DNA from: Psammoneis japonica
Taxonomy: Eukaryota
Direction: 5' to 3'
Assembly (NCBI GenBank): GCA_008632985.1
Contig: QPGO01000361.1
Location: forward strand, 1-40,246
DNA length: 40,246 nucleotides
Shown here: one piece after another, positions 1 through 40,246 of the stretch
Layout: the number at the start of each line of letters is the position of its first letter
Numbering within the stretch: the stretch's first letter is position 1
The notes under the pieces: model-generated
Told to the model about the DNA's origin: nothing
Seen by the model: the letters and a program-made list of their open reading frames with translations, nothing else
The model's database searches: none
Made by a program: the position numbers and the translations under genes

Positions 1-928
1 AAATGAAAAGGACAAATCAGGTGCAGCCAAGTGGAAGGCGGCAATGAGCTGTTTCTTCAACAACTTGGGGTCAAGCAAAGTTGACAAACAACATTGTTTT
101 AATGCCGCTGGTCTGTGGGCCACTGATGTGGTGTGCATGGCTTCTTCATTGGCAATGATGATGAAAGTTGTGTCCTCTTTGCCCAGCAGTTCTTCTTTTT
201 CAAGCTCATTTGAAGGCCAATTTCTGCTCTGAAATGGCATTTTGTGGCAAGGAGCAGTTTTTTTTTGCATTGACAGCATGGCCCACAATGCAGACTCATC
301 AGCCATTGTGATTGTGGGGAGGACAGCTGTTGGTCAGGTGCTGGCACAGAGCCACAAAATGGGGCCTGCAGCAAAGCTGTGGTCCATTGCAGCCCTTGTT
401 TCTGCTCCATTGCTGTGCTCATGAATGAAGGTCATGACTGAGGAGTGGCTGGTGACTTGCTGGATTGCTCAAATGATGATTCGGGAAGAAAACTCTTGGC
501 ACATTTGACTCAAGTTGTGGGCACACAAAAAACAGCTGGAATTTGACCCCCCTGAAGCCATGAAGCACACAAGACATGAGCATTGTCCTTCTCCCACTTT
601 TTAGATCAATGTCTTGAGCATGCAGCAGGCAGGCATTGCTCATGGCACTCCTGGACATTTGAGGGTGGAGCTGACTTTTTGCGAAGCACACTTGCAACAA
701 GGGAAAGTGCAAGAACTGATTTTCTCAGAGATGTTGTTGGTTGTTGGCCAGCAGCAACCTCCATTTCACAACCCCAAAGGTGCTGTTAACTTTGCATCTA
801 TTTGTGGGTGTTTTGTTGAAAAAGGGGGTTTGTTTTTGCATGTGTGAAAGCATGATGGAGCTGGGTCTAAGCCATGTCATGCTGCAGCAGCATGAGCACA
901 ATTGATTTTGTGTCACATCCATTCTTTA

Positions 929-1450
929 ATTGCACTCAATTCACCACAAGTGTCAAAATCCCTTGATGTGCATTGACACTCTGCTTGAGACAAATGACTG
1001 TTTGCTTGAGCACCCACTGAGTGCCAGTCATCATGGCAAATCACAGATCACAAAAGCCTTTGATTTTCTCGAAAATCTTGAGATTCGCAGGGGCAGGCAA
1101 GGTTGGGTGTGTGTGTCAAGGAAGAAGCCAACTGCCTGGTGTGCTGTGGTGCTTTGAGTGACACGCTGATGCAACACCAACAAGTGTGCTCACTGTGCAA
1201 CACTCTCCACACAAACTCTCCAAATGAGCTGCTCCAGTGACATGACGTCACTCCAAAAAAAGCACCAAATGTGCTTCCGTTGCCATTTGCCATCTTTGTG
1301 ATTCTGTCACTCTTGAGGGTCCTGTCATTGATTGTGCAAAACAATTGGCTTCATGCCAAGTGCATGAGTGTGGTTGAGAAGCATTGTTTGTTTGGTCCCG
1401 TTGATTCTCACACCCACAATTTGAAAGAAGATGTCTGCCACACCCATTCT
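929..1450 (+). pseudogene. Decayed copy of the upstream region and 5' end of the GT32 gene at 3228
   Basis: ORF 1271..1453 (FAIFVILSLLRVLSLIVQNNWLHAKCMSVVEKH) aligns with FAIFMILLLMRVLSLIVQNNWLRTECMSAVEKH of ORF 3228..4667. The upstream DNA aligns with ~2895-3230. Confidence 0.9.
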
Positions 1451-1456
1451 TGAAAT

Positions 1457-1560
1457 TGCAATCAATTCACCACAAGTGTTAAAATCACTTGGCGTGCACT
1501 GACACTCTGCTCAAAGACAAATGACCATCCACTCAAGCACTTGCTGAGAGTGCCCATCTA
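1457..1560 (+). repeat. Second decayed ~100-bp copy of the GT32 upstream segment (direct repeat of ~929-1030)
   Basis: Both places read caattcaccacaagtgt..aaatc..cttg..gtgca.tgacactctgct...gacaaatgac. Also similar to 2895-2995. Confidence 0.85.
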
Positions 1561-3227
1561 TCAGCATGCTTGTTCTCCAGGAATTCATGCTTCCCACGGA
1601 GGAACACGGCAAACCAAACACAGCAATCCTGGGGAATTTTGGGGAATCTCACAGCAAAATGCAGCTCACAGCAAGCACACTGCACCTTGAACTTTTTTTG
1701 CACATTGTGGTCAGCAAGGAAGGCTCTGCAGGCTTGGCACTCATGTGAGCAGGGCATTTCTGGGATGGAGTTTTGGAGCTGTGCGCAGCTCTTGTCAAGA
1801 GCGAACAAGAGACAACAGCCCTCATCAACTGTCTTTCATGATGTCAATGTGCTGCACTCCTCTGTCCTGCAAGCCACTGCAGCTGTGCCAACAGAAAAGT
1901 GGGAGTTTGACACACATGGGCTCCTCAAGAATGCCTGGGAAAAGGGTTGAGTGACCTGTGCAGGAGTCCAAATGGGGCACAAGTGCTTGGGCACATGTTT
2001 CGTGTGTGTTGTGCAAAATTGTGAGACCATTTTGCATGGAGTGCGTGCATGTGCAACAGTGGGACATGCAGAGCTTCAGTCTTTCCATGGAACCAATCAC
2101 ACTTGGCACTGTGTGTGTGTCCCACGCAGACCCTTCATGCAAGGTGAGTCACTTGCGCGATGGCCAGTTGCGCCGGTCTCAGTCGCATGGATCTCATGCA
2201 GCCACCCCTTGTGGGATTCACACTGGGAGTTGCATTTTCTAATGCACACTTCTGTGGGATCAGCATTGCTGTGGACAGCCTGCAGATGCAGGAAGGTGGC
2301 ATCATCACTTGGCGGCTGATGCTGGACAGTTGGCAGCACAAAGCTGAGATGTCCGGCCTCCTTCCACAAAAAGACCAGTCTCCTGCATGACTCAACAAAC
2401 AAGCAGAGAGATGGTGCCAAACAAGGCTTTGGATGTGCACTGAGCAGAATCAACAAGATGCCCATCTTTCCTTGCTTGAAACATGCTGAGAAAACTGACA
2501 AATGAGCCGACCATCTCGGCTGGTGCCTCCAGGCCCCTTCTTCAACTCAGTTTTGTCTCTTGTCTGTGCAGCAACAAAAAAAGAAGTGGGCAGATGAGAG
2601 GGGCTGCAGAACAAGAAGACATCCTGGGGAAAGACATTTTCAAATGGTGGATAAGCTGGCAAAATCCGCAACGCACTTCACACAAGTTTTGTGCCTCCAG
2701 GTGCCTTTCTCTGCTTTCCTGCTTCTCGCTTCTCGCACCACTCGCTGTGCACTTGCTGTGCAGTGCATGTCGTACCGTATCGTGTCTGTGGTTGGCAAGA
2801 CATTATCATTTTTTATGAGAGTGGGTCATTGCTGTTGTTTTTGAAATTTTTTTTATTTATCATCGGATAGTAAGAATAAGTATAGAATAAAGTATAAGTG
2901 TTAGAATTACTTAACATCTATTTACCTTCTATTAAGTAAAATTATGTCTTTGTTATTTATTGCAAACAGCCGTCCACTTAAGCGACCAACGAGTGCCGGT
3001 CATGACAGATCACAGATCACAATCGATTCAGATTCTTCCGAAAATTTCTCGCACACAGCAACAGCGAAAGATCTCAGATCGCACAAAAGGTAGGGGGTGT
3101 GTGTGTTGCCCGCCGGTGCTTCGGTGCTTTTAGTGCCGTGTTGAAACGACATCGATAGATACGCTCACTGTATCGTACTCTCTATACTGTCAGTAAACAG
3201 ATCCGTCGAACGAATTACTCCAACAAC

Positions 3228-4667
3228 ATGACGACACTCCGCAACAAGCACCAAACACGCGTCTCCTTTCGTCGAATAGTGATAAAACCTCCGTTGATAT
3301 TTGCTATCTTTATGATTCTGTTACTCATGCGGGTCCTGTCATTGATTGTGCAAAATAATTGGCTTCGGACCGAGTGCATGAGTGCGGTTGAGAAACATTT
3401 GTTTGCTCCCGTCGATTCTCACAACGGCAATTTGAAAGAAAAGGTTGTGCAACCAAATTCGTCCGAAAGAGTTCTAGCCAGGGGGGATGATGACAATAAT
3501 GATAAGTTTCAAAACAACGACATTCATGACCTTGAGGAGAGCTTCCGAGGTATGGGAGTAAAGTATCTACGTCGCATCCCCGTTGTTCCTTCCAACGAAA
3601 ATGATGAATCGGATGATGATGATGACGATAAGAACTCCGACGAAGACGTAGCAAAATCAATCCTTGCTCGTATCGCTAATGGCGTGGGAAACGACGATGA
3701 TGCATATGATGATGATGATGCAAACAGAAATGGCGATAGTTATGAGGACGACGACGATTCGGATGGCGATGGTGATAATTCTTACAACGATGAAGATATC
3801 TTTGTGGATGACAAGAACAACGCCAACGAGCCTCCTCCTCCTTTTCTCATTGTCAAGCCAGATGCTTCCATCGAGAAGATTGCAGAATTGCCCGTCGCGG
3901 CGACTGTTTCAGCGGAAGAAACTATTCCCCCGATTTTCCATTTTGCATGGCTGTCATGCAAAACCATGAGAGAGGGAGAGGCCAACAACCCCCCCGATCA
4001 CGTCATGAAAAACATGGCGAAATGGCAAAAGGTACACGCCAAGAATTGGACCACGGTTCTTTGGAACAACGAGATGGTTGGCCTTCACTTTCCACACTTG
4101 GTCGATTTGCTTTCGACCGTTTGGAACGAGTCGTGGGCGTCCGATATCGTCCGCTTTGCGGTTCTTGACAAGTTTGGTGGCATGTATCTAGACACGGACA
4201 ATGAGGTTGTACGACGCGTTGATCCAGTGGTCAATCAGTACACTTCCTTCACGGTCTGCCAGGGCCCAAGGACGGATGCTCCGGACGTGTCGCATCTCAC
4301 AATGCCATATGGAGGCTGCAAGGGCGTCGGTACTGCTGTCCTTGCAGCTAGAAAGGGCAGTGAATTCATAAAGGATGTATTGAATAACGCCATCAGGAAT
4401 TCCTGGATGACAATCAAGAACAGCATGGACTTTACACTGTATGTTGCGGGACCATGGATGCTTTCCCAATATACCTTCAAGCACAACATTGCCGTTTTGC
4501 ACGCCACCACCTTTTATCCGTGCGATGGCTACTGCTCCGCGAAACAGAGGCCGATATCAAGCTTCAAGAAATCGAAAACGACCTTTGGGGTGCACAGAGG
4601 AGCGCATTCTTGGAGAAATAAGATTACAAAAGATGACAGGCACGAAAAGATAATTACAGAATGGTGA
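3228..4667 (+). CDS. GT32 / OCH1-like DXD glycosyltransferase, type II membrane protein with an acidic stem
   Basis: 479-aa ORF with an N-terminal TM segment, an Asp-rich stem, and the motifs IPPIFHFAW and SDIVRFAVLDKFGGMYLDTD typical of the Gly_transf_sug family. Confidence 0.88.
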   Translation: MTTLRNKHQTRVSFRRIVIKPPLIFAIFMILLLMRVLSLIVQNNWLRTECMSAVEKHLFAPVDSHNGNLKEKVVQPNSSERVLARGDDDNNDKFQNNDIHDLEESFRGMGVKYLRRIPVVPSNENDESDDDDDDKNSDEDVAKSILARIANGVGNDDDAYDDDDANRNGDSYEDDDDSDGDGDNSYNDEDIFVDDKNNANEPPPPFLIVKPDASIEKIAELPVAATVSAEETIPPIFHFAWLSCKTMREGEANNPPDHVMKNMAKWQKVHAKNWTTVLWNNEMVGLHFPHLVDLLSTVWNESWASDIVRFAVLDKFGGMYLDTDNEVVRRVDPVVNQYTSFTVCQGPRTDAPDVSHLTMPYGGCKGVGTAVLAARKGSEFIKDVLNNAIRNSWMTIKNSMDFTLYVAGPWMLSQYTFKHNIAVLHATTFYPCDGYCSAKQRPISSFKKSKTTFGVHRGAHSWRNKITKDDRHEKIITEW

Positions 4668-5789
4668 CGGGTTGGGGCTCCTTTTACGATATGAAACATG
4701 AACTGTTGTTGCTGTGCTGAACGGAAATGTGATACTTTAAACAATTTAAAAAGGCAGACAAACCTCATTTCACCACCTCTTTTTCTTCTGGTCCAAAAGT
4801 GTTCGAAGCAGCAATGAGAATCCACAGCAACACGGCATCCGTCTGGGCTGTGCCTAAATGGATCTTAAAGTTTGAGCCGTGTGTTGAGCAATGCCTGAAT
4901 GCGTACCCGGTTCTTTGAAAGACAGGCAAAGTAGGGTCCCATGATCAACGGTAAAATAACAATGTTCTTGGGGCCAAAGGCACATGTCCTCTTCTGCAGC
5001 AAAACACGAATTTCTCACTGCGAAATCATTGCCGCATTTCCCTTTCATGCCACAGGAGGGTTACCCAGTGGATCGTTTCCATCACAAAATGGGCCATTGT
5101 GTTTCCTTTTATGCTGCATTTACTTGCCGCATGGATTCCATGTGTAATTCAGTGACTCTGTGTTGGGTGGAATCAATTTCAATGAATGTTGTGAGTCTTG
5201 TTTGACTCTGAAGGTTCTCACATGCTCATCAGCTCCAAGGTGCCACCACCAGGCACAGTGTGGTCAATTGGCAAAGAAGGAACTCACTCTTTTCAGGCTG
5301 TTGTGGGTTTGTTCCAGTTGGGATTCTGGGTCTTGCTCAGCAACTCAACGACTTGGCTCTGATGGAATTCAACATTTTCAAATTGACTTGATGCTTCTTT
5401 GACTTGCCATGTGCCTGCAACATCATTTCATTGAAACAGGCCATGATTTCCTCAGCAAAATCAGGCCAGCCAAATTTTCACTTTTGCACTTGAACTCTCC
5501 CCTGGCCAGACAAGGCAGTTCCAATGAAGAAGCCCAAGTCCCACAGTTGGCACGTGGCACTGAATCAGTTTTGATGAGCTCAAACATGATTTTGAGGACC
5601 CAATGATGCCTGCAACAGCTGGGTTCTTCTTGGCATAAAATGTGAACCTGTGGATGCCAAAGAGACAATGAAGGCTGGGTTGCCACCCATGCCAGGCCTT
5701 GGAAGAATGTGGGTGCTGCTCTGCATGTGCAGCCTTGCCAGAGTGCTTCCCACCTGCACTCCTTCATGAGCACACTTGTTGCCTGCTGT

Positions 5790-7100
5790 TAAAATGTGTG
5801 GCCTCATTGCTCCTTTTCACCCACTCTGTTGACTGATCTGACAGGCAAGGGAGCCACTTCAAACAATGGACAGCTGGCACCTGCCAGAGAGCAGTTGATG
5901 AGATGAAGGAAGTGATTGCACCCAAAGCACCACTCCTCACCTGTCTGAATGTAAACCCAACATGCCACATCCACACTGATGCATCTGACTGCTGGGTGGG
6001 TTCCAACTTCATTCAAGATGGTCAGCCTCTCATGGCAGCATGCTCATCTTACAAGCTTTTGCCAGCTCCTTGGCAGCATGCATGGCTGCTCAACAAGTTC
6101 TTCTCTACATTGCATGGGTGCATGCTGGCCACAAAAAACTCACTTCACACACCTTGAATTTGCAATGAGTCCTCAGGTGGCAACTGCTCCTTGAGGAGCA
6201 TGCTCCACATTTTGTTTGCATTGAAGGCAAGGAAAACATGCTCTTGTCTTTTCTTTCTCAGCTCCTGCACTTGGCTCCCCACCTTCAGAGGGAAAGAGGA
6301 AGTCAAGAATTGTCTGGCAATTGCAAAGGCGCAAGCCAGTCAATTTTGCAAACTTGGGTGTGTCAGAATTGACCAAGGATGAGCTTGAGAATGCATGCTG
6401 CTCAAGTGTGTGTGTGCTGCTTGTGAGAACAGCACGCAGTCCAGCAACACCTTTTTGTCCCTTTTTGGTTAGCCAGAGCTGTTCAAGTGCTGCCTTTTGA
6501 AATTGCCCCAGGTTGCAAGAGGGACAGAACCTGACAGAGATGCTGCGGTTGCAGCAGCTCCAGAGTTCAAGGAAGTGCAGTTGAGTTGATGGCAGCAGCA
6601 GAACACAAGAATCTTTGTTGTCAAGATTGTGAACAATTGTGCATTGATTTGTTGTCATCAGCAGCCAACTGGTCCTCCTGGAGCTGGGAAGATTTGCACT
6701 CTGACCAATTTGTTGTCTGACATTGCTGTGTGGTGCCACCATGTGCTTGGCACTGTTTTGTGGAGCCTGACTGTGCAGCTGCATGTGAACACTTGTGTGC
6801 ACACTTGTGTCATCCTGCATTGCACTGTGTTTGCAATGATTGTGGTGCTTGCCAATGTTGCAAGCATCTTGGGCTGGGCTGTGGCAAGCTGTTGGAAAAA
6901 AGGCTCCATTTTTTCTGGCCATGGGCTGAAGCTGCAGTCAATTTGATTGGCTTGCAGATTTGAGTTTAAAGCTCTCACTTGTGCCAATGCTGAGTTTTTG
7001 CTGGAAATTTTGCCAAATGTTGATGTTGAGGAGCCACCAAGCGGCAACTGTGCTGCAGCAACCGTCATCTCCAAATGAGTGCATCAAATGGCATCCAACA
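5790..7100 (+). mobile_element. Ty3/Gypsy LTR retrotransposon pol relic (RT connection, RNase H, integrase)
   Basis: Successive decayed motifs: WPH..LTDLTGKG..WT..CQRAVDEMK; HIHTDASDC..G....QDGQPL; HKKLT...Q*VLRWQLLLEEHAPHFVCIEGKEN; WCHHVLG; CGACQCCK..G.GCGKL....PWAEAAVNLIG. The RT-RH-INT order is Gypsy-type. Confidence 0.88.
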
Positions 7101-7299
7101 TTCTGTTCATTGTGCTTGTCATGTTGGCTCACCTGTCAATGTTCAGCAGGTGAGCAAAACAGCTGACACAGTGCTTTTTGGCTGCAGCTTTGTGTTTGAG
7201 CAGATTGCCCAACAACTGTGCTGCAAAATGATGCAAAAATGCCACCAAACTCATTTGGAATGGTGCATGACACATGGGAGCATGACAAAAACATCATCA

Positions 7300-7500
7300 A
7301 TGTCACAGTCCAGCTGTGCAAGGTCTCACCTGGAGCTGGTGGAGTGCACCAGCAAAGAAGATCCTTTGAGAACTCTGGCTGCCAAGAAGTGTGAAACATT
7401 GTTTGACTGTGCTTTGGGCAAGTGGAAAGGTGATCCCTGCCACAATCTCCAGCTGAAGGATGGAGTTGGGCCATTTCATGCTTGACTGTGTGACGCTCCA
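7300..7500 (+). mobile_element. Second Ty3/Gypsy fragment (segment just upstream of RT)
   Basis: KKCETLFDCALGKWKGDPCH.LQLKDGV.PFHA resembles the Gypsy KYETLFDGTLGKW.G.PY.I.LK.G..PYHA segment. It lies after the integrase, so it is a separate copy. Confidence 0.75.
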
Positions 7501-7629
7501 ATGGCCTTGGAGCCTTTGTGAGCAAAGCGCACATTGTGTGGCTCCTCGCCCCAGCCAAGCATCACACACAGCAGCCAACAAGCTGCCGGCTCCACGCCAA
7601 GGTGCAAACAATGATGGACAGATCGAGGA

Positions 7630-8370
7630 ATGTCAGACATGATGAGAGTCAAGCAAAGCGTGAAGGATGGACGTCATGTGGAGCCCAGCTCTCACCAGAG
7701 ATGCAATCATCGAGCACGTGGTGCCGAGTGCTTTCTTGGATTGTGCTTCGAAGTGCAATCCTCACCGCCTCTAACGCATCCGCTGGAAGCATCTGAGGAT
7801 TGTGCAACATCTCGTCTGCCAATCCTGCTAGAGCTTGGCACATCACTGAGCGATGGAGAGCTCCAAAATCCTTGTGGTCTCGGTCTCCGTTGAACTCATC
7901 GATGCCCCATTCCAATGGATTCTCTGCCATTTCCCGTTGCTCTTTGTCCTAGTGCTGAGGAAGAATGAACTTTCGTGGCTTCACCATTGTGTGCCAGGAG
8001 AAAACGAATGAATGCCTCAAAGGCAGAAACTCTCTTTGTTTGTGGTGGTTTCACTCGAAAACTCGACCCAATGCGGCGAAGGCTGCCGAGAGTCATTGCG
8101 GAAGATGTGCTGCCACCAGCCAGAGAGCAGAAGGCCACCACACCTGAAATTTTGGATTTGTTTGGCACTTTGCCATGCCAAGGGCCTGCCACACTGAAAT
8201 TTTCGACTCTGTCCAAAGCCACATTGGATTGGCTGCAAATCTCTAGTCTGTCAAAATTGCACCCTGCACATCTGTTCAACGATCTACCACGCGCGTGCCT
8301 CTTGTCACTCTGTCTCCACTCCACTGCACCGCATCTCGAAGCTAGCCAGCTGGCTCTCTGGAGGTGTGCT
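7630..8370 (-). pseudogene. Relic of an unidentified protein-coding sequence (TA-depleted, CpG largely retained)
   Basis: Overlapping ORFs 7896..8324 and 7649..7930 read like a globular protein but contain no Tyr, with His/Cys where Tyr would be plausible. Family not recognised. Confidence 0.45.
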
Positions 8371-11222
8371 CTCTAGAGCAGAGCGGAACCTGACTCCTGC
8401 AAATGTGCTTTGTGGCGGTGTTCCTCACTTTTCTGAGCTTTTGGCACATTCTTGGCATTTGCACCAGGAGACATTTCCAACAAAGTGTGAGAACAAAATG
8501 CTTGAACACAAGTGTGCATGTGTGTGCTGGAAATGTCAGTTTTGAGTTTTGTGCCAGCTGAAGTTGACACCCTTTCACAAAAAAACAGCGCTGAACCCGT
8601 GCATGTTTTCTGCCTGCAGGGCAGGCATGAACACATGTGTGCCAAGGTCATGATGCTGCCAAGCTTCATGTCAGCACTCATCACATTTTTCTGCATGATT
8701 TGCAGGAAGCTGTGCCCTTCTCAACTGGGGCAAGTTTCTTTTTTGGTGCCTCACACCCATCTCAACAACTCACTCTTGCACATGAATCTCCCACTCAGGA
8801 GAGCAAATCCTTGTGAACAATGGCGCTGTTTGCTGCATCTGCTGTGAAAAGTGCTGCTGCTGCCAGTGGAGTGGTGCCTCTGCCATGCCTCCTCTCCTGG
8901 CGGCCTTAAAACACCTTGTGCAGAGAGTGTTTGGGTGTTGCACAACTGCACCAGCACTGCCAGCCCTTTGTTCAACCCAGCTGCTTTGCCCTCAAAAGCC
9001 AGCTTCACCTCCAATGTGCTGCTGTGAAGAGCACAATGGCTTGTGTTTGAACCTGGTCCATGATCTGCTGACAACCGGCATGCCCCAGAGGTCAGCATTC
9101 TTGAAGCACTGCAGTTAACAGCTGCAGGTCTCAACTCACCCCAAAGATGATTTTTTGGAAAACACCACCCCTGATGAACATTTTAAGTGCTGCTTCAATG
9201 CCATCATGTGGAAAGCTGTGGCTCCTAAAAAAAGCCCTTGGCAGTCTCACTGGCTTGAAATTTTGCAGCCTGCAAAGCCAGAAAACAAGTGGAAAAAGAA
9301 CAAGCATTGTCAGCTTGGTCAGTTTTGTGCCCCTGGTGGGCACAGATCTCTGCAGTCATGTTTGCCTGCTCAGTGCAGCAGAGCCATTCAATCTCATGCA
9401 CTGGCAAAAACTGGCAAGACCTGGTGACAAGTGCTGCTCTTTGGCCAAAATGACAATGCTGGCTCTGGTTGTGTCACTCAATTTCTTGTCCACATTTTTT
9501 TCTGGACTCACTCTGGTGCTGCATGCATCAACCAACTCATGCAGCCTGTGACTGTGCTCTTCACTCTTGCTGCTTGCTTGTGACGTCCCGTTGAGCACAC
9601 ACACAAAAGCAGCACTCATGATGTCCATGTGCCCACTCTGCACATTTCCAAAAATGTGCTCTCTTTGCATCCATGCTGATCTCCAAAAATGTGAGCCTTG
9701 CACCAAGTCTCTTTGTGAAGTCCCTGTGCCAAAATCCTGCTTGTTTCCATGGCAGAGTTTTTTTTACAAGTGACACTTTTGTCCAGACATTCTTTTGGCA
9801 ATGACTTCTTCCACCTTCAATGACTCTGCTTGACTTGCTCCCAGCACCACTTCAGTTTTCTTTTTGGTGCACATTTCCTGCTGATGTGTGCTTCCATGTT
9901 TTTTGTTTGGCAAACATTTCTTGCAGCTGTGTTTGCTGCTTTGGTGATCTTGCACAAAAAGAGCTCTTGCCATCAGCATGTCTAGTTTTTGTCATTGGCT
10001 CACACCAAGAGAGCACGATCTGTTTTCTGACAAGTTCATTGGCAAAACAGCAGACATGTGGTTGCATCCACGGGTTGTCAACAAAGCAGCAGTCAGCCAC
10101 AAGCAGCCACAAGGTCATTTGTGAACCCAAAAAGTCAAGCTTCTTTGTGAAATTCTGCTGGGTGATGGCAATTGGAGAGCTCATTTTGACTCTCCAACAC
10201 TTTGTGCCTTGCAGGGGTTGTGAGCTCCAACTTGAGCTTGGGTCAAAAAATGCACCCAACCAATGAAAAGGGCTTTGTTGAGCCCCATTTCTGGTTGCAG
10301 TGTGCAAAAATTCTGGTGGCGCACATGCCCATGTCATGGCAAGATCTGCAGACCACCAGGGTCATGATGAGCAGCAAGTTTCTTTGTCAACTGGTGCTCA
10401 TTGTGTTGTGCCAAGCACATCAAAATGCTCGTCTCCTTCCTCTTGCAGCCAAGTGTTGTGCATCTTTGCTTGGGCTGCCCAGCTGATGGATTTTGCTGAG
10501 TTGTTCTTCTTGAGCTTTTTTCACACTTCTTCTGGCCAGCTGTGGCTGGTGTTGTCCAGTCAGTCAACAAACAAAAGAGTCACTGTTTGGAGTTGATGCA
10601 ACTCAACTTCTCATTGTTGGCGCATCATGTGTTTTCCTCATGTGGCAGTCATGCAGCACACCATCTCTTGTTTGCACAATTCAGAGAGAGGGGCAGAGTT
10701 TCACACACAACAGGTGGTTCCAGGTGAGCCCTTGCTTTTTAATGCTGCTCCAGAATTTCTCACAGAACAAAACACTTTCATGTCATCATCATCACATGAC
10801 AAAGTCATGTCATTCCTTGCCAACAATGCTCAGTGTTGACAAGCCAGCAATGAGTCATTGGGGTCTGATGAAAAATGATCATGTCTTTTTCTTCTGCTCT
10901 GCAGTGATGCTGCTGGCTACAGGCAATCTTTGTCATGTCTGTTGAGTGAATCTCTTGCAGTCATGTGCCTGCAGCACTTCGTTTGTTCAACAAGCACCTT
11001 GGCATTAAGCATCTTGCACCCTTGCTTGCTGTTGCAAGGGGATAACAAAAGAAAAAAGAGGTGCGACGCGGCGAAAACTCGGCATGGTTGCGGCGCAATT
11101 ACAAAAAAGAGGCAGTCTGAAGAATCATCCATGTACATTATAGTTTGTCATTTCAGCGCAAAAGTAGCCAAAAGGAACCTTAATGACTCGAGTGGCATTA
11201 GAAATATCCACCTTTTAGCTCA

Positions 11223-12262
11223 CTATTCATTTTTAAGACACGGTCGACCAATGTGGCAACACATTACCACTTTGTGTTGCGGGGTTTTCCAATGGATCCG
11301 ACCATGCCCTGCCGAAGTTGGAGTGCTGCTATTCGTAGGAGTGCTAGTAGTCGTAACAGACGGTCCCGACCAAGCGCCCGAACCGTAGGGATCACCTTCT
11401 TCTTCTTCTTCCACTTGTTGCATGCTGAGTTCGTGTTGGGTTTGCTTGAAATCTTCATTGGTCTTGGTTCGGCAACAGACGGGATCGTGTTGAGGCAAAC
11501 AACACACGGCACACGAGCAAACCATGTAGAGGGAAAAGGCAACAATGGAATAAATACCACCCAATCCGAGCGAACATGAGCTCACGTTGCTTCCTCGGCT
11601 GTGTTTGAAGAAATAAGAAAATTAGGATGAGTTGTGCGCAAATATAATAAACAAAACAAAGGAGAAAACGATAGTTCATTACATACCAAAAATCTTCCGT
11701 TCCAAAAATGGCAAACGTCATTCCCTGACAGGCATAGGCGAGAAAAAAGACGAGATTGACAAGAATCTTGTTGCCCTTGCCACACTTGTTACAGAAGAAC
11801 AACTCGACCAAAACAAGCAAGAGTCCCAAACTACCAAATCCCATGGCCAGCATGGACCCGTACTGCGCCGCCTTGATGTAATTGTCCAACTTTAATCCAT
11901 CCGGGTACGCGGCACATCCCACCAAAAGGTCCGCTTCAAACATGCCCACCGTACCCGACGTGGTAAAGTTGCCCAGCGTGCTATTGTTGGCTGCAAGTTC
12001 ATCCTCCAAATCTTCAAACCATTGTGTGGTGCCGTCTTCGAATTTGAAAAATTCACAAGACAAATAGGTCAAGACGGAAAAGGCAACACCGGCAAGTGCC
12101 AAAATGGCAACGAGGTATCTATTATGGACCGAGAGAAAAAAAAACGCAACGAACGAGTGAGTTGTAGTTATACAATAGCTAACACGTACAGTGCAATTCT
12201 TTTATTGAATTCTTCTTCCTACCGTACCTGCTTGCCTCTCCAAAACTTTGACAGCACCTCAT
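11223..12262 (-). CDS. Predicted four-TM, Cys-rich membrane protein, 280 aa; exons 12262-12228, 12118-11687, 11598-11223
   Basis: Two GT-AG introns join ATG 12262 (MRCCQSFGEASR), ORF 11455..12102 and ORF 11223..11585 in frame (843 nt total). Four hydrophobic segments. Confidence 0.8.
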
Positions 12263-12677
12263 GGTTAAAATGCCAGCACAAAAGAACAAAAGTGCCTTCC
12301 GCCTTGCGTGCTTTTTGGTTGGATGGATGTGCCGGCAATGCGTTGAATTTATTTTTCGAAAATTTGGAATACGCACCTCTGGTACTAAATTTCTATGCAT
12401 GACGTCATCACGACTAAACGGCAGTTAATCGGAGGCGAACAATGACCACCAATGTCACACAGACACATGAAAAATGAGACACACACAACATGGACAAACG
12501 GACAAAACAGCTGTGCGCCAAAAGTAAAGTGGTGACGTGGTCCGATTCCGTCGTTGTTTTTTCCCGCCGACATCACATGATCCACCAGAAAACGAGGGGT
12601 GTCTTTTTTCAGTTGATCGACGACACCCCCTTTCTTTCATTCATTCTTTCAAGATAGAGCATCACATTTGAAACAAC

Positions 12678-15510
12678 ATGAAGTCTGGTAGTATCCAATG
12701 GATTTGTAGTTTGGTGTTGTTGGTGCAGCAACAACACCAACCATCCAGCGCATGGACGACGACGGGATCATCACCGAGCACGAGAAGAACAACAAGAAGA
12801 ACAACTTGTTGCTCCTTGTTTGCAAAAGTCAATGGTGACGACAATGATAGTATAACAGTCAATGGCGATACATTAGCATCCATCAGTGACGACGACAGTA
12901 GTACAAACAATGAGAATGAGTATCGCATGACACTTTCTGGTTATACGACAAAGGATGGTTATTCTCAATTTCTGCGTGCCAAACGAGAATACATGCGTCT
13001 CGAAGAAAACGAAGACGGTTATGGCGTCGAATTCAAATCCAACAACAACAAGGGATGGATTGGCAAGGCGGCACGGTTGCCCTTGCGTGCCATGAACAAA
13101 ATTGGAAAACGCCTCGTGCAATCGCACCGCGGTCCACCGAAACCGGGTACACTGATTTTGGTCCGTCACGGAGAATCGGAATGGAATGCCAACAAGACCT
13201 TTACGGGATGGGCCGATCCCAATCTCAATGCCAAGGGATATCGGGAAGCCGAACACGCGGCGCGGTTACTATTGGAGGGTGGATACGAAATTGATGTGGT
13301 CTTTACGTCTCGTTTGCAACGTGCCATTCGAACGTGTTGGATCGTGTTGCAAGAACTCAATGAAGTCTATCTGCCCGTATTTAAATCGTGGCGTTTAAAC
13401 GAACGCATGTACGGAGCATTGACGGGTTTGTCCAAGACGGAAACGGCACAACAACTCGGTACCGAATTGGTCCAAGCTTGGCGTGGTTCACTCAAATCCC
13501 GTCCGCCGGCATTGAAACGGTCCGATCCGTATTGGCCGGGACGGGATCGTAAATACTTTGATTTGACCCAAGAACAAATCCCCATGACGGAAAGTTTGTT
13601 GGATTGTATGGAACGGACGGCACCCGTGTGGCATTTTAAAATCAAAAAGGAAATTCAAAACGGACGCAATGTCATGGTTGTGGCTCATGCGAATACCTTG
13701 CGGGGACTTGTCAAGACTATAGATGGTAAGTGTGTGTGATGAATATAGTGGAATGGAGAAAAAGGCATTGTTGTAGTGTGTTTCTCACAATACTTTTGTT
13801 TTGTTTTATTCTTTGTTTCTTCAGAAATTGGCGATGATGAAATTCAAGGTATGTCGTTTTTGGAATGATGCTTCTCCCTTTTGGGCCCACTCTGTCTCTC
13901 TTACCCATTCCTTCTTTTGTATTATTTGACACACAGAGGTGGCTATTCCTACGGTATTCCATCATTTACAAATTTGACAAGGACATGAAACCCGTTCCGC
14001 CGTCTCAACAGGGCCATCAAACGGCATCCCACTTCACATGAAGGGACTCTTTTTGGAAAAACCGGGATTGCTCAAACAAGCCTTGAAGCAAGAAGAAGAA
14101 TGGCGTAATCGCATTCCCGGTTATGATTCCACCATGGGACGGACCAAAACACCCATGACGCCCCTGGAACGGTCCTTGACGAAATTACGAGCAGAACGGG
14201 AATTGGGACAATGGGCGGGACAATTTATTGATTTGCAAGAGGAAACAGAAGATGATGGCAACGATGGAAACATGACGTGGGTCGAAGATCAAGTGTGGGA
14301 ATTGGGATTGGCGGAATTAGAAGAGGGAGGGCAGTTTGATCCGGATGCACCCGTGTTTCACAGCGACGATCAGAATGTCATGTTGGATGATATCGAACAA
14401 GACGACGATGATGAGGAAATGGAAATCAATGGTTATTATGCTCAATCGTCAACGTCGTCGGACAATATCATTAATCAACCCTGCGTCACCAGCATGCCGT
14501 CGCAAGTGCAAGTGCCTGGCATTGGCGACGTACCGGTACGCAAGGGCGGAGTGCTTGTCATCATACGCCACGGCAAGACCGAACACAACAAGCTGGGTTT
14601 GTTTACGGGATGGGAGGACGTTCCGTTGGCCAAGGATGGTATTGTGGAAGCCCAAGAAGCGGGTCGTTTGCTAAAGCTGCACGGATTTGAATTTGATGTC
14701 GTGTACACGAGTTGGTTGTCCCGCGCTATTGAAACCGCGTGGTTTGTCATGGACGAAATGGATTGTCTGTGGTTGCCAATCATCAAATCATGGCGTCTCA
14801 ATGAGCGCATGTATGGCGATTTGACGGGATTGTCCAAGAAAATGGTGGCGCAACGACACGGCGAAGCTCAATTCAAGGCCTGGCGACGTGGCTACAAGGT
14901 GCGTCCACCAAAGGTGTCCTCCTTTTCTCCGAATTATCCCGGCAATGATAAGCGGTATCAAAAGTATCTGAGTGATATTCGTTACTCGGCTCGGGAGAGT
15001 GTGATCCGAAGCATTGAATCTGGTAGTCCGGAATTCCACCGCAAATTTCCCAAATCCGAGAGCCTCAAGGACTGCATGGACCGAACCATTCCTTACTTTT
15101 CGCAACAAATTGTCCCAGAAGCCATTTCACAGGGCAAGCGCGTGTTGATTTCCAGCAGCGAAAACGCAATTCGTGGTCTTTTAATGTATCTGTGTGACAT
15201 TCCCGAAGAATTCGTGACAGAATTGGAAATTCCCAACGGATTGCCCCTGATCTTTGATATTCAATCCAAGTGTCTCAAGTTGTTGGATGACGGGACGGGC
15301 CGTGATCCGCTCGAGGTTTACAACTTTGGCAAGGCGGGAAAGTACTTGTTCAAGCCGTGTCAGAATGAGGACGGAAGTCTTGACGAAGAATGTGACATCA
15401 AGTACATGAGCGATGTTTTCAAAGACAACAAGAAACCTGTTGTAAGCCAACAAGATCAAGAAACACTGGACGAGCTCACGAAGCCAAGAAAAGAAAAACA
15501 AGTGGCGTAG
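12678..15510 (+). CDS. PGAM: Tandem two-domain 2,3-BPG-dependent phosphoglycerate mutase, probably plastid-targeted; introns 13726-13824 and 13849-13936
   Basis: Motifs LVRHGESEWN...FTGW, WRLNERMYG and VAHANTLR, then a second IIRHGKTEHN...FTGW domain. Signal peptide ending SSA-W plus an S/T/R-rich transit peptide. Micro-exon EIGDDEIQ. Apparent single-base indels at ~13950-14037. Confidence 0.9.
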
Positions 15511-16179
15511 CAGTACGAGTAAATTTATCTTCAAATCATAGAGTTTCTCTTCATCCATTTTCTAGAGAAAAGCAATACAAATGCGAAAAAGAAACAACTT
15601 TTATCATTTTTCTGGAGGAGGCAATCTCCAAACATACGTATCCACTGCTCGTCGGTAGCCGCTTGTAAATCTGTAAAGACGTGCTTTTGACCTGCCAAAT
15701 GTGGAGGCATTTTGTATTCAGTGTATAAGACACAATGGATAGCGGTAACAGTTGTGCAAACATAGGTTGCCAATTTCCTACCGGTATGGACGTAATTGAA
15801 AAAGAAAGTGAGATAATCTGCGGTGAAAACACAAAAAATCTCCGCGTATCACTTTTTTATTTCATACCAATTTCTCATGGCTTGCGGACTCAGCACCATT
15901 GTTTTCAAGCAATTCCACGTGATAAAGGAAAGCTGAAAAGGCTTGGCAGAGAAACGGATTCAGCGTTGGTAAGGTTTTCAGTTTGGTGGCAGGGATCGGC
16001 TGATGAACTGATCACACAACTCTTGAATGAGCTCGAAATCATGTTACGGTAGAGGTAGGCAGACAGACGTCGTAGAAATGACCGGTATAGGTAGCTAGAG
16101 CTCGGTCATCGGTCACAGTCATTAGATTTTAAAATTATTGTTCTTTTAGGAGCAAAATAGCAAAATAGTACTTTATTAT

Positions 16180-16341
16180 TTATGCCCTTCCTTGCGATGA
16201 TGTCCAATCGCCCACTTTTTCTTCGAGTGATTGATTACCGGTATCGCACTCCATCCAGCTTTTCCTCTTGTAGATCGAAGGCAACGTGCAAATAGGACTT
16301 TGAAACATCCGTTCAGTTACTGACGGTACACGAAGAAGTAA
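16180..16341 (+). promoter_or_regulatory. Upstream region conserved between the two M64-like paralogs (matches ~23121-23266)
   Basis: Shared blocks tatgcccttc, ccactttttcttc and gaaacatccgttcagtta.tgacgg. Regulatory function is inferred only. Confidence 0.35.
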
Positions 16342-19300
16342 ATGGCAGTATGGATAGACGTGGTTAGACACGTGAGCATGAGCGTCCCAAAATGGGGTTG
16401 TCTGGTCCTGTTGGTTTCATTGTGTTTATTCCGCTTGTGTGCAGCTGCTACTCACACGGCAGGATTGTACTTTCAAGAAAGTCTTACCGGCCCTCTCGGC
16501 GTTGGATATTGCGATGATGAGATGATAAATGTTCTTTCAACCCTGGAGTATTTGAAACGAGTAAACGGGACCCTCAGCGACTGGAACTTTGACATTTCAA
16601 TCAAGAGCTTTGACGATCCCAACCTTGAGTCTAAGCTTGAGTCCTTTACGGTCTTTATCATGCCAGAAGTCGAAATTGGACCTGTTGACGGCTGGGGTGA
16701 AGCCCCCCAACGATTAATGAGATCCTTTGTAGAAAGCGGAGGAATACTGATTATGATGTCTCCAGTTTACGGCGGCCCTCAGTTTTTGAACTCAATCTTC
16801 CCCGGTTGGGATGTACGTCATGGTAGCCGGTGTCGAAGTCCAGTTCCCTTGAACCCAGACGCGGTAGCTGGAACATCCTTTGACGGAGGGCCGGCTATGC
16901 TTGGCTGCCCATTCGCCACGTACGAAATCATGTGTAGAACAGTACCGTGCACGCCGATATATGGGACGCCGCAAGCAGCTTTGTTGGTGTTGTTCCCATA
17001 TGGTTCTGGGGTTGTCATTTATTATGCTTGGGATTACTACAATGGTGGCATGAACATTGACATTCCAGGCGTTGGGACGCACGTAGATTGCCCGCACAGA
17101 TTCGACGATTGGGCCATGGAGATCCTTCCACGATCGCTAAAATACAAAGACTTTGTTGCAACTCAAGGCTCACCAAAACCCGCCGATCAGCCTGCGCCAC
17201 CTCCCGCCGCTCAAAACATCGCAGGGTTATACTTTCAAGAAAGTCTTACCGGCCCTCTAGGCGTTGGACACTGTGATGATGAATCGATTAATGTCATTTC
17301 CTCCTTGGAATACTTGAAACGAATAAATGGAACGCTCCGCGACTGGGATTTCGACATTTCAATCAAAAGCTTCGACGATCCCAACCTTGAGTCGAAGCTT
17401 GAGTCCTTTACGGTCTTTATCATGCCCGAAATTGAGATAACAAGTGATCTATCATATGTGGATGGTTGGGGTGAAACATCCCAACGATTAATGAGATCCT
17501 TCGTAGAAAAAGGTGGAACACTAATACAGATGTCACCTCACTATGGAGGACCGAACTTTGTGAATTCCATCTTCCCAGGATGGGATGTAAGATTTTCTGG
17601 CCGTTGTAGAGCCTCGATGCCTCTAAATACAGATTTGGCAGCTGGGACATCCTTTGACGGAGGGCCGGCTATGCTAGGTTGCCCAAGCTCTACGTTGGAA
17701 GTTAGTTGCGGAACCGTTCCTTGCACGCCGATATACGGGACAGAGAAATTTGCGACGTTGCTGTTACTCCCGTATGGCTCAGGGGTTGTCATTTACTATT
17801 CTTGGGACTTTTTCAATGGTGGCATTAGTATCGACATTCCAGGGGTTGGGACGCACATAGATTGCTCGGCTAGATTCGACGATTGGGCCATGGAGATCCT
17901 TCCACGAGCGCTAGAATACAAGGACTCTGTCGCGAATCCGAGCACACCATCACCATCAAATCAGCCAACAATAGCACCTTCAGTTGTCCAAACTTTGGAA
18001 TGTATTGATGATCCAGAAGGCTGGCATGACTCCGATGGTGACCAATATGATTGCGCCTGGTACGCTGGGGACAACAACTGCGAGCAATACGGAGATTTGT
18101 TCAGCAATCTTGGTGCAACCGCAAACGAAGCTTGCTGCGCCTGTGACGGAGGCAGAATGGTTGCTATGAAAGATTCTGCAGTAACATCGAGTCCGACTCA
18201 GCCACCTACTTTTTTTCCATCGCCATGGCCTACGTCTGGGCCTACAATGAGCCCCACAACATCGGCTCCGACGTTGCCACCAACGACTTCTTTCACACGC
18301 CCACCTACATCATCTCCCTCACCTGCGCCAACAAGTCGTCCGACACCAATGCCAACACTGAATCCAACAGCTTCTCCAACACAGAACCCATCTTTATCTC
18401 CAACAGTAAAGCCTACCCCAGAGCTTACGATACCTCCAACCTCTTTACCGACAAAGTCTCCCACGAATTTGCCTACACTAGCAAGTACATTATTGCCGAC
18501 AAGGTCACCAACACCTATACCAACGTCTCATCCGACGGATCCTCCCACCGCGTCGCTGACACGGGCAACGACTGACATTCCAACTGCAAATCCATCAGAA
18601 GACCCGACCCCGTCACTCTCATCAAAGCCTACACTGAAGCAGACACCCTCACCAACTTTGGAGCCAACGTCTCAGCCAACAAAACATCCAACATCACTCC
18701 CCACAAATCTCTCTACAAAGCAGCCTAGAATACCGACGCCAGCAAAAACCGGGCAGGTGTGCTCCAAAAAAAAGGACTGTACTTCTAAGATATGTAGGAG
18801 TGGAGTCTGCATGGCATCTGCGGAATGCTACCCTGTCAAGCACAGACACGGAACTCGATTTGATATCCATGCTGTGAATCTAGTTTTTGTTGGGTCAGCG
18901 TTCAATACAACAACTCACGAGGCTTGGCGTGAGGAGGTCAAGAAGACCAATAGATTCTTCAGACTTTACAAAGCGTTCGGAAAAGATGTGGATCAGCTCA
19001 ATGTCTTCCTTGTGGAACCTGCTGAATTGAGCGGTTCCTTTTGCAATTACGGATGTCAAAACATTGATCGGTTGCTGTGTTGTGATATAGAAACCGTTGA
19101 AGCTCTTGCAAGCAAGTGTTTCTCAGTCGGTCCCAACCTTCAAACTCTTGTGATCCACAACGATTTGAAGTACGGAGGAGCTGGATACCCCAATCAGAAC
19201 ATTGCCACAATGTCTACGCATCCACTTGGCGCTTTCATTGCTGTACATGAGCTTGGCCACTCGCTTTTTGAACTCAATGATGAGTACATGTATGGCGATG

Positions 19301-20103
19301 GCACTGAGAACGATCCAAACTGTGATGCCACGGCGGACTGTTCGAAATGGTCCGATCTGATGGAAAATACACCGGAAGGGTACGGTCAAGTAGAATGCGT
19401 GCCCGGTTGCCAGAACAATCGCTTTTTTGTTTCGGGTACGACATATATGCGTGAATTAAGCCGCCCCGTGGGAGCGGTGAATGAGCGTTTCAGCTGCTGC
19501 ACGTATTTGGCCCTCACGAAATCCGTCCCATTGTACTGCCAAGTTTTCGACATGGCTCCCGGCTATCTTTACGATTATTGTGAGCGCCACGATTATCAGG
19601 GATACGGAAAGTCAATCTACCAAAATAACACGGCAATTCAAATCAAAGCGTCTTTTTCGCATTTTAACGCAACGGAGGAATCCAGCAAGTACACGTTTGT
19701 GAGAGACCCGGTACTAGTCAAGGTAAGGTTACGGAGGAATGGCAAGGTAGTAGTTCGAGATGAGCCCTATTCCTTGCCCTCTGGAATGTACCCGACGAGG
19801 CAGGTACGAGGTGACTTTGGCCGTCCCAAGGACGCTTCCCGGCAAGGCGTTGATTCGATAGTCAAGGTCAAGGTATTTTACCGATCGGGAAAAGAGATCT
19901 TGTACTTTTCTCGCAACGTGACGGTTGCAGTCCCGCTGTTGCCCCCATCCATGGACCATTACACGACAAAGGATAAGAATGATGGTGAACCACGGCGTGT
20001 CTACCCAAAAGCCAAAGTCATCGAGATGGTTCTCGAAAGAAATGAGAGAAAGATACGAAGATTCCGAGGACAGATTATTGAAACCGCAACTACCGAATCA
20101 TAA
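16342..20103 (+). CDS. Secreted modular metalloprotease: signal peptide, two ~240-aa alpha/beta domains, Cys-rich module, Pro/Thr/Ser stalk, peptidase M64-like domain
   Basis: 1253-aa intronless ORF. YGGAG and HELGHSLFELNDEY match the M64 pattern HExGHxxxxLxDEY. Contains the module CIDDPEGWHDSDG...CAWY...EACCAC. The true start may be ATG 16378. Confidence 0.85.
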   Translation: MAVWIDVVRHVSMSVPKWGCLVLLVSLCLFRLCAAATHTAGLYFQESLTGPLGVGYCDDEMINVLSTLEYLKRVNGTLSDWNFDISIKSFDDPNLESKLESFTVFIMPEVEIGPVDGWGEAPQRLMRSFVESGGILIMMSPVYGGPQFLNSIFPGWDVRHGSRCRSPVPLNPDAVAGTSFDGGPAMLGCPFATYEIMCRTVPCTPIYGTPQAALLVLFPYGSGVVIYYAWDYYNGGMNIDIPGVGTHVDCPHRFDDWAMEILPRSLKYKDFVATQGSPKPADQPAPPPAAQNIAGLYFQESLTGPLGVGHCDDESINVISSLEYLKRINGTLRDWDFDISIKSFDDPNLESKLESFTVFIMPEIEITSDLSYVDGWGETSQRLMRSFVEKGGTLIQMSPHYGGPNFVNSIFPGWDVRFSGRCRASMPLNTDLAAGTSFDGGPAMLGCPSSTLEVSCGTVPCTPIYGTEKFATLLLLPYGSGVVIYYSWDFFNGGISIDIPGVGTHIDCSARFDDWAMEILPRALEYKDSVANPSTPSPSNQPTIAPSVVQTLECIDDPEGWHDSDGDQYDCAWYAGDNNCEQYGDLFSNLGATANEACCACDGGRMVAMKDSAVTSSPTQPPTFFPSPWPTSGPTMSPTTSAPTLPPTTSFTRPPTSSPSPAPTSRPTPMPTLNPTASPTQNPSLSPTVKPTPELTIPPTSLPTKSPTNLPTLASTLLPTRSPTPIPTSHPTDPPTASLTRATTDIPTANPSEDPTPSLSSKPTLKQTPSPTLEPTSQPTKHPTSLPTNLSTKQPRIPTPAKTGQVCSKKKDCTSKICRSGVCMASAECYPVKHRHGTRFDIHAVNLVFVGSAFNTTTHEAWREEVKKTNRFFRLYKAFGKDVDQLNVFLVEPAELSGSFCNYGCQNIDRLLCCDIETVEALASKCFSVGPNLQTLVIHNDLKYGGAGYPNQNIATMSTHPLGAFIAVHELGHSLFELNDEYMYGDGTENDPNCDATADCSKWSDLMENTPEGYGQVECVPGCQNNRFFVSGTTYMRELSRPVGAVNERFSCCTYLALTKSVPLYCQVFDMAPGYLYDYCERHDYQGYGKSIYQNNTAIQIKASFSHFNATEESSKYTFVRDPVLVKVRLRRNGKVVVRDEPYSLPSGMYPTRQVRGDFGRPKDASRQGVDSIVKVKVFYRSGKEILYFSRNVTVAVPLLPPSMDHYTTKDKNDGEPRRVYPKAKVIEMVLERNERKIRRFRGQIIETATTES
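18190..18745 (+). repeat. PT/PS tetrapeptide-type mucin-like coding repeat
   Basis: Repeating xxPT units (SPT, APT, NPT, KPT) in the translation. Confidence 0.85.
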
Positions 20104-20401
20104 CTCATTTTCTCAAACCATGGTTCCTCTTGGCTTCATTCAAAGACAAAGGGAATATGCTTACTCCAAACATGTTCCGTATGTGTCTGTTGTCTGTGAT
20201 GTTTCACTGCTTCAAACACGACCCCCTCTCCAGTCAACCTTTTATATCCATCTGTATGGAATGGAAGATCCGAGAAAGGAACCATGGGCTGTTCACGTTC
20301 GAGCAAAAGCATCAATGCAAATTTTCTCTGACTTATGCTATCCTCAAGTTTAACGTCTCCTGAACTATTTCTTTATTGGTTTTGTGTTTCATGGCAACTT
20401 T

Positions 20402-23030
20402 TAATTAGATTAGTCGCGAGGAGGCTGTCGGAACGGAAGAGTAGAATAGATAGAAGGGGCACACGGCACCTGCGCAGTGTAGGGCGTTTGGCGCAGATGG
20501 GATGGGGAAGAACCGAAAAGCATTGGTGGAAAGGTGATGAGGGATGTTGTAGCCCAAGGTTTGAGTCACCCATTGACAAGGGGAGGAGGACTGGTGTGTG
20601 ATTCCGCAGGTGAAGTCAGAGGAAGAGAGGTGGGGGCACGAAGGAAAGTGACACAGGAAGCATTGCAGAGTTGTGGAGGGAACAGAGAGCCAGGTCCTTG
20701 CACTGGAGCAAGGTGGTGGAGGAGCTGCTGAGGCAGAGATAAGATTGCAGGAGTTGTTCCAGCCAGGGGGGCAGGAAGAGCTTGAAACAGTGAGGAAGGG
20801 TGAAGGTTTGTGGTGGGATGGCAAGATGGAGCAGCTTTGGCAAAGCCACCAGCAACAGCCAGGAAGCAAGGAGGAGGGGGGCAGCATGAGGTGTGGGGTG
20901 CAGAGCAGAGGACTGGCAAGTTGTGACAGAAGTTGGTGCAGATGAGGTGAGCAGAGGAAGGAACAAAGCTGTGCTTGAAGGGCTGGGCTTGGGTTTGCCT
21001 GTTGTGGAGAGGCAGTGCTGGGCAAGAGTTTCTCCACCTTGGCAGGGACATGTCAGAGAGAAAGGACTTGGCAAAAAAGCTTGGGAACCCAGGGGCTGGA
21101 CAGAAATGGACACCAGAATTAAAATTGGGTCAAAGGGTGGGCCATTGTCAGGGTTGAAGCAGAAGAAAGCATTGCAAAGGGGGGCTGCCTGTGAAAGAGG
21201 GAGGATGAAAATGTGGCTGGTGCAGCTGATTGACGTGAGAAGCTTGTTTTGAGGAGGTCAAGTTGGGCATCAAGAGCAAGAAGCTTGTGGTTCTTGGGGT
21301 GGAGAACCAAAGAAAGAATTGGGTGCTGGTGGCAAAAAGTGGGGCCAAGGTGGCAGCCTTGAGCAAGTTCTTCATGCTGGACAATGGAGTTTCATGAAAA
21401 GAGTTGGGGCAATGGTGCCAGCATTTGTTGGAGCTCCAGCAAATGATGTTGAAGAATGGAAGCAGTGGGTCAAAGACAAGCATGGAGGCAAGGAGGCCAT
21501 GGCAAGCACTGCACAACACTTTGCTGAAGAACACGTGGCACTGGCAAGGCTCAGGACGATCCATGCTTTGGCGGAAGTGATGGAGTGAAGATGACATTCT
21601 GTGTCAGCAAAAACAGAGCAGACAAGGACATCAAGGCTGCCTTTGACACTGACTCTGAATTGTCCATTGAGGAGGAGGCACTTGGCAAACTTAGAGGCCA
21701 AAGAGAGCCATCATGACAGAGTCTAAAATGTGCGCCAAAGAGTGGGGAGGCCAATGCTGGTTGGACAAAATTTGTTCTTGAGGCTGGATGGGTCCTCATG
21801 CAGAGCTCAAAAAAAAGCATTGGAGGAAGCAAGAAGAGAAGGGTGGGTGGTGGAGGAAGGCACTGGCAAAGCACTTTGTGGCAGGAGAATGAAGGCCCAA
21901 AAAACAGAGGCAGGTGGGGGGCGCTGTGGGTCACCGGCGGGAGTCTCAGTGGAGTGGAGGCAAGCAGGAGGGTGCAGGCTTTGAGATGATCAGCAGAGAC
22001 AGCAAAGATGCTGGCTGCAGCAGTGGGTTTGCACCTGCCAAGGGCTGGCAGAGAGCAGAGCACCGGCATGGAGGGAGATGGGGTGGGGTTGTTGCTGCAG
22101 GAGGAGGCAGAGCACATGGCAGGGGTGAAAGGAGTGCAAGCACCTGCTGAACAACAATGTGATGAAAAGAGGTTCAAAGCTCTTTGCAGGCAGAGGAGAA
22201 CAGGTGATGTTGGGAAGAGGTGCAGAAGGAAGGAGGTGTGAGCTCAAAAGGGAAGAGAGTCACCGAAGGAAGAGGGCGGCCACTGGCCTCCTGCATCGGG
22301 CATCGGACAAGGTTGGGGCAATGATGCCAGCATGAGCCATGCAAGGACAGAAGCACTGTTCCAAAAATGCTTCTGGAGGTGCCAAGAGGAGCTGGCAGCA
22401 TCAAAAAACTGGCTGGAAATGTGAGAAAGAGAGGGTGCACACAGGGGTGCTCCTGGCAAGGACGGCTCTGCCAAGATCTCCCCAAAGAAGGTGCAGCTGC
22501 ACGCAGCTGATTTGTAGAAAAAAGGGTCCAGGAACAGAGGGGACAAGTCAACAAGGTGCAGGTGCCAGCAACAGCTTCCATGAGATGATGTGGCTGCAGA
22601 GGGGTTTGAAGTTGTGGGCAGCAGTGCAAGAGCGGCGCTGCATGGAGGCACGTTGACTCGGAAGAAGTGGGGAAGGGCAGCAAGGGGTGAGGTGATGAAG
22701 TCATTGAGTGAGCTCAAGGAGCTCAGTGTCACACTGCAAAGGCTTGCAGTTGCCAGATTTAGCATGCATGAGGCAGCAGAAAATGGGTGGCCAGAAACGC
22801 AAGGAGAGGGGCGCGCTTGATGGGAGCAGAGGCTCTGTTGATGGAGAGTGCTGGCTGGAAGCAAGAGGAGGGTGGTGGAGGCAAGACAGCACATCCTGAG
22901 AAGGAGTGGGTGGCTGAGCTGTGGTCATCAAAGAAGGCGGTGTGTCAGTGATGAAAGAAGAGTCAGGGATGGTGGCAAGGAGGTTGGAAGGGAATCCATC
23001 ACAGCTGTGTAGTGCAGGGTGGAGTTTGCA
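20402..23030. mobile_element. Unidentified purine/G-rich insertion between the M64 paralogs, hypermutated block C
   Basis: Similarity to the paralogous 3' flank (gtgtttcatggcaacttt, cf. ~27279) stops at ~20402. About 7 TA in 20560-23010. Strong G/A skew on the + strand. No protein motif recognised. Confidence 0.5.
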
Positions 23031-23266
23031 CTCATGTCGGTCATTCGTTCGGTCATCGAAAGTCATTTGTGAACGTAATATTCTGATTTTAGTACGAGTC
23101 GAATTAGCATGGACATTTGTTTATGCCCTTCGATCGTTTCGCCGCGATTTTATTATGTCCAGCAATCGTCCACTTTTTCTTCTTGCATCCTGATTTTCCT
23201 TCGCAAATCACAGGCGACGTGCAATAAAGGGCGTCGAAACATCCGTTCAGTTATTGACGGAACAGG

Positions 23267-26200
23267 ATGAAACAAATGGCAGCAGACATGGTTAGACGCA
23301 TGAGCATTGGCTTCCCAAAATGGGGGTGTCTTTTCATGCTTGTTTCCTTGTGGCTATTCCATTTGTGTGCAGCTGCTACTCACACGGCAGGATTGTACTT
23401 TCAAGAAAGTCTTACCGGCCCTCTCGGTGTTGGACACTGTGATGATGAATCGATTAATGTCATTTCTTCCTTGATATACCTAAAACGAATAGGAAGACTC
23501 AGTGAATGGAATTTCGACATTTCAATCAAAAGCTTCGACGACCCCAACCTTGAGTCAAAGCTTGCGTCCTTTACGGTCTTTATCATGCCAGAAATTGAGT
23601 TGACAGATGATCTTTCATATGTGGATGGTTGGGGCGAAACTCCCCAACGATTAATGAGATCCTTCGTAGAAAAAGGTGGAACGCTAATACAGATGTCACC
23701 TTACTTGGGAGGACCTAACTTTGTGAATTCCATCTTCCCAGGATGGGATGTAAGATATTCTGGCCGCTGCAGAGCCTCGATGCGTCTAAATTCAGATGTG
23801 GTAGCTGGGACATCCTTTGACGGAGGGCCGGCTTTGCTTGGTTGCCCAAGCTCCACTATGCAAGTCAGTTGCGGAACCGTTCCTTGCACGCCGATATACG
23901 GGACGGAGAAATTTGCGACGTTGGTGTTACTCCCATATGGTTCAGGTGGAGTGATTTACTATTCTTGGGATTTTCACAATGGTGGCAAAAGAATCGACAT
24001 CCCAGGGGTTGGGATGCACATAGATTGCCCGTCTAGATTCGATGATTGGGCCATGGAGATTCTTCCACGGTCTCTAAAATACAATGACTTTGTCACAACT
24101 CCGAGCACACCGTCACCAACAAATCAGCCAACAATAGCACCTTCAGTTGACCAAACTTTGGAATGTATTGATGATCCAGGAGGCTGGCATGACTCCTATG
24201 GTGACCAATACAACTGCGCCTGGTACGCTACAGACAACAACTGCGAGCAATACGGAGATTTGTTCCGCAATTTTGGTGCAACAGCGAACGATGCATGCTG
24301 CGCCTGTGAGGGAGGCAAAGTGGTTGCCATGAAAGATTCTGCAGTATCAATGAGCCCGACTCAGCTACCTACTTCTTTTCCATCGCCATGGCCTACGTCC
24401 AGGCCTACAACGAGCCCCACAACATCGGCTCCGACGTTGCTACCAACGAGTTCTCCCACGCGGACACCTACATTATCTCCATCATTTGCGCCAACAAGAC
24501 GTCCGACACAAATACCAACACTGAATCCGACAGATTCTCCAACACGGAAACCAAGTTCACCTCCAACAGTAGAGCCCACGCCACGGCTTACAATACCTCC
24601 ATCGCCATTGCCTACGTCTGGGCCTACAATAAGCCCCAAAACATCGGCTCCCACGTTGCTACCAACGACTTCTCCGACGCGGACACCTACATCATCTCCA
24701 TCACCAGCGCCAACAAGTCGTCAGACAACAATATCAACACAAAATCCGACAGCTTCTCCAACACAAAACCCAACTTCATCTCCAACAGTAAAGCCCACGC
24801 CAGAGCTTACGATACCTCCAACCTCATTACCGACAAAGTCGCCCACGAATTTGCCTACACTAGCAAGTACATCATATACGACAAGTTCCCCAACACCTAT
24901 ACCAACGTCTCAGCCAACGGATCCTCCCACCACATCACCGACACGGACACCAACTGACATTCCAACTGCTAATCCATCAAAAGACCCGACCCCGTCACTC
25001 ACATCAAAACCTACATTGAAGCCGACGCCCTCAACAACTTTGGAGACAGCGTTGCAGACAATAGAAAATGCAACATCACTCACCGCAAGGCCCTCAACAA
25101 TGCAGCCTAGAATACCGACGCCAGCAAAAACTGGGCAAGTGTGCTCCAAAAACAAGGACTGCACTTCTAAGATATGTAGGAGTGGAGTCTGCATGGCATC
25201 TGCGGAATGCTACCCTGTCAAACACAGACACGGAACTCGATTTGATATCGATGCTGTTAATCTAGTTTTCATTGGGTCAGCATTCAATACAACAACTCAC
25301 GAGGCTTGGCGTGATGAAGTCAAAAAGACCAATAGATTCTTCAGACTTTACAAAGCGTTCGGAAAAGATATTGATCAGCTCAATGTCTTCCTCGTGGACC
25401 CTGCTGAATTAAGCGGTTCCTTTTGCGATTATGGATGTTCAAACATTGATCGGTTGCTGTGTTGTGATATAGAAACCGTTGAAGCTCTTGCAAGCAAGTG
25501 TTTCTCCGTCGGTCCCAACCTTCAAACTATTGTGATCCACAACGATTTGAAATACGGAGGAGCTGGATACCCCAATCTGAACATTGCCACAATGTCTACT
25601 CATCCACTTGGCTGTTCCATTTCTGTACATGAGCTTGGCCACTCGCTTTTTGAACTCAATGATGAGTACATGTATGGCGACGGCAGTGAGGATGATCCAA
25701 ACTGTGATGGCACGGCGGACTGTTCGAAATGGTCCGATTTGATTGATAATACACCGGAAGGGTACGATAAAGTGGAATGCGTGCCCGGTTGCCAGAACAA
25801 TCGCTTTTTTGTTTCGGGTACGACATACATGCGTGATTTAGGCCGCCCCGTGGGAGCCGTGAATGAGCGTTTCAGCTGCTGCACGTATTTGGCCCTCACG
25901 AAATCCATTCCATCGTACTGCCGAGTTTTCGACATGGCTCCCGGCTATCTTTACGATTACTGCGAGCGCCACGATTATCAGGGATACGGAAAGTCAATCT
26001 ACCAAAATAACACTGCAATTGAAATCAAAGCGTCTTTTTCGCATTTTAACGCAACGGAGGAATCCAGCAAGTACACGTTTGTGAGAGACCCGGTACTGGT
26101 CAAGGTCAGGTTACGGAGGAATGGCAAGGTAGTAGTTCGAGATGAGCCCTATTCCTTGCCCTCTGGAATGTACCCGACGAGGCAGGTACGAGGTGACTTT

Positions 26201-26485
26201 GGTCGCCCCAAGGACGCTTTCCGGCAAGGCGTTGATTCGATAGTCAAGGTCAAGGTATTTTACCGATCGGGAAAAGAGATCTTGTACTTTTCTCGCAACG
26301 TAACGGTTGCAGTCCCGCTGTTGCCCCCATCCATGGACCATTACACGACAAAGGACAAGGATGATGGTGAACCACGGCGTGTCTACCCAAAAGCCAAAGT
26401 CATCGAGATGGTTCTCGAAAGAAATGAGAGAAAGATACGAAGATTCCGAGGACAGATTATTGAAACCGCAACTACCGAATCATAA
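23267..26485 (+). CDS. Paralogous secreted M64-like metalloprotease with a single N-terminal domain and a longer PT stalk
   Basis: 1072-aa ORF highly similar to 16342..20103, with the same HELGHSLFELNDEY motif. The last ~500 nt are near-identical. Confidence 0.85.
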   Translation: MKQMAADMVRRMSIGFPKWGCLFMLVSLWLFHLCAAATHTAGLYFQESLTGPLGVGHCDDESINVISSLIYLKRIGRLSEWNFDISIKSFDDPNLESKLASFTVFIMPEIELTDDLSYVDGWGETPQRLMRSFVEKGGTLIQMSPYLGGPNFVNSIFPGWDVRYSGRCRASMRLNSDVVAGTSFDGGPALLGCPSSTMQVSCGTVPCTPIYGTEKFATLVLLPYGSGGVIYYSWDFHNGGKRIDIPGVGMHIDCPSRFDDWAMEILPRSLKYNDFVTTPSTPSPTNQPTIAPSVDQTLECIDDPGGWHDSYGDQYNCAWYATDNNCEQYGDLFRNFGATANDACCACEGGKVVAMKDSAVSMSPTQLPTSFPSPWPTSRPTTSPTTSAPTLLPTSSPTRTPTLSPSFAPTRRPTQIPTLNPTDSPTRKPSSPPTVEPTPRLTIPPSPLPTSGPTISPKTSAPTLLPTTSPTRTPTSSPSPAPTSRQTTISTQNPTASPTQNPTSSPTVKPTPELTIPPTSLPTKSPTNLPTLASTSYTTSSPTPIPTSQPTDPPTTSPTRTPTDIPTANPSKDPTPSLTSKPTLKPTPSTTLETALQTIENATSLTARPSTMQPRIPTPAKTGQVCSKNKDCTSKICRSGVCMASAECYPVKHRHGTRFDIDAVNLVFIGSAFNTTTHEAWRDEVKKTNRFFRLYKAFGKDIDQLNVFLVDPAELSGSFCDYGCSNIDRLLCCDIETVEALASKCFSVGPNLQTIVIHNDLKYGGAGYPNLNIATMSTHPLGCSISVHELGHSLFELNDEYMYGDGSEDDPNCDGTADCSKWSDLIDNTPEGYDKVECVPGCQNNRFFVSGTTYMRDLGRPVGAVNERFSCCTYLALTKSIPSYCRVFDMAPGYLYDYCERHDYQGYGKSIYQNNTAIEIKASFSHFNATEESSKYTFVRDPVLVKVRLRRNGKVVVRDEPYSLPSGMYPTRQVRGDFGRPKDAFRQGVDSIVKVKVFYRSGKEILYFSRNVTVAVPLLPPSMDHYTTKDKDDGEPRRVYPKAKVIEMVLERNERKIRRFRGQIIETATTES
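24350..25125 (+). repeat. PT/PS mucin-like coding repeat with an internal duplication
   Basis: PTSRPTTSPTTSAPTLLPT... recurs as PTSGPTISPKTSAPTLLPT... Confidence 0.85.
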
Positions 26486-26663
26486 CTCATTTTCTCAAAC
26501 CATGGTTCCATAGGTTGCCAGTGATCATGTCTTTTCATCCCTCCCCTGAACACTGTTCAAGTCGAATCCACCGGGTAGTTGTATTCCGTTGATCAAAATC
26601 CTTGCATCCTCCATCACTGGATTCACCGCACTCATGCTGCGTAGTGGTTTTTCTTGCAAACAA

Positions 26664-26739
26664 AATTCCCATTGCAATTGCTCCTTGCAGGCTGGGGAGA
26701 ACGAATTCCCATTGCAATTGCTCCTTGTAGGCTGGGGAG
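26664..26739 (+). repeat. Two 36-bp direct repeats with a 40-bp period
   Basis: aattcccattgcaattgctccttg[c/t]aggctggggag at 26664 and 26704. Confidence 0.95.
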
Positions 26740-26825
26740 GACGCAAAGGCGTTGGAAACATTTTCTCGTTTGCACTGCTTCAAAGAACACTCACTTTAGA
26801 GCCAACTTGAAATCCATCTACTTGT

Positions 26826-27300
26826 ACTCCGGAATGCATCCGACGAGGCAAGTGCGACGGTGACTTTGGTCGCCCCAAGGACGCTTCTCAGCAACGCATT
26901 GATTCGATAGGCAAGGTGAAGGCATCTTGCCGATCGGGAAAAGATATCGCACTTTTCTCGCAACGTGACGGTTGCAATCCCCCTGTTGCTCCCATCCATG
27001 GACCAGTTCACGACAAAAAGGATAAGGAGGACAATGGTGCTCCACGAAGCGTCTATCCCAAAGACAAATTCATCGAGATGGTTCTCGAAAGAAATGAAAG
27101 ATGCGAAGATTCCGAGGACAGATTATTGAAACCGCAAGCACCGCATCATAACTCATTTTCTCAAACCATGGTTCCTCTTGGCTTCATTCAAAGACAAAGG
27201 GAATATGCTTAACTCTCACGAACATTGTTCAAGTGGAATCCACTTGCTAGTCTCTAGAACTGTTTCCTCATTGAACCTGTGTTTCATGGCAACTTTGTGT
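26826..27300 (+). pseudogene. Third, truncated copy of the M64-like gene 3' end and 3' flank
   Basis: Aligns to 26161-26510 and to 19780-20160 and 20360-20402. Carries frameshifting indels. Confidence 0.92.
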
Positions 27301-27823
27301 TGCGCGCTTGTCGTTGTTGTTGTGCTTTCAATCATGAAACCAGCGACACAAGCGGTCGCACAGACGACTCATTTCACTTGTGTCTTTCATTCGTACTATA
27401 GACTGTTCTCGTTTTTCGATTGTAATATGAAACTATAGCGTCTGATGGAACGCCCGGAGTAGCATAAGAGACAGACCGTCATGGCTTGCTCGCAACGGAA
27501 AATGTGAGGAGAGAAAAATTGAAAATCAAGTAAGCTATTATGGGTAAACGAATTCCAATAAAGTTATGTTCTGTAACGGTTTCAATGAACATATTAACCT
27601 GCTAATACATATAAAGAAATCGTTATCCAATGGTTTTATTCGTTTCATTATGTTCAATTCATAAGCATATTTGACATTAATATAAAAATTACGTGACACT
27701 ATCATGTTCGCATTCCATGATTCACCGTCGCGGCAAAAAGGAATCACACACAACGCGATTGAAGCGGCGCTTTCATCATCTCAACACCTCCTGTTGTCGA
27801 CAATACTCTTTCTTTTTTCAACA

Positions 27824-29247
27824 ATGGGTGGCATTTGTTCGAGTGACTCAGCAGTTGAGTTGAATACGGTTGTTGTGTTGTGACAAATGACTGGCAGAAA
27901 ATATACTCACTCGATTATTTGTGTGTGTCTCACGCCAGTGTTTTGAACCCTTTCTTTCTCTGTTTCATAATGATAATGACGACGAACAACAGGTAGACAC
28001 ACCATCGTCGCAACCATCTTCCAAGGCGGCTGGTGCTTCGGGAGGCAAGAGTAGTGGTGAACGAAAGTTTAATGATGTTTACAAATTGGGAAAAGATGTA
28101 AGGATTCGTCATGGTGGTGTCGTCGTCGTGCGCAAGATTGCTCGCTCAAAAATTACGATCTTTCGTCTGACCGTTATTCGGTGTTCGCATGTTATTTTTT
28201 TGTTTTGCTCCTCATTTTTTTTAGCTCGGCGAGGGCGCCTTTTCCGTGGTAAAGGAGGGATCGAATCGGCAAACGGGTGAATCGTATGCCATCAAGGTTG
28301 TCACAAAGTCCAAACTCACAGAAGAAGACGCGATTGCCCTCCAGGATGAAATCCAAATCCTCCAGGATATGCATCATCCCAACATTATTCGCCTCTACGA
28401 TGTCTTTGAGGAGCCGCAGTATTATTATCTAGTGACGGAGAAAATGGGTGGCGGAGAGCTCTTTGATCGGATTGTGCAAAAGTCGTATTATAACGAAAAG
28501 GAGGCACGAGATGTTTGCCGAATTATCTTTGCGGCTATTGCGTATTGTCAAGAAAAGCGTGTGGCGCACCGTGATTTGAAACCCGAGAATCTGTTGCTTG
28601 CTGTGAGTTGTAAATGTTGTTGTATGGTATTGCATTGATTGATTGCGCAGGCCTTTGTGGTTATATGATTCTCACAACACCCACGTTCTCTATTTCAACA
28701 CACATGACAGAGCGCCAAAGACGACGTTTCCATCAAGATTGCTGACTTTGGCTTTGCCAAGCTTGTCAAACAACCCAAATCGCTCACCACTCAGTGTGGC
28801 ACACCCGGTTATGTCGCTCCCGAAATTCTCGAGGGCGTCCCCTACGACGAGTCGGCAGACATGTGGTCCTTGGGCGTGATTTGCTACATTTTATTGGGTG
28901 GCTATCCTCCCTTTATCGAACAGAATCAACGCGAATTGTTTAAAAAGATTCGTCGCGGCCAATACGAATTCCACGAAGAGTACTGGTCGGGTGTGAGTAA
29001 GGATGCCAAGCATTTGATTTCGTCCCTCTTGGTGGTGAACCCCGACAAGCGCATGACAGCCGCCAAGGCGCTCGAACACAAGTGGATCAATGCGGAAGAA
29101 ACCAAGCTAGCGAACAATGATTTGGGTGTCAATTTGGAGCAATTTAAGAAATTCAATGCCAAGCGCAAGTTCAAGGGTGCCGTGAGTGCGGTGATTGCAG
29201 CCAACAAGATCAATTCGTTGGGTGCCAACTTTCGAGACAATTTGTAA
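27824..29247 (+). CDS. Ca2+/calmodulin-dependent Ser/Thr protein kinase (CaMK1-like); introns ~27854-27992 (uncertain), 28098-28224, 28603-28710
   Basis: Motifs LGEGAFSVV, AIK, GGELFDRI, HRDLKPEN, IADFG, CGTPGYVAPE, DMWSLGVI and a CaM-binding FNAKRKFKGAV tail. Putative MGGIC acylation start. Confidence 0.92.
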
Positions 29248-29500
29248 AAGAAGCGAGGGAATCATCATAATGTAGTGAATGTAGTTTGTTTTTGTTGTAA
29301 AGTGTGGAGTGGTGTAGTGTTTAGGACGGCTCGACCGAGTTGCGTCATGGATATGTTTTTGCTCTCTCTACTCATTGGAAAGGGGAAACTAGACACAGTG
29401 TTCTCGATGCTACAAGACTGTAGCACATTGGAATCCAAGAACTCTCCTCTAACTATTTGAGAGATTAAAACTGTCAACCTTACAAACAACATCTCCAAGT

Positions 29501-30305
29501 TCATTTTTTATTCTTTTTCTTGTCCTTTTGTTCTTCCTTGTAATCCCGTATAAAGTGTACATACTTTGTAAGCTCCATAACTTGTTGCTTTTTTCGTCCA
29601 TAAATGCGTGCTGCTTGAGTCGTTGTCGTTTCATCCATGGCTTTTCGTATTCCTTGACAATTTTTCGTTCTCGCAGAACGTCTGTATTGAGAAAGGAGGG
29701 AGAGGAATTCATTAAAAAAATCATACAAACAATATCCTTCCAACACATGCAAAATTCGTACCATCATTTCCCATGCCTCGTACCGCACGTTGCGCAGCGG
29801 CTTGTGGGTCTTCGTGTCGTAATTTTCCCGTTTGAGGATCGGGTACAACACGTATAATTTCTTGCCAATAACAACGGTATTGTTGTTGTTTGAACAAGAA
29901 ATGAGGGAGTCGTCTTGTAAAGAGAAAAGACGACGACGACGACGACGACGCCATGGTGATACTGTAGAGTTGTGTGTCTGCTCTCGTTGTGTGTCAACGA
30001 ACACGTTGTTGTTTTGTCGCGCACCCATCTTTACAGACACGCTGCCAAAAACATGAGGCGCGCGTCGATGATACATACTACAAACTCTACAGTACGTAGA
30101 AAGTTGGTACAAAGATACGGCACAATTGTGCGCATCGGCGGATTTGGTTGCCATAACAACAAAGCGAACCGTTGGTAAGAAGACCATGGCGTATGACCCG
30201 TCGTGAATGGCATTCCGGTATATTGTAATGAGTGATTGTTGTTGTGATGAAAACAAAACGTTGCTGTCGTTGACGGATACGAGCGACGGACATCATCATC
30301 GCCAA
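29501..30305 (-). CDS. Hypothetical protein with a Lys-rich C-terminus; 5' structure uncertain
   Basis: 251-codon ORF 29501..30256 whose C-terminal ~120 aa look protein-like. Possible start near 30305, divergent from OSCP. No family recognised. Confidence 0.4.
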
Positions 30306-30409
30306 TGTCCCTTTTGCGTATTTGCGTGAATACGAAACTCCCTATTTTCGTATCTAACAAGTTTCTTATTCAATCTCTCACATTTTGTGTAGCATCCAAA
30401 ACAACAACC

Positions 30410-31042
30410 ATGTTGACGACGACTCGCATTGTTTCCAAACGAGCCGTGTCTCGCATCGCGATGACGACTCGTGCCTTTGCTACTGCACAAGAGCACAAGC
30501 CCCCGATTGATTTGCACGGCCTTCATGCTCGTTATGCCAATGCACATATGTGGCAGCATCCAAATCCAACGCCCTCGAACAAGTGGAACAAGAATTGATT
30601 GCCCTCAAGGAAACGGCTGCCAAATCCCCGGCCTTTCAACAATTTTTAGAAAATCCCATGATTTCCCGTGATACCAAAACGGCTCAAGTTCAAGACATGT
30701 TGAAATCGAAAACGACACCCACCACATTGAATCTCATGACGACCTTGGCGGGCAATGCCCGTTTGGCGGAATTGCCCAAAATTGTCAGCACGTATCAAGA
30801 ATTGCTCAAGGCCAAACGGGCCAAGTCGAGGCCACAATCATTTCGGCCGATGCGTTAACCAAGCAACAAACCGACATGGTGGCGGCTGCCATGAAGACAC
30901 AAGTTGGCAAGGACAAAAAGGTGGTGCTTTCCACCAAGGTGGATCCGTCCATTTTGGGAGGACTTCAAGTGCAAATTGGTGATCATTTTTGGATTTGAGT
31001 GTCAGTAGTCGTATCGATGCCGCGTCTCGTACGGTTGTTTAG
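30410..31042 (+). CDS. ATP5PO: Mitochondrial ATP synthase OSCP (subunit O), with three apparent single-base indels
   Basis: R/T/S-rich presequence, PPIDLHGLHARYANA, FQQFLENP, NLMTTLAGNARL and KVDPSILGGLQVQIGD, read across shifting frames. Confidence 0.9.
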
Positions 31043-31517
31043 AAGTAATGAGAGAGAGGAAGGTTGTAATCACTAAAACCGTTTAGTAAATTTGCAACAC
31101 GAGTTCCTTGATCCGAAACTAGTGTACACTTACTTCATTCATCAATCCATGCTGTTGATCATGGCTTTCAATCTTTACCAGGCATGCTATTAGAGAAGAG
31201 GTTACAATAGCTACACTGTACAACGACTTGCGAGGTTGGTTACAGTACCGGTATGTACCGTACACTATTATTTGGGGGCCTAAAACCTTTCTCTTTATCA
31301 GAGCTCGCAGCTCGCACGCTGACGTCACCACAAAATCGCCAGCCAACCACGAAAAAGTGCGGGGCAAGACGACACGACCACCACGTTTTTCTTTCTTGTT
31401 CTGTGCGTGTTGCATTGTTGGAGACCGTCTCGTCAGCTGCTGTAGTACTCCAATACAAATCACATTGACACTCTCTTTTGTTCTTTCTAAAAACAATCCT
31501 GTTTTTTTTACAAAATC

Positions 31518-32184
31518 ATGGCAATTGGCCCTCTCGGACGAATTATTGCGCAAGTCGTGGTGCCCGTGATTGCCGGTGTTGGCCCGGGCCTTCCCGCGGC
31601 CTATTCGGCAGCCGTACAAAACGCCAAGAAAAGCGGCGTGGCCAAGGAAACTGCAAAAAATCCCTTTGCACGGCCAGAATGGCACGCGATGAAGCCTTGC
31701 AAATACTCAATTTAACCGAGGCCGAAGCGACGCCGGAAGCGATTCAAAAAGTAAGACGTTGTGTGATTTTCGCCGTGATGTGTGTTTTTGCAAAAAACGT
31801 ACAATTAAAAAATCTCACTCGTGTGTCATTCTACTATAGCAATACCAAAAATACTTTGAAGCCAATGCCGTCAACAAGGGAGGATCATTTTATTTGCAAT
31901 CCAAAGTATACAGAGCAAAGGAAATGCTGGATGAATTTGAAAAAGAAAAGAGAATGGAATTAAAGGAAGAAAAGGCAAAACAAGAAAAAAACAACAACAA
32001 TAGCAATAATGATGATGAAACAAAAAAGGAGTTGGATAAAGGAATGATATATGATGGGATGAATCGTCTTTTCACAAGTGCGAATTTAGCAAAAAGTAAG
32101 GCCACTCGGAACGAATGCTCTGTAGCTATGCGTGTGAAGAACTCGTTCCTTTTGCACGAGGTTTATTATTTCCAAAAGTTTTGA
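31518..32184 (+). CDS. PAM16: Mitochondrial import motor subunit Pam16/Tim16; intron 31751-31839; apparent indels in exon 1; true stop may be earlier
   Basis: MARDEALQILNL...IQK|QYQKYFEANAVNKGGSFYLQSKVYRAKE is the Pam16 J-like signature. Confidence 0.88.
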
Positions 32185-33168
32185 AAAGATTCGTATAGCT
32201 CCTGTCGCTTTGGAGATAAATTTCGTACTGTTTTGTTGGCCCTATTGATATTGTCGCTTGCTCGAGTCTTGTGTGCCGTTTCTCCGTCGCGCCGCTACAA
32301 GTAGCTACTCTGCATGATTTAATCCTGCAAGTCAATGTGAGGACTGACTCGAGTTTGAAAAAGCCACAAGTTCTTGAATCCTCTGCTCAATGTTGTAGAA
32401 CTTTTGCAATCTCGAGAGTTTCACAATCATGACGCTGAAGAAAATCAACAGCACTGAGTGGCCTCTAGTTTCTCCGCAACCCACATTGGTCTCATGTGAA
32501 ATTTTGGATTGGTCGAGAAGGAGACAAGGAAACGAGAAGCAAGCACTCCGATACTCTAAAGAGAGGATACTGGCTGTTGTGTGATGAAACGAATCATTCG
32601 GGCATTCGCAATGAGCAATGACTCTTCTTCTCAGCTAGAGATCCCACGGTGTTTCAACTATTTTGGTTTGTTCCCCGCGCGCTACGGTGTACGTTAGGGA
32701 GATGATGCAGTGAACAGGAAGGCTACACTATTCCGAACAGGGAAGAAAAAGTGAGAGGCGAACAACTGTGATGCCGATAAATGAGCGGTAATCGTAGACT
32801 AGTCTCTACTAGTAGTCATAGCTCGAGGCAATAGGCATTTCCTGAGAACTCAAGGCAATATGGCATAAGAAAAAGACATTTATTGAGTCATGAGGCAATA
32901 GGTATGTAAATACGTACAGTGCTCGTGCTGTGAGAGACAGAGAAAACAAGAAGTCATTTATTTGTCCTTCGGTATTTTTTTATAACATGAATGACGGCAA
33001 TAAATCCCGAAAAAGCCAAAGAACAAGAAAAATGTCCATCTGTGTAGGATTCTACAGGCTTCGTACCAGTTCTGCGGTGGTTCACAAAAACCCATGTTTC
33101 AACCGTGTCCAATTTTCGCCTCACTTTTTCTCCGTCTATTTGCTCTCACAATTCAAAATCTTGCAATC

Positions 33169-33855
33169 ATGAAACTCCATCTCGCGTTGATCTCCCTTGT
33201 TCTCCTCTCTGTTTCCACAGAGGCTCTCGACGCTGTTGCAACTGGCGGTGGGCTGAGGGGGTTATCCTACCACCACGAGAAAAAAGAAGGCGAGGACAAG
33301 GTCAAGCCTGGCAAACCAGAAAAGCCGGGACGTCCGCTCAAGCCCGGAAGGCCGGGAAGGCCCTTGAAGCCTGGAAAGCCTGGAGGGAGGCCCGATAAGC
33401 CGGGACGTCCTGAGCACCCTGGCAAGCCAGCTGAGAAGCCTGATAAACCAGGACGTCCCGAACACCCTGGCAAGCCAGCTGAGAAACCTGAAAAGCCAGG
33501 ACGCCCTGAACATCCTGGCAGGCCCGGCAAACCCGACAAGCCAGGACGGCCCGAACGCCCAGGAAAGCCTGCATACCCTGGCAAGCCAGCTGAGAAGCCT
33601 GACAAACCAGGACGTCCCGATCACCCTGGCAAGCCAGCTGAGAAACCTGACAAACCAGGACGCCCTGAACATCCTGGTAAGCCCGGCAAACCTGACAAGC
33701 CAGGACGCCCCGAGCGCCCAGGAAAGCCTGCCCACCCTGGCAAGCCAGCTGAGAAGCCTGACAAACCGGGACGTCCCGAACACCCTGGCAAGCCAGCTAA
33801 GAAACCAAACAAGCCCGGACGCCCCGAGCGCCCAGAAAAGCCTTACTATCCGTAG
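33169..33855 (+). CDS. Secreted Pro/Lys/Gly/Arg-rich repeat protein, 228 aa
   Basis: Signal peptide [19 protein letters not shown], then GLRGL (RXL motif), then PGK/PGR/PEK/PDK/PEH repeats. DNA repeat units differ largely at synonymous positions. Confidence 0.85.
33421..33840 (+). repeat. 159-bp (53-aa) higher-order coding repeat, ~2.7 copies
   Basis: ggcaagccagctgagaagcctga starts at 33421, 33580 and 33739. Confidence 0.9.
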
Positions 33856-34420
33856 AGAGGCAAGATGCTATCCGTCGTGGAAGCATCGTACTACTAATAT
33901 TTGATACCATCCCTTACAATGTTTGTTCGCTGCGTCGATAATTGCTTCAAAAAGGAAAGTAGTGTGTAACAGAAATAGTTTACAGCTTTTTAATTCCTTC
34001 TGCATTCCTTTTGGAACTAGAGTGGTCAAGCCTACGAAACTCCTTTCCCAATTCCTGTACTACCTTTCATACGCATCGTAAGTCTCACTTATACGACCAA
34101 GGGCGATTGGTGCATTTGCTTCAGGAAGATTGACACTCAACAGCAAGCATCAGAATGCTGGTAAAAATACTTCCTTGAACGACGGCTATGCGTAGGTCAC
34201 GTGGCGAACTTTGGCAACCACACGCCATTCACTTGCTGGCGAAACTCTTGCTTGAAAGCCGAGAACCGATGGACGAGGATTGGCTTTTAGTAAACATAAT
34301 TGGTAATTCAATCTTCTATTGTGTATCATCTGGCTGGAATGGTAATTTTCTACCATCCTGGGCAACTGATGGAGAGTCTGACTAGTCTAAAGAACGCTGC
34401 TCTCTAACCAGTACATCGCA

Positions 34421-35241
34421 TCACTCGTAAAGAGAGCTTTTTGATTTTGTCTCGTCTAGCCCATTTAGCTCTCCCGGCACTCGTACACCACACTTTGACG
34501 CCAAAGCCTTGGACGCCGTGGCGACGGGTGCGTGCAGCACAATCCCTATTTCAGCAGCGTCTCGCTCAAATTCTCGTTCCGGATCACCCGCCACTAGGGG
34601 ATTTCCCGGAAGAGATCGCATCCGATTCAGATAGTCTTGCAAACGGCGTGTGAATCCAGGATTGAATCGATTGGGATCAATCAGAACAAAAAGTAGTGTC
34701 CATAATTGAGAGGACCGTCTCGTGAAATGGTCCAAGGGAAAATTTCGGGGCCGAACGATGCGCCACTTAAGACTGAGCACAAAATCTCTACAAACATTCC
34801 GAGACCGCAACCCTTGTATCTCATCGGCGCCACCCAATGGATACAGTCCACCAAACTTGCAAATTTCCTCACCGTCCGTTTCCGTGCCGATCCAATCCCC
34901 ACCCAACTGCCAACTGGTTTATTTTTTCGATCCATGACTTCAATCTTTCCAATTTGCACAGTCGTTGTGGCCCTGTCGAGTTGAAAGCTTTCTCCTTCGT
35001 TGTCAGCGGGCGCCATGAAACAGAATGGGTTGGTTCCGAGATGACCTCGAACACTTGATCGAGCAGGGACCGCAATCGGACTTGCATTGGTAAAGGATAG
35101 TCCCATGCAGGCATGAGCAACTAACCGAGCATTGCCTTGACTACAACCAGCTCCCTTGATGAGAATGTCCGCAACAAAATCATTCAGCTTGCCGCGATGT
35201 ATACGAACGGTGGTATTGTGGTCGGAAAGACCCAGTCGCAT
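34421..35241 (-). pseudogene. Ldh_2-family (malate/L-lactate/ureidoglycolate dehydrogenase-like) relic
   Basis: Motifs GLSFTNASP, LGTNP, LD.ATT...GKIEV, PLGG, YKG.GLGMFVEIL..VLSGA and VAGDPE. Several frameshifts, and the N-terminal SHG / NHFG region is missing. Confidence 0.75.
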
Positions 35242-36180
35242 TATGCATGGACGGACGACTCATTTTTCAGATATTTTTTTTTAGGACCAGACCAATCGCA
35301 ACACCGACACCAAGAGCAATGCTTGTCGACACGTTTGAGCGGCTCGTTGTATCGGAGAGAGCGAGACTGCTCATGACATGACAACAACGCACCGGTAAGT
35401 TTGATGTCGTTTGTTTTTTACGAATGTCAAGTGCGAATTTTGAAATTTCGCGATTTCCAGATTACTGTATTCGAAGCTTCGAAGCACGATATGTAAAATG
35501 ACGTCATCTACCACGACATGTGAGCGCTCGTGCATGCACTTCTCTCTTCTGCTCGAGCTCTGTCGACGGCATAAGAAAAGATGACAACGCATTTGTCTGT
35601 GGATGACTTGAGGCATGCTGTGCTTGGAAAAATGGCCCAAGAGAGGGGTTGGTCAAAATGTGAGCCCATGGGGAAAGGCCTCAAGCATTGTTGTCTTGGC
35701 GTGTTGACTGGGTTTGCTCCAAAAGACCAGAGGTGGAATCTTGCCCGTCTTCAAATTGCAGCTTCTTGCAAGCTGCTGTCCATGGCACTGGTGCAGTGGA
35801 GAACATTGCAGCAGAGGATCCAGGTGCTCTCTTGGCAGAGAGGACAGCAATGAGGAGAGTGAGAAGAAGCCCCACCAACAAGAGAGGACATTTGCCAGTT
35901 GTTGACTCTGTTGTGAAGAGCCCATGCCAGGGACATTCCCGAATCCGCCGTCTCGAGACCATCTTGTCAAAATTGTCAATGCCTGAATGATGCACAATCG
36001 CCGTTAATTGTCACGTTTTGTCGCTAAACCAACAGTGCAGCATGCATGTATGTGCATTCCTGTATTTTGTTACAAACACACATTAAAAAGACGACATGGC
36101 GAGGCACTCTCATGGCTAAAAGCACAATGACTCAAGAACGAGTCACCTGGATAAAAGTCACAATTGTTGAACAGCACTTG

Positions 36181-36505
36181 TGACTCACAACAGCTCACGA
36201 CAACTCACGACAACTCACGACAACTTGCGACAACTCACGACAACTCACGACAACTTACGACAACTCACGACAACTCACGACAACTCACGACAAATTTCAC
36301 TTGACTCGCGACAAATCTTTAGACTGCACACATTAATTGAGTCATGTGAGTCATTGTGTTCAATTGCTTGCAGTGTGAATGTGACAAACAAGCGCTCCCG
36401 ACAACTCATGACATTTCTCACTCAACTCCCGACAACTCCCGGCAACTCCCGACAACTCACGACAACTCACGACAACTCACGACATTTTCGACAACTCACG
36501 ACATT
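36181..36505 (+). repeat. 10-bp minisatellite (CAACTCACGA)n in two arrays, ~36181-36295 and ~36395-36505
   Basis: Directly visible tandem units, with variants caacttgcga, caacttacga and caactcccga. Confidence 0.95.
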
Positions 36506-37644
36506 TTCGGCTTGTCAGGCATTTCGGGCCATTCGATTCAATGACCTTGGTGATTGATTGGCAGTTCTCGCCAAAATGATCGTTCATTGCATGCTTGCAT
36601 CCTTAGATTGCACAAGGGAACCAGATCTTCACTGATCACTTTGTGCATGTTAACAAACATTGTGCACGCATGCATGTCTCAAATTGTTGGGATCGCCAAA
36701 ACAAGAATGTCGTCGATGTCACATTCAAGAAAAGAAAATTCGCAAGTTGGCCGATTCGGGAATGTCCCAGATGAAGTGTGCAAGTTGTTGACAACCACAG
36801 GCTTGGATGATTTGCTCATTGGATGATCAATCACCACAAGTGCTGCAAAAGCAGGAGCAACATGTCTGTGCCAAGAACATCAGCAGGCTGTGCCAGCGCC
36901 CAAAAAGAAGAAAGGATTTGGATCATTTGTTGGCTGGCGCTGCTGTCGTGCCACTCCTTGCAAGCAGAGCTGCTCTTTCCACATGTGCCAAGAAGAAGTG
37001 AGAACTCAGTTGGTGGCAAAGGGAACAAAGTGTTGTTGGAAACAGCTTGCTGATCCTGTGAAAGCAGCTGAGTTTTGTGGCGAGGCCAGCATTTTGACTC
37101 CAACAAAGGGAACCTCAGGGAAGGAATGAGAGCAACATGGCATCACTGAATGAGATGTGAGAAACAACAATGGACAATCAAAGATGGGTGGCTGTTGTCA
37201 GAGCTTTTCTCCCAACTTTGATGAGAAAGTTGGCACAATCAAATGGACCGGCAAGGATGGTGCAGCTCACCAAACTGTTTGCATCACCACTGTGATGGGT
37301 GCAGCTGGTGTGACTTGTTTGTGCAACAGTTGCAACACAGGCACACAGTTTGGTGCAGCCTTGACCTCACATGTGCTAAATCAGTCAATTGCAGCTAACA
37401 TGTCTTGCATGAAATGCTGTCATGCAGCACATGAGGTGATGCAGAACAGCAAAAAGAGTCCAGCACTTCTTGTTGGAAAGCACAATGGCAAATTTTCAAG
37501 CAATTCAATGAATGGGCTGGCCGTTGTGGAGGAATTCTTGCTTGAGAAATTTGGGAAAGATCTGTTGATGGATGGCAACAATCAATGTCTTGGTGGCAAG
37601 ATTGCTGCTGGCAGCAATTGGGGAGGGAGATCAACTGAGGTTCA

Positions 37645-38030
37645 AAGCTGACATCATCAGGGAAGAAGCTGTGGGATGGACTTGAAAATTTCATTGCAGC
37701 TCTCACATGGAAAAAATTAAAACGAGGCATTGCACAAATTGTTGAGAGACAAAGATCCTGCTTTTTATGGAGTTGGAGTGTTGAAAATGCAAGGATCACT
37801 TCCACGAGGAGCAACGCAAAAGGAGGCAGCCACCCTCCAACACAGACACAAGCTGACATCTTTGGGAAGGAAGCTGTGGGATGAACTTGAAAATTTCCTT
37901 GCAGCTTTCACACAGAAAAGAATTTAAACAAGGCATTGTGCACAAATTGAGGGAGAAAGATCCTGCTTTTTGTGAAGTTGGCGGTCTTGGAAAATGTGAG
38001 GATCACTTCTTCCACATTGAGCAACATAAA
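37645..38030 (+). repeat. Diverged tandem duplication with a 205-bp period
   Basis: aagctgacatc...gaagctgtgggatg.acttgaaaatttc.ttgcagct...aaagatcctgcttttt...ggatcactt starts at 37645 and 37850. Confidence 0.9.
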
Positions 38031-40246
38031 AAAAATGTCTCAAAGAGATGAGAGTGCTGACAGGTGAACCACCAAGCAAGCAAGAGAAGGAAGCTAAGAA
38101 GAAGACATCAAATGTGATCTCTCAAGCTGTGTTTGTCCACCAAAATTGGTGTGGTGTTTTCAAAACAAAGCTTGAGAGAAAACCATTTGACAACTCCAAG
38201 GGGTGGCTTGAAGAGTTGGGGACTTGTCCCAAGCATCCACCAAGGGTGAGGCAGAGTCTGCCATTTGAAATTTTTCCCCATGACTCTTGGTGGCACATGC
38301 AACAAACTTGCACAGCTCAGAGCACAGACCAGAGATCCAGCCATCAGAAAGACAGCAGAAAGTGTCTTCTTCTCAGCCACCAACCATTCTTGCCCTTCCA
38401 CAACTCTGTGGGGCCATTTCATTTTTGTGTTTCTCTGCCTTGCCCAAAAAGCAAAAAAAAAATGCAGCATGAGCATTGTCATGTGGATGCACTGCAAGGG
38501 CACAAGCATGCACGCACCATTTGTTCTCAAAAACAAAGCTTGCCATCTGCAAACTTTTGATGCACATCAGAGCTTTTGTGGTGCACAAACAACACAAAAT
38601 GAATGAGAGTTGGAAGATTGACCACCTCCACTGCACTTGCCTGGATCTTCCAAAGTTTCCATTTGTTGCCATGTTGCAAGTGTTGCAAAATGTTTTTTCA
38701 GCAGAAAATCACGATGCAAACTGTGGCCAAATGATTTGAGCTTTAAAAAGTGGCAATTGGCCACTCTCAAGTTGTCCACTTTTTTGCCTGTTGTCAGTGT
38801 TTCAAAAAAAAAGGGACAAGTTGTCATTGTGGCTCATGCCATCAATCACACAAATGTTGTTGTTGTTTCAATCCTGATGACTTGATCCTGCCCCCTGGTG
38901 TCATTGCTTTTGGGCTTTGACCACAATTTTGTTGCAGCTCATGTGTTGGTTGTGTTAGAAGGATGACATTGCAACATCTTCATTCAAAGAAGAAACACAC
39001 ACATTGGTGTGGCTGTGCTCTGGCCCCACTCTCACTGCAAACCATGCAGTGGCTCACTGCATGAAACTGCACATGCATGTGATTGGTGCCCTGAGCCATC
39101 AAGTGGTTGGCAGCACACCAAAAACAACCTGACAGACAATGGCTGAAAATGTGGAAGGCAACAAGACATCCATCAAAAACCCACATGTCAGCCCATGCAG
39201 TGATTTCTGTTTGACAACCTGCATGCTTTGTTTTGGTGGTTTGCCACATTCTTTAAAGTCTCCACACTTCTGCTGTCTTGTTCATTGTGAGCCTCATTTT
39301 TCTGGCTCAATTTGGCATTTGACCCTCTGGAACAAATTGCGCGTGCACTTCTGCGCACATCCTCCCAAACCACAGCATGGTTTGCCAATTCTGCAGGGCT
39401 CTCATTGCTTGTCCATGCAGCAAATCATTCAGTGGTTTGACATTTTTCTGGCACTGCTCTGCAGTGCTTTCCAGGGATGAGAAAATCACCGCCAACGACC
39501 ACAGCCATGACGGTGATTTGACGGTGACCGCATGCTCCATCATGCACAAGTGGCAGCTGACAACATGCTGCATCAAGAATGGTGGCTTTTTTGTTGCTGT
39601 CAACAAGTTTTTTACTTGGAATCACTGCTTCATTTGGTCATTGGCGAGTTTCACGCTGTGCAAGTTGCGAGCCACTGAGTGGTTGGAGATTTTTTGCCCG
39701 AGTGTGTGGGCAGACAGCTGGAGAGCACATTGGGTGCATGCCATTGTTGTTGGGGCTTTTCCCTCCATCACATTTCCACCAACACCCCTTTCTGTAGATG
39801 CCAGGGTTCTGTGGTGATGGAGGGGTTGGGTCGGCAGGAATGTGTGGCTTGAGGGTGGTGCAAAAAAGATGGGCCGAGGGTGCAGACAGATGGTTGGAAG
39901 GAGGAGTTGTCATTGACAGTTGGGTGTTGGAGAAGGAGGGCTTGGCATGTAGAAAGGTGATTGGAGAGAGCGACGCCGAACTCAATGCTGAGGATTTGTG
40001 AGGCCCAAAGTTGGGGGGTTGCTTGAGGGTGATCGCGAGCTCGTGAGGCGTACGTAGGCACGCATCGCATGCGGTCATAATGAACAACCAGAAAGGGCTA
40101 TTGTGTTAGATTAGTCAGATAAGGATCTTCGTTTCGTATATCATCCTGTAAGAACTATTTAAGCACGTATATATGATGAATATAACATGTATCGAATACA
40201 GTATATTCAGCATTAAAAAGAAGAATATGCGAAGGTCTTCAACTGA

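What the first reader, a model, noticed from the sequence alone, without database searches (positions are those of the whole stretch)
1..39990. Locus-restricted TpA->TpG/CpA (A-to-G) plus CpG hypermutation: a candidate RIP-like genome defence process
Seen: four blocks (~1-2760, ~5150-11040, ~20520-23030, ~35580-39990, about 40% of the window) have almost no TpA (about 10 in the first 2760 bp), reduced CpG and excess TpG/CpA, while flanking genes and intergenic DNA have normal TA. Several internal alignments give the direction TA->TG or TA->CA, i.e. A->G in TpA on both strands. Established: 5mC deamination explains CpG loss, and fungal RIP (CpA->TpA) creates TpA. Neither removes it. Inference: a second, adenine-directed mutator acts on silenced transposon and pseudogene DNA. 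Candidates are a TadA/ADAT-like DNA adenine deaminase or error-prone polymerase-eta repair coupled to methylated chromatin. I know of no description of this in diatoms but cannot search. No enzyme gene is in the window.
Basis: partly seen in the sequence, partly recalled or inferred. Interest (0 to 1): 0.95.

Follow-up and report, generated by a model that had tools for sequence, protein, structure and literature searches.

The report
TA-erasing hypermutation in diatom junk DNA
In this diatom-like genome piece, four stretches of dead transposon and gene-copy DNA have had nearly every T-A step rewritten to T-G or C-A while the working genes beside them are untouched, a targeted DNA-mutating process so far described only once, in an unrelated alga.

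Summary
Four sharply bounded blocks (1-2778, 5111-11043, 20452-23079, 35495-40055; 15.9 of 40.2 kb) hold 75 TpA where about 630 are expected from the flanks. CpG falls to about a quarter, and TpG+CpA rise by the same amount.

The direction is TA→TG/CA:
- A mutated copy of the neighbouring glycosyltransferase gene's start keeps 0 of 16 TpA.
- A half-mutated gene fragment outside the blocks shows TpA transitions without CpG loss.
- Three conserved tyrosines of a retrotransposon RNase H remnant now read Cys, Cys, His.
- Repeats inside the blocks differ by TG↔CA double changes.

Contigs of a public run reproduce the TA-free sequence exactly.

This matches the TpA-specific hypermutation reported in 2026 for Bigelowiella natans (bioRxiv 10.64898/2026.01.13.699255), here in a diatom-like organism. 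It adds near-saturation, accompanying CpG decay and a flank rule (YTAR refractory).

It is not RIP: the direction is opposite, and long intact duplicates are spared. The enzyme is unknown and no candidate gene lies in the window.

The scan has already found this signature on at least nine other pieces of the same genome.

The parts
1..2778 (.). Block 1: TpA/CpG-erased DNA. It runs off the window's left end.
   Evidence: 11 TA and 34 CG against 328 TG and 309 CA. Shuffle means are TA 184 and CG 162. An X1 contig covers 1-1762 with 0 differences.
981..1435 (+). Hypermutated copy of the upstream region and 5' coding part of the glycosyltransferase gene, inside block 1.
   Evidence: DNA match 1276-1434 to 3290-3445 at 85% identity. 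tblastn matches GT residues 22-78, 71% identity, E 4e-19. A purine/pyrimidine-coded alignment extends the match to 981-1435 vs 2953-3446, score 175 against a null maximum of 112. Of 16 gene-side TpA, 7 became TG, 7 became CA, 2 became GA and 0 are kept. Of 29 CpG, 20 became TG or CA.
2953..4667 (+). Intact template: upstream region plus the glycosyltransferase gene (ORF 3228-4667), with normal TA content.
   Evidence: Pfam Gly_transf_sug, E 1.7e-10. TA O/E is 0.3-0.8.
4670..5110 (.). Graded left edge of block 2, downstream of the GT gene.
   Evidence: TA O/E 0.28 and CG O/E 0.45 in the window starting at 4751. The map of pyrimidine-purine steps shows the gradient.
5111..11043 (.). Block 2: TpA/CpG-erased DNA, partly of retrotransposon origin.
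   Evidence: 25 TA and 59 CG against 726 TG and 633 CA. An X1 contig covers 9011-10385 with 0 differences.
5837..6154 (+). Remnant of a Ty3/gypsy-type RNase H domain (RT_RNaseH_2).
   Evidence: Pfam E 8.8e-5, below the curated cut-off. phmmer found 9 hits with E ≤0.001, and the five scanned carry RT_RNaseH_2. Three Tyr columns of the unmutated relatives P0126 and P0128 (P0127 covers only two of the three) read C, C, H here.
20452..23079 (.). Block 3, between the two tandem M64-like peptidase genes. I found no ancestral comparator for it.
   Evidence: 10 TA and 35 CG against 273 TG and 237 CA. No Pfam hit and no paralogue in the window.
26821..27180 (+). c3: a partial third copy of the M64 gene 3' end, outside the four blocks and half-mutated.
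   Evidence: Taking sites where copies c1 and c2 agree as ancestral, TpA transitions are 7 of 24 bases, other A/T 4 of 144 and CpG 2 of 44. Fisher p = 1.2e-4 and 7e-3.
35495..40055 (.). Block 4: TpA/CpG-erased DNA.
   Evidence: 29 TA and 89 CG against 494 TG and 492 CA.
35990..36520 (.). Sub-region of block 4 with 10-nt tandem arrays. CpG is kept (O/E about 1.1-1.2 in the windows starting at 36001 and 36251) and 11 of the block's 29 TpA lie here.
911..1548 (+). Internal repeat pair of block 1 (911-1021 and 1436-1548).
   Evidence: 21 substitutions, including 4 TG↔CA double differences.
37645..38009 (+). Internal repeat pair of block 4 (37645-37802 and 37850-38009).
   Evidence: 27 substitutions, including 4 TG↔CA double differences. 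Control paralogues outside the blocks have 4 such doubles in 519 substitutions. Fisher p = 2e-13.

Best explanation
The four blocks are non-genic DNA: a retrotransposon remnant, a dead copy of a gene start, and unidentifiable sequence. They have been rewritten in place, at the DNA level, by a mutational process that turns the A:T pairs of TpA steps into G:C. Each TpA becomes TpG or CpA, roughly half each, with no strand coordination.

One hit destroys the target on both strands, so TA→CG is not seen. The process runs to near saturation.

Its speed depends on the flanks. R-TA-Y is erased fastest and Y-TA-R slowest, as if each strand were hit independently at a 5'-T-A-Y-3' motif (equivalently 5'-R-T-A-3').

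CpG decay to TpG/CpA occurs in the same blocks but lags behind and is separable. It is most simply explained by deamination of 5-methylcytosine in methylated repeats.

Targeting follows position or chromatin state, not sequence duplication: intact duplicated genes and promoters within 0.2-0.5 kb of the blocks are spared.

Shown here: the signature, its direction, its TpA specificity, its two-strand symmetry, the flank dependence and the sparing of duplicates.

Inferred: that this is the same kind of process measured live in Bigelowiella natans; that the agent is a polynucleotide adenine deaminase of the TadA/ADAT2 kind acting on DNA (A→inosine→G); and that it serves as a genome defence.
For: Signature and budget. 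There are 75 TpA against about 630 expected from the flank frequency. The TA+CG loss of 76 per 1000 matches the TG+CA gain of 72 per 1000.

Direction.
- In the mutated gene-start copy, 14 of 16 gene-side TpA are now TG or CA, 2 are GA and 0 are kept. In the well-aligned core, 6 of 6 TpA are lost, and other A/T transitions are 9 of 104 (p = 0.001).
- In c3, 7 of 24 TpA bases changed by transition against 4 of 144 other A/T bases. There is 1 TpA transversion.
- Three conserved Tyr columns of the RNase H relatives read Cys, Cys, His in the window.
- Two block-internal repeat pairs carry 8 TG↔CA double differences in 48 substitutions. Four control pairs carry 4 in 519.

Both strands, independently. 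The TG fraction is 0.50-0.54 in every block, and runs tests give z from -1.8 to +1.5.

Flank rule.
- 43 of the 75 surviving TpA are YTAR, against 14% of flank TpA and 22% expected if survivors were new TpA made from TG or CA.
- Survival is 2% for RTAY, 7-10% for RTAR and YTAY, and 48% for YTAR.
- An additive two-strand model fits with chi-square 2.4, against 141.6 for uniform survival.

Separable from CpG decay. c3 has 2 transitions in 44 CpG bases. Five windows have low TA but CG O/E >0.5, and none shows the reverse.

Not duplication-triggered. M64 copies c1 and c2 are 93% identical over 1912 bp. They show 3 and 1 derived changes, none of them at TpA.

Not an artefact. X1 contigs at word depth 33-34 match 1-1762 and 9011-10385 with 0 differences.

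Continued after the sequences diverged. In the X1 contig over 4146-5930, 11 of 19 differences lie at TA/CG↔TG/CA steps, including 2 TG↔CA doubles.

Precedent. In B. natans mutation-accumulation lines, 230 of 231 mutations in two integrated viral regions were A→G or T→C, and all of these fell on TpA (bioRxiv 10.64898/2026.01.13.699255, Results read).
Against: - No enzyme gene lies in the window and no whole genome is held. The deaminase is pure inference.
- Sequence alone cannot tell an attack on A from an attack on T.
- Block 3 has no ancestral comparator. For blocks 2 and 4 the direction rests on few sites: 3 Tyr columns, 2 allele doubles and 4 repeat doubles.
- Flank DNA stands in for the ancestral composition in the survival and budget calculations. 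At tetranucleotide level that proxy is noisy.
- Which flank matters is unresolved. Block-level budgets favour T-A-Y, but the 7 discriminating events in the alignments split 4 to 3 (my reading).
- The purine/pyrimidine-guided alignment is blind to transitions, so it leans towards them. Other A/T transitions there are 35 of 205.
- X1 may be the sample the window was assembled from, so it is not independent support.
- Methylation, chromatin state and silencing were not measured.
- No TA-erased window turned up in the roughly 20 probably eukaryotic loci (at least 56% identity) among 80 metagenome loci around relatives of a neighbouring gene, so breadth beyond this genome is not shown.
Confidence: 0.8

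Rival explanations
1. Thymine, not adenine, is the base attacked. A TET/JBP-type oxidase converts T in TpA to 5-hydroxymethyl- or 5-formyluracil, which mispairs with G and gives T→C. The motif would then be R-T*-A.
For: The sequence signature is identical under this model. TA→CA and TA→TG are near 50:50, and the flank rule can be written as R-T-A. That oxidised thymines mispair with G, and that some protists carry hmU preferentially at TpA, is recalled knowledge and comes from no call.
Against: There is no evidence here for such a modification or enzyme. The only experimental report of the signature proposes adenine deamination, also without proof.
Confidence: 0.1
2. Error-prone patch repair. 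T:G mismatches from 5mC deamination recruit non-canonical mismatch repair, and polymerase eta then miscopies at WA motifs, as in phase II of antibody hypermutation.
For: TpA loss and CpG loss occupy the same blocks. The WA hotspot of polymerase eta includes TA (recalled knowledge).
Against: - c3 has lost 7 of 24 TpA bases with only 2 transitions in 44 CpG bases, so TpA loss does not wait for CpG deamination.
- ApA is barely lowered, 83.3 vs 92.5 per 1000.
- Transversions at TpA are rare: 1 against 7 transitions in c3, and 0 against 6 in the gene-start core.
- The B. natans spectrum is 230 of 231 transitions.
Confidence: 0.06
3. RNA editing before integration. Transposon transcripts are hyper-edited A→I at UA sites (ADAR- or ADAT-like) and then reverse-transcribed, so the copies arrive already mutated.
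For: Block 2 holds a retrotransposon RNase H remnant. RNA editing enzymes favour a U before the edited A (stated in the preprint's Discussion).
Against: - Both strands are hit equally and the outcomes are interleaved.
- A copy of a host gene's promoter and 5' end, and a gene 3' fragment, are mutated too.
- Repeats inside the blocks diverged by TG↔CA doubles after duplication.
- Differences from the X1 contig are of the same type.
- In B. natans the mutations arose in situ in integrated DNA.
Confidence: 0.02
4. Artefact or native composition. Either the bases are miscalled (for example at modified DNA), or the blocks are foreign DNA that always lacked TA and CG.
For: Extreme dinucleotide bias in sharply bounded blocks could come from a foreign source. 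The library type of the supporting run is not on record.
Against: - Contigs of run X1 at word depth 33-57 reproduce the block sequence, two of them with 0 differences.
- Homologous unmutated sequence in the same window carries TA and CG at the aligned sites.
- Relatives of the RNase H remnant carry Tyr where the window has Cys or His.
Confidence: 0.02

Closest known systems
TpA-restricted hypermutation of integrated giant-virus and virophage DNA in Bigelowiella natans (Mettrop et al., bioRxiv 10.64898/2026.01.13.699255, 2026)
   Same: The changes are almost only A→G/T→C, confined to TpA, and give TpG and CpA. They are restricted to particular loci of non-host or selfish DNA, and leave TpA-poor, CpA+TpG-rich clusters in the genome.
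   Different: - The organism here is diatom-like (stramenopile), not a chlorarachniophyte (rhizarian).
- The targets are a retrotransposon remnant and dead gene fragments. No viral domain was found.
- Erasure is near-complete: TA O/E is 0.03-0.1, against Rho(TpA) of 0.45 in their NCLDV region.
- CpG is co-depleted, and there is a flank rule with YTAR refractory. A term search of the preprint's main text finds no mention of 'CpG', 'trinucleotide' or 'flanking'.
- No live mutation rate is available here.
Repeat-induced point mutation (RIP) of ascomycete fungi
   Same: It is a locus-restricted, near-saturating transition hypermutation of selfish or duplicated DNA. It leaves a dinucleotide signature and sharply bounded blocks next to intact genes.
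   Different: - RIP turns CpA into TpA and so makes TpA. Here TpA is destroyed.
- RIP mutates both copies of a duplication. Here the 1.9-kb duplicates at 93% identity and the template of the dead copy are untouched.
- RIP lowers GC. Here the blocks have slightly higher GC than the flanks, 48.8% vs 46.4%.
CpG decay by 5-methylcytosine deamination in methylated transposons (diatom TE methylation by DNMT5a: Hoguin et al. 2023, PMC9998398, passages read)
   Same: CG→TG/CA transitions are concentrated in repeat DNA. In the mutated gene-start copy 20 of 29 CpG became TG or CA, and CG O/E is 0.0-0.3 in most block windows.
   Different: It explains only the CpG half of the signature. TpA contains no cytosine. 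CpG loss here is slower and patchier than TpA loss. Methylation itself was not measured.
A-to-I editing by ADAR or ADAT/TadA-family deaminases
   Same: The edited A prefers a 5' U/T. The natural TadA/ADAT substrate is U33-A34 in the tRNA anticodon loop, and a pyrimidine often follows in TadA's own substrate (recalled). This resembles the T-A-Y reading of the flank rule.
   Different: Those enzymes act on RNA. Here the changes are fixed in DNA on both strands, in situ. No deaminase gene was examined.

Membership tests
Bigelowiella-type TpA hypermutation | Mutations are almost exclusively A:T→G:C transitions. | tested here: met
   At TpA there are 7 transitions and 1 transversion in c3, and 6 transitions and 0 transversions in the gene-start core. 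In the extended alignment 14 of 16 TpA became TG or CA.
Bigelowiella-type TpA hypermutation | Mutations are confined to TpA dinucleotides. | tested here: met
   TpA bases changed at 7 of 24 against 4 of 144 other A/T bases (p = 1.2e-4), and at 6 of 12 against 9 of 104 (p = 0.001). No TA→CG was seen.
Bigelowiella-type TpA hypermutation | Both outcomes, TpG and CpA, occur (either strand). | tested here: met
   The TG fraction is 0.50-0.54 per block with no runs. The extended alignment gives 7 TG and 7 CA.
Bigelowiella-type TpA hypermutation | Restricted to particular loci of foreign or selfish DNA, with host genes spared. | tested here: met
   Four sharply bounded blocks lie between intact genes. 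Their content is an RNase H remnant and dead gene fragments. Blocks 3 and 4 are of unknown origin.
Bigelowiella-type TpA hypermutation | An elevated de novo rate measured in living lines. | not testable with these tools
   There is only indirect evidence. In one X1 contig, 11 of 19 differences from the window lie at TA/CG↔TG/CA steps.
Fungal RIP | C→T at CpA, creating TpA and lowering GC. | tested here: not met
   TpA is destroyed, 4.7 vs 40.5 per 1000. Block GC is 48.8% against 46.4% in the flanks.
Fungal RIP | Triggered by duplication, with both copies mutated. | tested here: not met
   M64 c1 and c2 (93% identity over 1912 bp, 88% over 1237 bp) keep normal TA and show 3 and 1 derived changes. 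The template 2953-3446 of the dead copy is intact. Selection against mutated functional copies cannot be excluded.
Fungal RIP | Dependence on a RID/DNMT4-type cytosine methyltransferase homologue. | not testable with these tools
   No genome is held. DNMT4 relatives exist in many diatoms and their function is unknown (PMC9998398, passages).
5mC-driven CpG decay | CpG→TpG/CpA transitions in repeat DNA. | tested here: met
   20 of 29 CpG became TG or CA. CpG survival is 23-33% in all four flank classes.
5mC-driven CpG decay | Cytosine methylation of the affected DNA. | not testable with these tools
   No methylation data could be reached.
RNA-level A-to-I hyperediting of retroelements (ADAR-type) | One-strand bias, confined to retro-copied sequence. 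| tested here: not met
   TG and CA counts are about equal and interleaved. Non-retroelement DNA is affected.
Polymerase-eta WA-motif mutagenesis | A→G at both TA and AA, with a sizeable share of transversions. | tested here: not met
   AA is 83.3 vs 92.5 per 1000. Transversions are 1 of 8 TpA changes in c3 and 0 of 6 in the gene-start core. The numbers are small.

The most novel reading that the evidence does not exclude
Diatoms and chlorarachniophytes share an ancient, chromatin-directed DNA-editing defence. In this reading, a TadA/ADAT2-like deaminase with a T-A-Y motif, in effect a natural adenine base editor working on genomic DNA, is recruited to silent or foreign DNA regardless of copy number. 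It erases TpA until the target is unreadable and then goes quiet because it has consumed its own motif. It also leaks into the ends of neighbouring genes. Here, the other sequence version of the glycosyltransferase gene's 3' end carries Y430H and I443M at TpA sites. Such leakage would speed up the evolution of genes next to repeats and distort every age estimate based on transposon divergence.
Probability: 0.3. Interest if true: 0.9.

Novelty: new member of a known kind. Interest (0 to 1): 0.62.

Why it matters
- **A possibly widespread process.** A TpA-erasing hypermutation has been reported only once, in a 2026 preprint on a rhizarian alga. Finding it at near-saturation in a diatom-like genome suggests it is widespread among the SAR lineages and ecologically relevant, since diatoms are major primary producers.
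- **A possible natural DNA base editor.** The unknown enzyme may edit adenine in DNA. If so, it would interest both genome-defence biology and genome engineering.
- **Effects on routine genome analysis.**
  - Hypermutated DNA loses the TAA and TAG stop codons, so gene callers produce long spurious ORFs. A tyrosine-free 699-aa RT/RNase H 'protein' in a public collection is one example.
  - Homology searches fail on such DNA.
  - Transposon ages based on LTR or copy divergence are inflated.
- **Handles for experiments from this window.**
  - A flank rule with YTAR refractory.
  - TpA loss precedes and is separable from CpG loss.
  - Duplication is not the trigger.

Tried and rejected
- **Whole genome.** None is held, so I could run no genome-wide profile and no enzyme search.
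- **Pfam on the blocks.** I scanned 46 block ORFs and six read-through frames of block 2. Only the weak RT_RNaseH_2 hit appeared.
- **tblastn of 10 window proteins against the blocks.** Only the GT 5' fragment matched.
- **Word-indexed search with the RNase H remnant** (lengths 'longer'): nothing. The full phmmer scan gave 9 hits.
- **Purine/pyrimidine-coded self-comparison.** This coding is blind to transitions. Two block-related matches exceeded the null: the gene-start copy and block 4's internal repeat. Nothing matched block 3.
- **Breadth test.** I took 80 metagenome loci around relatives of the neighbouring phosphoglycerate-mutase-like gene. About 20 of them, with at least 56% identity, are probably eukaryotic. 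No TA-erased window appeared. The only 4 flagged windows are in three loci of 56-74% GC that look bacterial. This weak test is no evidence of absence.
- **Which flank sets the rate.** R/Y-class budgets favour T-A-Y. Left open.
- **Strand-coordinated clusters** (kataegis-like): none.
- **Sequencing runs.** No RNA holder is listed. Run X2, labelled 'DNA?', has next to no cover on the blocks, and X3 laid nothing. Neither counts as evidence on expression or silencing.
- **tRNA and Rfam scans of the window:** nothing.
- **Earlier-findings look-ups** by relatives and by 'order/kinetics' words: nothing.
They may hold flank-context data that bear on the YTAR rule.

Full report
**1.

The window as a whole has TA O/E 0.38, CG 0.68, TG 1.43 and CA 1.40. 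The bias is concentrated in four blocks: 1-2778, 5111-11043, 20452-23079 and 35495-40055.

| Block | TpA seen | TpA shuffle mean (lowest of 500) | CpG seen | CpG shuffle mean |
|---|---|---|---|---|
| 1-2778 | 11 | 184 (151) | 34 | 162 |
| 5111-11043 | 25 | 391 (350) | 59 | 347 |
| 20452-23079 | 10 | 133 (108) | 35 | 162 |
| 35495-40055 | 29 | 324 (286) | 89 | 249 |

(Counts, shuffles.)

Per 1000 dinucleotides, blocks against flanks, TA falls from 40.5 to 4.7 and CG from 53.9 to 13.7. TG rises from 71.7 to 114.6 and CA from 76.0 to 105.1. The loss of 76.0 matches the gain of 72.0.

Boundaries are sharp to within tens of bases. The exception is the left edge of block 2, which is graded over about 4670-5180.

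**2. What lies between and inside the blocks**

Between the blocks lie long, intact ORFs:
- a DXD glycosyltransferase (3228-4667);
- two histidine-phosphatase/phosphoglycerate-mutase-like genes;
- two tandem M64-like peptidase genes.

The closest named relative of one of these genes comes from the pennate diatom Cylindrotheca fusiformis, at 69% identity. I therefore call the organism diatom-like.

Inside the blocks almost nothing is recognisable. Of 46 ORFs and six read-through frames, only a weak RT_RNaseH_2 match at 5837-6154 appears. A full phmmer scan gave 9 hits with E ≤0.001, and all five that I scanned carry RT_RNaseH_2. Block 1 holds a dead copy of the glycosyltransferase gene's start.

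**3. Direction of change**

Five independent comparisons give TA→TG/CA, and CG→TG/CA.

(a) *Dead copy of the gene start against its intact template.*
- In the well-aligned core, all 6 gene-side TpA are lost (2 to TG, 4 to CA).
- CpG bases show 8 transitions in 26.
- Other A/T bases show 9 transitions in 104 (p = 0.001).
- All the changes are transitions, so I re-compared the window in a purine/pyrimidine alphabet. This extended the homology to 981-1435 against 2953-3446, with score 175 against a null maximum of 112.
- Over that span, of 16 gene-side TpA, 7 are now TG, 7 are CA, 2 are GA and none is kept. Of 29 CpG, 20 are now TG or CA and 4 are kept.
- This alignment is blind to transitions and so leans towards them.

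(b) *Partial third copy of the M64 gene's 3' end (c3, 26821-27180).* It lies outside the four blocks. The two intact copies serve as the ancestral state wherever they agree.
- TpA bases: 7 transitions in 24.
- Other A/T bases: 4 in 144 (p = 1.2e-4).
- CpG bases: 2 in 44.
- The intact copies show 3 and 1 derived changes, none of them at TpA.

(c) *RNase H remnant.* At the three columns where the unmutated relatives P0126 and P0128 carry Tyr (P0127 covers two of the three), the window reads Cys, Cys and His. These are the changes expected from TAY→TGY/CAY.

(d) *Repeat pairs inside the blocks.* Two pairs, one in block 1 and one in block 4, differ by 4+4 TG↔CA double substitutions among 48 substitutions. 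Four control paralogue pairs outside the blocks have 4 such doubles among 519 (p = 2e-13). Such doubles are what two independent resolutions of one ancestral TA or CG leave behind.

(e) *Public-run contig over 4146-5930.* It differs from the window at 19 places. Eleven of these lie at TA/CG↔TG/CA steps, and they include two TG↔CA doubles.

**4. Not an artefact, not native composition**

Contigs of run X1 at word depth 33-57 reproduce the block sequence. Two of them, over 1-1762 and 9011-10385, have no difference at all. X1 may be the sample the window was assembled from, so this is not fully independent. It does exclude a one-off assembly or polishing error. The alignments in section 3 exclude a natively TA-free origin for blocks 1, 2 and 4. 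Block 3 has no comparator.

**5. How the process behaves**

- *Both strands are hit, independently.* The TG fraction is 0.50-0.54 in every block. The order of TG and CA along the blocks is random, with runs-test z from -1.8 to +1.5. This argues against one-strand RNA editing before retrotransposition. It also argues against long strand-coordinated deamination tracts.
- *One hit destroys the target on both strands.* No TA→CG was seen.
- *The flanks matter.*
  - Of the 75 surviving TpA, 43 are YTAR: TTAA 20, CTAA/TTAG 17, CTAG 6.
  - That compares with 14% of flank TpA, and with 22% expected if survivors were new TpA made from TG or CA.
  - Survival relative to the flank frequency is 2% for RTAY, 10% for RTAR, 7% for YTAY and 48% for YTAR. 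CpG survival is flat at 23-33%.
  - A model in which each strand is hit independently fits the ten classes, with chi-square 2.4. Its rate is set by the base 3' of the A (T 2.57 > C 1.75 > G 0.60 > A 0.22), or equally by the complement 5' of the T. Uniform survival gives chi-square 141.6.
  - Which of the two flanks is read stays open. R/Y budgets favour T-A-Y.
- *TpA loss and CpG loss are separable.* c3 has lost TpA but not CpG. Five of 159 windows have TA O/E <0.15 with CG O/E >0.5. None has CG <0.3 with TA >0.3.
- *Duplication is not the trigger.* The M64 duplicates (93% identity over 1912 bp, 88% over 1237 bp) and the intact template of the dead gene-start copy, 175 bp from the block edge, keep normal TA.
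- *The blocks fill the space between genes.* They reach to within roughly 200-450 bp of the ORFs. That fits targeting by position or chromatin state, which I could not measure.

**6. Comparison with what is known**

Fungal RIP is the nearest classical analogue in logic, but its defining features fail here. RIP makes TpA from CpA, lowers GC and mutates both copies of a duplication.

The same kind of process was described in April 2026 for Bigelowiella natans (bioRxiv 10.64898/2026.01.13.699255; abstract, Results and Discussion read):
- In mutation-accumulation lines, 230 of 231 mutations in two integrated viral regions were A→G or T→C. All of these fell on TpA.
- The rate was about 1000-fold above background.
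- The genome holds 124 TpA-poor, CpA+TpG-rich clusters.
- An ADAT2-like deaminase was proposed but not tested.

A term search of that text finds no 'CpG', 'trinucleotide', 'flanking' or 'diatom'. Six searches of the paper library found no report for diatoms. Diatom transposons are known to be CpG-methylated through DNMT5a (PMC9998398, passages read). That gives an ordinary explanation for the CpG half of the signature.

**7. Mechanism and rivals**

I hold it most likely that this is an in-situ, TpA-directed A:T→G:C DNA hypermutation of non-genic DNA, of the Bigelowiella kind, with CpG decay riding along (0.8).

That the agent is a TadA/ADAT2-type adenine deaminase is inference. It is supported only by the 5'-T requirement and by the possible T-A-Y motif, which recalls the U33-A34 context of tRNA editing (recalled knowledge).

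Rivals:
- oxidation of thymine with mispairing (0.1), which sequence cannot distinguish from an attack on adenine;
- polymerase-eta patch repair after 5mC deamination (0.06), disfavoured by c3, by the purity of the transitions and by the sparing of ApA;
- RNA editing before integration (0.02);
- artefact or native composition (0.02).

**8. Standing of the finding**

The scan has already reported this signature on at least eight other pieces of the same genome. It has also reported the YTAR rule on one more piece. I reached the preprint, the direction and the flank rule from this window's own data, and the earlier notes agree with them.

What this window adds:
- a half-mutated fragment that orders TpA loss before CpG loss;
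- the sparing of long intact duplicates;
- confirmation of the bases by contigs of a public run;
- possible leakage into the 3' end of the neighbouring gene in the other sequence version: Y430H, I443M and S444P, plus two synonymous CpG changes within 43 bp.

I class it as a new member of a very recently described kind. Interest is moderate to high.

Noticed in passing
P0125 (public protein, NCBI source, on a 2273-nt contig); also P0123: P0125 is a 699-aa RT + RNase H ORF that fills its contig and has 0 tyrosines in 699 residues. Typical relatives here have 4-6%. The Tyr of the conserved YxDD motif (motif recalled) reads His. This is the same TpA-erasing signature in another public record of unknown organism. 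It also shows that such DNA yields long spurious ORFs. P0123 has 0 Tyr in 89 residues.
   Followed up: partly
window 4515-4557 (3' end of the glycosyltransferase ORF): The X1 contig differs from the window at 5 sites within 43 bp, all transitions, and 4 of them lie at TA or CG steps. The effects are Y430H, S437S, A438A, I443M and S444P. The hypermutation may be leaking from block 2 into the gene's end in another allele or strain.
   Followed up: partly
window 16342-20103, 23267-26485, 26821-27251: Two tandem genes for M64-like peptidases with Pro/Thr-rich repeats (1253 and 1072 aa) lie here, with a partial third copy of the 3' end. Block 3 sits between the two full copies.
   Followed up: partly
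window 12678-13739 and 14038-15510: Two adjacent histidine-phosphatase (phosphoglycerate-mutase-like) genes lie here, only about 64% identical at DNA level over 216 bp.
   Followed up: no
window 33336-33860: Tandem repeats of 159 nt (70-87% identity) lie inside a GC-rich ORF (33094-33855) that has no Pfam match.
   Followed up: no
window 36161-36312 and 36403-36504: Tandem arrays of a 10-nt unit (consensus CAACTCACGA) lie inside block 4 and keep their CpG. Unit variants read CTTACG and CTTGCG beside CTCACG, that is TA, TG and CA at one step.
   Followed up: no
window 2016-2273 and 7203-7238: These short segments have very high word depth in run X1 (about 911 in the bin 2002-2668, and 641 at 7235). 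The loose ends running out of them carry TA and CG. They are pieces of high-copy repeats whose other copies look less mutated.
   Followed up: no
window 11328-20000 (run X2): X2 is labelled 'DNA?', but its contigs join across short segments (for example 11598→11687, 88 nt, ends CT..AC) and one ends in a run of A at 15546. It looks RNA-derived. The joins would mark introns in genes that the six-frame ORF list shows as split.
   Followed up: no
window 30548-31012: This 465-bp stretch between two minus-strand ORFs has 5 TA, TA O/E 0.18 and normal CG. It may be another partly TpA-mutated fragment like c3.
   Followed up: no

Follow-up and report, generated by a model that had tools for sequence, protein, structure and literature searches.

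TA dinucleotides have been almost entirely erased from five blocks of a 40,246-base stretch of the Psammoneis japonica genome (contig QPGO01000361.1; hereafter the window), two decayed copies of a host gene included, and the observed erasure is real, beyond chance, and correctly polarised. As a polarised process acting at the level of DNA, taken apart from any particular chemistry, it is very highly probable. The window was partitioned by a two-state model into five depleted blocks (14,783 of the 40,246 bases) and intervening gene blocks (25,463 bases; Table 1). Since the model was trained on the differences in TA and CG, the resulting values are descriptive and do not test those differences: TA, CG, and CA/TG stand at 0.06, 0.16, and 1.78 of expectation in the depleted blocks, against 0.55, 1.01, and 1.20 in the gene blocks. 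The loss of TA is confined to these regions, and the adjoining genes are normal.

Table 1. Features of the window, with their coordinates (o/e, observed over expected).
Feature	Start	End	Strand	Remarks
Depleted block 1	1	2769	.	TA o/e 0.05, CG 0.20; contains copies A and B
Copy A: short head, decayed GT32 upstream region, and first ~70 codons	911	1435	+	938-1440 homologous to 2886-3445
Copy B: truncated tandem duplicate of copy A	1436	1548	+	1464-1548 homologous to 2886-2993
Intact GT32 upstream region	2886	3227	+	TA and CG retained
Intact GT32 ORF, 479-aa DXD glycosyltransferase	3228	4667	+	Pfam Gly_transf_sug, E 1.7e-10
Variable tract at GT32 3′ end	4515	4557	+	5 differences from an X1 contig within 43 bases
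Depleted block 2	5151	11041	.	TA 0.06, CG 0.17
Ty3/gypsy pol remnant, frameshifted	5676	6954	+	conserved Tyr columns mostly Cys
M64 peptidase paralog a, intact	16342	20103	+	control and outgroup
Depleted block 3	20520	23036	.	TA 0.06, CG 0.16; between the two peptidase paralogs
M64 peptidase paralog b, intact	23267	26485	+	control and outgroup
Third copy of peptidase 3′ end, frameshifted	26829	27175	+	half-way through TA loss, CG kept
Depleted block 4	35590	35932	.	TA absent, CG 0.09
Depleted block 5	36769	40031	.	TA 0.06, CG 0.17

The genes of the window include a DXD glycosyltransferase, which we take to be of family GT32, two M64 peptidases, phosphoglycerate-mutase-like proteins, a kinase, and OSCP. 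A weak Pfam match of 26 residues to TcdA_TcdB in the glycosyltransferase reflects the common DXD motif, and a reading as a toxin was rejected. When 150 of the 168 stop-to-stop segments of at least 62 aa from the depleted blocks and their surroundings were searched against Pfam, seven weak matches were obtained, one of them to RT_RNaseH_2 (E 8.8e-5), and none rose above the curated cut-off. The bulk of the content of the blocks found no family in this search, and what could be recognised is host-gene copies and one gypsy remnant. Repeats are also present, including a short high-copy repeat at 2100-2250 in depleted block 1 (summed depth in run X1 ~2000, bin 2001-2400), a smaller one near 7200-7340, and a tandem pair in depleted block 5 (37645-37821 and 37850-38031) that is 84% identical and carries three CA/TG swaps. 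Adjoining depleted block 4, a partial Ldh_2-family reading frame with normal TA and CG (34681-35241, minus strand) may be an exon or a pseudogene. A contig from run X2 skips 88 bases at 11598-11687 whose CT..AC ends mark a minus-strand intron, so that X2, recorded as 'DNA?', probably contains spliced RNA.

The 5′ end of the GT32 gene is represented by two decayed copies lying upstream of it, A and B, to which an earlier note on this DNA had drawn attention through three 14-mers, in the intact region (2970-2983), copy B (1525-1538), and copy A (998-1011), all of which are present at these positions. The upstream homology described there is genuine and reaches further than was claimed, as 2886-2934 also matches at 938 and 1464, where, out of 29,086 ungapped placements of this segment within the depleted blocks, the two best fall. 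Of its 10 TA, copy A keeps none and copy B one; TA is absent between 927 and 1480, and the single TA kept by copy B lies at 1480, corresponding to intact 2902. A search for terminal inverted repeats clearly bounding copies A and B found none, leaving capture by a DNA transposon without support from them. Among the sequencing runs listed for 900-4700, none was of RNA. Region 801-1600, which holds both copies, is covered mainly by one X1 contig at a depth of ~33, and 1-724 and 9011-10385 by two each at that depth; copies A and B may thus reside on one haplotype only, contig depth being a poor measure of this because records can be filtered out.

Counted over intact 2960-3445, with columns at most 2 bases from a gap and aligned blocks shorter than 12 excluded, copy A keeps 0 of 14 aligned TA (7 CA, 5 TG, 2 other) and 4 of 23 CG (8 CA, 7 TG, 4 other). 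Tabulation by dinucleotide context, as the earlier note had advised, shows that transitions are concentrated at both steps. They affect 13 of 29 A/T positions within TA, as against 19 of 166 outside it (Fisher p 7e-5); for C/G, the figures are 16 of 49 within CG and 11 of 116 outside (p 5e-4). Background change is high, with ~10% transitions at other sites and, over 360 columns, 26 transversions. Where the coding part aligns best, all five TA have become CA or TG, and T>C elsewhere amounts to 0/45. The seven coding changes that had been quoted all appear in this alignment, and the four aligned TA reported lost in 3300-3420 are indeed gone, together with a fifth at 3298; exceptions at CG, which had gone unmentioned, are two retained sites (3292 and 3410) and one CG>AG (3330).

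Copies A and B are arranged head to tail as a duplicate with a common head (58 nt at 90% identity; spacing 526) and carry the identical product at five TA sites (2893, 2895, 2912, 2919, and 2930), so most of the erasure preceded their split. Within the 30 bases around the quoted 14-mers, two sites that are CA in the intact copy (2975 and 2987) read CA in one of the copies and TG in the other; such swaps occur at three intact-CA sites in all (2967, 2975, and 2987), and 3 of 55 CA or TG steps are swapped in copy A. Swaps of this kind would be expected, since with ~10% background transitions a CA that slips to TA or CG would be resolved at once, half of the time to TG. The argument that the same sites resolved in opposite directions in the two copies reveal the direction of change therefore favours a TA ancestor and falls short of proof: the copies are a tandem pair whose decays are not independent, which makes opposite outcomes only suggestive, and swaps at intact-CA sites leave polarity at single sites less than airtight. 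A TTA>TCA change at 3322, which places Ser in the hydrophobic N-terminal stretch of copy A's reading frame, may lend weak support to TA as the older state. With respect to an outgroup, residues 1-120 of the GT32 protein gave no match among 84 candidates, residues 225-479 gave one among 698 (31% identical, catalytic part only), the exact protein was absent from the protein collection searched, and no look-alikes were found in the other genomes surveyed.

That TA is ancestral, as the earlier note proposed, is instead borne out by a peptidase trio and a Ty3/gypsy remnant. In the third peptidase copy, the 12 TA at which both intact paralogs agree have become CA four times, TG three times, and TT once, with four unchanged, and transitions fall on 8 of 25 positions at TA compared with 4 of 147 elsewhere (p 2e-5). 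The gypsy remnant was compared with a profile of 116 of 120 listed relatives, four with less than 2.5% Tyr having been dropped; the named members of the matching retrotransposon family come from Nitzschia and Mayamaea. At the 12 columns with at least 50% Tyr in these relatives, five of which fall in weak alignments, the remnant has 8 Cys (TGY), 0 Tyr, and one each of Ser, Pro, Phe, and Trp; the relatives themselves have Cys or His at 16 of 2347 residues in 21 conserved Tyr columns. The two-paralog outgroup and the conserved Tyr columns together fix the direction of change. Duplication alone is not the trigger, as the GT32 parent and both peptidase paralogs retain TA and CG, and in comparisons of intact paralogs, where TA is kept at 66 of 76, 36 of 52, and 19 of 31 sites, change shows no preference for context (p 0.14, 0.50, and 1.0, respectively).

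Losses of TA and CG, which the earlier note treated as a single event, are separable in the window, and TA loss runs ahead. The excess of CG>TG/CA seen in copy A is absent from the third peptidase copy (2/46 vs 10/117), where 19 of 23 CG are kept. At 7501-8500, TA falls to 0-0.21 with CG at 0.5-0.6, and in the satellite region at 36251-36750 TA is 0.1-0.17 with CG at 0.9-1.4. The 10-base satellite itself (36180-36510) has 11 units of ACAACTCACG and one each with TTACG, TTGCG, TCATG, and TCCCG; its CG is kept, its TA is nearly gone, and its variants are connected via TA. The decayed stretch at 7650-8250 retains half of its CG and is matched by X2 contigs at 8-19% divergence; Pfam gave no identification of its content, and an Atlas search with 7652-7948 (minus strand) gave no usable match.

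Erasure also depends on the bases flanking TA. Among the 54 TA that survive in the depleted blocks, 35 are YTAR and none is RTAY, compared with 148 and 321 of 1014 in the gene blocks (p 9e-16 and 5e-9, respectively). In the third peptidase copy, RTAY sites were converted in 5 of 5 cases and other TA in 2 of 7 (p 0.028). Copies A and B differ at 3 of 4 YTAR sites and at none of 7 others (p 0.024; one site, 2933, adjoins an indel), the pattern that would arise if sites of the slow type had not yet been resolved when the tandem duplication took place. A simple TAY rule was considered, and Tyr codons of the gypsy remnant favour it (8 Cys vs 1 His, p 0.04); at one-sided TA sites of the gene copies, however, a hand count found the strand on which a pyrimidine follows the A chosen 7 times and the other 6 times, leaving the rule unsupported.

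Contigs from runs X1 and X2 provide a further view of the variation in and around the blocks. At 7917, 7928, and 7954, which read TG or CA in the window, other copies in these runs carry TA (40 of 620 differences examined), and this is a third line of evidence for the direction of change. Across 9011-10385, a pair of contigs that coincide at both ends disagree at 103 of 970 aligned positions (10.6%) and are presumably alleles; over the GT32 gene, the corresponding figure is 3 of 1213 (0.25%). A contig over 4146-5930 shows 19 differences from the window, including two TG>CA swaps (5681 and 5834) and five adjacent double changes (0.19 expected). Only two of these are explained by TA/CG, those at 4556-7, 4871-2, and 5518-9 not being opposite TA/CG outcomes, and the excess hints at an error-prone polymerase. 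In the variable tract at the GT32 3′ end, four of the five differences are TA>CA, CG>TG, CG>CA, and TA>TG, affecting both strands, and three codons are altered (Y430H, I443M, and S444P); the tract may have arisen where hypermutation leaked out locally, or else a decayed paralog may have donated it by gene conversion.

These features suggest a process that works like the TpA hypermutation of Bigelowiella natans, extended to the host's own duplicated genes. In that alga, integrated NCLDV and virophage DNA is hypermutated, and according to the available text, A>G/T>C changes at TpA only were measured directly in mutation-accumulation lines; for two viral inserts the rate came to ~6e-7 per site per generation, ~1000-fold above background, with activity in some lines only (Mettrop et al., 10.64898/2026.01.13.699255). 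As reported there, low-TpA gene sets include likely host-origin domains, an ADAT2-like enzyme was proposed by the authors without a test, and the targeted region is single-copy, so that pairing of homologous sequences is not needed; the main text makes no mention of 'diatom', 'CpG', 'context', or 'trinucleotide' (10.64898/2026.01.13.699255). As far as this text allows comparison, both cases show TA>TG and TA>CA on both strands, confinement to regions, and clusters poor in TpA and rich in CpA and TpG. In the window, however, erasure is near-complete (TA 0.06 vs 0.45 in the NCLDV region), includes host-gene fragments among its targets, is accompanied by a flank preference and CG loss, and occurs in a different, diatom-like lineage; moreover, rates have been measured in Bigelowiella, whereas the process in the window is known from footprints in the sequence alone. 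Nor are the targets only foreign, as in the Bigelowiella type, for copies A and B and the peptidase fragment are of host-gene origin, and the gypsy remnant is affected as well.

Other known systems fit less well. Repeat-induced point mutation (RIP) of ascomycete fungi resembles the present case in being a transition hypermutation on both strands that kills repeats and duplicates. RIP, however, changes C to T, raises TpA, and mutates both copies of a duplication, whereas TpA is lost from the window with a rise in CA/TG, the GT32 parent and the peptidase paralogs are intact, and intact paralog pairs are unbiased; we therefore rejected RIP, neither C>T at CpA with gain of TpA nor mutation of both copies being found. 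Retroelement editing by ADAR or APOBEC likewise produces context-specific transitions in selfish DNA, and is expected to act on one strand and to be bound to a round of retrotransposition; here, a non-retro tandem copy mixes both products, and one-strand polarity is not seen. Diatoms methylate CG in transposon islands through DNMT5-type enzymes, as described in the available text of PMC9998398, which mentions neither 'TpA' nor 'deamination'. Such methylation followed by deamination of methyl-C cannot remove TA, and in the window TA loss precedes CG loss. A literature search, in which subscription journals were thinly covered, found no paper on TpA erasure in diatoms, and to our knowledge directed A:T>G:C mutation of chromosomal DNA has been reported for one alga only, on viral or foreign DNA.

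The explanation that we favour, which as a whole, adenine-deamination chemistry included, has about an even chance of being right, would begin when the 5′ end of the GT32 gene was copied into a silent block, rich in repeats and situated 2 kb upstream, and would continue with tandem re-duplication. Inside such blocks, a host process would turn the A:T of TpA into G:C in chromosomal DNA; as the window shows, either strand is hit, TA ends as TG or CA, and no target then remains, with pyrimidine-TA-purine sites losing TA slowest. Host-gene copies are mutated beside intact parents, which means that foreign origin is not the cue and duplication alone is insufficient, and this points to chromatin state; in this window, targeting tracks the block or its silent state, and chromatin would be the probable cue. 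Loss of CG would be a second, slower process, separable from the first in the window and most likely due to deamination of methylated CG. The likeliest chemistry, with chances evenly balanced, would be adenine deamination of the TadA/ADAT type, read as G at replication. That an enzyme stands behind TA erasure is something we infer from its footprint; no ADAT2-like candidate was found among the 12 window proteins scanned. A bolder reading, which we hold only tentatively, is that the cell possesses a natural adenine base editor which silent chromatin recruits regardless of where the DNA came from. Such an editor would erase TpA from transposons and redundant copies of the host's own genes, ahead of CG decay and separately from it, and would sometimes leak into working genes, as in the tract at 4515-4557, where one contig has three altered codons.

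The same targeted, DNA-level process could instead attack thymine, an oxidised or modified T at TpA pairing with G and being fixed as C; 5-formyluracil produced by a TET/JBP-type enzyme is an example of such a base. Because a TAY read from one strand appears as RTA from its complement, attack on A and attack on its partner T leave the same sequence, and the base-pair change, the flank pattern, and all counts would fit equally well. The authors of the Bigelowiella study prefer adenine deamination, judging from candidate genes only in the available text (10.64898/2026.01.13.699255); we consider the thymine route rather unlikely.

A bias of replication or repair confined to silent DNA, whereby an error-prone polymerase places G opposite T at TpA or T:G is repaired toward C:G, is likewise a minority possibility. 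Its repair variant follows the logic of very-short-patch repair in E. coli, in which T:G repair is intended for deaminated methyl-C. The raised divergence at 9011-10385 and the excess of adjacent double changes would suit it; AA/TT, however, is undepleted (1.25 vs 1.20), TA is lost without CG loss, and A>G outside TA is 0/86 in the polarised peptidase fragment, unlike the WA motif of polymerase eta. Moreover, CTAG-type sites survive best, which is the reverse of the Vsr footprint.

Editing of RNA or cDNA during retrotransposition of the copies would be in keeping with the nearby Ty3/gypsy remnant and its bias toward Cys, and is nevertheless very improbable. The products are mixed within one copy, the 7 CA and 5 TG being interleaved along copy A, so that both strands are affected; copy A carries 340 bases of non-coding DNA upstream of the start codon of its host gene; and the tandem duplicates A and B kept diverging at TA in place. 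On these grounds, the earlier note's view that a host-gene copy with its upstream DNA underwent a process at the DNA level holds, with the reservation that counts are small.

Equally slight is the probability that TA is the derived state, or that TA poverty is a passive by-product of GC-biased gene conversion or CG decay, or was inherent in the elements from the start. The swaps at intact-CA sites speak for it, and the peptidase fragment with its two paralogs and the gypsy remnant with its Tyr columns contradict it. Simulated CG decay alone leaves TA at 0.47, far above the observed 0.06; simulated erasure of both TA and CG yields TA 0.05 and CA/TG 1.86 (observed 0.06 and 1.78) and matches CG as well, although it fails to reproduce the higher GC and AG/CT steps. 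Among gypsy-related metagenome loci, a sample biased toward intact elements because it comprises the best 80 of 528 matches, 0 of 79 show TA erasure (lowest TA 0.42; one 500-base window at 0.18), and no nucleotide match between these loci and the window was found. A sequencing or assembly artefact, such as miscalled modified bases, is hardly credible: run X1, of unrecorded library type, is possibly the source of the assembly, so that its contig identical to 1-1762 (0 differences) is not independent support, yet that match speaks against a consensus artefact, conversion within reads predicts one product per strand rather than a mixture of CA and TG, and the indels, frameshifts, and partial conversion are those of real decay.

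If the bolder reading is correct, it would point, together with Bigelowiella, to a TpA-editing genome defence common to the SAR group. The flank pattern and the order of TA before CG provide a signature by which to trace the enzyme, which may be a natural adenine editor of DNA. As Tyr codons are turned into Cys or His and TAA/TAG stops are removed, the annotation of genes and transposons is misled, and TA erasure may raise diversity in genes adjoining the depleted blocks.

A separate case comes from protein P0005 of an NCBI contig, a gypsy Pol of 699 aa with an open frame and 0 Tyr. Of 19 columns where Tyr is conserved, 10 carry His and 7 carry Cys in this protein, whose Arg content is normal. 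To judge by its residues, this publicly deposited sequence appears to have lost TA completely while its CG escaped decay. Among the 120 listed of 688 protein matches, only the query P0005 was free of Tyr, and Tyr-free transposon proteins could serve as a screen for TA erasure in other taxa.

Follow-up and report, generated by a model that had tools for sequence, protein, structure and literature searches.

The question raised by this locus is whether the DNA at 5790-7500 of the window (the whole stretch of 40,246 nucleotides from Psammoneis japonica that was analysed) is the remnant of a retrotransposon pol gene and, if so, what removed its tyrosine and arginine codons. The initial annotation had read it as a Gypsy pol relic in which Tyr was systematically replaced by His or Cys, and Arg by Gln or stop codons. 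Comparison with a profile of 120 relatives confirmed this reading: Tyr was kept at 0 of 14 conserved positions and Arg at 1 of 14.

The profile was built from 120 intact Ty3/Gypsy pol proteins, along which protease, RVT_1, RT_RNaseH, Integrase_H2C2 and rve follow one another; in the relative P0024, for example, RVP spans residues 30-121, RVT_1 272-428, RT_RNaseH 491-612, H2C2 770-822 and rve 852-939. Its only match in the window was collinear and lay on the plus strand at 5156-7485. The limits first given thus enclosed a real relic but were too narrow on the left, where protease-region homology extends it to 5156. Nodes 52-179 aligned at 5156-5550 and nodes 476-866 at 5688-6951, on one strand and in the Gypsy order. 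An integrase placed after RNase H is the arrangement of Ty3/Gypsy elements, unlike that of Copia. The pieces were as follows.

5156..5550, plus strand: protease-region relic (nodes 52-179; Pfam RVP corresponds to nodes 62-153)
5551..5687, plus strand: junction at which the RT core is lost (137 bases against about 890 expected; nodes 180-475 missing)
5688..6031, plus strand: RT thumb/connection and N-terminal half of RNase H (nodes 476-586; iE 0.0013 and 5.2e-8)
6032..6114, plus strand: RNase H middle (nodes 587-626 expected; decayed beyond HMMER alignment)
6115..6951, plus strand: C-terminal RNase H, linker, integrase H2C2 and start of the integrase core (nodes 627-866)
6952..7302, plus strand: unassigned spacer separating the pre-RT piece from the integrase N-terminus (351 bases, TA and CG erased)
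7303..7485, plus strand: pre-RT fragment (nodes 218-274; same frame as 6115-6951)

The stretch is best read as an old, rearranged relic of the pol gene of a Ty3/Gypsy LTR retrotransposon, collinear with the protease, RT, RNase H and integrase order of diatom Ty3/Gypsy (Metaviridae) elements. The named members of its family come from diatoms, two relatives bearing the source names Nitzschia inconspicua and Mayamaea pseudoterrestris. The nearest relative found was only 35-41% identical over the matched stretch. A phmmer search with the frame-2 reading retrieved three proteins at E ≤0.001 among 1.84 billion; a word-indexed search with the relic retrieved nothing, and phmmer against solved structures gave nothing relevant, with one chance hit (E 1.8).

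The protease piece aligned as two domains in collinear order, one in frame +1 (iE 0.011) and the other in frame +0 (iE 0.069), and each scored above 400 of 400 shuffles. Its active-site DSG has become DSE, and in-frame TGA stops stand at two Arg positions. The nodes missing at the junction include RVT_1 (nodes 314-471) and the YxDD motif (node 421), and nodes 275-475 had no match in the six frames of the whole window at domain E values up to 10; this copy has lost the RT core by deletion. In the piece that follows, NYYR has become CC* (asterisk, stop) and YTDASDY has become HTDASDC. Its RNase H part (nodes 527-586) matched the family profile at an iE of 5.2e-8, and Pfam RT_RNaseH_2 matched 5837-6154 (E 8.8e-5) with 22.9 bits, under the curated cut-off of 29.8; the RNase H-like domain was recognised by the family profile and fell short of the Pfam threshold. 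HMMER aligned nothing in 6032-6114 in its correct frame. The longest piece, 6115-6951 (iE 1.6e-15 and 2.6e-9), reads in frame +1 through part of its linker (6428-6754), and its homology stops at DLIG. Integrase_H2C2 corresponds to nodes 786-838, inside the aligned 627-866 domain, with H798 kept.

The Pfam models proposed at the outset as a check were recovered in part: RT_RNaseH_2 was found, below threshold, but Integrase_H2C2 and rve gave no hit in the translated pieces of the relic and its surroundings. The input comprised read-through translations of 5791-7500 and 7300-11201 together with stop-free ORF pieces, namely 146 (at least 45 residues) from 1-11385 and 62 of 113, the longer ones, from the other two blocks of erased DNA. 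Over the relic, the tract around it and the other erased blocks the search returned RT_RNaseH_2 alone; weak hits to DUF4320, zf-C2H2_jaz, SEHBP, SfsA_N and K1 (E 0.004-0.03) were taken as chance. No frame of the window matched the integrase core, nodes 867-1118 (rve, 868-955). Self-BLAST of the window gave 17 repeat pairs, none of them an LTR-like direct repeat within 4800-11200, and the LTRs of the relic may have decayed past recognition or been lost. Nine in-frame stops lie inside the aligned segments, with at least four frame changes. The relic thus departs from intact diatom Ty3/Gypsy elements: it carries stops and frame changes, and neither the RT nor the integrase core nor any recognisable LTR is present.

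The occurrence of a pre-RT segment after an integrase had been taken as a sign of nesting, with two copies or more. A pre-RT piece does indeed follow the zinc finger, but this does not establish nesting, because one rearranged copy or two juxtaposed fragments fit as well. A second copy inserted into the first would place nodes 218-274 as they were found, on the strand of node 866 and 352 bases beyond it, and the CpG state switches abruptly at 7490, so that pieces of different history abut there. Against this, no integrase core resumes in the window, 4800-11200 holds no LTR-like direct repeat, and the displaced piece is part of the segment (nodes 180-475) absent from the main copy, which makes a single rearranged copy as economical. 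The match itself is weak. The family motif KYE.LFD..LGKY...H.L...PVHAR has become KCETLFDCALGKWKGDPCHNLQLKDGVGPFHA* in the relic, and the iE of 0.31 in the six-frame scan is poorer than that of the other pieces; taken alone, the segment reached 6.4 bits, whereas the best of 400 shuffles gave 0.3 and none equalled it; the shuffles control for composition only, since the segment was picked after the scan. No homology was found in the spacer 6952-7302 by Pfam or the family profile. Nesting is a reasonable suggestion that we would not favour.

The residues on which the first reading was based were examined against the same profile. Every peptide string quoted was present on the plus strand at the place given: HIHTDASDC (5966-5992), Q*VLRWQLLLEEH..FVCIEGKEN (6163-6237), WCH (6731-6739), GCGKLL (6877-6894) and KCETLFD (7387-7407). 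The nine residue calls within them were all correct, the one at 7390 being the weakest.

5972, plus strand: CAC; Tyr in 108/120 relatives
5990, plus strand: TGC; Tyr in 105/120 relatives
6166, plus strand: TGA; Arg in 119/120 relatives
6181, plus strand: CAA; Arg in 117/120 relatives
6199, plus strand: CAT; Phe in 70 and Tyr in 50 of 120 relatives
6217, plus strand: TGC; Tyr in 115/120 relatives
6734, plus strand: TGC; Tyr in 76 and Phe in 41 of 120 relatives
6880, plus strand: TGT; Tyr in 100/120 relatives
7390, plus strand: TGT; Tyr in 48, His in 31 and Phe in 20 of 120 relatives

The conserved set consisted of 273 aligned positions with at least 50% agreement among the relatives. The 14 Tyr positions within it now hold 10 Cys (TGY), 2 His (CAY), 1 Trp and 1 Phe; 12 of the 14 are therefore TGY or CAY, as TA>TG/CA transitions predict. 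At the 14 Arg positions the one surviving Arg is accompanied by 4 His, 2 Gln, 3 stops, 1 Cys, 2 Lys and 1 Ala. All other conserved residues were kept at 133 of 245 positions, from which the losses of Tyr (Fisher p 2.8e-5) and Arg (5.1e-4) both differed. The predicted loss of Arg through CG>TG/CA was borne out, but its commonest product was His rather than Gln, and one of the three stops at Arg positions is TAA, beyond a single CG>TG/CA step. Five of the nine in-frame stops fall at Arg-majority positions, and TGA makes up 49 of the 52 stops in the three plus-strand frames of 5791-7500.

At the same 14 Tyr positions the relatives carry Tyr in 1303, Phe in 203 and His in 68 of 1651 residues, and Cys is outside their eight commonest residues. 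Because the relatives are rich in Tyr and Cys is rare at these positions, the possibility that intact members also carry the His and Cys of the relic found no support among the 120 public relatives. At node 509 Tyr is present in 120 of 120 relatives and Cys in the relic. Over 528 aligned positions the relic has no Tyr at all, against 3.5% in the relatives, and 6.8% Cys against 1.7%; none of the 120 profile proteins has under 2.6% Tyr. Single TA or CG steps account for only 37 to 39 of the 139 changed conserved positions, 50 of which need at least two steps and 28 a transversion, and a share of the divergence may be family difference rather than mutation.

The same losses were evident at the DNA level. 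The relic (2330 bases) contains 7 TA and 7 CG, where about 156 and 135 are expected from base counts, and TA in erased DNA stands at about 0.05 of expectation. The erasure was not confined to the pol homology.

5150..10950, no strand: whole TA-erased tract containing the relic, 5.8 kb
7490..8400, no strand: island in which TA is erased and CpG kept (TA 1-4, CpG 8-15 per 300 bases)
1276..1429, plus strand: erased duplicate of the 5' end (3290-3440) of a neighbouring intact gene, an in-window before-and-after pair

The left edge of the tract (~5146-5150) is sharp and falls within some 10 bases of where pol homology sets in; the last TA at normal density lies at 5145 and the last CG at 5128, and the gene upstream is untouched. 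The tract is made of fragments of different origin, including 3.5 kb past the pol homology without a recognisable transposon domain, and within it TG and CA are both in excess, CA as enriched as TG. Four erased blocks in the window hold 52 TA in 14,153 bases; the other 26,093 bases hold 1016. In the before-and-after pair TA was lost at 5 of 5 sites (4 to CA, 1 to TG) and CG at 6 of 8, and 9 of the 19 mismatches fall in the four TA/CG classes. Two tandem 1.9-kb gene duplicates of 93% identity keep 76 and 80 TA and 105 and 107 CG. Since these are untouched, repetition as such is not the trigger.

The contigs of run X1 differed from the window at 23 sites in 4800-8600, none of them TA versus TG/CA and six CG versus TG/CA; nothing in this comparison shows that TA erasure is ongoing at the locus. 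One DNA run contains the stretch, its contigs covering all 30 bins of 4800-8600 without joints. This weakly supports the assembly, of which the run is possibly the very source and so not independent. No RNA sequencing runs containing the stretch were listed.

A "dual process" had been proposed to explain the replacements. Both changes are present, but they belong to two separable processes, because TA is lost and CpG kept in two instances. One is the island 7490-8400, which lies inside the tract and starts at the end of the pre-RT homology. The other is P0009, a public relative of 699 residues whose frame is still open. P0009 keeps 0 of 24 Tyr, 38 of 41 Arg and 411 of 505 conserved columns. 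Its changes include Y>H at 14 positions, Y>C at 9, L>P at 7 and T>A at 5, so that 23 of 24 Tyr have gone to His or Cys. Its YxDD motif reads HLDD, where the 120 relatives have Y in 109 and F in 11 at node 421, followed by DD in all 120. Among the 114 relatives of P0009, every one retains Tyr at no fewer than 14 of 25 profile positions. The loss of every Tyr from a protein whose columns and Arg are kept indicates a burst that struck TA alone rather than gradual decay of the whole sequence. Under the genetic code TA>TG/CA cannot turn a sense codon into a stop. Inactivation by TA erasure is therefore by missense only, and the stops arise from CGA to TGA.

Taken as a whole, it is probable that the identification of the relic is right and that two context-specific transition processes acted on it after insertion. 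After its arrival at the locus the relic was mutated together with the rest of the 5.8-kb tract. The first process turns TpA into TpG or CpA, replacing A:T by G:C within TA on either strand. In protein it changes every Tyr codon to Cys or His without creating stops and, in P0009, also Leu (CTA) to Pro and, in codons following a T, Thr, Lys and Asn to Ala, Glu and Asp. The second converts CpG to TpG or CpA, and Arg CGN into His, Gln, Cys or a TGA stop; it would be the usual 5-methylcytosine deamination of methylated transposons. Tentatively, at somewhat under even chances, the first may be the work of an enzyme that edits DNA in silenced chromatin of a mobile or repeat-like kind; nothing observed pointed directly to such an enzyme, to a modified base or to a targeting signal. 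If every tyrosine is lost, that of the polymerase YxDD among them, this alone would be expected to kill the element.

The leading candidate for the first process would be deamination of adenine at TpA, as proposed for Bigelowiella natans. According to a 2026 bioRxiv preprint on that alga (Mettrop et al., 10.64898/2026.01.13.699255), integrated giant-virus and virophage DNA undergoes TpA-restricted T/A>C/G hypermutation, reverse-transcriptase Pfams are enriched among TpA-depleted coding sequences, and an ADAT2-like deaminase is proposed. As in the relic, changes there are reported to be nearly exclusive to TpA, to yield TpG or CpA by strand, and to strike foreign or mobile DNA, leaving TpA depleted and CpA plus TpG in excess. 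T/A>C/G change at TpA was likewise found here (12/14 Tyr, 5/5 TA and 23/24 Tyr in P0009), and mobile DNA was hit while neighbouring genes were spared, as the TA counts of the erased blocks and the rest of the window show. The systems differ in that B. natans is a chlorarachniophyte and the named relatives of the relic's family are diatoms, and in that the target here is an LTR-retrotransposon relic with its surroundings rather than viral DNA. CpG is also lost here, whereas a term search of the main text of the preprint found CpG, tyrosine and stop codons nowhere mentioned. The mutation rate was measured in B. natans, and here the signature is read from sequence. No description of TA erasure in diatoms was found in the literature searched, mostly titles and the beginnings of abstracts.

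In Neurospora and other ascomycetes, repeat-induced point mutation (RIP) converts CpA to TpA in duplicated DNA and so creates stop codons. It resembles the present case in its dinucleotide-context transitions, its mobile or repeated targets, its sharp borders and the dead transposon relics it leaves, but is opposite in chemistry and direction: RIP makes TpA, and here TpA is destroyed with no stops arising from it. C>T change at CpA was not the pattern found, and RIP would not be expected to spare the 1.9-kb tandem duplicates. Decay of CpG in methylated transposons, whose methylation in diatoms has been addressed in PMC9998398, matches the CG>TG/CA changes in transposon DNA and the conversion of Arg CGN to His, Gln, Cys and TGA. 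It explains only half of the pattern, however: neither the island 7490-8400 nor P0009, both TA-erased, shows it.

Passive loss of TA and CG without a dedicated editor, through context-dependent bias of replication or repair or a modified TpA base in silent, methylated, late-replicating chromatin where the relic happens to lie, would account for a regional tract of unrelated fragments, including the 3.5 kb without a recognisable transposon domain, for the sparing of the tandem duplicates, and for a CpG loss that is still polymorphic between the window and the X1 contigs, as slow decay would give. It sits poorly with the fall of TA to roughly 0.05 of the expected number, with a tract border that can be placed to about 10 bases, and with P0009, which has no Tyr but keeps most of its columns and Arg; moreover, the same signature in B. 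natans was reportedly measured as a 1000-fold local rise in rate in only some lines. Passive loss is for these reasons unlikely.

ADAR and APOBEC enzymes of animals edit RNA, or cDNA before integration. They share with the relic deaminase-type transitions clustered in retroelements, and the UA preference of ADAR would fit, U being preferred before the edited A according to 10.64898/2026.01.13.699255. If the RNA of the element had been edited (in the manner of ADAR, A to I at UA), or its cDNA, and the product then copied into the genome, this would explain why Tyr became Cys, a sense-strand A>G change, ten times and His only twice (binomial p 0.039), and why the sense strand of the relic has 303 TG against 249 CA. 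The 10:2 ratio suggests a strand bias, but in P0009 Cys to His is 9:14. Both strands are affected, as the His codons and the enrichment of CA along the tract show; the erasure runs as a contiguous genomic tract 3.5 kb past any pol homology, and the erasure has equally reached a duplicated host-gene fragment that is no retroelement. Editing before integration is accordingly very improbable. That His and Cys are ancestral residues of an unusual functional Gypsy family low in TA and CG gains something from His in intact relatives (31/120 at node 244, 25/120 at node 629), but has next to no likelihood given the invariant Tyr of node 509, the Tyr content of all 120 profile proteins and of the relatives of P0009, and the nine stops, at least four frame changes, deleted RT core and missing integrase core, and for the relic copy it is ruled out by the stops and deletions.

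The two post-insertion processes remain the preferred reading. A TA-erasing mutation process has rarely been described before, and the relic shows its effect on mobile DNA in protein. It supplies a tested protein-level read-out, total loss of Tyr to Cys or His with Arg loss as a separate layer, for a process so far described in one preprint on an unrelated alga, and the TA and CG components can be distinguished within one locus. Retroelement or viral ORFs without Tyr but with Arg intact could serve as a screen in any genome or metagenome, and might also expose spurious "proteins" in public databases. Should an enzyme be responsible, nature would have supplied a DNA editor that changes A to G specifically at TpA. 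It is possible, though more speculative, that diatom-like algae possess a dedicated TpA-adenine deaminase editor, independent of cytosine methylation, that kills newly silenced retroelements by turning every Tyr codon, that of the polymerase YxDD included, into Cys or His and never producing a stop, a widespread defence shared with B. natans. If so, long, tyrosine-free open "ghost ORFs" such as P0009 would be reported as proteins by gene predictors, and TpA editing would be a genome defence in lineages including diatoms and chlorarachniophytes, the mirror image of fungal RIP.

Pfam searches weakly suggested a Gypsy pol origin for the stretch that the initial annotation had called a Gypsy pol relic at 5790–7500. 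RT_RNaseH_2 was the only family found on the read-through frame (E 0.0016), and it matched the stop-free piece 5837–6154 with an E of 8.8e-5 (22.9 bits, under the curated cut-off of 29.8). RVT_1, Integrase_H2C2 and rve gave no match in any frame of 1–11385, so that of the RT_RNaseH, Integrase_H2C2 and rve signals anticipated for the region only the first appeared, as RT_RNaseH_2 and below its cut-off. A HMMER scan of the frame-2 reading against 1.84 billion representative proteins returned three matches (E up to 0.001). One of these, P0007, is an intact RNase H and integrase fragment with exactly the motifs that the initial annotation gave for the family (a run of 44 residues and GQGYGHLP), and a search with P0007 retrieved 569 longer relatives (E up to 1e-10). 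Protease, RVT_1, RT_RNaseH, Integrase_H2C2 and rve were present in the best 120 of the 569 (P0010–P0129); the domains of P0024 stand in Ty3/Gypsy order, and two further relatives carry diatom names assigned by their sources. The 120 relatives were aligned into a profile of 1118 nodes, and the window was searched with it from end to end in all six reading frames, every filter being disabled. Seven matches were obtained, all on the + strand within 5156–7485.

Profile matches in the window
5156–5341, +, protease (nodes 52–112, iE 0.011)
5341–5550, +, protease (nodes 110–179, iE 0.069)
5688–5861, +, RT thumb (nodes 476–533, iE 0.0013)
5846–6031, +, RNase H (nodes 527–586, iE 5.2e-8)
6115–6951, +, RNase H end, linker and integrase zinc finger up to DLIG (nodes 627–866, iE 1.6e-15)
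6428–6754, +, part of the linker, in another frame (nodes 697–803, iE 2.6e-9)
7303–7485, +, pre-RT (nodes 218–274, iE 0.31)

All seven pieces outscored 400 of 400 composition-preserving shuffles, a control for composition only, as the pieces were chosen after the scan. The stretch is thus a Ty3/Gypsy pol relic, with an internal deletion and a truncation. The proposed identity held and every peptide string quoted for it was found on the + strand at its place, but the left coordinate required correction, the true start lying 630 bases further left.

The RT core, nodes 180–475 (RVT_1 maps to 314–471), is missing, and only 137 bases lie between nodes 179 and 476. In the profile search no part of the window matched the integrase core (rve, nodes 868–955), and self-BLAST of the window detected no LTR-like repeats in 4800–11200. 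The integrase zinc finger, which extends to node 866 at 6951, is followed after 351 unassigned bases by the pre-RT piece in the same frame, the weakest of the seven matches. A single, rearranged copy fits this order, and the displaced pre-RT piece belongs to a segment absent from the main copy. Two truncated copies, juxtaposed, also fit. The integrase-then-pre-RT order had been taken to indicate at least two nested copies; a nested pair trimmed afterwards by deletions is one of the three arrangements that fit, but under nesting the broken integrase should continue beyond the insert, and no such continuation was found.

Residue replacement was scored at the 273 aligned positions where 50% or more of the 120 relatives agree on one residue. 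None of the 14 Tyr-majority positions was kept; they now encode Cys (TGY, 10), His (CAY, 2), Trp (TGG, 1) and Phe (1). Only 1 of 14 Arg-majority positions was kept, and its codon, AGG, is CpG-free; the other 13 read His (4), stop (3; TGA 2, TAA 1), Gln (2), Lys (2), Cys (1) and Ala (1). By comparison, 133 of 245 positions of all other residue types were kept (Fisher's exact test: Tyr, p 2.8e-5; Arg, p 5.1e-4), and controls of similar chemistry behaved normally (Trp 7/8, Cys 5/5, Leu 29/40 and Phe 5/15 kept). Tyr is absent from the 528 residues of the relic that could be aligned (3.5% in relatives), while Cys makes up 6.8% of them (1.7%) and Arg 2.1% (6.2%). The intact relatives do not share these substitutions, since the 1651 residues that they have at the 14 Tyr positions include 1303 Tyr, 203 Phe and 68 His, with Cys outside the eight commonest, and node 509 is Tyr in 120 of 120. 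These data confirm that the Tyr and Arg replacement is real and far beyond chance, and the interpretation that it arose by TA and CG transitions is supported.

The seven Tyr and two Arg replacements originally called all fell on the correct profile positions (7/7 and 2/2), although two Tyr calls were softer than believed: the relatives have Phe 70 and Tyr 50 at 6199, and Tyr 48, His 31 and Phe 20 at 7390. The predicted Arg to Gln or stop changes did occur, but the commonest outcome was His. Five of the nine in-frame stops inside aligned segments fell on Arg-majority positions. The relic shows further signs of age: among 139 changed conserved positions, 37–39 are explained by one TA or CG step and 22 by other transitions, at least two steps were required at 50, and a transversion at 28.

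Dinucleotide observed/expected ratios revealed the window as a mosaic in which four erased blocks lie amid ordinary DNA.

Erased blocks in the window
~1–2800 (400-base screen), trimmed 1–2750: block 1
~4800–11200 (400-base screen), 5150–10950 by 300-base counts: block 2, contains the relic
~20600–23000 (400-base screen), trimmed 20650–22950: block 3
~36600–40000 (400-base screen), trimmed 36650–39950: block 4

In the four blocks TpA is at 0.05–0.10 and CpG at about 0.2 of expectation, with TpG and CpA at about 1.8 times expectation; outside them CpG is about 1 and TpA about 0.5. The trimmed blocks hold 52 TA in 14,153 bases, against 1016 in the other 26,093. The relic itself retains 7 TA and 7 CG in 2330 bases, where about 156 and 135 are expected from base counts. 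At the left edge of its tract (5150–10950), TA density is normal until 5145 and CG until 5128, and both collapse from about 5150, some 10 bases to the left of the point where pol homology starts. Because TA-free sequence must yield TGA, 49 of the 52 stops in the three + frames of 5791–7500 are TGA. The block at 20600–23000, between tandem gene copies, is strongly purine-skewed on the + strand (GC skew 0.28–0.37, AT skew 0.12–0.28) and has long open frames on both strands, for which Pfam returned no match. By-eye reading of translations in the normal-composition regions ~12800–15500 and 16000–27300 showed long open frames, with two putative phosphoglycerate-mutase-like genes and putative tandem genes with Pro/Thr-rich repeats and a HELGH metalloprotease-like motif.

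The direction of change was fixed by the one case in which an erased block resembles normal sequence at the DNA level: 1276–1429, a decayed copy in the left-end block, is 86% identical to 3290–3440, the 5′ end of an intact neighbouring gene. Of the five TA in the gene copy none survives in the erased one (four became CA, one TG), six of the eight CG are also gone, and 9 of the 19 mismatches belong to the four TA/CG classes. As the erased copy derives from a host gene, the process extends beyond retroelement sequence.

The dual process proposed initially was upheld in that both TA and CG changes occurred, but the two are separable. An island at 7490–8400 within the tract, which starts at the exact end of the pre-RT homology and whose ORF pieces contain no Pfam family, keeps CpG at 8–15 per 300 bases (18–22 expected) with TA at 1–4 per 300. 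A second case is P0009, a public NCBI record of a 699-residue ORF of the relic's Gypsy family (contig of 2273 bases) with no Tyr. At 505 columns where its three closest relatives (62–67% identical) agree, it matched 411 and differed at 94, the differences including Y>H 14, Y>C 9, L>P 7, T>A 5, K>E 3, N>D 2, I>V 2 and I>T 1, each of these a TA>CA or TA>TG step inside a codon or spanning two codons. Conservation was high for Arg (38/41 kept), Phe (24/24) and Trp (10/10); the YxDD motif reads HLDD, and Tyr was kept at 0 of 23 profile Tyr positions, against at least 14 of 25 in each of 114 scored relatives. P0009 is a TA-erased pseudogene filed as a protein with its frame still open, so TA erasure can reach completion with CpG untouched. 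By the genetic code, a TA>TG or TA>CA step never makes a stop from a sense codon, and the stops of the relic come from the CpG layer (CGA>TGA) and other decay. The relic leans to the sense strand (Cys 10 versus His 2, p 0.039; TG 303 versus CA 249), a lean that P0009 lacks.

Tandem gene copies at 18216–20127 and 24598–26509 (1912 bases, 93% identical) keep TA (76 and 80) and CG (105 and 107), and a second pair, 17221–18438 and 23387–24601 (89% identical over 1.2 kb), has normal counts of both. Duplication of about 1.9 kb at 93% identity is therefore no trigger for erasure, unlike RIP, which would be triggered by duplication of such size and identity and would not spare these copies. Surviving TA in the erased blocks lay in YTAR contexts (TTAA, CTAA/TTAG, CTAG) in 35 of 52 cases, compared with 148 of the 1016 TA outside the blocks (Fisher p 1.4e-16), and none of the 52 was in RTAY (ATAT, ATAC/GTAT, GTAC), which suggests that the process prefers certain flanking bases. 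The survivors may instead have been regenerated from CA and TG, which are abundant there.

The nearest described process is found in Bigelowiella natans, for which a preprint reports that two integrated viral regions undergo TpA-restricted T/A>C/G hypermutation at about 1000 times background in mutation-accumulation lines, and a genome-wide signature of TpA depletion with CpA and TpG enrichment that includes reverse-transcriptase domains; its authors propose an ADAT2-like adenosine deaminase (10.64898/2026.01.13.699255). CpG, tyrosine, stop codons and diatoms gave no match when the preprint was searched for these terms, and our literature search turned up no description of TA erasure in diatoms. 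By analogy with B. natans, TA erasure in the window may have an enzymatic mechanism. Diatom transposon methylation is described in PMC9998398, and the CpG layer matches the outcome expected when 5-methylcytosine decays in methylated transposons.

Contigs from X1, the one public DNA sequencing run that contains the stretch and may be the assembly's own source, span 4800–8600 with no joints and differ from the window at 23 sites there. At six of them the contig has CG where the window has TG or CA. Adjacent double differences, with TG in the window and CA in the contig, occur twice, at 5681–5682 and 5834–5835, and fit separate mutations of a single ancestral dinucleotide in two alleles or copies. 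None of the 23 is TA versus TG or CA. Therefore, CpG decay is still segregating at the relic locus, and TA erasure was complete before the window and X1 sequences split.

Follow-up and report, generated by a model that had tools for sequence, protein, structure and literature searches.

TpA-specific A:T to G:C change with intact CpG in a dead peptidase-gene fragment of the diatom Psammoneis japonica

Can a short dead copy of a gene lose its TA dinucleotides while its CpGs stay in place, and what kind of process would remove them? This question is raised by a gene fragment in the stretch of Psammoneis japonica DNA analyzed here (the window, 40,246 nt). The window is eukaryotic in character, as indicated by its long open frames and by gaps with GT..AG borders that appear in contigs from one sequencing run. 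The first-pass annotation had described the fragment as an early-stage relic with A-to-G changes concentrated in TAC and GTA, and had taken a TadA-like DNA deaminase as the best fit.

Anatomy of the relic and its surroundings

Two M64-like peptidase paralogs lie upstream of the relic, which is a partial copy of their 3′ end. The features involved are:

16342..20163, + strand: paralog A, a 1253-codon open frame (16342-20103) that encodes PT repeats and a Peptidase_M64 domain, followed by 60 nt of 3′UTR
23258..26509, + strand: paralog B, a 1075-codon open frame (23258-26485), plus 24 nt after the stop codon that match paralog A
26486..26825, + strand: spacer of 340 bases that separates the paralog B stop codon from the relic, partly TA-depleted
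26826-27211, + strand: the whole relic, a frameshifted tandem partial copy of the 3′ end of the peptidase paralogs
26826..27144, + strand: coding-derived part of the relic, corresponding to the approximately 108 final codons of the paralogs, with 39 substitutions and four indels
27145..27211, + strand: 3′UTR-derived part of the relic, identical to paralog A 20097-20163 at 67 of 67 bases
27250..27296, + strand: 3′ flank of the relic, matching 20355-20401 (downstream of paralog A) at 81% identity

Paralog B is the tandem partner of paralog A and likewise carries PT repeats and a Peptidase_M64 domain (Pfam). Named homologs of the peptidase gene come from diatom and dinoflagellate transcriptomes. 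As reference for the relic, positions 19779-20163 of paralog A and 26161-26509 of paralog B were taken. Relative to these stretches the relic carries four indels (+1, -2, +5, and -4), which identify it as a pseudogene fragment. Beyond the codons, it extends over the initial 60 bases of the 3′UTR, of which only the first 24 after the stop codon are common to paralogs A and B.

The UTR-derived part stands apart from the rest of the relic. At the divergence of the coding-derived part (12%), the probability of finding no difference over 67 bases is 1.7 × 10−4, and the identity therefore points to recent gene conversion or to a constrained 3′UTR element. The steps ATAA, ATAT, and TTAA are retained here. 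No stable fold beyond that of shuffled sequences was detected for these 67 nt (z = -0.69), and Rfam returned no match within the window.

Over the stretch corresponding to the relic, divergence between paralogs A and B is far below that of the relic from either. In the ungapped alignment of their 3′ stretch from 18216 onward, 118 differences fall within the first 1400 bases; the peptidase-domain part differs at 53 of 900 bases. The last 512 bases (19616-20127 of A, 25998-26509 of B) differ at ten positions, one of them a transversion, and this low divergence suggests recent homogenization of the 3′ ends. At the other end of the gene, the N-terminal domain of paralog A is duplicated internally (16459-17192 and 17221-17966, 77% identity), and paralog B carries a single copy that is nearer to the second repeat of A (89%).

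The spacer upstream of the relic has a TA rho of 0.28, a CG rho of 0.50, and a CA/TG rho of 1.40, with seven TA steps remaining. Relic and spacer together (26486-27211) form a patch of approximately 0.7 kb that took an intermediate dose of TA loss; TA-rich DNA adjoins it downstream, with 33 TA steps in the 489 bases of 27212-27700, seven of them of the type RTAY. Within the spacer, a tandem duplicate of approximately 34 nt was noted at 26666-26739, whose units differ solely by ttgCagg/ttgTagg, an unpolarized CA/TA difference. Between the 3′ flank of paralog A (20164-20354) and the spacer, a 12-nt exact match was all that was found (E = 0.017), and it was not relied on.

Contigs from sequencing runs of one sample (X1 and X2) were also compared with the window. 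Among the 40 of 291 differences that were listed, none was a TA-type variant in the relic. The X1 contigs carry G for C at 26858 and have the C-run after 26978 longer by one base; both differences are allelic or due to assembly, neither is TA-related, and together they alter the indel tally of the relic slightly. Differences listed at 26203-26360 represent the paralog A version aligned to paralog B. Run X2 yielded spliced contigs over neighboring genes and covers 26170-27503 hardly at all, which is not readable as silence.

TpA-specific change and its direction

Substitutions were counted over 335 gap-free columns in which both paralogs agree, a comparison in which gene conversion among the copies could have erased or imported states in the relic, and rates were compared by Fisher tests. 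The informative events number seven to eight, all from a single fragment of 320 nt. The relic differed from both paralogs by 39 substitutions, comprising 24 transitions and 15 transversions. The transitions were evenly balanced, with 12 A:T>G:C and 12 G:C>A:T changes. The former, however, were distributed very unevenly: they hit 8 of 25 sites in TpA context, but only 4 of 148 A:T sites outside TpA (p = 2.2 × 10−5), and the p-value stays below 10−3 even when multiplied by the 16 trinucleotide contexts. Since the overall spectrum is balanced, the excess is specific for TpA and does not reflect a general A>G bias. By context, the A:T>G:C changes were:

TAC: 6/12
TAT: 0/5
TAA: 1/5 (27027, beside an indel and doubtful)
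TAG: 1/3

The six changes named in the first-pass annotation are all present relative to both paralogs, i.e. GTA>GCA at 26837, 26923, and 26950, and TAC>TGC at 26854, 26929, and 27103. Equally, no TAC or GTA is left in 26830-27150, and the TA steps that remain number six: ATAG, ATAT, ATAA (twice), CTAT, and TTAT. Transitions removed seven TA steps (eight if the doubtful site 27027 is counted) and created none; of 12 ancestral steps five persist as TA, and one new step has appeared. On the + strand the events split into three A>G and four T>C changes, without bias.

TAC stood out against all other A:T sites (p = 2.1 × 10−5), but much less so within TpA, where the comparison with the other TpA sites (2/13) gave p = 0.097 and that with TAT gave p = 0.10, only three of the TAT sites being independent of a competing TAC site. 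That the hits of the relic are rich in TAC follows from its starting material, because TAC, contributed by Tyr TAC and Val GTA codons, made up 12 of the 25 TpA sites present ancestrally.

CpG proved mostly intact, as had been described, with 24 CpGs in the relic and 23 in each paralog, and CG>CA changes at 26890 and 26898 only. G:C>A:T transitions were found at 2 of 46 CpG sites versus 10 of 116 other G:C sites (p = 0.51), and change at TpA exceeded change at CpG (p = 0.003, or 0.006 without site 27027).

Two near-identical paralogs and a relic cannot polarize their differences, and for this reason 34 distant homologs were aligned, using the C-terminal 420 residues as query (the best were only 40-46% identical). 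The residues at the non-synonymous TAC-type sites were:

26837: paralog Y; Y/F in 29/34 homologs; relic H, in 1/34
26923: paralog V; V/I in 27/34 homologs; relic A, in 1/34
26929: paralog Y; F/Y in 27/34 homologs; relic C, in 0/34
26950: paralog Y; Y or another hydrophobic/aromatic residue in 31/34 homologs; relic H, in 0/34
27103: paralog I; V/I in 33/34 homologs; relic M, in 0/34

At all five sites the relic is the changed copy, in line with the direction assumed at the outset. The reverse polarity would make the TGC/GCA of the relic ancestral and have the paralogs gain TAC/GTA by C>T change at CpA in a RIP-like manner. It draws on the three-way comparison, which alone polarizes no difference, but it is hardly credible with the paralog residue or its conservative twin dominating in the 34 homologs. 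At the sixth site, 26854, the change (GTA>GTG) is synonymous, and two further differences lie in the non-coding 3′ flank (20362-20376 versus 27258-27274), where gaacTAtt/gaacTGtt and ctTTAttg/ccTCAttg were found to be real, though without an outgroup. At 40-46% identity, the homologs leave these three sites unpolarized.

TpA does not erode everywhere at the rate seen in the relic. TA counts are balanced between paralogs A and B (76 versus 80), and at their synonymous third positions TA-type differences (8/105) were not significantly more frequent than others (11/235; ratio 1.6, p = 0.31), this control consisting of expressed genes in a window that holds no neutral, untargeted, age-matched one. 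The 33 TA steps directly downstream of the relic bear on the same point.

TA-purged blocks and the TAY/YTAR pattern

Loss of TA is far more complete elsewhere in the window. Four sharply bounded blocks, which account for 14,553 of the 40,246 bases (36% of the window), are nearly devoid of TA:

1..2650, no strand: purged block 1, with 9 TA steps, 7 of them YTAR; holds the pseudocopy 1276-1429
5150..10900, no strand: purged block 2, with 21 TA steps, 15 of them YTAR; TA gone and CpG partly kept at approximately 7400-8400
20480..22880, no strand: purged block 3, with 8 TA steps; located between paralogs A and B
36100..39850, no strand: purged block 4, with 19 TA steps, 13 of them YTAR; the first approximately 600 nt keep CpG

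The blocks have rho values of 0.06 for TA, 0.20 for CG, and 1.77 for CA/TG, versus 0.55, 0.97, and 1.21 in the rest of the window. Unlike the relic, they are thus also depleted of CpG, in the manner of methyl-CpG decay. At 7400-8400 and 36100-36700, TA steps number 0-4 per 200 nt and CpGs 5-13 per 200 nt; with TA nearly gone and CpG largely kept, the two losses are uncoupled within the blocks too. None of the 13 open frames in the blocks matched Pfam. On the − strand of block 3 (20408-22924), many overlapping open frames of 150-230 codons were observed, again without Pfam match, and these are probably open only through erasure of TAA/TAG stops. Along the edge of block 4, at 36161-36504, lie two arrays of the 10-nt tandem repeat CAACTCACGA; its variant units CTTAC, CTTGC, and CTCAC form the series expected from TA>TG and TA>CA, although they are unordered.

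Block 1 provides a second case of a copy with its parent. The pseudocopy 1276-1429 corresponds to positions 3290-3440, where a glycosyltransferase-like gene has its 5′ end with the signal-anchor region. In this pair TA went from 5 to 0, with all steps changed to TG or CA, and CG from 8 to 2, next to seven transversions in 151 bases. Three of the conversions are TAT-type, one TAG-type, and one TAA-type, and the sole available TAC site was bypassed.

The TA steps that survive in the blocks reveal the target. Among the 57 survivors are 39 YTAR steps, 18 with one TAY, and none of the type RTAY, versus 144, 546, and 321, respectively, in the rest of the window. Shares of TAA, TAC, TAG, and TAT differ accordingly between blocks and rest (chi-square p = 3 × 10−18), and the pattern recurs in each of the four blocks. 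Exposure of each context was estimated with a two-site survival model and 300 bootstrap resamples (95% intervals); the rest of the window stood in for the ancestral make-up of the blocks, and the fitted values are rough for that reason. They were 2.4 (1.97-3.14) for TAC and 2.85 (2.31-4.04) for TAT, compared with 0.25 for TAA and 0.51 for TAG, and TAC exceeded TAT in only 18% of resamples. Survival in the blocks relative to counts in the rest of the window was 7/271 for TAT-only and 11/275 for TAC-only steps, 0/69 for ATAT, and 7/271 for ATAA plus ATAG, while CTAG and CTAA/TTAG survived best. As TAT was erased as thoroughly as TAC, the target in the blocks is TAY (T-A-pyrimidine) and not TAC alone. 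Over 15 events, polarized or assumed (eight in the relic, two in its flank, and five in the converted pair), the 3′ base was C in six, T in four, A in three, and G in two.

Two known sources of A>G change were considered and rejected. Polymerase eta favors WA, including AA, but AA/TT is not depleted (rho 1.25 in the blocks versus 1.20 outside). ADAR favors UAG, and such a 3′ G preference does not agree with the exposure of TAG relative to TAC and TAT. The shares of TGN products in the blocks are confounded by CpG>TpG change and were set aside as evidence on the motif.

Candidate processes and known systems

Ordinary neutral decay would explain the relic by drift, with the TpA excess a product of mild genome-wide TpA instability or of chance. 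The equal numbers of the two transition classes, the 15 transversions, and a divergence of 12% fit this view, as do the five ancestral TA steps kept and the one gained; the rest of the window, too, has a TA rho of only 0.55, and the motif was chosen after inspection of the data. Decay of this kind is nevertheless unlikely to suffice, given that the TpA excess survives the 16-fold correction, that seven losses face no gain by transition, and that synonymous sites of the paralogs lack a comparable TpA excess. Moreover, TA-rich DNA with RTAY steps adjoins the relic downstream, and the conversions in the relic obey an RTAY-first rule that was derived from the blocks. A different possibility is the one closest to the first-pass annotation, namely a TadA-like DNA adenine deaminase with true TAC (UAC-like) specificity that edits young repeats, other TA contexts being lost later or otherwise. 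It has in its favor the 6/12 at TAC versus 0/5 at TAT in the relic, the steps GTAT and ATAC, in which the TAC-type A changed over the TAT-type A both times, and the TACG setting of two of the six TAC hits, which is also that of the tRNA-Arg loop. For one engineered TadA variant, moreover, a preference for YAC is described (PMC13109818). We nevertheless consider TAC specificity quite improbable. The p-values within TpA are close to 0.1 with three independent TAT sites, TAT-only steps in the blocks survived no better than TAC-only steps, the pair 3290/1276 converted five of five TA steps without a TAC-type A, and the two flank events are TAT-type and TAA-type. The TAC motif proposed earlier is thus better replaced by TAY.

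The chemistry might also differ, if a modified or oxidized T of 5′-R-T-A-3′ mispaired with G, or if repair synthesis opposite TpA were error-prone. TpA is self-complementary, and A>G in TAY equals T>C in RTA by sequence, so adenine- and T-directed chemistry are inseparable at this level. The strand split of the relic (3 versus 4) agrees with such a source, as does the preference for GAA, and not TAY, of the one ADAT2 for which DNA editing has been shown (PMC10354150). We give T-directed or repair-synthesis chemistry little chance.

As the probable explanation, we propose that the relic is a dead partial tandem duplicate that received a partial dose of the TpA-directed A:T>G:C process that stripped the blocks. 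The 3′ end of the M64-like peptidase gene would have been duplicated in tandem, and the partial copy, dead and free of selection, would have collected ordinary substitutions and indels. It would additionally have taken a partial dose of the process by which the four blocks lost nearly all TA. That process would act on the A of 5′-T-A-Y-3′ on either strand; R..Y-flanked steps would then present two targets and be lost first, and YTAR steps would last longest. The concentration of hits in TAC would result from the TAY preference and the coding origin of the fragment. In line with the proposal made for Bigelowiella natans, enzymatic adenine deamination in DNA, with A converted to inosine and read as G, appears to be the most likely chemistry.

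We infer that relic and blocks share one process. In the relic, RTAY steps were converted in five of five cases, versus two of six unambiguous one-TAY steps (one-sided p about 0.045, hand calculation), which follows the rule derived independently from the blocks. Against this explanation, the total spectrum of the relic is not hypermutation-like, with only 12 of 39 substitutions being A:T>G:C.

Dose rather than stage appears to distinguish the relic. With 4.5% transversions (15/335) and four indels it is no early-stage copy, contrary to the earlier description, and the fully converted pair has the same transversion divergence (7/151). The simplest reading of these small numbers is a low dose set by location and not by time: place, i.e. 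gene island versus purged domain, would count for more than age, and the dose would be independent of CpG decay. The nearest purged blocks lie 3.9 kb and about 9 kb away, which leaves regional spill-over no obvious route to the relic. A further step would be that the TA mutator also acts, at low dose, on a small duplicated host-gene fragment in a gene island without sign of cytosine methylation, as the homology-triggered arm of a 5mC-independent, TAY-specific DNA adenine-editing defense in diatoms. This is a doubtful proposition at present; if true, the arm would resemble RIP in logic and oppose it in chemistry, and the mutator would not be confined to silenced transposon domains.

Our literature search returned a single precedent for a TpA mutator, a 2026 preprint on Bigelowiella natans, and no report from a diatom. 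In mutation-accumulation lines of this chlorarachniophyte, A>G/T>C hypermutation restricted to TpA is described in local regions, its targets being integrated giant-virus and virophage DNA; the authors propose an ADAT2-type adenine deaminase, without demonstration (Mettrop et al., bioRxiv 10.64898/2026.01.13.699255). Mutators that act on DNA with TpA-specific A>G change are thus so far known from one alga, with the enzyme only proposed. The P. japonica case shares with it an excess of A>G/T>C change that turns TpA into TpG/CpA on both strands (8/25 in the relic, 5/5 in the converted pair, and throughout the blocks), local targeting as far as the four sharply bounded blocks are concerned, and long-term low TpA with high CpA plus TpG. 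It differs in several respects. The rate was measured directly in B. natans, whereas here it is deduced from anonymous blocks and one dead fragment of a host gene; the spectrum of the relic is not almost exclusively A:T>G:C (12/39) but combines old ordinary divergence with a partial dose; and the relic is a host-gene copy and not viral or transposon DNA. The main text of the preprint mentions neither a 3′ neighbor preference nor CpG, although its supplementary tables may differ, and in P. japonica CpG is lost in the blocks and kept in the relic.

Other systems share individual traits. RIP of ascomycetes introduces context-specific transitions (CpA>TpA) into duplicated sequence and affects both repeat copies. 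As in RIP, duplicated sequence here accumulates context-specific transitions that destroy coding capacity, but TpA is removed and not created, with the direction given by the 34 homologs, and the functional paralogs have no net TA loss. Methyl-CpG decay likewise yields TpG/CpA products and operates in the blocks, unlike in the relic, where the CpG count went from 23 to 24. TadA, which converts A to inosine, has its natural site at UAC, in the UACG of the tRNA-Arg loop with U33 5′ of the target, and native TadA and early TadA-derived base editors have a TA/YAC preference. With TadA, ADAT2-ADAT3, and TadA-derived editors, the process has in common the T immediately 5′ of the target A; TAY and the UAC of TadA agree in this T and in one of two 3′ bases, but differ in that TAT is erased as well as TAC, 4 of the 15 events being TAT-type. 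The one eukaryotic example with DNA activity, amphioxus ADAT2, is described as preferring GAA for adenine and hairpin loops (PMC10354150). No deaminase family was detected among the 24 frames of the window scanned against Pfam.

Few places allow such changes to be polarized at single sites, as the relic does by virtue of its intact parent gene and the outgroups. The relic also displays a partial dose and separates TA loss from CpG loss. Comparison with the fully converted copy, which has the same transversion divergence, suggests that the dose is governed by place and not by age. For candidate enzymes, the TAY/YTAR rule supplies a concrete fingerprint.

Two further repeat structures were noted in the window. 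A 159-nt tandem repeat at 33336-33860 comprises four copies with 70-87% identity to the reference copy, and the open frame that holds it (33004-33852) has no Pfam match. The adjacent open frames 12672-13736 and 13978-15507 both belong to the histidine phosphatase superfamily (His_Phos_1, E about 10−31) and thus represent another tandem gene pair.
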